Positions 1-64,000 of a stretch of 64,000 nucleotides of DNA are shown in pieces; positions within the stretch are counted from its first letter, which is position 1, and every line of letters starts with the position of its first letter. The DNA is taken from the NCBI GenBank assembly GCA_002269645.1, contig NIVC01000419.1, forward strand, positions 124,001 to 188,000, written 5' to 3'. The DNA comes from Macrostomum lignano (taxonomy: Eukaryota). The notes under the pieces are model-generated. The model searched no databases, was not told where the DNA came from, and saw only the letters and a list, made by a program, of their open reading frames with translations. The translations under genes were made by a program, and so were the position numbers.

Positions 1-483
1 GATAACTTTATTGGGATTATTACTACTATTTACTAAAAACGGTGTGAGTCAATTGCTTAATACCGTGATATACTACTAAAAGCAGTAATAACGATCCTGC
101 CAGTACTTTCAGTCTTCTATGCATCTCTGCATGTCTATCCAGAGCTTCAGTACCTTGAAATTTAGGAGTACATTAGTCAGGAAAGACAGGAGAGTATGAA
201 GAATAGAATTATGGAAACCCATTTGAACGCAAAACTGAGCGCACTGAGCGCTCTTAGATGTACAAAAGAAGCGCCAGTTTAGATGTACATGTACTACAAT
301 GCTGCGAACCCAAACCTCTCACCCATCTAGCATTGTAGCTGCAGTGTCCATGATAAATGCTTGGCGAATGAGCGGTGCAGAGCCCTTTTTAGTTAATCTT
401 TTATAGAAAATTGAAGCATACCTAATGTCCAATGACAAATTTTCTGACTGCAGCATCTCAACATCCTTCTATAAGCTTGATAA

Positions 484-2133
484 ATGCGAATGGCTGCAGA
501 AGTGACAGTTGAAAGCGAAGAAAAAACTGATTTGATCAAATCGTTAACCCAAATTATGGGCCAATCTAAGAGCCTTCAAAACTCTCAGTCAAGTTCTGTG
601 TAAGTCGCTATATTTTGAATTGTTTGTTAAATTTTTTGTCTATTTGTCGACCTCTTTGATGAGTTAGCTTAATTAATAAACATTTATTTGTTTTCGTTTC
701 TTTCCGTATCTTACTGCTCTTGTGTGTCTTGACGTCATGAATCTTGTTGTGGATTTTGTTATTATTTTCGTGGTTGTTTTTGAGTTTTTGTGATCTTAGT
801 CGTTTTTTGTAGTCGTAGTTATTGTTTAACTGTTGTGAACTTGACGCATATTGCCAGTTTGATACTCGATTTTTAGAGAGCATGAAGGCGTAAACGAACC
901 TAATCGGCAGTTGACACAACAACAATGTTCTGCTACGAGTATATCAAATTCATTGGAGTCATCCGAGGGCATGTAAGTTCTGCGTTCATTTACTGATCCA
1001 AACCGTATGCATATTAAAGATCAAAGAGATATTAACGACTTTTTAGACAGAAGCCAAAACAAGAAGAAAAAAGACATCATGAGGACTGTGTGGACGTTAG
1101 AACAGATGATACTCTTAGCGAAAGTCTACTCAACGAGCCAATAGAGGGAAAACAGAAAATGGAGAAGTTGGAACAGGAAAACTCCCTTTTAAACAAAAGA
1201 ATAAAGAGTATGGAAAGTGAAACGTTTCGCTGCGAAGCCCCTGTGAATGAATTGGAACAAAACAACCGTACAATTATGGCTGAAGAGCAGAACGAAGTTC
1301 AAGAGAAGCCGAAGTTGACGGATGCGCAGCTTGGTGATTCGAAGCTCTCAGAACTTCAAGAGCTTCGGGACCAGCGTCTTTCACAAGAAGATGATTCCTG
1401 CAAAGAATCCAATTCCACGAAAACCAGCATCCCGCAAGATGGAAACGAATCCGGTTTCCGTGAATTGCAGGCTCCAACGTCGTTATCTTTTAGTCAAGAA
1501 TCTGAGACACGCGTTAAGCCACAAAGTCCTCCCACGAACGTGTTCCATGATCGACTGACCAAAGCAATTTATTCTGACGAGCATCAGACTCAGCCCCCGG
1601 CAGATGACAGCAAGTCTCAGTTGAAGCAACTATCGCAAGAAAAAGCTGACCTTGAAGCAAGCAAACTGCAACTGCAGACAGAACTGGACCGGCTGCGAGA
1701 AGAGAACCACCAAATTAAATCTTGGCAAACGCAACGTAAAAAGCAATGCGACGAGTACAAGGAGGCTATTAAAAATCAGCGTACGGAACTGGAAAATAAG
1801 CAGCGAAGCCTAGAAGAATTCAAACAAATCTGTCAGAATCAGAAAATTCATTTAGCTGAGTACAAACGTCAAGCTGAGGAGGATCACTCTCTGATGCTGA
1901 ACATGAAGGGCACTATTGGCGAGTTGATTAAGCGGCTCGAACAGCACGCGGACGAGTTCGACAGCAAACTGATGGAGGAGAAGCGAAAACAGGAGCGTCT
2001 ATACAAGAAGCTGTGCGAGCAGTCTGAACTCAGGCTGAAAGCTGAGCAACGCTCAGCCCAGCTAAATGCGAGTGTCGAGAAGCTGAGACGAGAGCTGGCT
2101 GAAACTTGGCAGCTGAAAGAATCAACTGTATAG
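484..2133 (+). CDS. Coiled-coil protein of unknown function, 3 exons (484/490-599, 877-972, 1047-2133)
   Basis: ATG at 484/490 after in-frame TAA. Donors GTAAGT at 600 and 973; acceptors TTTTAG at 876 and 1046. Phases (2,2) join into the 1090-2133 ORF. E/Q/K/L-rich heptads; C-terminal KLxxEKRKxExLYKKLCEQSExRL is shared with 38643-39599. Confidence 0.75.
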
Positions 2134-3020
2134 CACACCTAAGCTGCTTTGATTTTTCGAAAGTGTCTCTCTGAATGCATGAACTTCATTCAGTTCATTA
2201 TTTCTTTTAATCTAGTTCGCTTTTGCATCCAACTAAAGTCTGAATTCAGTCACAAATTGGAGACAGTATTGACAATTCAGTTGTACCTGTATCTCAGATA
2301 TAGTAAATTTTGTTTAACCTGTTGCACTGATTTCGAAATTTTCTAAAAAACATATGATACGCTTGTAACTTTGCCTAAAAGTCGATAACACGGATCCTGC
2401 AAGCGTAGCACAGAAAGTTATTCTATTCGAAAAACAATTAAAACTAAATAAATCTTAACAATATTCGTTACAATACATTCAAATCAGTGGAATTAAACGG
2501 TCACATATCCACTGTCTTGTGTAATAGTTAATTTTCGACGCGATTCAATTTCTTCTAGCAAGTTTGACTGGTGTTGAACTACTGAAAATAATAAAGGCAA
2601 AATCTTCAAAATTTCCCATCGATGTACTTTGTTCAAACTGCTTAAATCCAGCAAATAGCTATTGTTGAGATGTATTTCATGAACAAAAAACAGCACCAAT
2701 TGAACAGGGATCGTAGCTTGTACACTCTAACTCTTTCGGCGTTGGCTCAATCATTTTTTAAGCTAAATCATTGAAAATGGAAGTTTGAGAGGCTGAATGC
2801 TGTCTCCGTTATAGAAAAATATTTTAAAGTGTTTACAAAAACAAAACAAACTGTACTTTAACAGGCCATGGAAGTGTGCAGGATACGGGCAGAAAATACA
2901 GAGCTTTGTTGTTTTGGTTAAACATATTGGAAGCGCATTTTTGATTGTAATTGTAAAGAGCATCAGTTAAAATGTAAGTTCGGTCCAGTTACAGTGCGCA
3001 GACTGGCTAACGGTTTAGAG

Positions 3021-5267
3021 TCACAGACGCTTGCTTCGAACTTCAAGGCTGGCCTCCACAGTGACGGTGGCCGCGGGACGAACTCGAGGATCCTGCATCG
3101 GCGGCTTCAGGCTGCAAATTATAAAATCAGAGTTGGGTTGTTATGTGACAAAACTTTTGGGTGTAAGGACGCTTCCTTTTACAGAGCATGAGTCAGCCAC
3201 TTACTTGACATTCGATCGGCCATTGACAACAATCAGCGGATTGACACTGCTGAGAATCTCGTCATTGACAGACACGCCGTCGAGGTACTGCTTGAGCAGA
3301 CTGCGCAGTTGCATATTCTCAGACATGAGCACCGACTTCTCCTTGTCAAGAGCCAGCTTGTCCAGCATCACCTTGTTGAATCGGCGCCAAAACTCTTCCA
3401 AGTTCTGGTAGCGACGCATCGCCGCTGCCAGAGGCTCGTTGGGCTCCTCCTTCAGCGCCACCGCGACGTCGTCCATCTCTTCGGGAGTCAGCGAAGTTGC
3501 CGGGAAAGGCAAGACTTTCTCCTCTTCCGTTTCCAGTTTGCGACACATCTCGGCTGTGAATTTATTGTTGTAAGAGCTTGAATGACTTTATGGTTTCTGG
3601 GACATCATTTACTGTCTAGCCTACGAGCAAATAAAGAAACAATTGCATTTGGCAATTACATGTATGCCCGAAAATCTAAGGAACTTTCAATCATTCAACT
3701 CAGGGGCGTAACCAGGTGGCAAGGGGGGATGCGACCCCTCGATGGCGCCAGATAATGGCGTTTCCAAATTTCTGCCTCTTGTAAGTGTCCATTTTAAAAA
3801 GTCTGGCTATGCCCTTGATGCAGCTGATGTACTTGTATAGAGTTGTTTTTTGTTAGAAATGATCTTCACTAAAGAAAGTTTGAATGTAAAACGAAACGAG
3901 TGCAATGGATCATTGGATCAGCTGACGTAGGTAATGTAAGTTCAATTACACTTCAAGAATTCTCACCCAGCTTGAGAATCCGATCAGCCTTATCGCCCTG
4001 CCTGCGCAGCTCCTTGAGCGCACCGTTGCTCTCAAGCGTCATCTTGGTGAGCTTCTCTCGCTGCAATTCGCGAATCTTGTTCATCTGAGCTTTCAGCTGC
4101 TGGAAGTGCAGCATCATCTTCTCGCGTTCCTCTTTTAGCATTCGATTGCGTTCGTCATAGGTGCGCGAGTTCAGCGCCATCTTCTGCTTCACGGCCGCTA
4201 TCTGGCTGTTAATCTTCTGCAGCATCCGCATCTGACGCTCGATCTCGTTTGATGATCGCTCGTCGCGCTGCTTGTAGTCCTCGAACATGGCCTTCTTGTC
4301 TCGGGTGGCTTCGTTGTACGCCTTCTTGGCGTCGTTAAACTGGTTCCAGTAGTCGTCCACTTTGCCCTCGAGCAGGATTCGGAGAGAGTGCTTCTCCTCG
4401 TTGTTCTAAGGATTGATTTAGAGTGCACTTAAAGTAGTGGCAGCATGACCAGCTATGAATATGGTGTGTCATGTGAAAGTTTGCTGGTAACTTCTAGTGC
4501 CTTGGCAACGTCCCCCGATCGTAGCTACATGCAATCAGCAGGCTTACCTTATTTTTAATTTCATCTCGCATGCTCTGAAACTCCGCCCTGGCGTCGACCT
4601 CCTTTTCCATGAAGCTCTCCTCCAGTCCGTACAGCACATCCTGCAGATCCTTCATGTCACGGTCCTGTTGCTCGCTTACATAGGCCTCCTCTGAGTCGAA
4701 TTCCTCTCTGATTATCTCCTTCTCCGCGTGGTACTCAGACGTGAGCTTGCTAACGCGCCGATTTTGAATGTCAATTAGCCGGTCGACATTCTGCAGGTGG
4801 GCTCGCACTGCCAAGCTCAGCTGGTCGTCAGCCTCTTCGATATCCTTCACGAGTGATTTGAGCACGCTCTCCTTGCGGTCAACAACTCGCTCGAATGTCT
4901 GACTAAGGATTTCAATATCGCGCTTGAGCTCCTTGGACTTGACCTCGCGCATGATGTTTCGCCACTGGTGGTTAAGCTTGTATTGGTTCAGCTTGGAAAA
5001 CTTCTCTTCGTGGCCAATTTTTCCCTGAATGAGTAAAAATATCGTACAGTGAGAATACAAGCTCTTATGAGTAATTTACTGCCGAAAAATTGAATAGCAA
5101 CGAACCTGCAAGTAGGCGCTGAGGAAGTCCTCCCTCTGCTTGCGAAACTCCTCTTCCGCTAGCCGCTGCTGCTCCAGGTAAAGCATCCTCTCCTCTTCTG
5201 TCATCTTGGCTAGCTTGCCGGATCCTTTCTTCTTCTTGCCCTTGCCTTTCTTTCCCTTGGGTGGCAT
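3021..5267 (-). CDS. CCDC65: Dynein regulatory complex subunit 2 (CCDC65), 5 exons: 5267-5106, 5024-4548, 4405-3967, 3553-3205, 3111-3021; ~505 aa
   Basis: Recognisable motifs QWRNIMREVKSKELKRDIEILSQTFERVVDRK, ILKLAEMCRKLETEEEKVLPF and FWRRFNKVMLDKLAL. All four introns are GT-AG and phase-consistent. The last exon (LKPPMQDPRVRPAATVTVEA...) is absent from the ORF track. Confidence 0.93.
3701..3817. mobile_element. Small hAT-like MITE in CCDC65 intron 3
   Basis: Left end CAGGGGCGTAACCAG; right end reverse-complements to CAAGGGCATAGCCAG. Flanks ATTCAACT / ATGCAGCT are a 6/8 match, consistent with a decayed 8-bp TSD. Confidence 0.5.
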
Positions 5268-6500
5268 TTTGCTGAAATAAAACGACAAAATACTTAAAAC
5301 CTGTTTATGGCTGTTTAACTTAGGGTGAATTGGGGAAGAAGTTAATTTGTTTTTTAAACAGATTTTTAAAAGTCATGCATATGCAGGTACTGTTGCCTTC
5401 CAGATTATGAAAATAAATCCAAAAAGGATAAGTGCTTCAGAAAGTAATTGTTGGAAATTTCCTAAGCTACAAAACTGAATGAGAAGTTTAAAAAGCAGTC
5501 TTATTTGGCACTATATAAGCCAAAATGCAAGCACAAAAATGTTTATTAATCTCAATGATTTTTTCTTAATTTAAAGATTGAAAGAAGTTTGTCAGTTTAG
5601 TGATAAAAATAGGGCCAAACAACTATTTATTTAAATAATGTAATGCTGTCATTAGTAATGTATGGAAAATTTCTTGATTTTAGTGGCTTTCTAGGGTATA
5701 TCTTTATTAGTTTTATAAGGTAACGAACAACTGATTTCAATTTTTTTCTTTTAAAGATTAGTATTTTTCGAACATTGACGATTGTTTGTATAAAAATTAT
5801 TAACATAGGTCTATCCAGTTATTAGTGAAAATAATGTATATATCTATTTCAAGTATTAGAAAAATCGACCAGGAAACACATAAAGTAAACAATAACAAAA
5901 CCTTTGCCGAAGTCACAATCAACCTCGGTTACAAATGGACCACTGTAGGGAAGCTTTATTACTTTTATTAGCTTATTACTTATTAATTTATTACTTATTA
6001 CTTAGATTATTAATTATTAGCTTTATTACTTCTCTAAGTTTTACTAAAGAATGATTCTTGACCTTTTCCAGCTTTATATGTAAAAGATAAATTCATTATT
6101 CTTTGTTTTCGGTTCCATGATTAAAATATACGCAAAAATATACTTGCAGACAGCCTTGACAAGAACTAATACTAAAGAAATAATGTTCTAACTGCCTAAA
6201 TAACAGCAAATGTGTTGTGTGGTTCTTGATGTATTATGCATTATTCATATAATTCATCTAAGAATCTACAGAAGTTGCAGCACTTTTGCTGCGCTACATA
6301 AATGAGAGATCTTTTGAAACTGAAAAGACAGAAAAATTGTGCTAGCAACAAATGTTTACATTCATTAAAAATCGTTATTTATTAAGCAAAATAACTTCAA
6401 TATCCTTATTTGCATTTCCTCAAACTCTCTGCAGTAATTTTGTATAAATTACAAACATTTAGTTTTACTTTTTACAAAAAAATTAAAAGTTGATAGATAG

Positions 6501-6761
6501 AGGGCCTTTTCATATTACCAATTCCAGAACCAGAATCGGTTCGAAATTCCAAGAAAAACAGCAGTATAACTATTTAACTCTGTTAATATTTGACTGCCTT
6601 AACAACCTCACTAAGTACAATTTTCACTTTCTTCTTGGCGATTGTCATTCAATAATAAAAACTTTATAGCACGTATCTCCCTCTAGTTATGGAGACAAAA
6701 AGTTATACTTCACAAATTGGTTCTGGTTCTGGAACCAGAACAAGCAATATGAAAAGGCCCC
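6501..6761. mobile_element. PIF/Harbinger (Tourist)-like MITE, ~260 bp
   Basis: TIR GGGCCTTTTCATATT ... AATATGAAAAGGCCC, subterminal CCAGAACCAGAA / TTCTGGTTCTGG, 3-bp flanks TAG / TAA. Confidence 0.6.
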
Positions 6762-7284
6762 TAAATGAATGCAGATCAAGCGCGGTTTTAACGTCCGTCC
6801 GTCCGTCAATGATAGCTTGTTATTTGTGAGTAGTGACTTGACTGATTGGATTAATTTTCGTTTTTAAGTTTTTATAAATTTTGAATGATATAGGGTATAT
6901 GCCTAGGTCCTATCATATTACGTTAAGTAACAATCGTTATGTTAAGCCTAAAGGGTAAGGCTTAAATGTTAAAGAAGTTATAAGTATAGGCCTAGTATAG
7001 GCCTAGGCTATAGCCCAGCAACTTAATGAATGTAATCTGACTGTAGACAGTATTTATTTTACCAACCACATGATTCGATTCCATACCACCATTGATAATG
7101 ATGTTTTATTGAGATCATGTTATAAAGATGTCTGTCTTGCATTGGCCTAGGCCCTACTGGCTACTGCTTACCTTCCTAGGGACGGGACCTAGGCCTAGGC
7201 CTATAATTCATAGGCCTAGGCCTAGGCCTACTCTAGAAGATTTTATTCATGCCAGCACTTTCTGATGTGCATTTGGCTTGGCAA

Positions 7285-7683
7285 TAGAGGTCGGACGGGA
7301 TTGAAATCTTCGGGCGGGATCGGGATCGGGAATAATTTTTTTCTCGGGATCGGGATCGGGATCGGGATTCGGGAATCGGGATCAGGTCTTTTAGTGTATT
7401 GTCCATGTAAAGTTAAACAAAATTGAGAAAAGATTGTCAAGATCAAGAAGTAAAACACAACGAAATTGATATGAAGTTTTGTAACCAACAAAGTAAATAA
7501 TGTAACAAGTACAAGTTAAAGCAAAATACCTTCAAGTAATCACTAATTCTATAAATTATTAATCGAAAGACCTGTTCCCGAATCTCAAGTTTTTTAGGGT
7601 TGGGATTCTGGTCCCGCGGGAATTCAATTTTCCTCGGGATCCCGAGATTTTGGGATCGGGATCGGGATCCCGTCCGACCTCTA
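7285..7683. mobile_element. hAT-type MITE, 399 bp
   Basis: Perfect 17-bp TIR TAGAGGTCGGACGGGAT. Perfect 8-bp TSD CTTGGCAA at 7277-7284 and 7684-7691. Subterminal (GGGATC)n repeats. Confidence 0.88.
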
Positions 7684-7795
7684 CTTGGCAAGCATTCCAT
7701 GCAATGGCCTAGACTTTTCTGATTTCTCCTATATTTTTTGTTAGGCCTATTCTAGACCCTATTTCTCCTTTTTTTAACATTTTTGCCCCCATGAC

Positions 7796-8589
7796 TAATG
7801 GAAGTGCTTATCCCCACAGTCTCATGCCGGTGGTGCCGATAATTTTAATTTTATATACATGGATCCATGTCAAAAATTTCTAGCTTATCCCCATAATAGC
7901 TTATTGAAATAGCTACCACCATTCAAGTTTATAAGCATATGGGCCTAGGCCTAAGTCCAATTTTATCCACACAGACAGATCCGTGTCAATAATTTTTAGC
8001 CTAGGTTAGGCCCTATCCTTATAGCTAAGATTGTACAGTTGTTTGTGTATACTATGTGTACTAATATTAACTAAATCAATATTGCCATTTTTATTAGTAT
8101 TATTATCATTATTTATTATTGTATTTTGAATTTTGAATTTTGCAAGTCTTATTTTCCTCAATCTTAGTGACTTAGAGTCTATTTAGTTGTTCTAAGCAAG
8201 TTTGGTAGCTAAGCAAATATTAAAAATTAGGCCTAACCCTTTTAACAATGAAAAAGTTTTAACAAAATTTTTTTACTTGATATTATTAAGTATTTAGTAG
8301 TTTCTTTAGAAGATATATAAAACAATGAAAACAAATAGGCCTAGACAGTTTTTGAACATATTCATTTTAAGGTTCTCAATTCTAATTAGCTGCCATAAAG
8401 ATGAGCTAGAAATTATCAACACAGATCCATGTGAATAAAATTGGAGTTATTGACACAGCATATAGACTTGATTAGTGGCAGCTATTTCAATAAGCTGCCA
8501 TGGGGATAAGCTGGAAATCATCAACATAGATCCGTATGGATAAAATTAGAATTATTGGCATAGGACTATAGGGATAAGCACTTCCATGA
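7796..8589. mobile_element. MITE/foldback element with ~200-bp imperfect inverted arms
   Basis: TGGAAGTGCTTATCCC at ~7799 vs GGGATAAGCACTTCCA at ~8571-8586. Internal inverted matches (AGCTTATCCCCAT / ATGGGGATAAGCT; TTATTGAAATAGCT / AGCTATTTCAATAA). CATGACTAAT is repeated at both ends; exact ends are ambiguous. Confidence 0.7.
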
Positions 8590-11081
8590 CATGACTAATT
8601 GGTATAAGCCTATATTTATTTTGGATTTAAATTTTTGGCATTACAAAAATTGTAAAAGATAAAGCATAAGGAAAGACAAATTCTAGGGAGAGTAAAGTAC
8701 CATTTAAGGGGGGGGGCAAAATCAATGGCTTTGAATTTTGGTAAAAAATTATCGGCCCTCCTTTAATTCTTTAGGTCTACCTAACCTAACCCAATGCCTC
8801 ATAGAAAAGGCAGCTATCTCTTTTAGAATAAGCTTCAAAAACCAATTAATGTGTAAATTACATTGTTGCAACACTGATATAAAGAAGTAGTTCAAATATA
8901 CAATACACAAGACAAAAGTATGAAAAGTATAATGCAATACTAATAATAATAGGCCTTTAAGATAGTAATATTAGTTTGTTTTGCTCTTTTGTCTGCTCCT
9001 AAAACCTTGTGTGATTTATGTGTGATTTAAAACAAATTACTTTACTTTGAACTATTATAAAGGCAAACATTTTTGAGAAATTAATAATATTTTCTCTATT
9101 TTTTGTTTTACTAAATATATAAGACATGCAATACTGTCTTTCACTATGATGTAATATTGTTTGCTTTCTTAAATCTATGTAATATGTCAATTTAAAAACA
9201 TTTAAAATACAATAGACAACTATCTATATTTTTAACCTATTCCAATTAGGATAGTTGCCTATTTCCCCTTACAAATATCTGCAATTTGTTTGCTTATATG
9301 CACTGTTTTGGTATATATATATATTTGGTATATATTAGTGGCATGGACTTTAATTAGTATATATGATATAGATAGATTAAAAAGTGATATTGAAAAAAAA
9401 CATTTTGGTATTTAATATATATATATTAAATAGAATTGTTTCAATTTCATATTCAGATCATCTAATATAACTTATAATAACTTTTATAAAGGATTATTAA
9501 CAATAAATAAAGACCCAAAAAGCAATTCTATCATAAGCTACAAGGCTATATATTATATAACTCTTCTCTCTTTTTATTGCACTAAATTATTCCTTTTGTC
9601 CTTTTTGTTATTGTATTGGTATTGTTATTCTTTTTTTTATTTCTATTATTTTAGGCCCTTATGCCATCCTTTTCTTTTTACCAAATTATACAATGTTGCC
9701 AAATTGTTCTATTTGAAAAATATGGCAATTGGCCAATTGTTAAAATTGCATATTTTATACTAGCCATATGCTATTAGCTTAATCTTTCTTTTTTTGTTTT
9801 AGCATATTTAAAGTATGATTGACAATATAAAATATTAATTCAGCCTATTAGTCAAGACTTAAAATGCCTACTAAGGCTAAGTGCCATTTAAATTATATAT
9901 TTTTTGTTTACCCATGACTTAGGCTTGTTTTATTATCAACTAGTAAGCCTATTGTCAGTCTTAACTCATTATGTCAAGCCAAATGGTTTAGTCTAACTTA
10001 GTATCATATTAGGAATGCAATGCTGCTTAATTAGAATATAAAAAGGAAAAACAACAAAAATAGATCATTTGCAAATAGTTTCCATTTTCCACAATCATCA
10101 TCAAGCAGAATAAATATATTTTAAACAAGTATTTAAATAAGCAAAGCAAGGAAAATAAGCTTGGTAACAGGTTGTACATTCTAAAAAATATTATTGAATT
10201 TGAAAAGAAAGGTAAAAGCAAGTGTAAGTGACAAAGATTAGTGTTAAAAGTACATATGGTATGCAAAGTACAGTCCTATCTGTCCTATTGAATCAGACAA
10301 CCATTAGTATCATAGGCCTCCTTATACAGTATAGTCTTGCTTAATTATAAGTTCACATTATATTCATCAATTAATAATAATAATAATAACTTAGGTACAG
10401 GCCATAGGCTTCCCTATTGGAATATAATTTTAGATCCTGCAAATGTGTGGCACAGGTTTATAAACATTATTCTTAGGCATTGAAAATTTAATATATGAAT
10501 ATAAAAATGTTACAGTAGTGTTGCAAGGCACCAAAATTTAACAACTTTGTATGGTAGACAGTCATATTATATGTGCAGTTATTCCAATAAGGATAGGCTC
10601 CTGCCCTTCACCTAAAATTACATTAACTTTTGCTTATTTCTTTGTGCTTTGTTTCTTTTATAGGTAAGGCATATTTTTGTAAAAAAAAGTAAGTCACATT
10701 GCTGGTATAAATCAGGGGGTGTGTATGTTGTATATATGTAATATCAGATAATAACTTATAATTAGAATTTCAGTGTTCAAATTTGATCTCATCTAACTTA
10801 TATTGAGCACACAAGAAAAATTCAAACTGAGGAGGTTGAAGTACTTGTGTTAGGAACCTATATCTATTATAAAATTTTTGCCGTAACCAAAATTTCTAAT
10901 ATTCATATCTATAGCTATATCTAATTTCCATATCTATATGGTTTCTTAATTTCCTATAATTTATAAGTTTTATAGATGTTAAATCTAATTAGCAACTAAT
11001 CTTTCATTGTTCACTATAATATAATGTTTAAGTAAAGAAGGTTAAAAATAGCTTAACTTATAATTTACTATTTGGTCTCAT

Positions 11082-11112
<31 letters not shown>

Positions 11113-11326
11113 TCATTTATTTATTCTACAAAAAATAACTAGGTCTATAATTCATCCTAATCTTTATATATTGTCAGCTTGAATTTTTATCAATCTATCA
11201 AAATATTTCTATATAAGGAACTTTTTTTCCAGTTGCTGAAAAATCCAGCAGTTACTAAGGCATCAAGTGGAAGCAGTTCGGCTTACAACTGGATACTTTC
11301 ATCTATCCACCACTATTCAGGCCATT

Positions 11327-13238
11327 ATGCAGCTGCTTCAGCTGCCATGGCATGATGTACTTTTTGAACACATTTTATCCTGTCTTGATTTGCAAGACCT
11401 GCTTAACCTAAGAAAAGTTTCTTTTTTGGCAAGGTAAGATAGAGATGTGAATTTTTAATGCTATAAGTTTGTAAAATAATTTCTAAGTGAAGTCTAAGAC
11501 TTGCTAGATAATTGGAAAGGTAGCCTTCCAATCTGCGTTATAACTTATGTAGGTAGATAATTGATGTGATGTTTAATTGATGTTTATTCACTGAAGTCAA
11601 TGAGAAACTTTGCATAGGCTCAAAGGGGAGTTTCTGAGATGCCAATGTTTGAAAGGGGAGTTGCTGAGATGCCACGGCTAAAAAATAGTTGCTGAGAAGA
11701 TGCCGAGTCTTAAAAGGGGAGTTGCTGAGATGCCACGGCTAAAAATAGTTGCTGAGAAGATGCCGAGTCTTAAAAGGGGAGTTGCTGAGATGCCACGGCT
11801 AAAAAATAGTTGCTGATATGCCAAGGCTAAAAAATAGTTGCTGAGATGCCAAGGCTAAAAAATAGTTGCTGAGATGCCATGACTTAATGGGGACTTGCTG
11901 AGATGCCATGGCTCAATGTGGAGTTGCTGAGATGCCAAGGATCAATGGGGAGTTGCTGAGATGCCATGGCTCAATGTAGAGTTGCTGAGATGCCAAGGAT
12001 CAATAGGGAGTTGCTGATATGCGAAGGCTCAATGGGGGGTTGCTGAGATGGTTAAGCTCAGGGGGGGGGGTTCTGAGATGCAAAGGCCCAAAGGTTGGGG
12101 GTTGCTGAGATGCCATGGCTCATTGCTCAATGGAGAGTTGCTTAAATGGCATGGCTCAAATCGAGATGGCTGAGATTCTAAGGCTCAATGGGGAGTTGCT
12201 GAGATTCTAAGGCTCAATGGGGAGTTGCTGAGATGTCATAGGCGATGTCTGTTAACTGAATCTCGCTTATGTAATATCCGTTACAGTAATAATGATTTTT
12301 CTGTAGCGTTTCAGCACTGCTAAGTAAGGACTAACAAGACACAATGTGAGCAGTGCCTATCCTGTGTGAGATTGGGCTCAGAAATCAGCATAATGCTTCC
12401 TAAGGAATAAAAAAACTGTCATTGTTATTCTTTTCGGCTGGCTAATATTCTTTTTTTCCACCTTGCAAATCTTTGCAGGCAATTAGTAGACGATTATTGC
12501 GCCTGCTCAATGCGTTCGCTAGACGCTCGTGTAGCCTTTGATAACTCCGGCTACCGATTGGATAGTTGCGCATTTCGCGTATTGGCTAACAGATGCTGCA
12601 GTCTGCGCTTGCTCAGGTTTCACTCTCAGCATAGTTGGCTTGTTGACCAACTGCTAGTTCCAGTCATTCACTCCAATGTACACCTGCAAGCTGTCTACTT
12701 AGATCAGGCTCATTGGTTAACAGACTCTTCCGTGCAGGCGCTGGCCTCAGCTTGTCCTCAGTTGACCCATCTATCACTGCGCGATTGTCACTGGCTGTCA
12801 AGTTCAGGTTTAGAAATTATTGGCTCAGCTTGGCCAGACTTATCTACCTTAGATTTGACCTGCTGTTGGCAGATTGACGATCCGGGATTGTCCGCGTTGC
12901 TAACCGGTTGTCAACGCCTCGAACAGCTTAGCGTTGCTAAGTGCTACGGTTTAACAGACGAGTCGCTGTTGAATCTGCGCAGCAACAAGTGTCTAATGGA
13001 GCTGGACATGACGGGTTGCTGGCGCATCACCGATAGTTTGCTTGAACAATTGACCGAGTTCTGTCGCTCATTGAAACAACTAAAAATTCGCGAGTGCTCA
13101 AGAGTGAGTCTGGCTGCAATTGATCGGCTACAGAAGAAACGGATTGTCACTGATTTGAAACCGCCGGCAGCTTATCGCCTGTTTGCCGCTGTTGATCATA
13201 ATGGCTACCCTATGCCGCAGTTGAATGTGCAGATTTGA
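11327..13238 (+). CDS. FBXL15: F-box/LRR protein 15, 2 exons (11327-11433, 12479-13238)
   Basis: Exon 1 encodes the F-box LLQLPWHDVLFEHIL...LLNLRKVS. Exon 2 encodes Cys-containing LRRs (CPQLTHLSLRDCHWL, LDLTCCWQI, LDMTGCWRI) and ends PQLNVQI like FBXL15. AG|GTAAG donor, TTTGCAG acceptor, phase 2. Confidence 0.85.
11620..12240. repeat. Intronic minisatellite, variable ~33-40 bp units with core GGGAGTTGCTGAGATGCCA
   Basis: About 17 tandem degenerate copies inside the FBXL15 intron. Confidence 0.9.
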
Positions 13239-13440
13239 TTTGAGTTAAACATGACATTACATCATGACACATGACATCATGTGAATACTTACAAGCATAC
13301 TTACATAGACTTCACTAGAAATATGAAACTTGCGCTTGTGATTTCGTTTAAGATGGGTATTGCTTTGATTAGTCGAAATGAGAATTAACCGCGCTATAAC
13401 AGGGTGCAAACATTAGTTGTCTGTTTAAGCATGAACATTT

Positions 13441-13837
13441 ATTCACAGATGCTAAAATAACTAGATGGGCCACTCATGCATATATACTAAGTAAACAGCT
13501 TTCTACTTCCAGTTCAGTAGCAAAGAAGAATGCATAAGCTATTTTATAAAAAAGGCAGCTGAAATGACTTTGATAAGTTTAGTAGCCCAAGCTTGCAGGC
13601 GTAAACAGCTTGCTAATTGGTCCAGCAATAATGTACATTAGCCAGTCCACGGAGATGTACATGGCAGATTTAGGCTGGAATTTCAAGAAAGGCAATAAAA
13701 TTTTTGGCGGGGCGGTTATATGAGCCTTAGCTTTAAAAATACATTACAATGCTTCAGTTAAACTTACTACTGAAGTGAAAGTAGCTTAGATGCAAATGTG
13801 CTGAGTGGCCCATCTAGTTATTCTGGTATCCGTGAAT
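13441..13837. mobile_element. MITE, ~400 bp, with ~36-bp imperfect TIRs
   Basis: ATTCACAGATGCTAAAATAACTAGATGGGCCACTCA vs the reverse complement of TGAGTGGCCCATCTAGTTATTCTGGTATCCGTGAAT. TSD is not clear. Confidence 0.6.
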
Positions 13838-14149
13838 TTATTCTACATATATTCATAAAATTTTAGTTATAATAGTTATTGAATTATTATTGTGAAAGCT
13901 TGCGTTATGACACATCAACTTAAATTTTGACATCCTTTATTTGGACCCCAAGGATGCCAAGTGGGCACACTGATTCTGATGCTTTAGAAGACGCAGATTT
14001 TATAAAATATACTGGATTGTTTTACATGTACCGGTATAGTGTGTATCACATATACACCAATGTTATCTTTGATATGAGTTTCTTTGCTTCATTTTGAATA
14101 TCAAACAATTAGATAAAAGTTTTACCAATAAAATTGATACATACTACTA

Positions 14150-14395
14150 AACTCCCCCCACTCAAATACTCTACCACTATAATCGCCCCTACTCAGATAA
14201 TCTGCCACTAGAATCACCCCCCCCCTACTCAGATTATCTACCACTAGCATCACTCCCCTACTCAGATAATCTACCACTAGCATCACCCCCCCTTCTCAGA
14301 TAATCTACCACTAGCATCACCCCCCTTACTCAGATAATCTACCACTAGCATCACCCCCCCCTTTACTTAGATAATCGACCACTAGAATCGCCCAT
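14150..14395. repeat. Minisatellite (~36-39 bp, CTACTCAGATAATCTACCACTAGCATCACCCCC) just upstream of SAP18
   Basis: About 6 tandem copies. Confidence 0.85.
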
Positions 14396-14479
14396 TATGA
14401 TACTATCTGTTTTTATTTATAAAAAAGTATAGTTTGCATCATTAAACATTTCTGCTAAGCTTTGCTTACCTAGTCTAAC

Positions 14480-16027
14480 ATGAGACGCAGGGATCGTTCG
14501 CGTTCGCCAGTAGTGTCTCTGTCTCGCAGGGGCCGTAGGTCCCGCAGCCCGCCGCCTCTCCCTCGCAATCGAGATCGGGACCGGCCTCGAGATCGGCAAC
14601 CTCGCGGCGTCGACCAGAAGCCTCTGGTGGAGAGCAACAAGCAGGCCATCGATCGTGAGAAGACCTGTCCGCTGCTGCTGCGAGTGTTCTGCTCCATTAA
14701 GCGGCATCATTCACTGACTGAGTTCACCCAGGGTCGAACTCCGTCTAATGAACTGCAGATTTATACTTGGATGGATGCTACGCTGAAGGAGCTGTCGCAG
14801 CTTGTGCAGGAGGTATGTTTTGTTTTTTAGTTGTTTACATTAAAATGAACGGAGTTTATTGTGGATTTTGTGGATTGTGGATTGGCGATTTTTTTACCAA
14901 AGGGCGATTTATATTGAAGATTTTTTGAGAATAAGGCGATTCATATTGTTGATTATCTGACCTCAAGGGGCGATTTATATTGGCAATTATCTGACCACAA
15001 GGGGCGATTATCTGAGCATAGGGGCCGATTTTTATTGGCGGTTATCTAAGAATGGAGGGCGATTATCTGAGCATGAAGGGCGATTATCTGAGCATGGAGG
15101 GCGATTATCTGAGCATGAAGGGAGATTATCTGAGCATGGAGGGCGATTATCTGAGCATGGAGGGAGACTATCTGAGCATGGAGGGCGATTATCTAAGCAT
15201 TGAGGGCGATTATCTGAGCATTGGGGCAATTATCTGAGCATGGAGGGCGATTATCTGAGCATGGAGGGCGATTATCTGAGCATGGAGGGCGATTATCTGA
15301 GCATGAAGGGAGATTATCTGAGCATGGAGGGCGATTATCTGAGCATGAAGGGAGATTATCTAAGCATGGAGGGCGATTATCTAAGCATGGAGGGCGATTA
15401 TCTGAGCATTGGGGCAATTATCTGAGCATGAAAGGAGATTATCTGAGCATGGAGGGCGATTATCTGAGCATGGAGGGCGATTATCTGAGCATGGAGGGCG
15501 ATTATCTGAGCATGGGGGGCTATTTATCTGAGCATTGGGGCAATTATCTGAGCATTGGGGGGGGCGATTATCTGAGCATCGGGGCAATTATCTGAGCATC
15601 GGGCGATTTGTATTGGGTATTATGTGAGCATAAAGAGTGATTTATATAGGCAATTTTTTAGCATAGGGCGATTTATATTGGCAACTGTATCTGTAAAGCA
15701 AAACGTTCTGTCCACCCAAATTCCTCTTCATAGGTAAACCCGGACTCCCGAGCCAAGGGCACCTATTTTGACTTTGCCGTAGTCTATCCCGACCTTCAAA
15801 CGACCCGCTACAAATCGCGCGACATCGGCACCGTGCGCAACGGCACCCGCGGCATGGACGACAATGTCACTCTGAAGGATCGGCGATTTCGTATCGGCGA
15901 TTATTTGGACATTTCTATCTGTCCTGACGAGCGGACCGGCGGGGATCGGGATCGGGACCGGGACCGGGACGCAGGTCGGCATCGACGGGACGACAGTCGC
16001 GATCGGGGCGGAGGCCGAAGGCGTTGA
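14480..16027 (+). CDS. SAP18: Sin3-associated polypeptide 18 (ASAP/PSAP subunit) with RS/RD-rich N- and C-terminal extensions; exons 14480-14812, 15734-16027; ~208 aa
   Basis: IDREKTCPLLLRVF, NELQIYTWMDATLKEL, KGTYFDFAVVYP and FRIGDYLDISI are SAP18 ubiquitin-like fold motifs. GAG|GTATG donor, CATAG acceptor, phase 0. Confidence 0.95.
14900..15660. repeat. Intronic 21-bp minisatellite GGAGGGCGATTATCTGAGCAT
   Basis: Fills most of the SAP18 intron and degenerates toward both edges. Explains the EGDYLSM-repeat ORFs. Confidence 0.95.
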
Positions 16028-16184
16028 TCTGGGTTGCTGGGTTATTGTTTTTTATTGTAGGCAGCCTCGTCAATATAAATACTCGTAATATTATTATTGT
16101 GTAATATAGTGGTCACTGTGCGTAATTATGGTTGACATTGAAACCCCTCGACCGGACGTTAAGCGAAGAGTTTAAACTGAAAAC

Positions 16185-16975
16185 CTGAAAATTGGGATTA
16201 TAGTCCCAACCGGAAGCTGATAATTGGGATTAGAATACAATGAAATCCCAACCGGAAGCTGATAATTGGGATTAGAATACAATGAAATCCCAACCAGAAG
16301 CTGACAATAGGGATTAGAATACAATGATATCCCAACCGGAAGCTGATAATTGGAATTAGAATACAATGAAATCCCAACCGGAAGCTGACAATTGGGATTA
16401 GAATACAATGAAATCCCAACCGGAAGCTGACAATTGGGATTAGAATACAATGAAATCCCAACCGGAAGCTGACAATTGGGATTAGAATACAAATAAAATC
16501 ACAGCCGGAAGCTGACAATTGGGATTAGAATACAAATAAAATCACAGCCGGAAGCTGACAATTGGGATTAGAATACAAATAAAATCACAACCGGAAGCTG
16601 ACAATTGGGGTTAGAATACAATGAAATCCCAACCGGAAGCTGACAATTGGGGTTAGAATACAATGAAATCCCAACCGGTAGCTGACAATTGGGATTAGAA
16701 TACAATGAAATCCCAACCGGTAGCTGACAATTGGGATTAGAATACAATGAAATCCCAACCGGTAGCTGACAATTGGGATTAGAATACAATGAAATCCCAA
16801 CCGGTAGCTGACAATTGGGATTAGAATACAATGAAATCCCAACCGTTAGCTGACAATTGGGATTAGAATACAATGAAATCCCAACCGGTAGCTGACAATT
16901 GGGATTAGAATACAATGAAATCCCAACCGGTAGCTGACAATTGGGATTAGAATACAATGATATCCCAACCGGAAG
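16185..16975. repeat. 42-bp minisatellite CCGG(A/T)AGCTGACAATTGGGATTAGAATACAATGAAATCCCAA
   Basis: About 19 copies downstream of the SAP18 stop. Each unit has an internal inverted repeat TTGGGATT/AATCCCAA. Confidence 0.95.
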
Positions 16976-17873
16976 GGGACAACAGGGATTAAAATGAGAG
17001 GAAGTACCAGCCGGGACTGGGAAGTGGGGTTATAGTAAGATCGAATTCCAATGAGAAGTTGACAGATTTCTATCTACTTCAGAAGTTCCATTAGAATCGT
17101 ATGCGCACTCAACCACCGACTCTTCACTTGTGTTGTTAATGTACTTTTGTATGCTTAAATAATAATAACTAATCTGTCAACTAAGAATGACACGGCTTTA
17201 CAGCATAGGATGCTATTAAGAGTACAATAAATGCCTTTGCTGGGCCCGTGCTTAAGCGCATTTTTTATAGTAGGACTTTTAAAGTACATTTATTTGGCAT
17301 TCGTTTGAATTAATTAAGCTACTGTTTGTTAAGCATATTGATGACTGTTAGACTGATTCAAATGCTTAAGAAATATTAGGGGTTTGTTAAGGAAATTAAC
17401 TAGATATGCTACCGATAGTAAGTAGTATTCTTATGTAATTGAAAATTATTTCAATATAAAATTTGATGGCAATTAAAATATATCTTCAATACTGGTGTCG
17501 CTTTTTAGTAACTACTACTAAGTAACTAGTGTGGGCCTTGGTTTTCTTTATTTGTCTGTTACCAGCAAAATAGCTGCAGTAAATATCTACAGGGCTTTTG
17601 TGTTAGTCATCGGGATTCAGCAAGGAAGCAAGCAGACATACCCGTAACCCTGACTCATCGTGTGGGTACACTCCAACTACTGCCTATTTCGCTGACTGCT
17701 GAATACATACAAGCTCGCCAATACTTGCAGGGTGTACAGTGGCCTTTTGACTTTCTTATCGGTCAGGCATGTACACTCTGTGTCTTGAAAAGTGGGCTCT
17801 GATAGGTGCGAATCGCTCATTTATTCCTTTCACGAGCATCAAATGAAAAACTTTCTACTTTCAATAGAGTATA

Positions 17874-18135
17874 GGTTGTAGCCTATAGTGGTTAGAGCGT
17901 CGGACTCACCGACTTGAAGGTCGGGGGTTCGATTCCCGATCCCACTCGGACCAATTTGTGTCCTTGAGCAGGACACTTGATTCTCTGCATTGCTTCAGTT
18001 CAATCGGCTGTAAAATGGGTGCCGGTGTGTGTGGTGAACCCCCCCCTCCCCATTCCTTGGACTGAACAGCCGTACGCAGCCTTTAGATTAGCCTATTAGG
18101 GCAGGTGCAATCAATATTATTAATTTGTTATTATA
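17874..18135 (+). mobile_element. tRNA-derived SINE with CORE-like central domain
   Basis: A-box-like TAGTGGTTAGAGCG and B-box GGTTCGATTCC, followed by GTGTCCTTGAGCAGGACACTT...CTGTAAAATGGGT (resembles the CORE domain) and an AT-rich tail. No acceptor-stem pairing, so not a tRNA gene. Confidence 0.7.
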
Positions 18136-18158
18136 TCAATAGCGCACAAATTCAGTAG

Positions 18159-19669
18159 TATGTATCCAATGGCCAACAATTTCTGGCTGCAACAGCCCTC
18201 GGCCTGGGGCTGGAGCGGCCCTCTCGGGTTCGGCAAACAGCCGCCCCAGTTGACGTCACCGGAGTGAGCTTTCAATGCTACAGTACGGAGGAAATTCGTC
18301 GACTGTCAGTGAAAGAGATTAACCGTGTGGAGACATTTGACAGATTGACAGGCTACAGGCTGGACTTTGGTCTGTACGATCCCGATCTGGGTCCGCTGGA
18401 CGAGCGGGACGTATGCAGAAAATGCAGTTTAGGCTACTGGCAGTGCGGCGGCCATTTTGGCCATATTGAACTGTTCAGCCCGGTACTGCATCCGATGTTC
18501 TTCGATCTGGTGTTCAAACTAATCAGAGCCAAGTGCTTCTATTGTCACAGATTTGCTGTTAAATTAGATTTTAGACGATTGGTTCGACTGCAGTTCTTAG
18601 CGTTAGGCCTGTCTGATGAGAGCAACCCGCTGCTGTTGGCTGATCAGCTGGCTTCTATCTATGCTGCTCATCACAGTGTCAGGTGCGTAGATTTGTTATT
18701 TTATTATTTAATCTCTATCCGATGCAAAAATAAGACTTTCTAAGAAACGCCTCTATCCGTTACAAAATAAAATTTTCTAAGAAATGCCCCCATCCGTTAT
18801 AAAAATAAGGCTTTCTAAGAAATGCCCCTATCCGTTACAAAAATAAAGAATTTCTAAGAAACGCCTCTGTTAAAAAACAAGACTTTCTAAGAAACGCAAC
18901 TATCTGTTACAAAATAAGACTTTCTAAGAAACACCTATCCGTTGCAAAAATAAGACTTTCTATAAACGCCTTTATGTTTTAAAACATCGTAAGACTTTCT
19001 TAGAAACGCCTTTATCTGTTTCAAAACATCGTAAGACTTTCTAAGAAACGCCCGTACCCATTTAATTATCAATTATGTTTCTAAGAAACATCTGTCTGTT
19101 TTGAAACAATCCTTTCTAGGAAACGCCCGTACCCATTTCATTGCCAATGATGCTTCTAAAAAGCGCCATTTCTAAGAAAATGGCCCTATTTTTTAATAAA
19201 CAAACTGTCTATAGAAATTATCTATCCCTATTCCGTATTTTCTTTTAAAAATGAATTGATAAATTTTGTTTAGCTTCATGGCCATCAAATCCCATTCGAA
19301 GTTTTCCTTTCGATAAAAATTTGCCGTTTATTCTTTCAGAGAAGCAAGCGCCAATCGAAAGGCACAAAACGATGGCGAAGAGTTTACTGGCGATATTGAC
19401 GAGGAGCTGGTGAAGGAGGCTGAGTCGGGTGCCAGATCTACTGACATCGGCTGTCTGGACCGGCTGCAGGTGGGTCGGGCAAACACTGAGGCACTTAGAC
19501 AGATACAACACTTGTAAGACAGACGGGCAGACACTAAGACAGATACAAGACACTAAGACAGACAGACAGACAGACAGACAGGCAGACAGATAGACAGACA
19601 TTAAGACATACAGAGAGACAGGCAGGCAGGCAGGCAGACAGACAGACAGAGAGACAGACAAAGACACTA

Positions 19670-19706
<37 letters not shown>

Positions 19707-19896
19707 GGCAGGCAGACAGACAGACAGACAGACAGGCAGGCAGACAGACAGACAGACAGACAGACAGACGACAGACAGACAGACAGACACAGACAGACAG
19801 ACAGACAGACGACAGACAGACAGACGACAGACAGACAGACAGGCAGTCAGACAGACATTAAGACAGACAGACAGACAGGCAGTCAGACGGACATTA

Positions 19897-19971
<75 letters not shown>

Positions 19972-20014
19972 GAGACAGACAAAGACACTAAGACAGGCAG
20001 GCAGGCAGGCAGGC

Positions 20015-20079
<65 letters not shown>

Positions 20080-23000
20080 GGCAAAGACACTAAGACATAC
20101 AGGCAGGCAAGCAGGCAGGCAGACAAACTGACTGACTTAATCAGAGATAGACGGTTTAAGACACCAGGAACACAAGCGGACACTGAGACTGAGACAAAGA
20201 CAGGAACAGTTGATATTCAAAAAGAAGTCAGTGAAGTTCCTTGAATAATTTCAATACCCCGATCCCAACAACAAAACGCAGATGGCATTCGACGCGGCCG
20301 TAGCTTCGCCGAGCCGGCGCCGGCAGCCGCAGCCAACTCCGGGCATCGTACACATGCGCCGGGTTGAACTAGCCAAATCCGTCATGCACCTGTTGACCTC
20401 CCGAGCCAAAGGCAAATGCCCGCATTGCGGCTGCCGCAAGCCCGGCCTGCAGCACAAGCACAAGGCCGATGTCTACTTGGCCTCGGCCAGGTCCGGGTAC
20501 ACCGAGTCCCCGATGCTCCGCGCCAGCCGCCTAGCCAGCAATGTCGATGAGCTGATCGACACTATTGTCGAAGAAGGTCATCATCAGTCGTTGCTACCCG
20601 ACGATGGCAACGAAAATGCAGTCGAAAATGTCGCTCCGTCGCTTCTAGACGACACTCTGACCGCTGTGCTGGCCGAAGCCGCCGCCGAAGCCAAGGCCGC
20701 CGAGCCGCTCGACGCTGCGTCGTTGGCGGCGGCCGGCGGAGCGTCGACTGCCGACGGTTCGACAGTTGGACACGAGTCGCGAGTCCTGACGCCGCTAGTG
20801 CTGCGCGATCACCTGCGCTGCTTGTGGACGGAAGAATGGGAGATCCTCGGCGCCCTGTTCCCCTGCCTGACAACCGGCCAGTCGCGGGGTCGCCAGTATC
20901 CCACCGACCTGTTCTTCCTTGAGGTCATGCCGGTGCCGCCGCCCATTTGCCGGCCGCCGGGTCACGTGTCGCCGAACAGTCCGCTGATTGAGCATCCGGA
21001 GACCTCCAATTTGTCCAGCGTCCTGCGTCGGTCTCTGGATTTGTCAGCGATTGTGCGGGACTCGCTGTTTGAGGCCTCTCAGCCTGCCAAGTGGCATGCC
21101 AGTCACGTGCAGGTTGGTCATCTATCTGCCTGTCTATCTGCCTATCTGCCTAACTATTTTCCTGTTTATCTGCCTGTCTATCTGCCTGCCTATCTGCCTG
21201 TCTATCTGCCCATCTATCTGCCTATTTATCTGCCTATCTATCTGCCTATCTATCTGCCTATTTACTTGCCCATCTATCTGCCTATTTATCTACCTATCTA
21301 TCTGCCTGCTTATCTTCCTATCTATCTGTGCAAGCATCCATTTGGCAGGTTATCCAGTTATCTGTGCTACCAATAGTTTTGTTTATTTAAGAACTGTCAA
21401 TATAAACTCATCAATTCTGTTCTCTCCCGCCGCAGGCCACGGTGGCTCTGCAGAAGGCTGTCAACGCCTGCTACGACAGCCGACTGTCCGACATTGGTCA
21501 GGCTGCCGCGCCCGGACTCAAACAGCGGTTGGAGAAGAAGGAGGGCCTGCTAAGAATGCACATGATGGGTATTATGAGAATGGGTTTTATGTGTCTGTTT
21601 AATCTACTGATTTAAAGCTAGTATACAATTCATGCTTATATTTCTAACTTGGCTTGATGGGCAGATTATTTTTGTAACAGATATAGGCGTTTCTTAGAAA
21701 GTCTTATTCTTGTAACAGATAGGGGCGTTTCTTAGAAAGTCTTATTTTTGTAATAGATAGGGAGTTTCTTAGAAAGTCTTTTTTTGTAACAGATATAGGC
21801 GTTTTTTAGAAAGTCTTATTTAGATTTTTATAAGGGATAGGGCCTCTCTTAGAAAGTATTATTTTTGTAACGGATAGAGGCCTCTCTTAGAAAGTCTTAT
21901 TTTTGTAACGGATAGAGGCCCCTCTTAGAAAGTCTTATTTTTGTAACGGATAGAGGCCCCTCTTAGAAAGTCTTATTTTTGTAACGGATAAAGGCCCCTC
22001 TTAGAAAGTCTTATTTTTGTAACGGATAGAGGCCTCTCTTAAAAAGTCTTATTTTTGTAACGGATAGAGGCCTCTCTTAGAAAGTCTTATTTTTGTAACG
22101 GATAGAGGCCCCTCTTAGAAAGTCTTATTTTTGTAACGGATAAAGGCCCCTCTTAGAAAGTCTTATTTTTGTAACGGATAGAGGCCTCTCTTAAAAAGTC
22201 TTATTTTTGTAACGGATAGAGGCCCCTCTTAGAAAGTCTTATTTTTGTAACGGATAAACGCCCCTCTTAGAAAGTCTTATTTTTTGTAACGGATAGAGGC
22301 CTCTCTTAGAAAGTCTTATTTTTGTAACGGATAGAGGCCCCTCTTAGAAAGTCTTATTTTTGTAACGGATAGGGGCCTCTCTTAGAAAGTCCTATTTTTG
22401 TAACGGATATGGGCCCCTCTTAAAAAGTCTTATTTTTGTAAGGGATAGAGGCGTTTCTTAGAAAGTCTTATTTTTGTAACGGATAGAGGCGTTTCTTAGA
22501 AAGTCTTATTTTTGTAAGGGATAGAGGCGTTTCTTAGAAAGTCTTATTTTTGTAAGGGATAGAGGCGTTTCTTAGAAAGTCTTATTTTTGTAACGGATAG
22601 AGGCGTTTCTTAGAATCTTATCTCGGAACATTTCTAGAAATCGTCTTTTTAAATATGATTTTTTAAGGGCCATTCTTTTAGCAAAATGCATAGCTGTTTC
22701 TCGGAAATACCCCTTTAAATATAACCTTTCGTAGAAAGCACCTTTTGAAACATAACCATTTCTACGAAAATGTATTGTGTACGAGCTAACTACGATTAGT
22801 TCTAAGAAACTTGAACAACCACCATAAACCCTGAAACCCTTTTCTTCTAAGATTATTGTACTCGTACGATCACTTCTTCTAAGAAACAGCGAAATCCGGT
22901 TAAAGAAAAAACATTTCTCAGAAAACGTCCCAGTTGATTTTAACAAAAAACTGTTTCTAAGAAACTTCCTCATCCATATCAATCTCCTATCCTCACGCGC

Positions 23001-26000
23001 CGCAGGCAAGCGCGTGAATTTCGCCTGCCGCTCCGTGATCTCACCGGATCCGCTGATGCGAGTTGATGAAGTCGGCATTCCGGCCGTGTTCGCCCGCCGG
23101 CTCAGCTTCCCCGAAGAGGTCACCCCGTTTAATATCGATCGCCTCCGACGCATGGTTGCCAACGGACAGGACCGACATCCGGGTGCCAATGCCATTGTTA
23201 AGCCCGATGGCAGCGTCGTGCCGCTGACTCATTGTTCAAGAAAACTGCGAGCCGCTTTGGCTAGCGACCTGCGGCCTAGCCAGGGCAGGACGGGGCCTTG
23301 GACTGTGCTGAGGCACCTGTGCGATACCGACTATTTGATTATGAATAGGCAGCCCACCTTGCATAGGCCTAGTATGCAGGGTCACAAGGTTCGCGTGTTG
23401 CCTAATCCGCCTAAGTGAGTTTTTTGTCTGCAGTTTTTCCTTTGTTTCTTCGCCAGGTTCTAGAAATTCTTTCTGAGTGTTTTTAGTGTCTTGGGTGCAA
23501 TCTGGGTGTGTATTGTGTAAGCTGGTGTCTATGGCGTAATCTGGGTGTCTATGGCGTGATCTGGGTGTCTATGGTGTAAGCTGGGTGTCTATGGCGTAAG
23601 CTGGGTGTCTATGGCGTAAGCTGGGTGTCTATGGCGTAAGCTGGGTGTCTATGGTGTAAGCTGGGTGTCTATGGCGTAAGCTGGGTGTCTATGGTGTAAG
23701 CTGGGTGTCTATGGTGTAATCTGGTGTCTATGGCGTAAGCTGGGTGTCTATGGTGTAATCTGGGTGTCTAATGTGTAATCTGGGTTTCTAATATGTAATA
23801 TGGGTGTCTATTGTGTATTGTGTAATATGTTTTGCGGTGTGTACTCTAGTTATCTGTATTGTGTAATATTGATGGCTTTAGCATCATCTGATTGTCTGCA
23901 ATGCAAAACCTGACTGTCTGTAATGCAACACCTGACTGTCTGTAATGCAACACCTGACTGTCTGTAATGCAACACCTGACTGTCTGTAATGCAACACCTG
24001 ACTGTCTGTAATGCAACACCTGACTGTCTGTAATGCAACACCTGACTGTCTGTAATGCAACACCTGACTGTCTGTAATGCAACACCTGACTGTCTGTAAT
24101 GCAACACCTGACTGTCTGTAATGCAACACCTGACTGTCTGTAATGCAACACCTGACTGTCTGTAATGCAACACCTGATGGCTTATTCAAACTGCCTCTGG
24201 TATCCAACAGAAGCCGCCCGCTCCGCACAATCCGCCTGCACTATTCGGCATGCAAAGCTTACAACGCCGATTTCGATGGTGACGAAATGAACGGCCACTG
24301 CGTTCAGAGCCTGCCAGCCATGGCCGAAGTGAAGCAGCTAATGGCCGCTCCTAATCATTACCTGGCGCCGAAAGATGGCAGCCCTCTGGGCGGTCTCATT
24401 CAGGTAAGTTATGATTGTGCTTTTCACAATGGCTTTCACAATACTTTAGTTTTGATCAATTCGTTCAAAACGATACTGTGTTTTCTCCCCCAACCCAATC
24501 TCAGGATCACGTGATCGCCACAGTGAAGCTCTCCTGGATCAATCGTTTCCTATCTCGCGAAGACTATTTCCAGCTGGTGTGGGAGGGCCTCGACGCTTTA
24601 GAGACGCCGCGACAGTCGGCGATTAAAACTCTGCCGCCAACTATTTATCGAATCCGGCACAGTAGGAAAGGTCGGCGTCGGGTTCAGTGTCTGTGGACTG
24701 GGAAACAGGTTAGTTGAGATGTTTCACTTCTTGCTATTCAGTCTACCCGATGCTGTAGTAGATTGTTATCCACTCTACCCGATGCTGTAGTATATTGTTA
24801 TCCACTCTAACTAATGCTGTAGTAGATTGCTATCCACTCTACCCGATGCTGTAGTAGATTGCTATCCACTCTAACTAATGCTGTAGTAGATTGCTATCCA
24901 CTCTACCCGATGCTGTAGTAGATTGTTATCCACTCTAACTAATGCTGTAGTAGATTGCTATTCACTCTACCCGATGCTGTAGTAGGTTGTTATCCACTCT
25001 ACCTAATGCTGTAGTAGATTGCTATTCACTCTACCTGATGCTGTAGTAGATTGTTATCCACTCTACCCGATGCTGTAGTAGATTGTTAAAACTCTACCTG
25101 ATGCTGTAGTAGATTGTTATACACTCTACCTGGTGCTATAGTAGTCTACCAGATCATTTAATAGATAAGCACCCAGTTTACCATATCATCTGGTAGATCA
25201 GCACCCAGTCTACCAGAGCAGCTAGCAGATCAGCACCCAGTATACCAGAGCAGCTAGTAGATCGACACCAGGTCATATATCAGTACACACGTGTGCATCT
25301 CAATCCATCCTCCATCCATGCAGGTATTCTCCACCATACTTATCAACCTGGTGCCCAATGGCCAGCCACTGCCGAACATCAGCTTACCCGGGCGTCGTAT
25401 GAAAGCGGAACTGTGGTCCGGCAAGGGCGATCCGACCTCGCTATCCATGTCTGATGTGGATCTGCTGGTACGCCAGGGCGAGCTGCTCACAGGCATATTG
25501 GACAAGGCGCATGTCGGGGCCGCCAGCTACAGCCTGGTGCACGCTATGCACGAACTGTACGGCCCGCAGACAGCTGCCGACCTGCTGTCGGCCATCAGCC
25601 GGGTAGCCAATAGCGGACTTAGAAGCGTCGGTTTCACGCTGGGCCTAAAAGATCTCATTGTTGATCCGAGCGCCGACAGGAGGCGAAGGCGAGTGTTCAG
25701 CAAAGTTGACAGGGAAGGCGTGAAAGCTGCCAGGGCCGCTATGGGCATTGCGCCAGAGCTGCTGACTCCCGCCAGTCTGAAGTCCGCTCTGCGTGCTGCT
25801 CACTTTGATCCGGTGGAGGGCGCCAGGAAGCAGGTGAGGGGTTTGCGGTGTTTGGCCTGCGATTGTGTGTCTTGACATGTATAACTGTGTCTGTCTGGGT
25901 GTGTCTGTCTGACTGTGTCTGTCTGACTGTGTCTGTCTGGCTGTGTCTGTCTGACTGTGTCTGTCTGGGTGTGTCTGTCTGGGTGTGTCTGTCTGACTGT

Positions 26001-29000
26001 GTCTGTCTGACTGTGTCTGTCTGGGTGTGTCTGTCTGACTGTGTCTGTCTGACTGTGTCTGTCTGGCTGTGTCTGTCTGACTGTGTCTGTCTGACTGTGT
26101 CTGTCTGACTGTGTCTGGTTGTCTGTGTCTGTCTGGCTGTGTCTGTCTGACTGTGTCTGTCTGACTGTGTCTGTCTGACTGTGTCTGGTTGTCTGTGTCT
26201 GTCTGACTGTGTCTGTCTGGCTGTGTCTGTCTGACTGTGTCTGTCTGGCTGTGTCTGTCTGACTGTGTCTGTCTGACTGTGTCTGGTTGTCTGTGTCTGT
26301 CTGACTGTGTCTGTCTGGCTGTGTCTGTCTGACTGTGTCTGTCTGACTGTGTCTGTCTGACTGTGTCTGTCTGACTGTGTCTGGTTGTCTGTGTCTGTCT
26401 GACTGTGTCTGTCTGGCTGTGTCTGTCTGACTGTGTCTGTCTGATTGTGTCTGTCTGGCTGTGTCTGTCTGACTGTGTCTGTCTGGCTGTGTCTGTCTGA
26501 CTGTGTCTGTCTGACTGTCTGGTTGACTGTGTCTGTATGATTGTGTCTGGTTGACTGTGTCTGGTTGACTGTGTCTGGTTGTCTGTGTCTGTCTGGCTGT
26601 GTCTGTCTGGCTGTGTCTGTCTGGCTGTGTCTGTCTGACTGTGTCTGGTTGTCTGTGTCTGGTTGTCTGTGTCTGGTTGTCTGTGTCTGTCTGACTGTGT
26701 CTGGTTGTCTGTGTTTGTCTGACTGTGTCTGTCTGACTGTCTGGTTGTCTGTGTCTGTCTGACTGTGTCTGTCTGACTGTGTCTGTCTGGCTGTGTCTGT
26801 CTGGCTGTGTCTGGTTGACTGTGTCTGTCTGGCTGTGTCTGTCTGGCTGTGTCTGGTTGACTGTTTCTGTCTGACTGTGTCTGTCTGGCTGTGTCTGTCT
26901 GGCTGTGTCTGTCTGGCTGTGTCTGTCTGACTGTCTGGTTGACTGTGTCTGTCTAACTGTGTCTGTCTGACTGTGTCCGTCTGACTGTGTCTGTCTGACT
27001 GTGTCTGTCTGACTGTGTCTGTCTGACTGTGTCTGGTTGACTGTGTCTGTCTGACTGTTTGTATAACTGTCTGATTGACTTTAAGACTGTGTCTATCTGT
27101 GTCTGGTTGACTGTGTCTCTGTTTCTCTTATTGCGTGCCTGTCTGCCTGCCTGCCTGCTTACCTCCCGTTAATAAAGCGCCTGAATCTCCCACACAGATG
27201 GAACTGGACGCCACGGTGACCTCCAGAGTGAAGTCGCTGCAAGACCGCGTGTGCGAGGAGCTGATGCCCGGCCGCCTGATGGTCCCGTTCCCGGCCAACA
27301 ACCTGCAGCTGATGATCCACTCCGGCGCCAAAGGCAGCCAAGTGAACGCCCAGCAAATGTCCGTAGCTCTGGGCCAAATCGAAATCGAAGGCCGTCGAAT
27401 GGCGCCAACTTTGTCCGGTCGAACCTTGCCGTCGTTTCCAGCGTACGACACGCATCCACGAGCTGGCGGTTTCTGCTCCGCCAGATTCCTCACCGGCCTG
27501 CCGCCGCAGGAGCTGTTCTTCCACACAATGGCAGGTCGGGACGGGCTTATTGATACGGCCGTGAAAACCTCTCGATCCGGCTATCTGCAGCGTAGCTTAA
27601 TTAAACACCTGGAAGGCTTGGCGGTGCAGTACGACTTGTCGGTGCGCAACTCCGATGGTAGTATTGTGCAGTTTCTCTACGGCGAAGACGGCTTGGACGT
27701 GGCTAAGACTCCGTTTCTGCAGCCGGCTCGATTAGATCTGTTTGCCGACAATTGCCAGCTGTTTGCTAATCGGACTGGTCTGGGGGTGAGCTGTCCTGAC
27801 TGTTCCTTATGGCGCTTTTTGTGATCCTAATGGCGCTTCTTTGTGATCCTAATGGCGCTTCTTTGTGGTACTAATGGCTCTTCTTTATTATCCTAATGGC
27901 GCTTCTTTGTGATCCTAATGGCTCTTCTTTATTATCCTAATGGCGCTTCTTTGTGATCCTAATGGCTCTTCTTTATTATCCTAATGGCGCTTCTTTGTGA
28001 TCCTAATGGCTCTTAATTTTGATCCTAATGGCGCTTCTTTATTATCCTAATGGCTCTTCTTTATTATCCTAATGGCGCTTCTTTGTGATCCTAATGGCTC
28101 TTCTTTATTATCCTAATGGCGCTTCTTTGTGATCCTAATGGCTCTTCTTTATTATCCTAATGGCGCTTCTTTGTGATCCTAATGGCTCTTCTTTATTATC
28201 CTAATGGCGCTTCTTTGTGATCCTAATGGCTCTTCTTTATTATCCTAATGGCGCTTCTTTGTGATCCTAATGGCTCTTAATTTTGATCCTAATGGCGCTT
28301 CTTTGTGATCCTAATGGCTCTTCTTTATTATCCTAATGGCGCTTCTTTGTGATCCTAATGGCTCTTAATTTTGATCCTAATGGCGCTTCTTTATTATCCT
28401 AATGGCTCTTCTTTATTATCCTAATGGCGCTTCTTTGTGATCCTAATGGCTCTTCTTTATTATCCTAATGGCGCTTCTTTGTGGTACTAATAGATCTTCT
28501 TTATTATCCTAATGGCGCTTCTTTATTATCCTAATGGCTCTTCTTTATTATCCTAATGGCGCTTCTCTGTGATCCTAATGGCTCTTCTTTGTGATCCTAA
28601 TGGCTCTTCTTTGTGATCCTAATGGCGCTTCTTTGCTATCCTAATGGCTCTTCTTTGTGATCCTAATGGCTCTTCTTTATTATCCTAATGGCGCTTCTTT
28701 GTGATCCTAATAGCTCTTCTTTGTGATCCTAATGGCGCTTCTTTATGATCCTAATGGCTCTTAATTTTGATCCTAATGGCTCTTAATTTTGATCCAAATG
28801 GCGCTTAATTTTGATCCTAATGCAGGGGTCGGCAAAGGTTTTAATCTACTTGCGGTCAGAGGTGGGGAGAAAGAGAGAGAAATAAGGAAGATAAGATCTC
28901 CACCCCTCTAGCTGCTGCTTAAACAAATTTCTTCCCAATTAATATTATCATCTTCATAATTCCTAACCCACCGCAGACCAAACTCGAAGCCGACCAAGAA

Positions 29001-32000
29001 GATCCCACCGATTGGTTCGGCGTCAATCCCAATTATAACAATTCCAAATCGTTGCGACGTGACTGGCGCCTGGCCCGGCGCGAGACCCGATTGAGCACCA
29101 GAGAGTCTCGCATCGCCGAGGTTCTGCAGCTTGACGCCGAAGATGACAACCAGTACTACAGTGTCCGGCGGTCTACCGCCTGTCCGGTGCTGTCCAAGCA
29201 TCCGCCTCATCTGGTGCTGGGCTCGGTGTCCGAGTCCTACCGCGACACCGTGCTCAAATATGCCGAGAAAAGATTCACGGATGCCGATCAGAGCAGCACC
29301 GCTGAACAGTTTCAACGCCTGATGTGGCACCGGGCTCGAGCTTCGCTAGTCGATCCGGGCGAATGCGTCGGCCTGCTGGCATCACAGAGTATCGGCGAGC
29401 CATCAACTCAGATGACGTTGAATACGTTTCATTTTGCTGGCCGCGGCGAGGTCAACGTGACGCTTGGTAATTTGTGTTTCTAAGAAGGCACAGAGAGTGT
29501 ACAAGCCAGGGCCGATGTACATGTACACCCTGTGTGAGCCTGCGTTGTCTGCTCCCCGTTGAAAACGTGACAAGACTCTTTTAAGTCTTGGTCGGCTCTT
29601 TCGCTATTCTACAACTTCCACTTAGCGACTCCTATTGCGGTAAAAAAAACTTGTTCAATACTCCCAATCTCTACAGGTATACCTAGACTACGAGAAGTGC
29701 TCATGACCGGCTCGGAGACAATTAAAACTCCTCTAATGGTGCTCAAAGTATTGCCGCACGTGCCCGACTCGCCAGAGCTTAGCCATCGATTGGAGCAGCT
29801 TATTCGGCGGTTTAACAAGGTTCTACTTGGCGAATTACTGCAACAGATCAGCGCCACTCATCTGCACATGCAGCGGGCGCTTAAATTCACTTTTCAATTT
29901 AAACGCCGATCAGCCTATAAAGCCAAAACTTTTCTGCGGCCTGAACAGGTTTGAAATTTTATTACTATTCAACAAAAGTTCCACTTCCGGTTCGATAAAA
30001 TATAGTTTCTATTTCTTTACAACTTCGAATTCTTATCCACTAGTCCCTTCTGATCCGCTACTGATTACACTTCCGGTCCGCTAATACAGATTACACTTCC
30101 GGTAGGCTAATACAGATTACACTTCCGGTCTGCTAATGACGTAGATTACACTTCCGATCCGCTAATATAGATTACACTTCCGGTGCGCTAATGTAGATTA
30201 CACTTCCGGTCCGCTAATATAGATTACACTTCCGGTTCGCTAATGCAGATTACACTTCCGGTGCGCTAATGTATATTACACTTCCGGTCCGCTAATATAG
30301 ATTACACTTCCGGTCCGCTAATATAGATTACACTTCCGGTCCGCTAATATAGATTACACTTCCGGTCCGCTAATGCAGATTACACTCCGGTCCGCTAATA
30401 TAGATTGCACTTCCGGTCCGCTAATGCAGATTACACTTCCGGTCCGCTAATGCAGCTTACACTTCCGGTTTGCTAATGCAGCTTACACTTCCGGTTTGCT
30501 AATGCAGATTACACTTCCGATCCGCTAATGCAGATTACACTTCCGGTCCGCTAATGCAGCTTACACTTCCGGTTTGCTAATGCAGATTACACTTCCGGTC
30601 CGCTAATAAAGATTACACTTCCGGTCCGCTAATATAGATTACACTTCCGGTCCGCTAATGCAGATAACACTTCCGGTCCGCTAATGTAGATTAAACTTCC
30701 GGTCCGCTAATGCAGATTACACTTCCGGTCCGTAAATGTAGATTATACTTCCGGTTGCTAATGCAGATTGTACCTCCGGTCCGATAATTCAGATTGCACT
30801 TCTAATCCGATACTGATTTGACTTGCGGTTCGCTAATAATTACTCACTTCTGATATCCTACAAACCGCCCCTCCCAATATTCCATTTGTTTTCAGGCCAT
30901 GCGCTTTATCGAAACGAAATTCCTGCCTCGTCTAGCCAAAGAAATCGAAGTCCGCGTCAAAGAACGCGTCTCCGAGTCCGTGCTCCGAGCTCTGGCCAAT
31001 GCGGCCTCCGACATTGTCGGCGGGGGCGGCGGGGGCGGAGTCGCTGACGACATGATGAACGACGTTGACCGTCGACACGGCAACGGCAACAACAAGACTG
31101 AAGCCGAGGACGAAGACTATCGCGAATTCGAAGCCGAGGACGCCGAGCGATCTGAGCTGCTAGCCGAAGGCTTGGCCGTCAGCGACGCTGAGGAAGGCGA
31201 CGAAGATGTTGACGACATGCCTGGCGGCGAGCATCGACCAGCGGCAACTGTTCGCGGCGAACCGTCGCTGGAGCCGCGTCGAGTCTTCGACGGCTCTGCT
31301 GCTGCGGCGGCGGCGGCAGCGGCGGCGGCTGCCGACGAAGAATCAGACGGTGGAATCGGCGACACGGCTGCCGCTGCAGCGGACGACTCGAAGAAGGCGT
31401 CAACTGGGCTGAACGCCGACGAGCGAGTCGGCATGGTGAAGAAGCTGCATCCCGCCTTTCTCAACTACTCATTCGATGCTGGTAAACATCGGAGCTGCGA
31501 GCTGACCGTGGCGCTCAAGGATATTGAAGGTCGGCTGGATTTGGCCAGTCTGGTTGGTCAGCTGGCCGAGAGCAGCGTGGTGCACAAAGCGCCGAAGGTT
31601 GGTGCAGATTGTTTTCTTCCACTACTTCCCTGATAATCTCCAGTCTCTTCTCTGATAATCATCCCCACTTTCTTAGAATAGTCCTAGGAAGAGACCCTTT
31701 TAAGAGCCAATCTGACCCTAAACTACCCTTTTAAGAGCCAATCTGACCCTAAACTACCCTTGTAAGAATCAATCTGACCCTAAACTACCCTTGTAAGAAT
31801 CAATCTGACCCTAAACTACCCTTGTAAGAATCAATCTGACCCTAAACTACCCTTGTAAGAATCAATCTGACCCTAAACTACCCTTGTAAGAATCAATCTG
31901 ACCCTAAACTACCCTTGTAAGAATCAATCTGACCCTAAACTACCCTTGTAAGAATCAATCTGACCCTAAACTACCCTTGTAAGAATCAATCTGACCCTAA

Positions 32001-33223
32001 ACTACCCTTTTAAGAATCAATCTGACCCTAAACTACCCTTTTAAGAGCCAATCTGACCCTAAACTACCCTTTTAAGAGCCAATCTGACCCTAAACTACCC
32101 TTTTAAGAGCCAATCTGACCCTAAACTACCCTTGTAAGAATCAATCTGACCCTAAACTACCCTTGTAAGAATCAATCTGACCCTAAACTACCCTTGTAAG
32201 AATCAATCTGACCCTAAACTACCCTTGTAAGAATCAATCTGACCCTAAACTACCCTTGTAAGAATCAATCTGACCCTAAACTACCCTTGTAAGAATCAAT
32301 CTGACCCTAAACTACCCTTGTAAGAATCAATTTGACCCTAAACTACCCTTGTAAGAATCAATCTGACCCTAAACTACCCTTTTAAGAATCAATCTGACCC
32401 TAAACTACCCTCTTGAGAATAGCCCTGACTCTCGATTCAGATTCCTAAGAATCGCTCCATGAATCAACAACCCCATTAAAATCCCGAACTCTACAATGCA
32501 CCTGTCCAGGTGGAACGAGCCAGCCTAGACAAGTCCAAACTGCCCTGGATACTCCGCGTCGAAGGCGTCAACCTGGATTTAGTTCGTCCGCACAGCGACT
32601 TGCTTGATTTAAACTCCGCCTACACCAACAACATCCGGGTGATGCAGTCCGCCTACGGCATCGAAGCCGCCGCCAGTTGTATCGTTCGCGAAATTCGCGA
32701 CGTATTTAAGCACTACGGCATCGGGGTGGACCCGCGCCATCTCAGCCTGGTGTCGGACTACATGACCAACAGCGGCACCTATCTGGCGTTCAGTCGCCAC
32801 GGCATGATCGGCCAGCCGTCCGCTCTGCAGCGAATGTCGTTCGAGACTTCGTCGGTGGTGCTGAAAGACGCCGTGCTGGCCGCCGCTCGAGACGACATGC
32901 GGTCGCCGTCGGCTTGCATCATGGCTGGCAGGCCGCCCGTAGCCTGCGGCACCGGCTCGTTCGACCTGTTGCACCTGTTGCCGTTGAGCGCTAAAAAGTC
33001 CAAAGGCGCCGAGTCTGTCCGACTTGGCCCAGTCGAGGCCGTGTCGATGGGCCGGGCCGGTGACAAGTCGGCCGCTGACAAGTCGAAACAGATTTTATCG
33101 CCGAAGCAGCAACACCATCGGCATCGCCATGGTAATAAAATTGTTAGCAAGTCCAAACAAGAACCTATCGATCAGGTGGTGCTTGATCACGAAGATGAAG
33201 CTCTGCTGCTGAGCTCGGATTGA
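18159..33223 (+). CDS. POLR1A: RNA polymerase I largest subunit; exons ~18159-18682, 19340-19469, 20282-21112, 21436-21568, 23006-23414, 24211-24403, 24505-24708, 25324-25833, 27198-27785, 28977-29466, 29677-29948, 30896-31597, 32510-33223
   Basis: Zn motif CRKC...[10 protein letters not shown]; [13 protein letters not shown]|[14 protein letters not shown]; catalytic [10 protein letters not shown] (24263-24292); [24 protein letters not shown]; [18 protein letters not shown]; QRMSFETS...GTGSFDL. The acidic insert and ends are Pol I type. All 12 introns are GT-AG and phase-consistent. The start codon is unresolved. Confidence 0.95.
18727..19190 (+). repeat. ~38-bp minisatellite AAGACTTTCTAAGAAACGCCTCTATCCGTTACAAAAAT (POLR1A intron 1)
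   Basis: About 10 increasingly degenerate copies. Same family as 21668-22615 but in opposite orientation. Confidence 0.9.
19490..20130. repeat. (GACA/GGCA)n microsatellite (POLR1A intron 2)
   Basis: Directly visible. Explains the VCLS-repeat ORF at 19245-20183. Confidence 0.95.
21121..21365. repeat. (TATCTGCC/TGTC)-type 12-bp degenerate repeat (POLR1A intron 3)
   Basis: Directly visible. Explains the IYLP-repeat read-through of the ORF at 20282. Confidence 0.9.
21668..22615 (-). repeat. 38-bp minisatellite TTATTTTTGTAACGGATAGAGGCCCCTCTTAGAAAGTC (POLR1A intron 4)
   Basis: About 24 copies; reverse complement of the intron 1 array. Confidence 0.95.
23495..23800. repeat. 20-bp minisatellite GTAAGCTGGGTGTCTATGGC (POLR1A intron 5, 5' half)
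   Basis: About 14 tandem copies. Confidence 0.93.
23905..24177. repeat. 22-bp minisatellite CACCTGACTGTCTGTAATGCAA (POLR1A intron 5, 3' half)
   Basis: About 12 essentially identical copies ending ~33 nt before the acceptor. Confidence 0.95.
24740..25140. repeat. 32-bp minisatellite GATGCTGTAGTAGATTGTTATCCACTCTACCC (POLR1A intron 7)
   Basis: About 12 copies. Confidence 0.93.
25870..27125. repeat. TGTC-rich 10/14-bp compound repeat (CTGACTGTGTCTGT) (POLR1A intron 8)
   Basis: Fills almost the whole intron. Confidence 0.95.
27815..28820. repeat. 22-bp minisatellite with alternating variants TCCTAATGGCGCTTCTTTGTGA / TCCTAATGGCTCTTCTTTATTA (POLR1A intron 9)
   Basis: About 45 units with 44-bp higher-order periodicity. 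Confidence 0.95.
30045..30810. repeat. 26-bp minisatellite GATTACACTTCCGGTCCGCTAAT(AT/GC)A (POLR1A intron 11)
   Basis: About 29 copies. Confidence 0.95.
31700..32410. repeat. 31-bp minisatellite AATCTGACCCTAAACTACCCTTGTAAGAATC (POLR1A intron 12)
   Basis: About 23 copies. Confidence 0.95.
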
Positions 33224-34532
33224 TAAATCAATGCCTTGAAACTATAATAAAAATCCATCTTAATTGATAGTCGATTTAATAAGTGAAGCGAGTCCAGTCA
33301 ATTAAAGTACTTTTAATATAATATACTAGTAATCATTTTTAACCTGCATTTTATTGCGTTGCGTTCATCTATATTGTTGTTTCCCATTTGTTTATGATTA
33401 CTTATAACAATTTCCCGAAAGAAATCATGTCTCTGGTTGTTAGGTTTCGAATTGGTTTTGTTGCTTGAAAGAAAATGGAAAAAAACGTTGGTCAACCCTT
33501 TTTTTCCTCAAAGGCGCGTGCATTTTGGTGCGAAAAATCTTATCTAAGAGATTTCACTGCGTCTTCGATGGCAACATGTTGCTGTCTTTTTTGGATTAAA
33601 GTTTCCGTGTGTTTTTCTTTTATTTCTTTTCCTAGTTTAAAGGGCAAACTTCTTTACCTGAAGGTTCAGAGAGAAGGATAAGAGAAAAGATAAGAAGAGA
33701 TAAATCGAGGGAAGAGGGGGATAGAAGACGAAGAGAGCTGCGAAGACACACACAGACCTTGAGCGGGTCGTATTGTTAATGTAAAGTGTCAAGGGACCCC
33801 CCGAGAGATGCTTTGCAGCAATTGCGGGCCCACGGGCTGGTCCATAGAAGGCTATAAGACTGCTTTTGCTTTTTAACAAAGTAAATATAATAGAATGCTT
33901 ATATTCAAACTAGACACATGGGGCCGTATGCAGAAAGCCTGGTCCAGACTAGCTAGTCTGGACTTGGGTAGTTCAGTCTATAGTCTATGGTCTAGCTACC
34001 CTAGTTCTGCTATAGTAGACTGATCTAACTTTGTGTTTCTGCATACCAAATCCAAGTCTAGACTAGCTTTTCAAGACCGGACTACCCTAGATTTTAGTAT
34101 CCCGTATATTCAGATAATTCTCTCCCAACCCCAATCCAATAGTGTGTACATTTGTACACCCTCGCATAGGCAACGCAAGCGTGGCGTTTGAGAGAGGTGG
34201 GTGACTCGCCAATCTAAAAATATACTGTTCACTGCTCCTTAGTGTACACTTGCTGCAGCGGGGCGGGGCTAGACTCTAGAAAATAGCTATGTTGCTTTTC
34301 TAAAAGCGAAAATTATGTTTGCACTGTACAGTCAGTTAGTCTATCTTTCTCTATCTTGGTACCTTGTTTAGCGGAAAATTGAAAGCAGAAAGGCTTAGAT
34401 TTTTCTGTTTGAATCCGCCTAGTTAATTGCATTCTTGATATTTAACTTACCCATGCTCCCACCCTCCTCCATTGCAAGGTTCACCGTAAAAAGGCCATAC
34501 TAGAGCCTAATAACTAACAGAGCATTGCACGA

Positions 34533-37500
34533 ATGGCCCAGCAACCAGGTGGGCCCGAGTTGCAGCGTCAGTGCCAACCGCACAGCATAGTGTCAGAAGA
34601 AGACTTCGTTGTGATTGCCGGTAGCGGAGGTTCTTCCCCCTCGAGTCTGCAGTCTCCCGGTACGGAGGCCACAGACTACCAGCTGTCTCTGACCGCTGCA
34701 ACTGCCTCATCATCATCGGAGTCTGAGCTGCAGAAGATAGCCCAGCAAATCAGCCAGGTGAGCCAGCAGCAGGCCAGTCTGCACGACAGCCTGAGAGACA
34801 ACAGCGGAAGTCTGGAGCAGCTTCGCAACCTGATGCGGGAACGACAAGCCGAGATGAAGAAGAAGCTGGCAGACAAGGATGCTGAGCTGGGAGAAAAGAC
34901 TGAGCAGTGCGAGGCTCTGCTAGCCAGCAGTGAGCAGATGAAGGCCGAGTTGGCGAGGCTGCGCACCCGAGAGGAGGAGTGGCAGCAGACCAGCGAAGAC
35001 TACCAGAAACTGAAGAACCAGTACAACCTGCTGACCAACACCAAGGAGCGCCTGGAGTCTGAGAAGGCCGACCTGCAGCGCAGCAGAGATGAGACGCTGG
35101 CGGCTGAGACTCAGAAGCTGCAGGCCAAGTTTGATGAAGAACGAAGCGCAGCGGTGGAGGCTGAGCGAGACAAGTGGCAGCAGGAGTTGGCTGAGCTGCA
35201 GGCCAATCACGCTGCTGAAGTCAAAGCGCTACACCTGGAGCTGACAGGTGCAAAGAAGGAAAATGAAGGCAACTTGCAGGCTGCTCAGGCTGAGAATGAG
35301 CGGGCGCTGACCTCAGAGCGGGAGAGATGTCGAGCAGAGGCTGACAGACTTGTTGCTGAGCACTCGAGCGCTATTGAAACGATGAGGAAGGAGTTTGAGG
35401 AGAAAATCCGAGAGCAGGAGAGGCTGACCGAGGAAGCCAAGCGGGAACTGCAGGAGCTCAGCGAGAAGCACGAGGCAGAGAAGGCCGAGATGTTTGAGTT
35501 GGTTAAGCAGTTTGGTGTGAGTAGCTTCTCCACCGATAACTTCAGAAGCAACGATGCTGGCACGATGACCGACTCCTCTGCTTCTGGTGGCAACTATCCC
35601 GAGCTTCACGAAGTCCGGACAGTGCTCAGTAGGCAAGCAGTGCAGGAGCAGGGAGTGAGCCCCGCTGAGTCAGTCGCGGGCCCTCCGGGTGTGGGTGTCG
35701 CTGTGGCCTCCATTGCGGTTTCGGTCTCGCGATCTGATGCGGGTACGTCAATGGACGATTCTTTCAACAGTGTTGTTGATCAGTCTACGAGCACGTCTGA
35801 GACTGCTGATGGACAAGAAGAAAGTTCTTCAAGTAATGTTGAAGGTTCCGGAGCTGTTGACCAGTCACAAACTACTGAAATCGAAGTCAAAACAGTGGAG
35901 AGTCAGACAGATCCTTTGGAGTGCCCGCAAATTGAAAATTCCGAGTCGCTTCAAAAGAACAGCGCCACCAGAAATTTGACCATGCAGTTGGCTTCATTTG
36001 CTGCTTCATTGAAGACTGAGAGACAGAAAGTGGAGGATTTGGAGACCAGGTGCGTTTGTTTGCTGGTTTTGAATGGCCTGTTACCATGTAGTTTAGGTAC
36101 AAGTTAAAAGATCAACTTGGTCGTAAACTTTAAATCCTAGAACGGTGTTAGATGTAGAGCCTCCAACTATGGTCCCTATCGAGGTCAATATTCTATAAAA
36201 ACCTTTTTTGGATTATTCTAGATACCCTGTGTGAGTGCGTGCCTGCGTGTACAGTATTGGCGCACTTGTACATGTGGTCAGGAGTCAGCTGAATGGTCAG
36301 AATTGCCTCAGAGCCTCAGGCTGTGGGACCATGTCTGAACTAATTTTCAGCAGCAGAAGAAAAAAGGGGAAATCTAGGCAAGATTCTGCTCTGCTGATAT
36401 CCATCTGAAATTTTTCTGCAATTCTTTTCAGCATCAAGAAACTTGAGAAGGAGAATGCCACGCTCAAACAGACTACCAGTCAGACTCTGAGTAAGAAACA
36501 GAATGAAGAGTCTGTTAGTGTGCTGCAAAAGCAGCTCGATGAGAAGCAGAGCGAGCTGGACAGTGTGATCAAAGACCTCGATGAGACCCGTAACAAAGTG
36601 TGCGAGCTTACTGAGAAAGTTAAGCACTATGAGAGTCAAAAAATGAAGCGAGCGGTGCACGGCGAGACGGTTAGCGAGAACTCAGATGCTCAAAAAGATG
36701 AAGCAATCCGGGAGCTGCGTAAACAGCTGGAGGAGAAGCAGATGGAGCTGGACAGTTTGCTTCAAGACTTTGATGAGACTCGGCACACGGTCTACCAGCT
36801 CAATGAGAAGGTCAATGAGTACAAGAGTCGGTGAGTGATGCTGACGACAACATACATGTACCACTTTTAGTACACGGAATAAAGTTTTAAGATTGAAGCA
36901 TGAAAAAAGTTTAAGACGAGAAATCCCAGTTTGAATTGCATCCCAGTTTGTGCAGTTCATAACCGCTTCTTGTGCAAACGTACTAAAATCATTAGACTTT
37001 ATTAGTCAGTGAGTTTCTACGGGAGCTGATGAAACCCGCCAATCTCCAGGGCGGAGCAGCGGGCCCAGCTGGCCAGCAGTCGCGCGTCTGCCGACCGCGG
37101 CACCGCCGCCGCCACCGGCAGGCTGGAGAAGCTGCTGGCAGAGAAGCAGGTAGAGCTGGACAGCGTGCTCGAAGATTTTGACGAGACTCGACACAAAGTC
37201 TACGAGCTCAACGAGAAGATTAAGGACTACGAGAGACGGTAGAGCATTGGGACCATATATTCACGTCCGGGTTCGTCGCTTCATTATAACAAATTTGTTC
37301 GATTTTCCAAATTCCAGAGGCGACCGTCGCGACAACGTCGCCAACGTTCGAGCCGACGGAGACGTCAGCAAGCTGCAGACTCAGCTGACTAAAAAGCAGG
37401 AAGAGCTGGACAGCTTGACTGAAGATCTGGACGAGACTAGGCATAAAGTGTACGAACTGAATGAGAAGGTCAAGGACTACGAGAATCGGTGAGCTTAGGA

Positions 37501-39599
37501 TAGAAATCCTTTGAGTCGTCGTGATCCTTCTGGTGGCATCTGGTGCCTTTCCCTGATCATTCAGGTGGCATCTGGTGCCCCCTCCCTGATCCTTCAGGTG
37601 GCATATGGTGCCCCCTCCCTGATCCTTTAGGTGGCATCCAGTGCCCCCTCCCTGAACCTTCCAGCGGCCTCTGCTGTCCCTTCCTTGATTATTCCGTTGG
37701 TCCTATTACCCTCTAATCACCCAGATCCTCTGCTACCCCCTACGCAGCAAGGGAGAGAGAGATAAGAATAACAAGATTGAGCTAGACAAAGAGAGAGAGA
37801 AAACAGTAAACAGAGACAAGTGAAGGTGAACTAAAGAAAGAACTAGAAAAGTCGCGACAACCTCCTTCAGGTTGCTGTGTCCACTCCCTTCCTTCAGACA
37901 TCTTACAGAATCTATCCCTACCGATTTTGTAAAGCTTGGCCAGGAGATCTGAACAAACTAATAAGCTTAAAAAAGTTTTTAATTACTATTTCCAATGAAT
38001 TCTATAGCGGCATGCATCCCAGCCCAGCCCAGACGGAAGTCAAGAACGGCGGTGCTGAAGCCAACAGCATGCAGCAAGCTGATGAGGCGGCCAAGCTGCA
38101 AAAGCAGCTGGAGCAGAAGCAGAGTGAGCTGGACAGCGTGCTTCAAGATTTTGATGAGACTCGACACAAAGTATACGAACTGAATGAGAAAATAAAAACT
38201 CTGGAGAGCGGGTAAGCATACGGGTCTTAAACTCTTTTATTAGCGGCTTTTGTTAGCGCAAGCAATGACTCCCGACCTCCTCTCGGCTTTTCAGCTCTGC
38301 TCAAGGCAACTCGCAGACAGAAAAACTGCAGCAGGAGATCAGGGAATTGAAGAGCCAGGCTGAAATTGACAAGAATATGGCAAAGTAAGTAGATTAATCA
38401 ATTTTCAGCAGCTATTGTCTGCTGTGTTATACTCCATCACACTCCGTGCATTCATTCCCAATTTGCAGTCAGCTGCACATGGAAATTGATTCAGCGCGCA
38501 ATGAACAATCCTTCAAAGCCAAGAAGCTTCAGGCGGCCGAGACTGAAGTTGAGAAGCTGAAGGAAGAGCTTCGCAAGATGAAGGAGTTGGAGGATGAACT
38601 CAGAAAGCAGTGCCGAGATAGCGACGAGACTGTACGACAGTTTTGCCAAGTCAGATGAGAGCAGAAAGAGCTCGGAGACTGAGACAGGACTGCGAAGCAC
38701 AGCAAGAGGCTTTGGAGCAGCACAGAAATCTGATTGAGCAGAAGGCTGATTTGGAGTCTCAGCTGAGGGAAACCATTGATGAGCTGAATCAGAGAAACGA
38801 GTCTCATGCCGAGGAGAGCGAGCAAAAACTGATTATAGAGAAGCGCAAATCTGAGCAACTATATAAGAAGCTATGCGAGCAGTCTGAAATGCGGCTCAAT
38901 ACTGAGCAACAGCTCAAAACTGCTGACGAGCAAGTGAAGCAGGAGAATCAGAAGCAGATTCAGCTACAGCGGCAGCAAGAGGCAACGCAGCAGGAGCTTA
39001 GGCAGGGAAATGCTCAGCTTGATCAACTGAGACAGCAGTTAGAACAAGCAAACAGCAACTTGCAGGACTCTGAGAAGTTTGCCGCCGATTTGCAAAGCTA
39101 CTCTGACGGAGTTGATAGAGAACTTGAAAACGTGAGGCAACAGTTCACAGAGTGCAGCAAAAAGCGCGATGACGTCATCAAAGTGGCCGAGCAGATGCGT
39201 CAGAGGCTTGAAGAAGAGTTGGGCAAATCGGCGACTGCTCATACTGAGCTGGAGCAGTTGAAGCTTGAGCACGCAAAGCTGCGCAATGACTACTCAGGTA
39301 TGGAGCGGACAATGACCGAAATGCTGACTAGAGAGCACGAGTTGAACACGCAGCTGGCAGAGGCTCAGGGAAAACTGAGACAGGCTGAGGAAGCAATCGG
39401 ATGGTTCAAGCAAGAGCTGCCTCGAAAAGATGGCGAAATCGCGAATCTGACTGATGAGGTCCACACGCTGAGAGAAAGAGTCAACACCCTGCTTGAGAAC
39501 CTGGCGGCCCAGGAGCAGCTCAATAATTACCAGTCCGGAAACGATCTGTTTAACAAACATCGCTCCATGAGACCGCCTGGCGGTGGCCGCAACGTGTGA
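34533..39599 (+). CDS. Large coiled-coil protein with N-terminal LIR-like motif and five internal ~38-aa repeats; exons 34533-36049, 36432-36830, 37050-37238, 37318-37488, 38008-38211, 38295-38384, 38469-39599 (frameshift near 38640)
   Basis: All six introns are GT-AG phase 2 and join open frames. Repeat unit is KxQxELDSxLxDFDETRHKVYELNEKxKxYE. The last exon switches frame between ORFs 38446 and 38643. No family name recognised. Confidence 0.8.
37525..37660. repeat. ~33-bp short array GGTGGCATCTGGTGCCCCCTCCCTGATCCTTCA
   Basis: About 4 copies in intron 37489-38007. Confidence 0.8.
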
Positions 39600-40264
39600 A
39601 TAATAATTTTTAACCTTTCGATTTTAGATTGACCTACCAGATTTATCAATCGACAATAATGAGTACATGTGCGTGGTCTATATTGATTTTGGTAAGGCTG
39701 TATGACCGAAATTGCTAAGTATCGTTCAGTCATTCCTATATTGATTATTCAGTTACTCCTGATAATAACTTTATTCCTTTAATCCAAGCGAGACCCTTTA
39801 TCTGAGTTTAAAACGAACTTGTTCAGTTACACAATGGGCCTATATTATATTGTCCCTAATTTTTTGCATACTGTTTCTATGTCATGTTCGTCTTTTTATT
39901 CAGATGTTGCAATGATTGCAACCACAGGATAGTAATATTAGTAGCAACTGTCGTGTTTTGTAAAGTATCTTGTCTATAATAATGATTAAAAACTAAAAAT
40001 AACGTTCATTAATTTTGTCTTTCTCATAGTTTCCCGGATCAATTGCGCGTATCCTTACTTAAAAAGCACTGTTAAAATCTTTTCTTCTAAAGCTACCGAA
40101 AAAAATATATTTTTAAATACAAACAGAAATTTATTCAACTGCCATTGTCAGCTAAAATTCTATAAGCTTCTTTGTGTCGATTTATCTTTGTAAATTTTTC
40201 TTAATAAAGATTTTTAGAATCATAACTTTAAATATTTATATTTGGTATTGTCTATAAAAATTTA

Positions 40265-41670
40265 CAAAAGACACGAGAGGTGGACAGACAGATACAAGAG
40301 AGTAGCAGACAAGACACGGGAGAGTGACCGACAGAAGACACTGAAGAGTGACAGCCAAAATATCCAAGAGACTGACAGACAAATGCGAGAGAGTAGCAGA
40401 CAAAATATACAAGAGATTGACAGGCAAAAGACACGAGAGACACGAGAGAGTGACAGACAAAATATACAAGAGAGTGACAGACAAATGCGAGAAAGTAGCA
40501 GACAAAATATACAAGAGATTGACAGGCAAAAGACACGAGAGAGTGACAGACAAAATATACAAGAGAGTGTCAGACAAGACACGAGAGTGACAGGCGAAAG
40601 ACACTGAAGAGTGACAGACAAAAGATCCAAGAGAGTGACAGACGAAAAAAACAAGAGATTAACAGACAAATTATACAAGAGAGTGACAGACAAAAGATAC
40701 CAAAGATTGACAGACATGGCACAAGAGAGTGACAGGCAAAAGACACTAAAGAGTGACAGACAAAAGACACTAAAGAGTGACAGACAAAAGATCCAAGAGA
40801 GTGACAGACAAAAGATCCAAGAGAGTGACAGACAATAGATCCATGAGAGTGACAGACAAATGCGAGAGAGTAGCAGACAAAATATACAAGAGATTGACAG
40901 GCAAAAGACACGAGAGAGTGACCGACAAAATATACAAGAGAGTGTCAGACAAGACACGAGAGTGACAGGCAAAAGACACTGGAGAGTGACAGACAAAAGA
41001 CACGAGAGAGTGACCGACAAAAGACACTGAAGAGTGACAGACAAAAGATCCAAGAGAGTGACAGACGAAAAAAACAAGAGAGTAACAGACAAATGATACA
41101 AGAGAGTGACAGACAAAAGATACAAAAGAGTGACAGATGGCACAAGAGAGTGACAGGCAAAATACGCGAGAGAGTGACCGACAAAAGACACTGAAGAGTG
41201 TGACAGACAAAAGATACAAGAGAGTGACTTACAAAAGACACGAGAGAGTGACCGACAAAAGACACTAAAGAGTGACAGACAAAAGATCCAAGAGAGTGAC
41301 AGACAAAAGATACAAGAGAGTGACAGACAAAAGATACAAGAGAGTAACAGACAAATGATACAAGAGAGTGACAGACAAAAGATACAAGAGAGTGACAGAC
41401 AACAGATACAAGAGAGTGACAGACAAAAGATACAAGAGAGTGACAGACAACAGATACAAGAGAGTGACAGACAAAAGATACAAGAGAGTGACAGACAACA
41501 GATACAAGAGAGTGACAGACAAATGATACAAGAGAGTGACATACGAAAGATCCAAGAGAGTGACAGACAAATGATACAAGAGAGTGACAGACAAAAGATA
41601 CAAGAGAGTGAAAAGACAAAATATACATTGCAAGAGAGTGACAGACAAGAGACACATGGAGGCTGACAGG
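40265..41670. repeat. ~24-bp compound minisatellite CAAGAGAGTGACAGACAAAAGATA
   Basis: 1.4-kb array between converging genes. Explains the many CLSLS/VCHSL/QESDRQ ORFs. Confidence 0.95.
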
Positions 41671-42063
41671 CAAAATACAAGGACTATTGTAGTTCTCGTA
41701 TAACAGGACACAAAACTCGAAGATCGTGTAATCTTTAGAAGGTCAATTTCTTGGAAGGAAATACACTGCAGAGTCAGGAAAAATCTTTTTCATCACAAAA
41801 TCAATGATTGCATTTGATCTGGGGTAGTGATTCGTGATTCGTGACTGTTGTATTTTATGTAGTTGTGCAGTTAAAGATAAATTTTCATCTTTTAAAAAAC
41901 TGAAGCCCAAGTTGTAAATACTCGTACTCACAAGCGAAAGTTTTGTTCGTTTTTAAATAAAGTATATTTGTAATAAAATTTTTATATGCATCAATTGCTA
42001 TACTACATTGGTCCTTGACAGAATATAGGCTAAGTGAAGATCAACTTCGGTCATAAAAACCGT

Positions 42064-43515
42064 CCTCAGGACCGCTTAGTCATCTTGTTGATTATCATAA
42101 TACGTTTGATGGCCATTCGGCCTTTGGTCAAGCCGACAGACGATGCAGCCTGCTCTGAACCGTCTGCGCCCTGCTTCTGTGCGCTGGTGTACCTTGACGC
42201 TCGTTTCATCGCCGCTTGCTGCCTCTGCTCGATTTTCGCCTCCCGATCCGACACCTGCTTGTTGATTGAGTCGGCCAAATCTCGCAAAGCCGGATAGCTT
42301 TGAAGGTCACTGATCATTGGCACTAGCCGAGACTCGACTCCGGGGTACTTGCTGGCTGCAGTGTATTTTGCGTATGGTTGCTGCTTGTTCGGATTCTTTA
42401 TCTAGATTGTTGCTTGTGCTTTCGCTTGTGCTCAAATACAAATCATTGGCTAAAACATAGATCTATCCGGCTCGTAGCAAGCCTGTGTTTCCTCTCAGAT
42501 CTCTTTGGTACTCTGTCTTCTCTCCTCTCTTTTCCTTTATTCCCTCTCCTCTCTCCCCTCCTCTGGCCCGCAGTAATGCGCTAGATTCTCTATCTGACCC
42601 TCCGATGTAAAAAAAAGTTTGTCGACCCCTGGTTTAAGACTACTTTGAATTGCAGTTGAAATTTTCACTCGGTAAGCGAAAAAGTTAAAAGCAGAGGATT
42701 TTTACTACTTAGTCAGTAGTATTCACTGCGAACCTGTGTCCTGTGTGTTACGGTCGTAATATAAAATTTTCAAAGGTTGAAAAGTTGAAAAAGGCTTTGC
42801 CAGCAGTGGTGCTTGAAGTACGATATTTTGTTACCTTGACTTTAAACAAGCAAAAATGGCCGCGGGATTTTTAGAACACTCGCTAAAACTTTAAACCAGA
42901 GGTCGGAAAAATTTTTACCGATACGCTTGTAATTGCGATATTCGACCTTTGGCGTTTGCAGCTCGCTTCAAAAATTTTCGCTTGCTCACGGATCGTTTTC
43001 AATTTGAACTATTGCTACTAATGTAACTGTACAATAACGAAACTTCACATCTCCGACATGTCATATCTCCGACAAGCTAAGCAACGGACTATAAATATCC
43101 CCGAATTTTGTATCTCTGCTGTTAGCGTTAGGGTTCAGCTTGAAGTGTCGAAGATACGGCTCTTATGTAGTGTCGAAACTATAAAAGAGGTGCTGTCAGA
43201 GATATTAAAGTGTATTTTACCCGCATGTACATGTACACCATTTACTTACCCTTTCGTTCAATCCTGCATCGTCGCCTGATAGCACTGACTAGGTGCTCCT
43301 TCTGACAGGCAATGTTAAACATAGCAGTCTGATTGTCTGCACGTTATATTTGCGAAAGCGATAATGCAATGAATTGGGTTGAATTAACATGAAAACAAAT
43401 TAAGATCCAGGAGGGCTATTATTATCAGTGTCTCACCTGCATAAATTACGCTAAAGTAGAGCGGTGGTCCAACTGTTGGACTCTCAACGATTGCTGCTTT
43501 CCTGGCAGGTGCCAT
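42064..43515 (-). CDS. Probable C22orf15-like small protein; exons 43515-43437, 43336-43250, unresolved middle, terminal exon ~42410-42064
   Basis: Joined exons 1-2 read MAPARKAA...LYFSVIYADNQTAMFNIACQKEHLVSAIRRRC, resembling from memory the C22orf15 N-terminus (FIKVMFGA...LVNTSC...LTAHLRQK). The terminal exon SRLVPMISDLQSYPALRDLA resembles TRYESLLENLDDHYPELAEEL. Donors GTGAGA and GTAAGT, phase 1. I could not build an intact middle exon. Confidence 0.45.
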
Positions 43516-44352
43516 CCGATAAGAGAAAATCCTTGATCCTTTTTTCGAGCTCGTTCGCCTGATAAGCCTTCTACATATAGGTAGGTAATAATTTGAAAAA
43601 TCGATTCGAAAATTCTACGTCCAGTTACTCGGTTGGCAATCTACTCTGAGCCACGCAGGTCTCTAGCTAAAGCTGAATGCTAGCTAAGATATATGCAGTT
43701 CTGCAGACAAAAATTGAGTAGCTCTTGAACACGAGCAGACACAGTTGTTGAATTCAGGCAGGACAGCAAGAAAACTATTGCAATATAGAAGATTTAAAAC
43801 AGCCTAGCTAGGCTTGAGATTAAGAAACTGCTTTGAATTGCTGCCCACCCGTCTGCCCTGTAATTCGTTTTGTGGGCGAGGTCCGTTCAAAACTCTAGCT
43901 ATAATAGGCTAAGCTAAAATGGCCGGCTGCTACAAGCGTATAACTATTTGAATCTCGTGATGTATTTTTTTCTTTCTAAAAGTGAGCAGACCGTTTCTCA
44001 CGGCTTGTTTGTTGTCCCCAATGGCTATTGAACTTAATTGTGTGCGCAACTGTAGTTAATTGCAACCAGTGGGTGCAGGAACATTCTTGGAGGCTCATTA
44101 AGCCGGAGTACCCTTTGCATTTTAATAGGCTCGATAAGTTTATGGCAATTATGGTTATAGCTATTTGCACCCTATAGCTATCGCTAAATAGAGCAATATA
44201 TTGCTATTAACGTCTGATAACTGCGAAAATTTTTAAATACCGGGTTACATACCGCTCTGTTCTTACCGTGTGCATATAAAAGAATTGGTTTTACATAGTC
44301 TACGTGAATTGCAGGTAACTCTTAAAAGACTTTGAAAATTAAATAGTTTGCC

Positions 44353-45367
44353 GAGGCGCTTTCATTAGGCCGAAATTTCACTTCGCCGAAAAGCAGCCTC
44401 TTTCACTAGGCCGAAACTTCACTAGGCCGAAACTTCACTTTGCCGAAATGAATAGCACGCTCTTTCATAAGGCCGGAACTTCACTTTGTCGAAAAATCAT
44501 TTTAGCAGCATCCTTACTATGGTCGAAAGGGGATGTGAACTTAAGCGTTCAAAATGGAACCGCAAGCAAGCAGTGACGATTTCTCTGCACCAGTTTCTTT
44601 ATTTTGATCTAAGATCGAGTTACTGCTACTAAAATGGGAGCACGATATGGTCACTCAGTTTTTTGTATGGAATATTTTTGACATTCCTGACTTCATTTGG
44701 AGTAAACTTTGATTGCTTATTATTTTCATTGCATTTTCTATCTCAGTCGGATGGACTTTTAAGTTGTAGAGTGCTCGTATGTTGTTTTAAGGCTCCTTTG
44801 AAAGTATGCAGATTTGCCTAGATTCCGATTCATAGAATATGCATGGCTCTTAGTCTCTAATTCTTTGGCCCTATGCAGGCCTGGTCTGTTGTCTGTTATT
44901 GGTCTGTGCAAGGATCCTCGTAGATCTAGCAGGTTCTAGTTCTAGATCTCTAAGGTCTGTTTAATGATTAATGATAAATAATAATGATTAAATATTATTC
45001 AATAAAAATAATAATATAATGATAATAATTATTAATGATTAACGATTCAGTTTAATGTTATCATGTTAGTTTCGGCCTAGTGAAAATGTTTTTTTCGGCA
45101 AAGTAAAGTTTCGGCCTAGTGAAAGAGGCTGCTAAAATGATTTTTCGGCAATGTGAAGTTTCGGCCTAGTGAAGTTTCGGCCTTATGAAAGAGCATGCTA
45201 GTCATTTCGGCAAAGTGAATTTTCGGCCTAGTGAAGTTTCAGCCTAGAGAAAAACTATGCTAAATGATTTTTCGGCAAAGTGAAGTTTCGGCCTAATGAA
45301 GTTTCGGCTTTGTGAAGGAAGATGCTTTCGGCAAAGTGAAATTTCGGCCTAGTGAAACCCCCCCCCC
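44353..45367. mobile_element. Non-autonomous foldback-type DNA transposon (~1015 bp) with modular TIRs
   Basis: Left arm 44353-~44525 (TTTCACTAGGCCGAAAC modules) is the reverse complement of the right arm ~45068-45367 (GTTTCGGCCTAGTGAAA). 8-bp direct repeat AGTTTGCC at 44345-44352 and 45368-45375. AT-rich non-coding interior. Confidence 0.82.
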
Positions 45368-47519
45368 AGTTTGCCAAATGAGATGTGGACATATAGCTGC
45401 ATGCATTGATTTGTTAACGAGTAGTATACCGCTTCTCACGCATTATTTCCAATTCTTGAATTCTTATTAAAGCATTTTAAAACCAACAGGCCCACCAACC
45501 TGCCCCAACAGAGCCAGTGGCTTAATTAACAAAATTAGCACCCAGATTAGCGGGTAATGAGTCGACTAATACCCACAACGTGTTTTATTAGAGTGAAAAG
45601 TCATGACAAGTAGTATATTGCGCTCGTAAATGTCTTTTCTAATTTTATTTTACCATGAATTTGTATCTCGAATGCTCGTCCACATTCCCATCTCATATAC
45701 TGCAACTGGCCAATTGTACAAAGCAGTGGTAAAGTATATAACAATCATGAATAATGAGTTGTTAATCGATAAAAAACATGGCAGAGATGCTTTTCCCAAT
45801 TTTACGAAGCTTTCACCTCAACCAACAAGTGAGCCAACAAGTCTAGCCAACAAGCGAGTCAAAATAATGGAGATTTTACCATAGACAATTGACAATCAGG
45901 GTGCAATAATGCGCCAAAAATGCACGCTGGCGCGGCTTTCAGTGTGCAATAATGCAACAACACAAACTTTATATTTTACGAAAAGCAAACGTAGCATTGT
46001 AGCAAATAGTTGAACATTTTTAACGAGCTCTTTGTCTAGTAGTCAGTGCTCTAGTAGTAACTCGAAAACTCAGTAACTCACTCAGTACTCATCAGTACTC
46101 ACTGATCACCGAATTTGAAGTTGCAATTGCTGAAACTACCACTCAGATGAATATGTAGCTTCGGTCGAACAGTATCGGCCGAAGCTGCTTGAACGTCAAC
46201 CTTGACATTTTGGACTGACGTCGTCATTCCAACACTTGCCACCCGCTTTGGGACCTCGGAGATAGACGTAGCATCCCCCGCCGAATCCATATCGCCAGAT
46301 GGTCCGACGATATAGCCACAGACTTATCGTTGGTCGCATAAGACGAACTGGCTCCATACAGCGATGCTGACAACACGTCGGACATCTTGCCCAGTTCGCT
46401 CGCCTTGCGCTTGCCATTTGTTAAGTAGCTAACGAAGAGTAGGTAGGAGCGGCTCATCATCGAACATCGTCTGCTCGATCAACGAATTTCTGTCCATGAG
46501 CTCTACATGCTTCTCGATTTCCGCCGTAGTCAAGCCGGTTATGCAATTGTCGGGAATTGAGACAGATGAATCATGTTTTCAAATGAACGCACACTGAGAC
46601 GAACAAATATCGCGCTGTAGTGGAGAGAAAGATATTCCTTGCCTCCCTCAACCCTGTTCTTTGCAAATTGCCATAGACAAAAATGAATAGCCACTGTTGG
46701 CTAGTCTATATGATAATGTGATAGAAGCACGGCTTGCAAATTCAACAACGCCTAGGACCACGAGTTGTTGCACTTGCAAGCCGTGCACTATCTTTCCATT
46801 ATTATAGCTCGCTGAGTGGGGTTTTGCCATAGACTGCAGATTCGGTCGAGAAAAATCACTCGAAAAATCCGATTTCTCCAGAGCATAAATGTAATAAATG
46901 CACCACGGATTCCATATTACGAGCTACCTAAAATGTGTCACTCCATGCAGCAGCGCGAAAAGCGGCCGGCCTTCAGAGACGGCCGCTAAATACATTATCG
47001 AATGCTGGCTCAGTAGTGATACATAACTAGACACAGAATTTACTGTGTGCATCTAGGTAATATAGAATCTGTTGAATGCACTGGCGATACAACGAATATA
47101 TGTTCCAATTACCGACCTCCAGTTCATTTCTAGGAAAATTGAGTGTAGCGCATCCGATTCTACTCCAGCTGTCCATGTTGCCATCTCAACGCTCATCTTG
47201 GATTATGATCGACTCACGTCGACTTCAGCTAAATCGATTGGTCAAGGAGGACCCGATCCTGCGCTTATATCATCTGCAAGTTATGAAGGTTTTCAAATTC
47301 TAACGCCGAAGATGGAATTAATGATAGACCATCGCGGTAATGTTAGAGAAAGGAGATTAAAACAGCCATTTAAACACCCGAGGTGGGTTCTCGATCAGAT
47401 CACAGCTGACCCTGCAGAGGAAGTTCGTGGGCGAGTCACCTTAACGTATTTCTGGACGTGTAAATAAGGATCAACAACTCAGTTCAGCTGTAAATAGTTT
47501 AGTGCTTTGGTGTCGAACG

Positions 47520-48100
47520 TATGCAGACAGGCAGACAGACAGACAGTCAGACAGAAAGACAGACAGACGACAGACAGAAAGACAGACAGAAAGAAAGAAA
47601 GGAAGGCAGGTAGAAAGACAGGCAGACAGACAGACAGACAGACAGACAGACAGGCAGGCAGATAGACAGAAAGACAGGCAGGCAAACAGACAGACAGACA
47701 GACCGGCAGAAAGCCAGGCAGGCAGACAGACAGCAGAAAGACAGGCAGGCAGACAGACAGACAGAAAGACAGGCAGGCAGACAGACAGACAGAAAGACAG
47801 GCAGGCAGACAGACAGCAGAAAGACAGGCAGGCAGACAGACAGCAGAAAGACAGGCAGGCAGACAGAAAGACAGGCAGGCAGACAGAAAGACAGGCAGGC
47901 AGACAGAAAGACAGGCAGGCAGACAGAAAGACAGGCAGGCAGACAGAAAGACAGGCAGGCAGACAGAAAGACAGGCAGGCAGACAGAAAGACAGGCAGGC
48001 AGACAGAAAGACAGGCAGGCAGACAGAAAGACAGGCAGGCAGACAGAAAGACAGGCAGGCAGACAGAAAGACAGGCAGGCAGACAGAAAGACAGGCATGA
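47520..48100. repeat. (GACA/GGCA)n microsatellite with 20-bp higher-order unit AGACAGAAAGACAGGCAGGC (second copy 50370-50950)
   Basis: Directly visible. Confidence 0.95.
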
Positions 48101-48691
48101 CAGAGACATATGGTTCACGAAGAATTTTTCGGCGTAGCCTCGTAATATAATATACATTATATTATAGGCAATTATTTCGAGGCCCAGATACTGCATTCTG
48201 CATCGACAGTTTTAAGCAGGCGAAACTCCAATCAGGTTCTAAAAGTGTCAGCTTATGAGAGGCGATTATAAGTCGAGAATAAATTTCATACAGGTAAAAC
48301 CGGAGCCTGGAGAACATGCGCATGCATGTAAATTAGGCCTTGAATCGGTATAACTAATTCAGCAATTCAGCAACAAAATGCAGATGGCTGCATTAGCTAC
48401 ATTCTGCGCATGTGCACTTGAAACTGTACACTGAATAAACCAGTCCTTTCCACCCCTCTGCAGTTGCTGGCCCTAGCTAGCTCATTCCCTCAATCCTGTA
48501 ATTCACCTGTACGCACTCCAACAACCTGTTGCCAACGGAGACTGCAAGAGAGAGGAAGTCATGTCCTTTCTATCCTCTCATTTTTAACTCCCCATATTCC
48601 ACTGCTTATTCTGCATGCATTCCATCTCAGTTTCTTTCTCGTGTTGAACTTTTAGCTGTTGGATTATAGTCTTATAGTTTTAAGGCCTATA

Positions 48692-49351
48692 ATGACGGAA
48701 AACTTGCCAAAAGAATTGCGTCACACGCAGCCGCAAAAGTATGCACCTCGGGCGAGACGCGAACAGCAGCTGCCAATCAGTCAGCAGCACTATGCGGAAG
48801 TGCTGCAGGCATTCGAAGCCCCATTCGCTAAGAGTCGCCTCGACGCTATCCAGTCTCAATTATTGTCCAGATGCGAACAGAGGGACGATCTTGACAGACG
48901 AAGCCTGCAGGCCAAGGTGTTCATGGGCCAGGAGTTGAAAACTCGCGACGTGCACCTGAATAAACCGCTGCGCCCAACCGAGACGGAGGTCAAGGGTGGC
49001 CTGCCATCTGCCGAGGGTAATTAATGTTGCTTTTTTTCATTCGAGGGGGGCTCTTCCGCACCACATCCATTACGCGAGTCGGCGCGCCAGCACCATGCAG
49101 GGCGCCAGCACCATGCAGGGGCGCCAGCGAGGCTTTGCAATTGCCAGCTTGGGTCTGATGAAAATGAGATGATATTTTACTTTAAATACGAGCTGGTACA
49201 TCCAGACTTTTGCAAAATCAACTGTAGCTATATTTTGCATCTGTTTTTTTTATTAATTTCAGATGTCGTCAACGAGAAGCGAGCCTGGTTGGAGGCGGAC
49301 GCCAGGCGTTATTGGGATCTCGGAAAGCTTTCTGCTAATACACCGAAATGA
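48692..49351 (+). CDS. Small unknown protein (~137 aa), exons 48692-49016 and 49263-49351, copy 1
   Basis: ATG in the ORF at 48659. G|GTAATT donor and TTAATTTCAG acceptor (phase 1) join ...LPSAE-D-VVNEKRAWLEADARRYWDLGKLSANTPK*. Confidence 0.65.
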
Positions 49352-49375
49352 TCAGCGGTTGAAAACCTGTCTATC

Positions 49376-50066
49376 NNNNNNNNNNNNNNNNNNNNNNNNN
49401 NNNNNNNNNNNNNNNNNNNNNNNNNNNNNNNNNNNNNNNNNNNNNNNNNNNNNNNNNNNNNNNNNNNNNNNNNNNNNNNNNNNNNNNNNNNNNNNNNNNN
49501 NNNNNNNNNNNNNNNNNNNNNNNNNNNNNNNNNNNNNNNNNNNNNNNNNNNNNNNNNNNNNNNNNNNNNNNNNNNNNNNNNNNNNNNNNNNNNNNNNNNN
49601 NNNNNNNNNNNNNNNNNNNNNNNNNNNNNNNNNNNNNNNNNNNNNNNNNNNNNNNNNNNNNNNNNNNNNNNNNNNNNNNNNNNNNNNNNNNNNNNNNNNN
49701 NNNNNNNNNNNNNNNNNNNNNNNNNNNNNNNNNNNNNNNNNNNNNNNNNNNNNNNNNNNNNNNNNNNNNNNNNNNNNNNNNNNNNNNNNNNNNNNNNNNN
49801 NNNNNNNNNNNNNNNNNNNNNNNNNNNNNNNNNNNNNNNNNNNNNNNNNNNNNNNNNNNNNNNNNNNNNNNNNNNNNNNNNNNNNNNNNNNNNNNNNNNN
49901 NNNNNNNNNNNNNNNNNNNNNNNNNNNNNNNNNNNNNNNNNNNNNNNNNNNNNNNNNNNNNNNNNNNNNNNNNNNNNNNNNNNNNNNNNNNNNNNNNNNN
50001 NNNNNNNNNNNNNNNNNNNNNNNNNNNNNNNNNNNNNNNNNNNNNNNNNNNNNNNNNNNNNNNNNG
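49376..50066. other. Assembly gap (N run)
   Basis: 691 consecutive N. Confidence 1.
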
Positions 50067-51539
50067 TCGACTTCAGCTAAATCGATTGGTCAAGGAGGAC
50101 CCGATCCTGCGCTTATATCATCTGCAAGTTATGAAGGTTTTCAAATTCTAACGCCGAAGATGGAATTAATGATAGACCATCGCGGTAATGTTAGAGAAAG
50201 GAGATTAAAACAGCCATTTAAACACCCGAGGTGGGTTCTCGATCAGATCACAGCTGACCCTGCAGAGGAAGTTCGTGGGCGAGTCACCTTAACGTATTTC
50301 TGGACGTGTAAATAAGGATCAACAACTCAGTTCAGCTGTAAATAGTTTAGTGCTTTGGTGTCGAACGTATGCAGACAGGCAGACAGACAGACAGTCAGAC
50401 AGAAAGACAGACAGACGACAGACAGAAAGACAGACAGACAGAAAGACAGGAAGGCAGGTAGAAAGACAGGCAGACAGACAGACAGACAGACAGACAGACA
50501 GGCAGGCAGATAGACAGAAAGACAGGCAGGCAAACAGACAGACAGACAGACCGGCAGAAAGCCAGGCAGGCAGACAGACAGCAGAAAGACAGGCAGGCAG
50601 ACAGACAGACAGAAAGACAGGCAGGCAGACAGACAGACAGAAAGACAGGCAGGCAGACAGACAGCAGAAAGACAGGCAGGCAGACAGACAGCAGAAAGAC
50701 AGGCAGGCAGACAGAAAGACAGGCAGGCAGACAGAAAGACAGGCAGGCAGACAGAAAGACAGGCAGGCAGACAGAAAGACAGGCAGGCAGACAGAAAGAC
50801 AGGCAGGCAGACAGAAAGACAGGCAGGCAGACAGAAAGACAGGCAGGCAGACAGAAAGACAGGCAGGCAGACAGAAAGACAGGCAGGCAGACAGAAAGAC
50901 AGGCAGGCAGACAGAAAGACAGGCAGGCAGACAGAAAGACAGGCATGACAGAGACATATGGTTCACGAAGAATTTTTCGGCGTAGCCTCGTAATATAATA
51001 TACATTATATTATAGGCAATTATTTCGAGGCCCAGATACTGCATTCTGCATCGACAGTTTTAAGCAGGCGAAACTCCAATCAGGTTCTAAAAGTGTAAGC
51101 TTATGAGAGGCGATTATAAGTCGAGAATAAATTTCATACAGGTAAAACCGGAGCCTGGAGAACATGCGCATGCATGTAAATTAGGCCTTGAATCGGTATA
51201 ACTAATTCAGCAATTCAGCAACAAAATGCAGATGGCTGCATTAGCTACATTCTGCGCATGTGCACTTGAAACTGTACACTGAATAAACCAGTCCTTTCCA
51301 CCCCTCTGCAGTTGCTGGCCCTAGCTAGCTCATTCCCTCAATCCTGTAATTCACCTGTACGCACTCCAACAACCTGTTGCCAACGGAGACTGCAAGAGAG
51401 AGGAAGTCATGTCCTTTCTATCCTCTCATTTTTAACTCCCCATATTCCACTGCTTATTCTGCATGCATTCCATCTCAGTTTCTTTCTCGTGTTGAACTTT
51501 TAGCTGTTGGATTATAGTCTTATAGTTTTAAGGCCTATA

Positions 51540-52200
51540 ATGACGGAAAACTTGCCAAAAGAATTGCGTCACACGCAGCCGCAAAAGTATGCACCTCGGG
51601 CGAGACGCGAACAGCAGCTGCCAATCAGTCAGCAGCACTATGCGGAAGTGCTGCAGGCATTCGAAGCCCCATTCGCTAAGAGTCGCCTCGACGCTATCCA
51701 GTCTCAATTATTGTCCAGATGCGAACAGAGGGACGATCTTGACAGACGAAGCCTGCAGGCCAAGGTGTTCATGGGCCAGGAGTTGAAAACTCGCGACGTG
51801 CACCTGAATAAACCGCTGCGCCCAACCGAGACGGAGGTCAAGGGTGGCCTGCCATCTGCCGAGGGTAATTAATGTTGCTTTTTTTCATTCGAGGGGGGCT
51901 CTTCCGCACCACATCCATTACGCGAGTCGGCGCGCCAGCACCATGCAGGGGCGCCAGCACCATGCAGGGGCGCCAGCGAGGCTTTGCAATTGCCAGCTTG
52001 GGTCTGATGAAAATGAGATGATATTTTACTTTAAATACGAGCTGGTACATCCAGACTTTTGCAAAATCAACTGTAGCTATATTTTGCATCTGTTTTTTTT
52101 ATTAATTTCAGATGTCGTCAACGAGAAGCGAGCCTGGTTGGAGGCGGACGCCAGGCGTTATTGGGATCTCGGAAAGCTTTCTGCTAATACACCGAAATGA
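51540..52200 (+). CDS. Small unknown protein, copy 2 (exons 51540-51864, 52112-52200)
   Basis: Same coding sequence as 48692-49351, inside the duplicated block. Confidence 0.65.
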
Positions 52201-53952
52201 TCAGGGTTGAAAAACCTGTCTATCTATAATTCCGTGTGATATTTTTCTCTTGTTTAAACCTAGCGATCTAAAAAAATAGAAATGTACCTTTAAAACTTTT
52301 TACAGAACATGGTAATATACAAAAGTCCAGTAACTACTTGGCATTTAAATTAAACTTTAGTAAAGACTCAAGCTCTCAGTGATACAATGTTAAAAATAGT
52401 ATATTTTAAGCAAAGAAATTAGCTATCGTAAATTCAAAATTGTGCCGTCTCTAGTATATTCCGGTGTGTGTTTTAAAACAAACAAGAAAGATTTGCGATA
52501 GAATTTCCGTTTGAATAGTAAATCAATTTGAGGTTTCGGTTTTTATACACTTACAAAAACAGAGGACAGCTTCGATCCACTCTGTTCAATTTGCTGAGCC
52601 AGAAAAATAGAAGTATAACAAAACAACTATAAAGGAATTGGACGGAGATTTTTTTACATATACTGGTTTTACGATTATACACCAGAATATCGGAATGCAC
52701 AGGCAGGAGAGAGCACATTAGTAAAGGTTATAATTAGCAGTTGAAGCACATTATTCTTCAATAAAAATAAACTGGGCGAAAGCGTTAGTCTAGTATTTTT
52801 TGGACGGCCTCTTTATACAGCTTTGAACCAGCAAACGGGAAAGTTTTGTTCGGATTTGCGTGGTTACACATAACAAATGTTGCAATTATATACTGCTACG
52901 TATACAGACTGCACTTTCAACAGAATGAAAATAAAACAGCAAAGTCCGCGAAACCGCATCAGACCGATCTGCTGTACAGAATGAAAGCTTGTCGCTGAAT
53001 TTAGCTTTTTTTAAATCACAGTTCGAAGGCAAAATGAGATCACAGTGAGACGCAGGAAAACGCAACAAAGCATGCAACGTAAGCATCAAGTTTCTGTCGT
53101 AGCGAAGTACAAATTTATAAGCAGCCACGAAAGCATTTGATACGTTTAGTGAGAAACATTTAAAACAAAAGTCTATTTAAAATATTTATTTTCGTTTTTA
53201 AAAGATTAAATTAATCTAACCCCTCGTATTAATTCAATGTTTTATGTAGTAGTGTCGTTGTAGTGTGTTTGCTTGTTGGCTGAATCAATTTACTACTATC
53301 ATGGTATGAAATAATTCTCACTTTCAAGTATAAAAATCATTAGTCACTTAAAACAAGCGATAAGCATAAGACACAAATCAGGAAAATTGAGCGTATTCAT
53401 TACATACTCGTATTTCACCAAAATGATAGTCTAATAAAATAAAGTATACGTAAATAATGTATATTAGCTAATCTCGTACTAAGGCGGTCACAAGAACAAC
53501 AGTTTATGAGTTTAAGCTATTTAGATGACAAGATAGCTCGTAAGAGAAGAGGCGGAACAGTAATCGAGCGAAAGGGCTTGAACCGATTGAACGAGTGAAT
53601 GGGGTGGCGGGGGCTATTCTGTGTGTACATTTACGAGTCAACTGAATTTACATTCTAAAAAGGAAAGGGGGAGAGCGCTAGCTAGAACGAATGTTGGATT
53701 GGGGCGGACGGCGCGCAGGCAGCTAAAGTACAATACGCGAATTAAAAATAAAAAAATCTGGCGATTGTAAACACTTTAGTAAGCCCAGACTGGAGGCTCA
53801 TTTATAAAGTTAATGAAATGTTTCGATAAACAATTTTACAAGTAATTAAAAATCAAAGTCAAGCCCAAAAACAACCCAAGCACACCCGGATAGATTTTTG
53901 TACACACTGTACTACTTAATAACGTTAAAATATAAAATCTGGCGATTACAAT

Positions 53953-56900
53953 TTAGTACTGCCTCAGTGCATCTTCCAGCATGGAAACTGCCTGCGGTGT
54001 GCATTGAGCATTCGATCGTGCTCGATCCAGCAGCTCAGCAGGGCCGGAGTAGCTTGCCAAAGTTTGCGCCAATCTGTAGGCGCTAGATTTTAGCGCCACA
54101 GAGCCGGCGCCTGGCGCCGAGGCTAGGCCGCCCAATAGGCGGAACAGCTCCGGCTCCAAATGCAGCTGAGATAGGCGCGGCTTTCTTGGCGCCAAACGCT
54201 CCGCTAGCGCCGCCAGTTTGTCCACCAGTTCCGGTTTTGAGCGCGGATTTCCGGTGGCAACGGCCTGCGGGACCAAATAATTGTCAGATTCTATATGCAT
54301 GTAGGATTTAAACCTAACAGCTGGGTGTTCAGAGTCGATTGAGTAGTGTATGTGGTGCAAAATTTGGTTATACAAGTAATTAAAAGTAATTAAAGTTGAA
54401 AACAGGGTGTTAAAACAGGGGACACCAAAATTGGGAAGTGTCTGAATTACCGAATTGGGAAGTGTCTAAATTACCGAATTGGGAAGTGTCTGAATTACCG
54501 AATTGGGAAGTGTCTGAATTACCGAATTGGGAAGTGTCTGAATTACCGAATTGGGAAGTGTCTGAAGCGCCTCATTTAACTAAAAAGTTCACTTATGTAG
54601 ACCCTGTAATGAGAGAGATGTGCACTTCACCAGTCACCTGTACAAACGGTTGAGCCAGTTTCTCCGAGTCCACCTCCAGGATGAAGATGTCCAGCAGCTG
54701 TCCGGCTAAGCTGGCCAACTCGGCGGATTTCGATGACAGCACGGGAGCAGCGTGCTGCACGAGTGTGTTGGCCACCGTGGGCAGGTAGTTGCGCAACGGG
54801 TGCACCAGCTGCAGGGCGGTTTCCAATGCGTGCTGTTGCACCTTTGAATTGGAATCACCCAGACGAGGCGCGAATGCGTCCATGAACTGCGCGAGAGGGA
54901 CGGGGGCGGATGGAGTGGCTGAGCGGTGCTGAGTGGTCTCAGGTATGAAAAAAGTTTGAAAGTTTAAGCCACGACTTCAAAACCGGATTGTCTTAAAATT
55001 TAAGTCAACCTCTTCAGAACTTTTGAAGATCAACTGGTCCTAACCGCTAAGACAAAACATCACCTGTTTGAATTTTCGAATGACTAATCAAATATACGCT
55101 CGTACTACAAATGAGTTGTCCGAATTGTTTGAGGTACGAGTATTAAGCACTTGGGCATGAAGAAAAGAAGACAGAATAGTACACCAATACATAAAGACAC
55201 AATATGGCACCAAGACACGACACAATAGGATAGCAAAGCATGAAGACACCAAGACATGAAGAGAAGACACAATTGGATAACAATACATGAAGAGAAGACA
55301 CAATAGGACACCAAGACATGAAGACACAATAGGACACCAAGACATGAAGACACAATAGGATAGCAAGGCATGAAGACACCAAGACATGAAGAGAAGACAC
55401 AATGGGACACCAATAAATTACGAGCGTAAAGGCAACAACGGCATTGAGACATAAAGACACGAACACGCGAAGACGCCATACCTTCACAATGCACTGGCCA
55501 ACCAGATCCGTGCGCTCCTGGCTCAGCTCAGCCAGCTGGTCGATCCCGGACAGCCGCTCCTTCCAGTCCGGAGCGTTCAGCCTTTGGCAGGCCGTCTTCA
55601 CCAAGTCGGCGGCCGCGTCGCTCAGCCGACTGTTGCTGCCAGCGGCGCCTCTCTGGCGGCCCAACGGCGCCGACTGTCCCGTCGCCGAGGTCGAAGCGTA
55701 CGATCCGGCCAGACTGGCCGAGTCCGCCGAGCCGGCCGAGTTGCCGCGCCGACTTTTTGTGCCGGCGCTAAACGTCGACGGCGGCTGGTCGCCGACGCCT
55801 TTCAGCCGGAGATTCTCCAGCACATCCTTGAGGTTGCGCATCACAGCAGGTGATACGTGCTTGCTGATCAGCGCGTCAAAGTCCTGGTGGCCGAGCAGCG
55901 GGTACAGAATTGTCCGGCCCCAGTAGCGAGTCTCCTGACTGCCGTCTAGACAGAAATTTGCCGCCGTGGCTAGCAGCTTGTCGGTGACGTCCTTGACGCC
56001 GGAGAGCACCCGGCCGGGGCCCATGCGATCGCACAGCTCGGAGAGAATCTGCGCGCACAGGCTGCGCACCTGGGAGCTCTTGTGGCTGGCGCCGCCCTGA
56101 GCGCCGGGAGGGACAGGGGAGTCTCGCTCGGATTTCAAGTATTGGCAAGCGGTCTCACAGAGTCTCATTCCCCAATCTAAGTCTGTCTCTTCTGAATCTA
56201 TCTTATGCTAGTCTCAAACTAGATCTTGACCTGTTTCCAATCTCAATCTGCAACTGTCTTAATATCTGTTCCATTTTGTACCAATATCGATATCAGAGAT
56301 CCAGTCTTAACAAATCTCATCCAGTCTCACCAAATCCCACGCTGTCCCAGAAAATCTCATCCCGTCTCACCAAATCTCACCCAGTCTCACAACATCGCAT
56401 CCAGTCTCACAAAATCTCAACCAATCTCACTAAATCTCACACAGTCTCAGAAAATCGCGTCCAGTCTCACCAAATCTCATCTAGTCTCACAAAATCGAAT
56501 CCAGTCTCACCAAATCGCATCCAGTCTCACTAAATCTCACCCAGTCTCACTAAATCTCACCCAGTCTCACTAAATCTCACCCAGTCTCACTAAATCTCAC
56601 ACAGTCTCAGAAAATCTCATCCAGTCTCACTAAATCTCACACAGTCTCAGAAAATCGCGTCCAGTCTCACTAAATCTCGCCCAGACTCTTCTCAACTCTG
56701 AACCATTCTCAAATCTCTGCCAGAAAAAATCCCCTAGGATCATTGCTTCACCTGTATGATCGCTCCGAGGGCTCGTCCCTGGTTGCAGTGCTCAACCATG
56801 CTCATCAGTGCCGACTCAGCGTCTTCTTGGATAAATCTGCAGACAGTTGTTGAGAAGCGCATCAGATTGCAATAAAAGTTACAATATAGAGCAGCCATTT

Positions 56901-59900
56901 CCGAGTCAGAAACCTATTGAGCCCTTGGCTGCAGACCCATAGACTGTTCCTATTGTCAAAGTGTCTGTTTAATATATGGCCCCCAAGGAGGGTCAGGACC
57001 TCAACTCAGTCAGGAGCCAAACGGAATGAGCAGAATTGCCTCAGCTCAGGAAACTCACTTGTTAGTCTCGCTGCCTTTCTGCAGTAGAATTTTTGCGCAC
57101 TGCTCAAGCTCAGCGTCCATCCGTTTGCCCAGGTGCTGCAGCAGGCAGCCGAGAGTCGACATTGCCAGTCGGGACACCTGGGAGCGAAGATTTTTCACTT
57201 CGCCAATGACGGCCAGGATCAGCGGGTGCATCTCTCTGGCGGCCACTTCTGGATGGTTTGCGGCCAGTCGTTGAACCAGCTGAAGGCCCTCGCACTTGGC
57301 CTGCCAGTCGCTGGCCTGCACTCGCGTCAGCGCCTCCTGAAGCGATCGGTCTGGATTGGCCAGTGGGCCTGAAGCTGCCGGAGCCGACGACTGAAGCGAT
57401 TCGCTGGACGAAGGCGGCCCCGTCTGGCTCGGCGAAGGTCGCAGCGGTCGGCTGAGGTTCCGCCTGGGGGCTGGTGGCTTCGAGGCTGCCGGAGAGGCTG
57501 CAGCTGCGGCAGCGTCCGGAGCGGCGCTGAAGCTCTCTGTGAATGTGGTGATTGGTTTGTCTAGGGTGAGGTGGTTGAGATTGGGGGAGAGGGGAGATTA
57601 AGGGAAAGGGTGAGATTTGGGGGAGAGAGGGTGAGATTTGAGAGAGAGAGGATGAGATTTGGGGGAGAGAGGGTGAGATTTGAGAGAGAGAGGATGAGAT
57701 TTGGGGGAGAGAGGGTGAGACTTGGAGGGGAGGGTGAGATTTGGGAGGAAAGAGGGTGAGATTTGGGGAGAGAGGGTGAGATTTGGGGGTGAGAGGGTGA
57801 GATTTGAGAGAGAGAGGATGAGATTTGGGGAGAGAGGGTGAGACTTGGAGGGGAGGGTGAGATTTGGGAGGAAAGAGGGTGAGATTTGGGGAGAGAGGGT
57901 GAGATTTGGGGGTGAGAGGGTAAGATTTGGGGGGAGGGTGAGATTTGGGAGGGTAGAGAGTGAGATTTTGGAGGGGAGAGGGTGAGATTTGGGGGAGAGA
58001 GGGTAAGATTTGGAAGGGGGAGGGTGAGATTTGGGAGTAAAGAGGGTGAGATTTGGGAGGAAAGAGGGTGAGATTTGGGAGGAAAGAGGGTGAGATTTGG
58101 GAGGAAAGAGGGTGAGATTTGGGGAGAGAGGGTGAGATTTGGGGGTGAGAGGGTAAGATTTGGGGGGAGGGTGAGATTTGGGAGGGGAGGGTGAGATTGA
58201 TGGAGAGAGGATGAGATAGGAGAGACGGTGAGAAGATAATAAAGAAAAACAGTATAGAATTAAGAATTTCACAATAAAGATGAGAAGCCAGCAGCTCAAA
58301 ACTTGTGTCACGCGCACTCACGGTCGGACACTTTTCTGTTAAGGCTGGCCAAAGCGTAGTTGCGCACGGAGCCCCGGGTGCTCTCGGAGTCGCTGTCCAC
58401 CCCGATGCTGTCCGTGTGCCGCTTGGAGATGGCCAGCTGTTCCTGCGGTGCAAGTTGATTGGCTGGAAGATTAATGACACACTAGAAACAAGAAAAATAA
58501 CGAAAAACGCTAATTGCACTACTAAACACTTACTGAATGAGTTTTTCAAAAAGTTGTATTTTTATTTTCAGGTAAATTACGGAAGTTAGATAAATAATTC
58601 TGATTAGCCAACCAGTGGGTTAAAATGTTCTAATTTTTTTATATTTTCCACTGAAAGAGTTTTAAAACTGAAGAAGAATAGTTTTACAGATAGACTAGCT
58701 ACTAGATTGTTAAATATTCTATTTAAATTAGATTCACTCGTGCCTATGCTACTGCAAGATTTTTATTGTTTTTTCTAAAGGTGTCACCAAGTTATTGTTG
58801 GATTTCCCTATCTAGCTAAGGCGGTTTTGTTTCACCTGGAAGAGCATTTGAGCATAGTCCAGCCTGCTCTGCACCGAGTGACCTCTGCTTTGACTGGGAC
58901 TTGGCTGCTGCAGTGAAGTTGTACAATCGAATTCAATTCATCGATAAGTTTGAAGCTTGTTGAGGTTTAATAAAAACTTCGCCATCAGTAACACCATCAG
59001 TAAACACAGCTTTTTTGTTACAAAAAATGCATTAACTTTTTGTTAGAGTCAACCTGACACATTAATTAAAGTCAACAAGCGGGAGTTGTTAGTAAATGTT
59101 GATATTTTCAATAGCGAATGAGTCAGACAATTATGCCTATTTTGACTTAGTGAGTCAGAGATTTTGTCAGGTTTGATTCTTTAGTCTGACTATTTGTCAG
59201 CTATGACTCGTGTGTCAGGCATGGTGGGTGTCAGCTATGACTCGTGTGTCAGGCATGGTGGGTGTCAGCTATGACTCGTGTGTCAGGCATGATGTCAGCT
59301 ACGACTCATGTGTCAGACATGGTGTCAGCTACGACTCATGTGTCAGGCATGATGTCAGCTACGACTCATGTGTCAGGCATGATGTCAGCTACGACTCATG
59401 TGTCAGGCATGATGTCAGCTACGTCTCGTGTGTCAGGCATGATGTCAGCTACGACTCATGTGTCAGGCATGATGTCAGCTACGTCTCATGTGTCAGGCAT
59501 GATGTCAGCTACGACTCATGTGTCAGGCATGGTGTCAGCTACGACTCATGTGTCAGGCATGATGTCAGCTACGACTCATGTGTCAGGCATGATGTCAGCT
59601 ATGACTCATGTCAGAGATAGTGTCAGACGTTGTGTCAGGTACTCAATACCCCAGAGCACGAGGGTATTTTGCGCCCATCTCAACAGCAATCAGTCGGACC
59701 AAAAGTTAGCACTAACAACTGTTAATTTATAAAAAAGCAATTCCGTATACAAGAAATAATTTCGCTGATATCGATAAATGAGTGTCTTACTTCACGCAAC
59801 TCTTTAGCAAGATTGCTATCAGAGTCTGACACAGTCTGCTCCTGTTGCTGTCTGTGCGACAACTGAGCTGTGTCAGCATTCGCTGAACCCTGAGGACAGG

Positions 59901-62900
59901 CGCGAGATTTTGTTGTTTGAAATAAAATATTCACTCTAGCTTACTAAAAGTAGCTGGTTTAAGTTTTATGAAAAAACCAATCATAAGGCTGATTCCTGAA
60001 AAAAAGATTAGGGGCTGATTTCCGAAGGAGATTAGAGGCCGATTCCTGAAGGAGATTAGAGGTCGATTCCTAAGGGAGTTTAGAGGTCGATTCCTAAGGG
60101 AGTTTAGAGGCCGATTCCTGAAGGAGATTAGAGGCCGATTCGGAAGGGAGATTAGAGGCCGATTCCTGAAGGAGATTAGAGGTCGATTCCTGAAGGAGAT
60201 TAGAGGCCGATTCCTGAACGAGATTAGAGGCCGATTCCTAAAGGAGATTAGAGGCCGATTCCTGAAGGAGATTAGAGGCTGATTATCTGAACGAGATTAG
60301 AGGCCAATCTCTGAAGGAGATTAGAGGCCGATTCCTGAAGGAGATTAGAGGCCGATTCCTGAACGAGATTAGAGGCCGATTCCTAAAGGAGATTAGAGGC
60401 CGATTCCTGAAGGAGATTAGAGGCTGATTATCTGAACGAGATTAGAGGCCAATCTCTGAAGGAGATTAGAGGCCGATTCCTGAAGGAGATTAGAGGCCGA
60501 TTCCTGAAGGAGATTAGAGGCCGATTCCTGAAGGAGATTAGAGGCCGATTCCTGAAGGAGATTAGAGGCCGATTCCTGAAGGAGATTAGAGGCTGATTCC
60601 TGAAGGAGATTAGAGGCCGATTCCTGAAGGAGATTAGAGGCCGATTCGGAAGGGAGATTAGAGGCCGATTCCTGAAGGAGATTAGAGGTCGATTCCTGAA
60701 GGAGATTAGAGGCCGATTCCTGAACGAGATTAGAGGCCGATTCCTAAAGGAGATTAGAGGCCGATTCCTGAACGAGATTAGAGGCCGATTCCTGAAGGAG
60801 ATTAGAGGCCGATTCCTGAACGAGATTAGAGGCCGATTCCTGAAGGAGATTAGAGGCCGATTCCTGAACGAGATTAGAGGCCGATTCCTGAACGAGATTA
60901 GAGGCCGATTCCTGAAGGAGATTAGAGGCCGATTCCTGAACGAGATTAGAGGCCGATTCCTGAAGGAGATTAGAGGCCGATTCCTGAAGGAGATTAGAGG
61001 CCGATTCCTGAACGAGATTAGAGGCCGATTCCTGAAGGAGATTAGAGGCCGATTCCTGAACGAGATTAGAGGCCGATTTCTGAACGAGATTAGACGCTGA
61101 TTTCTGAACGAGATTAGAGGCCGATTCCGAAGGGAGATTAGAGGCCGATTCCTGAACGAGATTAGAGGCCGATTCCTGAACGAGATTAGAGGCCGATTCC
61201 TGAACGAGATTAGAGGCCGATTCCTGAAGGAGATTAGAGGCCGATTCCTGAAGGAGATTAGAGGCCGATTCCTGAAGGAGATTAGAGGCCGATTCCTGAA
61301 GGAGATTAGAGGCTGATTATCTGAACGAGATTAGAGGCCAATCTCTGAAGGAGATTAGAGGCCGATTCCTGAAGGAGATTAGAGGCTGATTCCTGAAGGA
61401 GATTAGAGGCCGATTCCTGAAGGAGATTAGAGGCCGATTCCTGAAGGAGATTAGAGGCCGATTCCTGAAGGAGATTAGAGGCCGATTCCTGAAGGAGATT
61501 AGAGGCCGATTCCTGAAGGAGATTAGAGGCTGATTTCTGAAGGAGATTAGAGGCCGATTCCTGAAGGAGATTAGAGGCCGATTCCTGAAGGAGATTAGAG
61601 GCCGATTCCTGAAGGGAGATTAGAGGCCGATTCCTGAAGGAGATTAGAGGCTGATTTCTGAAGGAGATTAGAGGCCGATTCCTGAACATTAGAGGCCGAT
61701 TCCGAAGGGAGATTAGAGGCCGATTCCTGAAGGAGATTAGAGGCTGATTCCTGAAGGAGATTAGAGGCCGATTCCTGAAGGAGATTAGAGGCCGATTCCT
61801 GAAGGCATTTAGAGGCCGATTCCTGAAGATGCTTTCAGGGACTGCTGAAGATCCTGAAGGCAGCTCACCTCTCGCAGCTCGCGAATGAGCCTCTCATCTT
61901 CTGTCTCAGCTTTGCTGGCGCTCCTCTCGGCCGCCGCCCGCTGCCGCTGCCGCAAGGCCACGCTCTCCCGCAGGGTGTTGCTGAGGGTCCGCTGCAGCTG
62001 CTGCTGCTGCTGCTGCCTTCCTCTATCGCTGGGCGCAGAATCCTCCTCATCATCGGGGCCTCCGTTGCCAATCAAATTTGGCCGATAGGCGGTGCCCTGA
62101 ACTCCGCCGCTGAGCGCTGAGGAGTCAGTCGCGACTGCCGAAGGTGCCGAGCTGACGTTTCCACCGCTGCCGCTGCCAAAGCCGCCGCTGCTGGTGAGGA
62201 CCTCAGCGCGAGGTAAAGGACTCACGGCAGCTGGTTGCACCTCGAATACACCTGCGGAGTGTGGGATGTGGGGTGTGGGATGTGGACTGTGGGATGTGGT
62301 GTTTGACAATTGAAGAAGAATATTTGATAATTTACGCAAACTGGGTCAATCCAGCTTACAGTTCAAGTACTATCGCAAAATTGTACTTTTAAATAAGGAC
62401 GTCGCCGAAGACGTTGCGCCATGTTGGGCCGGGGTGAAATTTGGTCAAATCAAATTTATTGCAATATTACAAGCTTAAATCAGTTGATATTCAGTTGATA
62501 TTTAAACAGTTCGACTTTGATAAGAATTTTACCTGCAGCCTCATCGATTCCGCCTGTTAATTGGTTAGTACACATGAGAATTCGGTGAAAAATTATCGGG
62601 TGTTTTTTCAGGATAAAACTGTTTTAAGAAAATTGAATTAAACAGAAACGCCTGTGCCCTGCCTACCTCTGCCAACAATGTTGAACTCCCTGCCGCCTCG
62701 CTGCAGGCCCGAATCTGCGTTGTCAGAATCCAAGACTGATGCCGCTTGTATTGGCGAGCTCGAGTACGTACCTGCGAAGGTGTTAGATAGGGAAATCCCA
62801 GTGTGTTAGATAGGGAAATCCCAGTGTGCTAGATAGGGAAATCCCAGTGTGTTAGATAGGGAAATCCCAGTGTGTTAGATAGGGAAATCCCAGTGTGCTA

Positions 62901-64000
62901 GATAGGGAAATCTCAGTGTGTTAGATAGGGAAATCTCAGTGTGTTAGATAGGGAAATCTCAGTGTGTTAGATAGGGATATCCCAGTGTGTTAGATAGGGA
63001 AATCCCAGTGTGTTAGATAGGGATATCCTAGTGTGTTAGATAGGGATATCCCAATGTGTTAGATAGGGAAATCCCAGTGTGTTAGATAGGGAAATCCCAG
63101 TGTGTTAGATAGGGATATCCCAGTGTGTTAGATAAAGAAATCTCTGTGTTAGATAGGGAAATCTCAGGTTGCTAGATAGGGAAATCCCAGAGTGTTACAT
63201 AGGGAAATCCCAGTGTGCTAGATAGGGAAATCCCAGTGTGCTAGATAGGGAAATCCCAGTGTGCTAGATAGGGAAATCCCAGTGTGTTAGATAGGAAAAT
63301 CCCAGTGTGTTAGATAGGGAAATCCCAGTGTGTTAGATAGGGAAATCCCAGTGTGCTAGATAGGGAAATCCCAGTGTGTTAGATAGGGAAATCCCAGTGT
63401 GTTAGATAGGGATATCCTAGTGTGTTAGATAGGGATATCTTAGTGTGTTAGATAGGGATATCCCAGTGTGCTAGATAGGGAAATCCCAGTGTGTTAGATA
63501 GGGAAATCCCAGTGTGTTAGATAGGGAAATCCCAGTGTGTTAGATAGGGAAATCCCAGTGTGTTAGATAGGGAAATCCCAGTGTGTTAGATAGGGATATC
63601 CTAGTGTGTTAGATAGGGAAATCCCAGTGTGTTAGATAGGGAAATCCCAGTGTGTTAGATAGGGATATCCTAATGTGTTAGACAGGGAAATCCTAGTGTG
63701 TTAGATAGGGATATCCTAGTGTGCTAGATAGGGATATCCCGGTGTGTTAGATAGGGAAATCTCGTTGCTACGAACCTCGCAGATGCTTCCGCTGCTGCTG
63801 ACGCCCGCGAACCACCGAGGCAGGTGGCGTCCCGCCGCTGCCGCTGCCGCCACCGTCGCCAAAGTCGCCGAAGCCGCTGCTGCTGGCCTGGTCGTCGCCG
63901 TAGGCGCGACCGACAACTTCGCTGTGGTAGGACGGGTTGGGCCGGAAGGTGGCGCCCTGATGAGGATTGTAGCGGGTCTGGGGCCCGCCTCCGGTGGCCT
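53953..64000 (-). CDS. TOGARAM1: TOG array regulator of axonemal microtubules (TOGARAM/Crescerin/FAM179), 3' part; exons >64000-63776, 62771-62667, 62251-61869, 59889-59791, 58907-58836, 58462-58322, 57536-57059, 56836-56752, 56096-55482, 54886-54638, 54264-53953
   Basis: Two C-terminal TOG domains: SDWQAKCEGL...EVKNLRSQVSRLA...LLQKGSETNKFIQEDA, CLDGSQETRYWGR, and PDWKERLSGI...FMDAFAPRLGDSNSKVQQHAL, preceded by a low-complexity linker. The TOG exons are phase-consistent; one linker junction (59791 to 58907) is not. CLASP is a less likely alternative. Confidence 0.82.
54428..54566. repeat. 24-bp minisatellite AATTGGGAAGTGTCTGAATTACCG
   Basis: About 5.5 copies in the last TOGARAM intron. Confidence 0.92.
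55165..55410. repeat. ~26-bp degenerate minisatellite GAAGACACAATAGGACACCAAGACAT
   Basis: About 8 copies, intronic. Confidence 0.85.
56185..56690. repeat. 20-bp minisatellite CCAGTCTCACTAAATCTCAC
   Basis: About 20 copies, intronic. Confidence 0.9.
57575..58215. repeat. 21-bp G-rich minisatellite GGGTGAGATTTGGGGGAGAGA
   Basis: About 30 copies, intronic. Explains the KSHPLSP ORFs. Confidence 0.93.
59190..59625. repeat. 30-bp minisatellite ATGTCAGCTACGACTCATGTGTCAGGCATG
   Basis: About 14 copies, intronic. Confidence 0.93.
59985..61830. repeat. 24-bp minisatellite GATTAGAGGCCGATTCCTGAAGGA
   Basis: About 75 copies filling a 2-kb intron. Confidence 0.97.
62778..63760. repeat. 23-bp minisatellite TGTTAGATAGGGAAATCCCAGTG
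   Basis: About 42 copies filling the intron nearly from splice site to splice site. Confidence 0.97.

Follow-up and report, generated by a model that had tools for sequence, protein, structure and literature searches.

Candidate spliced-leader acceptors at four same-strand genes of Macrostomum lignano

Gene models, spacers and copies

The window is a 64,000-nt stretch of contig NIVC01000419.1 from the Macrostomum lignano assembly Mlig_3_7. CDS models place four adjacent genes on its + strand, those for FBXL15, SAP18, POLR1A and a coiled-coil protein (gene 4), at the positions first proposed for them. No opposite-strand gene lies between the four, as is expected of neighbours in an operon.

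11327-11433 and 12479-13238, + strand: FBXL15 CDS (F-box and LRR), 288 aa; the model is an exact match to PAA83442.1
14480-14812 and 15734-16027, + strand: SAP18 CDS, 208 aa; 100% identical to BOX15_Mlig016079g4
18159 or 18186 to 33223, + strand: POLR1A (RNA polymerase I largest subunit)
34521 (post-acceptor) or 34533 (ATG) to 39599, + strand: coiled-coil gene 4 (BOX15_Mlig031107g2)

The annotated 911-aa model of gene 4 stops early, and a longer model reaches 39599; the N-terminus of its product carries an LIR-like motif, EEDFVVI. Measured from each stop to the next CDS, the spacers are 1241, 2131-2158 and 1309 nt, in agreement with the 1.2, 2.1 and 1.3 kb given earlier, and all three contain repetitive or repeat-like elements.

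14127-14132, + strand: AATAAA, possible FBXL15 poly(A) signal, present in all three copies of the locus and directly 5' of the minisatellite in spacer 1
14154-14393, + strand: minisatellite of 34-nt period, spacer 1; its length varies among copies
16204-16995, + strand: minisatellite of 42-nt period, spacer 2
17871-18040, + strand: tRNA-derived MIR/CORE-SINE-like element, spacer 2, ~150 nt 5' of the POLR1A acceptors
33936-34083, no strand assigned: MITE-like inverted repeat, spacer 3, with 32-nt arms that are 78% complementary

The SINE-like element gives a degenerate tRNA fold at relaxed ARAGORN settings, and presumably it resembles the MIR core. Scanning the window against Rfam and for tRNAs gave no matches, neither an SL RNA gene nor a copy of the SL was found within it, and no dispersed repeat was found to be common to the spacers and the remainder of the window.

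Three copies of the locus were compared. Identity is approximately 95% and uniform over exons, introns and spacers, and the four-gene arrangement is present in every copy. At so small a divergence, about 5%, the kept gene order is uninformative and the comparison has no power as a test of conservation.

Acceptors and start codons

Trans-splicing and operons have been mapped genome-wide in M. lignano from SL-read data (PMC8629364). The species has a single 35-nt leader, CGGTCTCTTACTGCGAAGACTCAATTTATTGCATG, which ends in ATG. It is added to the transcripts of 30% of genes, or ~45% of conserved genes, and 60% of the trans-spliced genes lie outside operons. The top motif at the trans-acceptor is [T/C]TNCAG at the exon boundary, found at 9551 of 21754 sites (PMC8629364). 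SL-read, poly(A) and 5'-end tracks are public for M. lignano. When M. lignano Logan RNA-seq contigs were sought in the 90% clusters of SAP18, FBXL15, POLR1A and gene 4, these clusters yielded NCBI and UniProt entries only. One Logan SAP18 transcript (L003, SRR21676472) was dropped, having 58% identity, an AT-rich organism as its source and no recognisable leader.

The first-pass annotation had each of the four genes begin directly after an acceptor in frame with its CDS. These sites, with the alternatives at FBXL15 and POLR1A, are as follows (a slash marks the exon boundary).

11221-11232, + strand: alternative, consensus-type FBXL15 acceptor, CTTTTTTTCCAG/TTG, out of frame; kept in 3 of 3 copies
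11313-11320, + strand: candidate SL acceptor of FBXL15, CTATTCAG/GCC, 6 nt 5' of the ATG, in frame
14466-14473, + strand: candidate SL acceptor of SAP18, TTACCTAG/TCT, 6 nt 5' of the ATG, in frame; identical in three copies
18151-18158, + strand: POLR1A acceptor as first proposed, TTCAGTAG/TAT, frame 0; common to all copies
18180-18185, + strand: POLR1A acceptor position annotated in the paralogs, TTTCAG/GCT; TTTCAG in both paralogous copies, TTTCTG here
34511-34520, + strand: acceptor of gene 4, TAACTAACAG/AGC, 12 nt 5' of the ATG, in frame

The coordinates of the four proposed strings are correct, and in each case the exon runs in frame into the CDS with no stop. They were chosen post hoc, and the rate at which such sites occur by chance is not negligible: of all ATGs in the window, 30% are preceded within 12 nt by an AG that is in frame with no stop between, and 16.5% by such a YAG. 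None of the four (ATTCAG, ACCTAG, CAGTAG, TAACAG) matches [T/C]TNCAG, but most true sites lack that motif too, and the mismatch is compatible with their use. Two TTTCAG acceptors do match it, that of POLR1A in the paralogs and that of CCDC65, which is out of frame, as had been noted. CCDC65 is a divergent first gene, and its acceptor fits the consensus better than any other here; such sites are therefore no sign of operon membership. In S. mansoni only 28% of SL sites are in frame (Cheng et al. 2006, as cited in PMC9851317). An in-frame position is no hallmark of real SL sites, and an AG in frame before an ATG is no evidence for trans-splicing.

A genomic ATG is present for FBXL15, SAP18 and gene 4; POLR1A alone is without one. 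Its annotation is a Met-less CDS of 1889 aa from 18189. Each of the three copies has a 5'-partial CDS, which in one of them (L005) starts exactly 3' of TTTCAG. No genomic Met occurs in frame until codon 113, which lies beyond the zinc motif conserved at the N-terminus; in alignments with solved Pol I structures, residues 32-156 correspond to RPA1 10-135. As POLR1A has no usable genomic start codon, the AUG that terminates the leader would have to initiate its translation. That the leader AUG may act as initiator had been suggested for the locus, and for POLR1A it is well supported by the sequence. A published table (PMC5816591) also gives the gene (Mlig016987.g2/.g3) the flag TRANSSPLICED. When the gene IDs of the locus were searched in the supplementary tables of the M. 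lignano papers, POLR1A was the only one of the four among the rows listed; the same search of the paper texts found none of them.

The TRANSSPLICED flag upholds trans-splicing of POLR1A, while the position first proposed, TAG/TAT, disagrees with the paralog annotation, TTTCAG/GCT at 18185/18186. The paralog-type acceptor lies 27 nt 3' of the proposed one, likewise in frame 0, and its AG has been lost in the window. With the consensus acceptor mutated to CTG, this copy would either have to splice at the weaker TAG, which lies in frame 27 nt further 5', or it would be defective. The duplicated assembly also means that SL-trimmed reads map equally to copies which have no acceptor, so that a copy carrying the SL flag, the POLR1A of the window for instance, is not necessarily functional.

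For gene 4 a Met-less model exists (UniProt A0A1I8G4J5). It opens with SIARMAQQ, ie with the first codon after the CAG at 34520, and it begins at the acceptor and not at the maximal extension of the ORF, which would add Q. From this model we infer that gene 4 receives the leader.

Of the trans-splicing originally envisaged at all four genes, that of POLR1A is independently backed by the published flag and that of gene 4 by its Met-less model; the FBXL15 and SAP18 sites are putative. The CAG of that site is CAA in a paralog (L002), where the AG is lost, and the out-of-frame alternative, 94 nt 5' of the ATG and 88 nt 5' of the proposed site, is the better acceptor. It is possible, at somewhat less than even odds, that the acceptors of FBXL15 and SAP18 are chance AGs and that both genes produce, from TATA-type promoters, mRNAs that have a conventional cap and a short 5' UTR and no SL. 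The background rates given above are in keeping with this, as are the AG missing from one copy of FBXL15, the non-consensus TAG of SAP18 and the restriction of the leader to only ~45% of conserved genes. Upstream of the sites lie TATATAAG (at 11210, 110 nt from the FBXL15 site) and TATAAAAA (at 14418, 55 nt from the SAP18 site). However, the spacers are so AT-rich that 28-38% of positions would have a TATA-like heptamer by chance, and counts of TATA-like motifs there are near the chance frequency. A YAG with a pyrimidine tract immediately 5' of the ATG is, moreover, typical for SL-spliced genes, and the gene numbers of SAP18 (g2, g4) hint at a transcriptional unit cut at an internal site.

One transcription unit or several

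In the published work an operon call requires an SL flag on both genes and a repeat-adjusted distance below 1 kb; the mode of the operon distance is ~100 bp (PMC8629364). Pairs make up 75% of the operons and about 7% have four or more genes, and repeats enlarge the spacers (PMC8629364). The prefix of a gene name stands for one cluster of assembled transcriptional units, or TUs (PMC5730564). Four sets of prefixes occur at the locus: Mlig025847/Mlig022397 (FBXL15), Mlig016079 (SAP18), Mlig016987 (POLR1A) and Mlig031107 (gene 4). As the authors caution, TUs break at repeats (PMC8629364), so the differing prefixes argue only weakly against co-transcription. Repeat-adjusted distances, estimated with inferred poly(A) sites, are ~80 or ~520 nt for spacer 1, ~750-1170 nt for spacer 2 and ~770-915 nt for spacer 3. 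The lower value for spacer 1 applies if the AATAAA at 14127 is the FBXL15 signal, in which case the distance from FBXL15 to SAP18 equals the operon mode. POLR1A is also the only one of the four genes to appear in the listed rows of the published table that hold 357 stringent neoblast clusters (PMC5816591).

The polycistronic unit put forward in the first-pass annotation found no positive evidence in this analysis; the four TU prefixes, the long spacers and the neoblast class confined to POLR1A speak against it. The reading we prefer, with a probability of roughly 55%, is that this is an ordinary stretch of M. lignano DNA in which at least POLR1A and gene 4 are SL-matured and the four genes are not one transcription unit. 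Separate transcription is the most likely arrangement, judged from the names in the annotation, the length of the spacers and the class of expression. Counting against it are the short distance from FBXL15 to SAP18, if the AATAAA at 14127 is the FBXL15 signal, the length of spacer 3, which falls below the published 1 kb threshold, and the fact that all three genes with an ATG have an in-frame YAG within 12 nt, which is somewhat unlikely by chance (0.165 cubed). Under separate transcription each gene, or at most an adjacent pair (for example FBXL15-SAP18 or POLR1A-gene 4), would be transcribed alone, and the leader would replace the outron. The POLR1A and gene 4 pre-mRNAs would receive the single 35-nt leader. 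In POLR1A the leader would supply the initiator AUG with its 3' end; at gene 4 the leader AUG would be in frame and would add MSIAR before the annotated Met.

One alternative is that one or two adjacent pairs, FBXL15-SAP18 and POLR1A-gene 4, are co-transcribed with no four-gene unit. Pairs are the prevalent operon size in this species. For the first pair, the AATAAA found in three copies abuts the minisatellite and leaves 80 nt of unique sequence to the SAP18 site, yet TATAAAAA 55 nt 5' of that site is compatible with a promoter of its own. For the second, the POLR1A transcript is 6053 nt long, which points to ~380 nt of 3' UTR and hence to ~0.9 kb up to the gene 4 acceptor, which is within the 1 kb rule; against this, spacer 3 contains CCAAT, a TATA-like box and GGGGCGGGGC some 260-310 nt upstream of the acceptor. 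As TU prefixes differ inside each pair and the poly(A) sites are inferred, we regard co-transcribed pairs as rather doubtful. A single promoter 5' of FBXL15, giving one four-gene polycistronic pre-mRNA resolved by SL trans-splicing and polyadenylation, is distinctly unlikely. The genes do form an uninterrupted same-strand row that is retained in all copies, but at ~5% divergence that order is uninformative. Operons with repeat-inflated spacers are common in M. lignano, and the spacers here hold minisatellites and SINE-like and MITE-like transposon fragments that could have inflated them, although spacer 2 still measures ~0.75-1.2 kb without its repeats and operons of four or more genes belong to the rare size class. 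SL splicing of POLR1A and gene 4 would fit such a unit, whereas SL use by FBXL15 and SAP18 is only putative, POLR1A differs from the other three genes in expression class, and four different TU prefixes are present. A more elaborate form, which we hold to be highly improbable, is that of a true four-gene SL operon in which minisatellites and SINE/MITE insertions have stretched the spacers to 1.2-2.1 kb and whose copies in a hidden-polyploid genome are losing their trans-splice acceptors: here that of POLR1A, through which the start codon also arrives, and in another copy that of FBXL15. If this were true, the loss of acceptors would mark an early stage of divergence, or of pseudogenisation, among the duplicated operons.

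Comparison with known systems

The nearest comparison is with the SL genes and operons already described in M. lignano itself (Wudarski et al. 2017, PMC5730564; Grudniewska et al. 2018, PMC5816591; Ustyantsev & Berezikov 2021, PMC8629364), where the organism, the assembly and the 35-nt leader ending in ATG are the same. Like the published picture, the locus has conserved genes on one strand, repeat-inflated spacers and a POLR1A family listed as TRANSSPLICED; unlike the published operons, it has two spacers near or above the 1 kb limit and four TU clusters. The C. elegans operons of the SL2 type follow the same logic, with a polycistronic precursor, 3' end formation upstream and trans-splicing ~100 nt downstream. 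M. lignano differs in that it has one SL only and that nothing like SL2 marks its downstream genes, and at this locus the spacers are 10-20 times longer and the operon is only a candidate. SL trans-splicing, initiation at the SL AUG and repeat-inflated operons have all been described before for flatworms and for this assembly, so the locus is ordinary and has little significance beyond annotation. The flatworm precedent for the leader-supplied start comes from S. mansoni, in which ORFs opened by the SL AUG (slORFs) are described for over 40 cDNAs (Cheng et al. 2006, J Biol Chem 281:733, as cited in PMC9851317). The species is another one, in the window the consensus acceptor of POLR1A is mutated to CTG, and the start at the leader Met is a predicted one. 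POLR1A resembles these slORFs in having no genomic initiator and an acceptor in frame, and in M. lignano it would show plainly how an essential gene can depend on the leader AUG.

Genes and repeats of the locus

The four consecutive genes that the first-pass annotation proposed as one operon resolved by spliced leader (SL) trans-splicing are present as claimed, with spacers 1-3 measured in the window at 1241, 2131-2158 and 1309 nt. Gene identities were confirmed with Pfam and, for POLR1A, additionally with solved Pol I structures; the spliced SAP18 model (14480-14812 + 15734-16027) matches BOX15_Mlig016079g4 of Macrostomum lignano at 100% identity, and its gene lies on NIVC01000419.1 of GCA_002269645.1 (Mlig_3_7), where positions equal window coordinates plus 124,000. 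The window was compared with two further copies of the locus, L002 on NIVC01001245 and L005/L004 on NIVC01001246.

Annotated genes, and repeats in the spacers between the four genes
ending at 5270, minus strand: CCDC65/NYD-SP28, annotated
11327-13238: FBXL15, 288 aa, annotated
14154-14393: variable minisatellite, spacer 1
14480-16027: SAP18, annotated
16204-16995: minisatellite, spacer 2
about 17871-18040: tRNA-derived SINE-like element, spacer 2, partly missing in L002
CDS start 18189: POLR1A, 1889 aa, annotated
33936-34083: MITE-like inverted repeat with 32-nt arms 84 nt apart, POLR1A-coiled-coil gene spacer
34533-39599: coiled-coil gene BOX15_Mlig031107g2 (P0137), annotated with 911 aa

The core of the SINE-like element (17871-18040) resembles that of MIR/CORE-SINEs (...GTGTCCTTGAGCAGGACACTTGA...CAGTTCAATCGGCTGTAAAATGGGTGCC...). 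Many of the POLR1A introns (18713-32411) are filled with differing minisatellites or microsatellites, with periods of 4-44 nt and arrays of up to 1.2 kb, which stretch the gene to 15 kb for a CDS of 5.7 kb. The annotated product of the coiled-coil gene runs into an intron, with a stop at 38658 (window 38643-39599); the GenBank model is probably truncated, as a 1174-aa UniProt model takes in the following ORF up to its end at 39599. The left-end gene, BOX15_Mlig010584g2 (window 1-2133), is a paralog of the coiled-coil gene; the two have in common their central coiled coil and, towards the C-terminus, ...EKRK.E.LYKKLCEQSE.RL... A stretch of 690 N at 49376-50065 has the same 2.16-kb sequence on either side (47218-49375 and 50066-52224, 99.7% identity), most likely a scaffolding artefact and not a real tandem duplication.

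5' ends of POLR1A and the coiled-coil gene

M. lignano has a single 35-nt spliced leader, CGGTCTCTTACTGCGAAGACTCAATTTATTGCATG, and its top trans-acceptor motif is [T/C]TNCAG (PMC8629364). Frame 0 of POLR1A is open from 18159, immediately after a TAG, and its first ATG is codon 113. Residues 32-156 of this frame, the zinc-binding CxxC...CxGHxGH stretch among them, align with residues 10-135 of RPA1/A190 in the solved Pol I structures. A start codon has therefore to be supplied from upstream. POLR1A (Mlig016987.g2 and.g3; 6053 nt) carries the flag TRANSSPLICED in a published table, where it also counts among the stringent neoblast genes (PMC5816591); the partial copy BOX15_Mlig016987g1 on NIVC01001245 ties that prefix to the POLR1A family. 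The proposal that the leader AUG initiates POLR1A is well supported by this published flag and by the lack of an in-frame ATG before codon 113, but the acceptor chosen for it at 18158 is probably not the main one. In L005 a Met-less 1890-aa CDS begins directly after AATTTCAG, opening with GCTGCAACAG; the site fits the acceptor consensus perfectly and is in frame 0, and L002 carries the same CAG. A leader joined there reads ATG GCT GCA ACA..., giving MAATALG... The TTTCAG of those copies (L002 13351-13353, L005 16131-16133) is TTTCTG in the window (18183-18185), so that the AG is absent; the TAG/TAT of the first-pass annotation lies 27 nt upstream, in frame and common to all copies. The window copy may be impaired; its missing AG, through which the start codon would also be supplied, could reflect either genuine variation or a mistake in the assembly. 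Reads trimmed of the SL begin just past the acceptor, and up to 1000 mapping locations were allowed for each of them (PMC5730564). They would therefore map to the window copy whether it is spliceable or not, which is probably why its CDS is annotated from 18189.

For the coiled-coil gene, the Met-less M. lignano model A0A1I8G4J5 (UniProt; P0134) begins SIARMAQQPGG..., which is what the window encodes directly behind the CAG at 34520. Extended upstream as far as possible, the ORF would gain one further codon, a Q preceded by an in-frame TAA; since the model starts after the CAG instead, its boundary looks transcript-derived. The acceptor proposed here is thereby supported indirectly, and it is identical in a second copy. 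Two of the four genes, POLR1A and the coiled-coil gene, thus have support for trans-splicing.

FBXL15, SAP18 and the weight of the in-frame sites

Acceptor-like strings do occur at all four genes, each in frame and free of stops. They were chosen post hoc, and an in-frame, stop-free AG no more than 12 nt upstream is found for 30% of the window's ATGs, or for 16.5% when only YAG counts. The hexamer [T/C]TNCAG has 380 matches in the window, and the four sites (ending at 11320, 14473, 18158 and 34520) are not among them. Nor is an in-frame position the mark of a real SL site, since the leader AUG is in frame for only 28% of trans-spliced mRNAs in S. mansoni, a figure from Cheng et al. 2006 as cited in PMC9851317. 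It is CCDC65 that fits the consensus best, and perfectly, with TTTATTTCAG followed by CAAAATG (5271-5290, minus strand), 4 nt before the ATG and, as had been noted, out of frame. CCDC65 is probably SL-spliced too; being divergently oriented, it cannot itself be a downstream gene of an operon here.

The CAG proposed for FBXL15 (window 11319-11320) reads CAA in L002 (about 6360), and a stronger candidate, CTTTTTTTCCAG followed by TTG at 11232, is kept in 3/3 copies and out of frame. The FBXL15 annotation of L005 is a 5'-partial CDS of 252 aa starting exactly at the exon-2 acceptor (L005 10000-10001, corresponding to window 12478/12479), which may point to an SL site inside the gene or to a fragmented model. 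Other flatworms are known to have internal SL acceptors (PMC12582326); if real here, the site would yield an F-box-less product. The three copies do not differ at the candidate TAG site of SAP18. This site is preceded at 55 nt by TATAAAAA, and the FBXL15 site at 110 nt by TATATAAG; chance alone places heptamers of this type at 28-38% of positions in these AT-rich spacers.

One operon or separate units

Once adjusted for repeats, the intergenic distances between SL genes of M. lignano fall into two modes, the main one near 100 bp; the operon threshold in that study was 1 kb, and 75% of operons hold two genes and 18% three (PMC8629364). The unique sequence left after repeat removal is estimated at ~0.75-1.2 kb for spacer 2 and ~0.77-0.9 kb for spacer 3. 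These residual lengths count against an operon, but the estimate for spacer 3 falls below the published limit and so counts for one. Between FBXL15 and SAP18, an AATAAA at 14127, kept in 3/3 copies, is directly followed by the minisatellite and then by 80 nt of unique sequence before the SAP18 site; if that signal is used, the repeat-discounted spacing would be close to that typical of operons. The same gene order in all copies is uninformative, since they are only about 5% diverged throughout.

Read-mapped SL and poly(A) sites were used for cutting assembled transcriptional units into genes, and units clustering at 95% identity get a common name prefix (PMC5730564). The prefixes differ among the four genes (Mlig025847 or Mlig022397, Mlig016079, Mlig016987 and Mlig031107), which means that they were not joined in the published assembly, an argument against the operon weakened by the authors' statement that units are split at repeats (PMC8629364). 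Among 366 rows of the published expression table (PMC5816591), a part essentially covering 357 stringent neoblast clusters, POLR1A is present and the SAP18, FBXL15 and coiled-coil gene IDs are absent, which likewise counts against a single unit. The accessible annotation leans against the four-gene operon, to which we give a probability of roughly 0.12; co-transcription of at least one pair is less improbable, if still doubtful. The decisive read tracks for this locus are public. All features described here belong to kinds already published for the M. lignano genome.

Follow-up and report, generated by a model that had tools for sequence, protein, structure and literature searches.

How is translation begun on the mRNA of an essential gene that appears to carry no start codon of its own? 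This question is raised by POLR1A, which encodes the largest subunit of RNA polymerase I, in the flatworm Macrostomum lignano. The window, meaning the whole stretch of DNA that was analysed, comprises 64,000 nucleotides of contig NIVC01000419.1. Within it, the locus corresponds to Mlig_3_7 scaffold NIVC01000419.1:128480-150027 (L002), such that the window coordinate equals the L002 coordinate plus 4479; the two are identical base for base over 21.5 kb. The features from which the question arises are as follows.

18189..33223, plus strand: the POLR1A (RNA polymerase I largest subunit) gene as annotated, with a 1889-residue product and no start codon.
18186..18682, plus strand: the constrained part of POLR1A exon 1, with 4 synonymous and 0 non-synonymous differences in the paralog comparison.
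18683..18688, plus strand: the donor of intron 1, GTGCGT, whose position was carried over to the window after the annotated paralog protein had been threaded through its own locus.
18160..18267, plus strand: an out-of-frame ORF of 35 codons, with ATG 18160, a second ATG at 18169 and TGA at 18265-67.

Exon 1, which ends at 18682, matches the Pfam domain RNA_pol_Rpb1_1 (PF04997) with an E value of 3.7e-20, the match starting at codon 32 counted from 18159 (about 18252). It is also 99% identical to the M. lignano UniProt fragment A0A1I8G8W1. A protein search with the POLR1A exons returned matches named RPA1, which places the gene in the POLR1A/RPA1/A190 family. Over 18240-32980, the locus is collinear with residues 4 to about 1800 of full-length RPA1 homologs, and the ORF of the last exon stops at 33223. 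Such a collinear full-length alignment indicates that POLR1A is intact and not a pseudogene fragment. The gene has many introns, which are filled with tandem repeats, and several of the intron junctions are ambiguous when the annotated 1889-residue protein is rebuilt. The M. lignano sequences returned by the protein search were only the fragments P0001 and P0011, with no transcript-derived protein, and a search of 50%-representative proteins recovered only the M. lignano fragment.

Read from the sequence, a TAG at 18156-58 sits in the POLR1A frame, which is open from 18159 onwards. The first in-frame ATG is not met until 18495 (codon 113, MFFDL). Since this lies downstream of the conserved CxxC...GHFGHIEL zinc motif, a functional protein cannot come from it. 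The start methionines of the homologs project onto 18216-18243, an interval from which ATG is absent, and the genome offers no in-frame ATG anywhere before the conserved N-terminus. The nearby ATGs at 18160 and 18169 are both in the +1 frame relative to POLR1A, and the overlap of their 35-codon ORF with the POLR1A frame explains why the paralog keeps it. A sequence-only reading of this DNA had already described POLR1A as lacking a usable in-frame ATG, and had placed the ATGs at 18160 and 18169 out of frame in a 35-aa ORF running to 18267; both descriptions are borne out.

Only two copies of the locus are indexed. The second, referred to here as the paralog, is on Mlig_3_7 contig NIVC01001245.1 (L001); it is about 95% identical overall to the window locus and has the same gene order of F-box, SAP18 and POLR1A. 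In both assembled copies, POLR1A is annotated without a methionine. The CDS in the window is annotated from L002 13710, which is window 18189, where the codon is GCA and not ATG. The protein record of the paralog, PAA70366.1, carries the label ‘partial’; its opening TALGLG corresponds to a start at window 18192. The annotation pipeline consisted of StringTie, TBONE and TransDecoder applied to RNA-seq data (PMC5730564). A Met-less CDS in both copies therefore implies that this pipeline found neither a start codon nor an upstream exon. TransDecoder reports a Met-less ORF only where it reaches the 5' end of the transcript; if this rule holds here, the assembled POLR1A transcripts stop short of the TAG at 18156.

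The spliced leader (SL) of M. lignano offers a source for the missing codon. It is 35 nt long, CGGTCTCTTACTGCGAAGACTCAATTTATTGCATG, with an ATG at its 3' end, and the sequence runs ...ATTTATTGCATG and then into a GTAAG donor (PMC8629364). The explanation that best accounts for a Met-less POLR1A, to which we assign a probability of about 0.72, is that the start codon is donated by this leader; both the trans-splicing of the gene and the SL site are inferred from the genomic sequence and its annotation. Under this proposal, the POLR1A mRNA would be SL trans-spliced, the last three bases of the 35-nt leader (...UUGCAUG) would provide the initiator AUG, and the acceptor would have to be in phase 0 with the POLR1A reading frame. 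The genomic start codon would then be absent because the SL AUG serves as the initiator. The sequence-only reading had suggested a leader-derived initiator, and with an ATG at the 3' end of the SL and Met-less annotation of both copies this is now the most likely explanation.

About 30% of M. lignano genes are trans-spliced to one leader, and conserved genes are enriched among them (PMC8629364). All reported flatworm SLs have a 3' AUG and are able to supply a start codon (PMC12582326, PMC9851317); this AUG is an established initiator according to Cheng et al. 2006, as cited in PMC9851317, PMC12582326, PMC7653826 and PMC3510090. In Echinococcus, the SL ATG has to be counted for 143 of 187 SL-bearing clusters to be full length (PMC3510090), and the Macrostomum SL has been remarked to include, probably, the start codon (PMC10468722). 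POLR1A resembles the flatworm genes that use the SL AUG in belonging to the same phylum, in having available an SL that ends in AUG, in lacking its own start before the conserved N-terminus and in possessing phase-0 acceptors. It differs in that use of the SL AUG was shown in Schistosoma (>40 cDNAs) and inferred in cestodes, whereas POLR1A is known only from its sequence and annotation.

Leaders of the M. lignano type were also found in environmental data. An SL RNA gene with ...TTGCATG/GTAAGA (a slash marks a splice junction throughout) is present on metagenome contig L007, and five mRNAs with an M. lignano-type leader come from a metatranscriptome (contigs L003-L006 and L008). These mRNAs encode VDAC, IDH, a CCHC protein, GAPDH and a guanidino kinase. 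A stop follows the SL AUG at 2, 41, 5, 3 and 3 codons, and position +4 is occupied by C, C, U, C and A, never by G; the main ORF starts at its own AUG, 17-108 nt downstream. The SL AUG is thus the start of the main ORF in 0 of 5 Macrostomum-type mRNAs, which indicates that its use is not the default of the genus. In this the five mRNAs contrast with POLR1A, which has no downstream AUG of its own. A search for an SL RNA gene in the window found none, and Rfam and ARAGORN gave no matches over the window, including to a tRNA-like element upstream. The SL tail is not present in the viral contigs, nor is the exact 33-mer of exon 1 present in the metagenome contigs.

A start codon could also be brought in by conventional splicing. 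The region upstream of POLR1A contains the following.

14480..16027, plus strand: SAP18, the upstream same-strand neighbour, with 2 exons and 208 aa, which bounds the 5' region of POLR1A on its upstream side.
16204..16995, plus strand: an array of 18.8 copies of a 42-nt tandem repeat, occupying much of the spacer between SAP18 and POLR1A.
17406..17423, plus strand: a candidate upstream micro-exon, ATG CTA CCG ATA/GTAAGT, in phase 0 and equivalent to paralog 9309-9320.

The SAP18 protein is 100% identical to NCBI BOX15_Mlig016079g4; the gene identifiers Mlig016079 and Mlig016987 are mentioned neither in the literature nor in the supplements of PMC5730564. The ATG of POLR1A might be contributed by an upstream cis-spliced exon, for instance 17406-17417 spliced to an acceptor in phase 0. 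This candidate is followed by a consensus donor, keeps the right phase and is conserved in the paralog. However, about one such candidate per 2.1 kb is expected by chance, and its conservation is no higher than the 95% background identity. In neither copy, moreover, does the RNA-seq-guided annotation include an upstream exon, and the CDS stays 5'-partial in both. An upstream exon is on this evidence decidedly unlikely.

The quality of the assembly bears on a further explanation, which the sequence-only reading had listed as an alternative, namely that a one-base error conceals an in-frame ATG at 18160 or 18169. Mlig_3_7 is a PacBio assembly, and on the paralog contig three single-nucleotide indels (C4 to C3 at the position matching window ~23109, +A/-G at 27575/27611) shift the frame of coding exons, although they look like assembly errors. 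Against this, 18141-18682 is equal in length in the two copies, with six differing positions and no indel, so that two separate loci agree in both length and phase. The longest homopolymer between the ATGs and 18186 is of 3 or fewer bases, and the window contig is free of frameshifts across the collinear homolog alignment. In addition, P0001, a protein model derived from the older ML2 assembly, passes through TTT CAG GCT in the same frame; no contig among those indexed carries P0001. Because both copies are in the same phase, a one-base error at the 5' end is very unlikely despite the indels elsewhere in the paralog, and we give this explanation almost no weight.

Initiation at a near-cognate codon would require no ATG. 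Candidates are the in-frame CTGs at 18183, 18204 and 18210 and the GTG at 18264. CTG 18204, CTG 18210 and GTG 18264 are kept in the paralog, and the codons lie where the start methionines of the homologs project; CTG 18183, however, is CAG in the paralog. Any mRNA that retained 18160-18171 would present two out-of-frame AUGs upstream of these codons, and behind an SL the AUG of the leader would come first. A near-cognate start is therefore highly improbable.

If the leader does donate the start codon, its point of attachment must still be found. Three short features are relevant.

18153..18158, plus strand: CAGTAG, a tandem AG proposed by the sequence-only reading as the SL acceptor pair, identical at 9962-9967 of the paralog locus.
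18159..18185, plus strand: nine open codons, YVSNGQQFL, with 2 substitutions in 27 nt relative to the paralog, both of which change an amino acid.
18180..18185, plus strand: TTTCTG in the window copy and TTTCAG in the paralog, the latter a perfect trans-acceptor motif in phase 0.

The two substitutions in the nine codons are at 18178 (A in the window, C in the paralog; Q>P) and 18184 (T in the window, A in the paralog; L>Q), whereas the differences at 18245, 18360, 18482 and 18632 are all synonymous. Over the 3505 coding nt compared, the copies differ at 13 synonymous and 3 non-synonymous positions. Two amino-acid changes in nine codons exceed this coding rate (P ~2.5e-4, or 0.007 when all substitutions are counted) and are compatible with non-coding divergence of about 5% (P = 0.39). 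The excess of amino-acid change suggests that constraint starts at about 18186; to judge from this pattern, 18159-18185 is probably outron or 5' leader and not constrained coding sequence.

The TTTCAG of the paralog conforms to the motif enriched at trans-acceptors in M. lignano, [T/C]TNCAG (PMC8629364). An SL joined there would read AUG/GCT GCA ACA, giving M-AATALG... in an ORF that stays open to the end of the exon. Phase-0 acceptors without a later stop are, in the window, the TAG preceding 18159 and a poor GGAG preceding 18216, to which the paralog adds the TTTCAG preceding 9995. Polypyrimidine content does not discriminate among candidates, at 0.41-0.53 as against 0.41-0.82 for the cis acceptors of the gene. 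Three independently annotated 5' ends lie no more than about 7 nt from the paralog TTTCAG/GCT junction: the first codon is TTT in P0001, ACA in P0011 and GCA in the window model. None of these ends lies exactly at an AG and they are 3 nt apart between the copies, and they may reflect coverage trimming or multi-mapped reads instead of a true junction. For the gene family, the evidence supports TTTCAG/GCT of the paralog (equivalent to window 18180-85/18186) better than CAGTAG as the candidate acceptor. Splicing at this position would place G at +4 and delete both out-of-frame AUGs, in keeping with the role in removing upstream AUGs that has been proposed for SL trans-splicing (PMC8629364).

The sequence-only reading had gone further and made the CAGTAG a regulatory device. 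In that model, the SL is added at CAGTAG and the choice between its two AGs acts as a switch for Pol I: the distal TAG, ending at 18158, yields a protein beginning M-YVSNGQQ, the proximal CAG, ending at 18155, yields AUG-UAG, and the ratio of the two sets the output. The arithmetic of the junctions is correct, since an SL AUG joined after 18158 does read M-YVSNGQ in frame and remains open to the end of the exon, and joined after 18155 it reads AUG-UAG. The two copies also share every base of the 36 nt from 18141 to 18176, which include the CAGTAG and its surroundings; on the 5' side of this segment they are strongly diverged or rearranged. An ATTCAG likewise precedes the ATG of the neighbouring F-box gene, and the window copy has no good phase-0 option other than the TAG preceding 18159.

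The phase of the distal AG is nevertheless automatic, because this AG is part of the TAG stop that bounds the ORF; any ORF bounded by TAG would have the same property. The additional coincidence at CAGTAG is limited to the preceding CAG (about 1/64), or 1/16 for any NAG. The proximal CAG comes first and is the stronger site, given that 8 of 8 confident cis acceptors of POLR1A are CAG and that CAG is preferred to TAG (PMC2951375), so most of the product would be the dead AUG-UAG form. In the distal product, U would occupy +4 and two out-of-frame AUGs would come 1 and 10 nt later. In both copies the annotation begins the CDS 30-33 nt beyond CAGTAG, and the nine codons that the distal form would add contain the two amino-acid changes described above. 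Nor is an AUG-UAG product by itself a sign of regulation, as Macrostomum-type mRNAs routinely have an early stop behind the SL AUG, after 2-5 codons in 4 of 5 cases.

Known tandem acceptors are instructive in this respect. The same CAGTAG is created in human CFTR by the E831X mutation (Hinzpeter et al. 2010, PMC2951375), where splicing at the proximal site retains the UAG and splicing at the distal site eliminates it. Both sites are used, with the proximal form making up 16% of transcripts and the distal form 8%, a roughly twofold difference (PMC2951375); CAGTAG is a ‘plausible’ tandem acceptor through which a UAG can be added or removed. However, CFTR E831X is a disease mutation in a cis-spliced internal exon, whereas the CAGTAG of POLR1A is a candidate acceptor, and the POLR1A paralog has a better acceptor 27 nt downstream. 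Alternative SL sites of the NAGNAG type occur in the cryptomonad Guillardia theta, in which minor SL sites cluster at +3/-3 from the major site (Roy 2017, PMC5619915). Unlike that of flatworms, the G. theta SL does not donate a start codon, and for about 89% of genes one site accounts for >90% of reads, a pattern that resembles noise and not a switch (PMC5619915). The position of the annotated CDS 30-33 nt downstream, the TTTCAG/GCT of the paralog and the non-coding character of 18159-18185 leave both the specific acceptor and the NAGNAG switch unsupported, and we regard the switch as improbable.

Leader donation at TTTCAG meets a difficulty in the window copy itself. Having no AG at 18184, this copy must either use the distal TAG, be a poorly translated homeolog, or carry a polymorphic or mis-called base at 18184. 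Use of the TAG preceding 18159 by the window copy is possible, though we hold this view only tentatively. Base 18184 may also be polymorphic or mis-called.

It is also conceivable, if somewhat unlikely, that the window copy is a translationally impaired homeolog in which an A-to-T change at 18184 broke the SL acceptor, leaving the TTTCAG copies to carry the function. M. lignano, a hidden polyploid, has duplicated genes (PMC8629364, PMC10468722), and the acceptor differs only as CAG versus CTG. The annotated 5' ends of both copies lie at the paralog junction, as would be expected if reads multi-map. The window copy nevertheless retains an intact 1889-residue ORF, and it is the paralog contig that bears the three frameshifting indels, albeit ones resembling assembly errors. 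The A/T difference could also represent the gain of TTTCAG by the paralog. Purifying selection is evident from the 13 synonymous against 3 non-synonymous differences, though it is not assignable to one lineage.

A more elaborate possibility, which we consider doubtful, is that the homeologs add the SL at different acceptors 27 nt apart, the TAG preceding 18159 in the window copy and TTTCAG in the paralog, with a single A/T difference deciding between them. In the window copy, competition between the dead CAG and the productive TAG would then set the amount of the Pol I large subunit. If this reading is true, both sites are in phase 0 and the leader AUG still starts the protein. The difference in acceptor between the homeologs would provide a small, testable case of reading phase constraining the turnover of SL acceptors.

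Initiation from the flatworm SL AUG is already published, so the central idea advanced here is a mechanism known in the phylum. POLR1A is one more case of a known flatworm class and not a new kind, and understanding of the mechanism itself is unchanged. The practical consequences concern annotation and genetic engineering: genes that depend on the SL AUG are left ‘5'-partial’ in Mlig_3_7, and promoter fusions of such genes in M. lignano transgenes require an added ATG. If leader donation at POLR1A is confirmed, it would add one more example of an essential flatworm gene that is untranslatable without trans-splicing.

The paralogous POLR1A locus on Mlig_3_7 contig NIVC01001245.1 (L001) carries three 1-nt indels relative to the window copy, all of them within strongly conserved exons of the gene:

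L001 15600 (window equivalent ~23109): CCCC in the window, CCC in L001
L001 equivalent of window 27575: an additional A in L001
L001 equivalent of window 27611: loss of a G in L001

The first of these cuts the annotated L001 protein to 601 aa, while the second and third are spaced 36 nt apart and lie inside a single motif of 15 residues. Substitutions between the two copies (13 synonymous, 3 non-synonymous) still show purifying selection and, for this reason, the three indels look like PacBio consensus errors rather than the marks of a pseudogene.

Some 200 nt 5' of POLR1A there is a tRNA-like element:

Window 17876-17952; L001 9780-9856: tRNA-like element (GTAGCCTATAGTGGTTAGAGCG...GGTTCGATTCCCGATCCCACTCGGACCA)

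On its 3' side are an 83-nt segment, found only in the window copy, and a poly-C run. As neither ARAGORN nor Rfam calls a tRNA at window 17876-17952, the element is probably the remnant of a tRNA-derived SINE. Tandem repeats crowd the POLR1A introns and the spacer separating this gene from SAP18:

Window 16204-16995, 18713-19052, 19517-20080 and many other introns: tandem repeats

These include 37/42-nt minisatellites and 143 copies of (AGAC), and they give rise to long spurious ORFs on both strands (e.g. CLSVCLSV..., DRQTDRQ...). A run of N at ~49375-50050 represents a scaffold gap, on either side of which lies a near-identical block of ~1.1 kb (47072-48196 vs 49920-51044); this arrangement probably arose as an artefact where a repeat was assembled. 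Two long coiled-coil ORFs occupy opposite ends of the window:

Window 1090-2133: long coiled-coil ORF
Window 38643-39599: long coiled-coil ORF

Both contain the motif EKRK.E.LYKKLCEQSE.RL; the pair could represent either paralogous exons or a gene that was duplicated locally.

Five mRNA contigs in a public metatranscriptome (L003-L006 and L008, JGI Ga0316592) start with an M. lignano-type spliced leader (SL), and encode VDAC, IDH, a CCHC zinc-finger protein, GAPDH and a guanidino kinase. An SL RNA gene is found on a metagenome contig:

Ga0302322_100095745 (L007), 639-659: SL RNA gene (...TTGCATG/GTAAGA; slash, junction)

A Macrostomum-like flatworm is therefore present in these samples. Each of the five mRNAs begins its main ORF at an AUG of its own; the ORF that starts at the SL AUG is short in every case.

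Three same-strand neighbours of POLR1A have their own ATG, with a candidate phase-0 AG acceptor a few nucleotides 5' of each:

Window 11315-11329, forward strand: F-box/LRR gene, ATTCAG/GCCATT ATG
Window 14468-14482, forward strand: SAP18, CCTAG/TCTAAC ATG
Window 34515-34535, forward strand: coiled-coil gene, AACAG/AGCATTGCACGA ATG

If the SL were joined at these candidate acceptors, its AUG would be in frame with the F-box/LRR, SAP18 and coiled-coil coding sequences, extending each protein by 2-4 residues.
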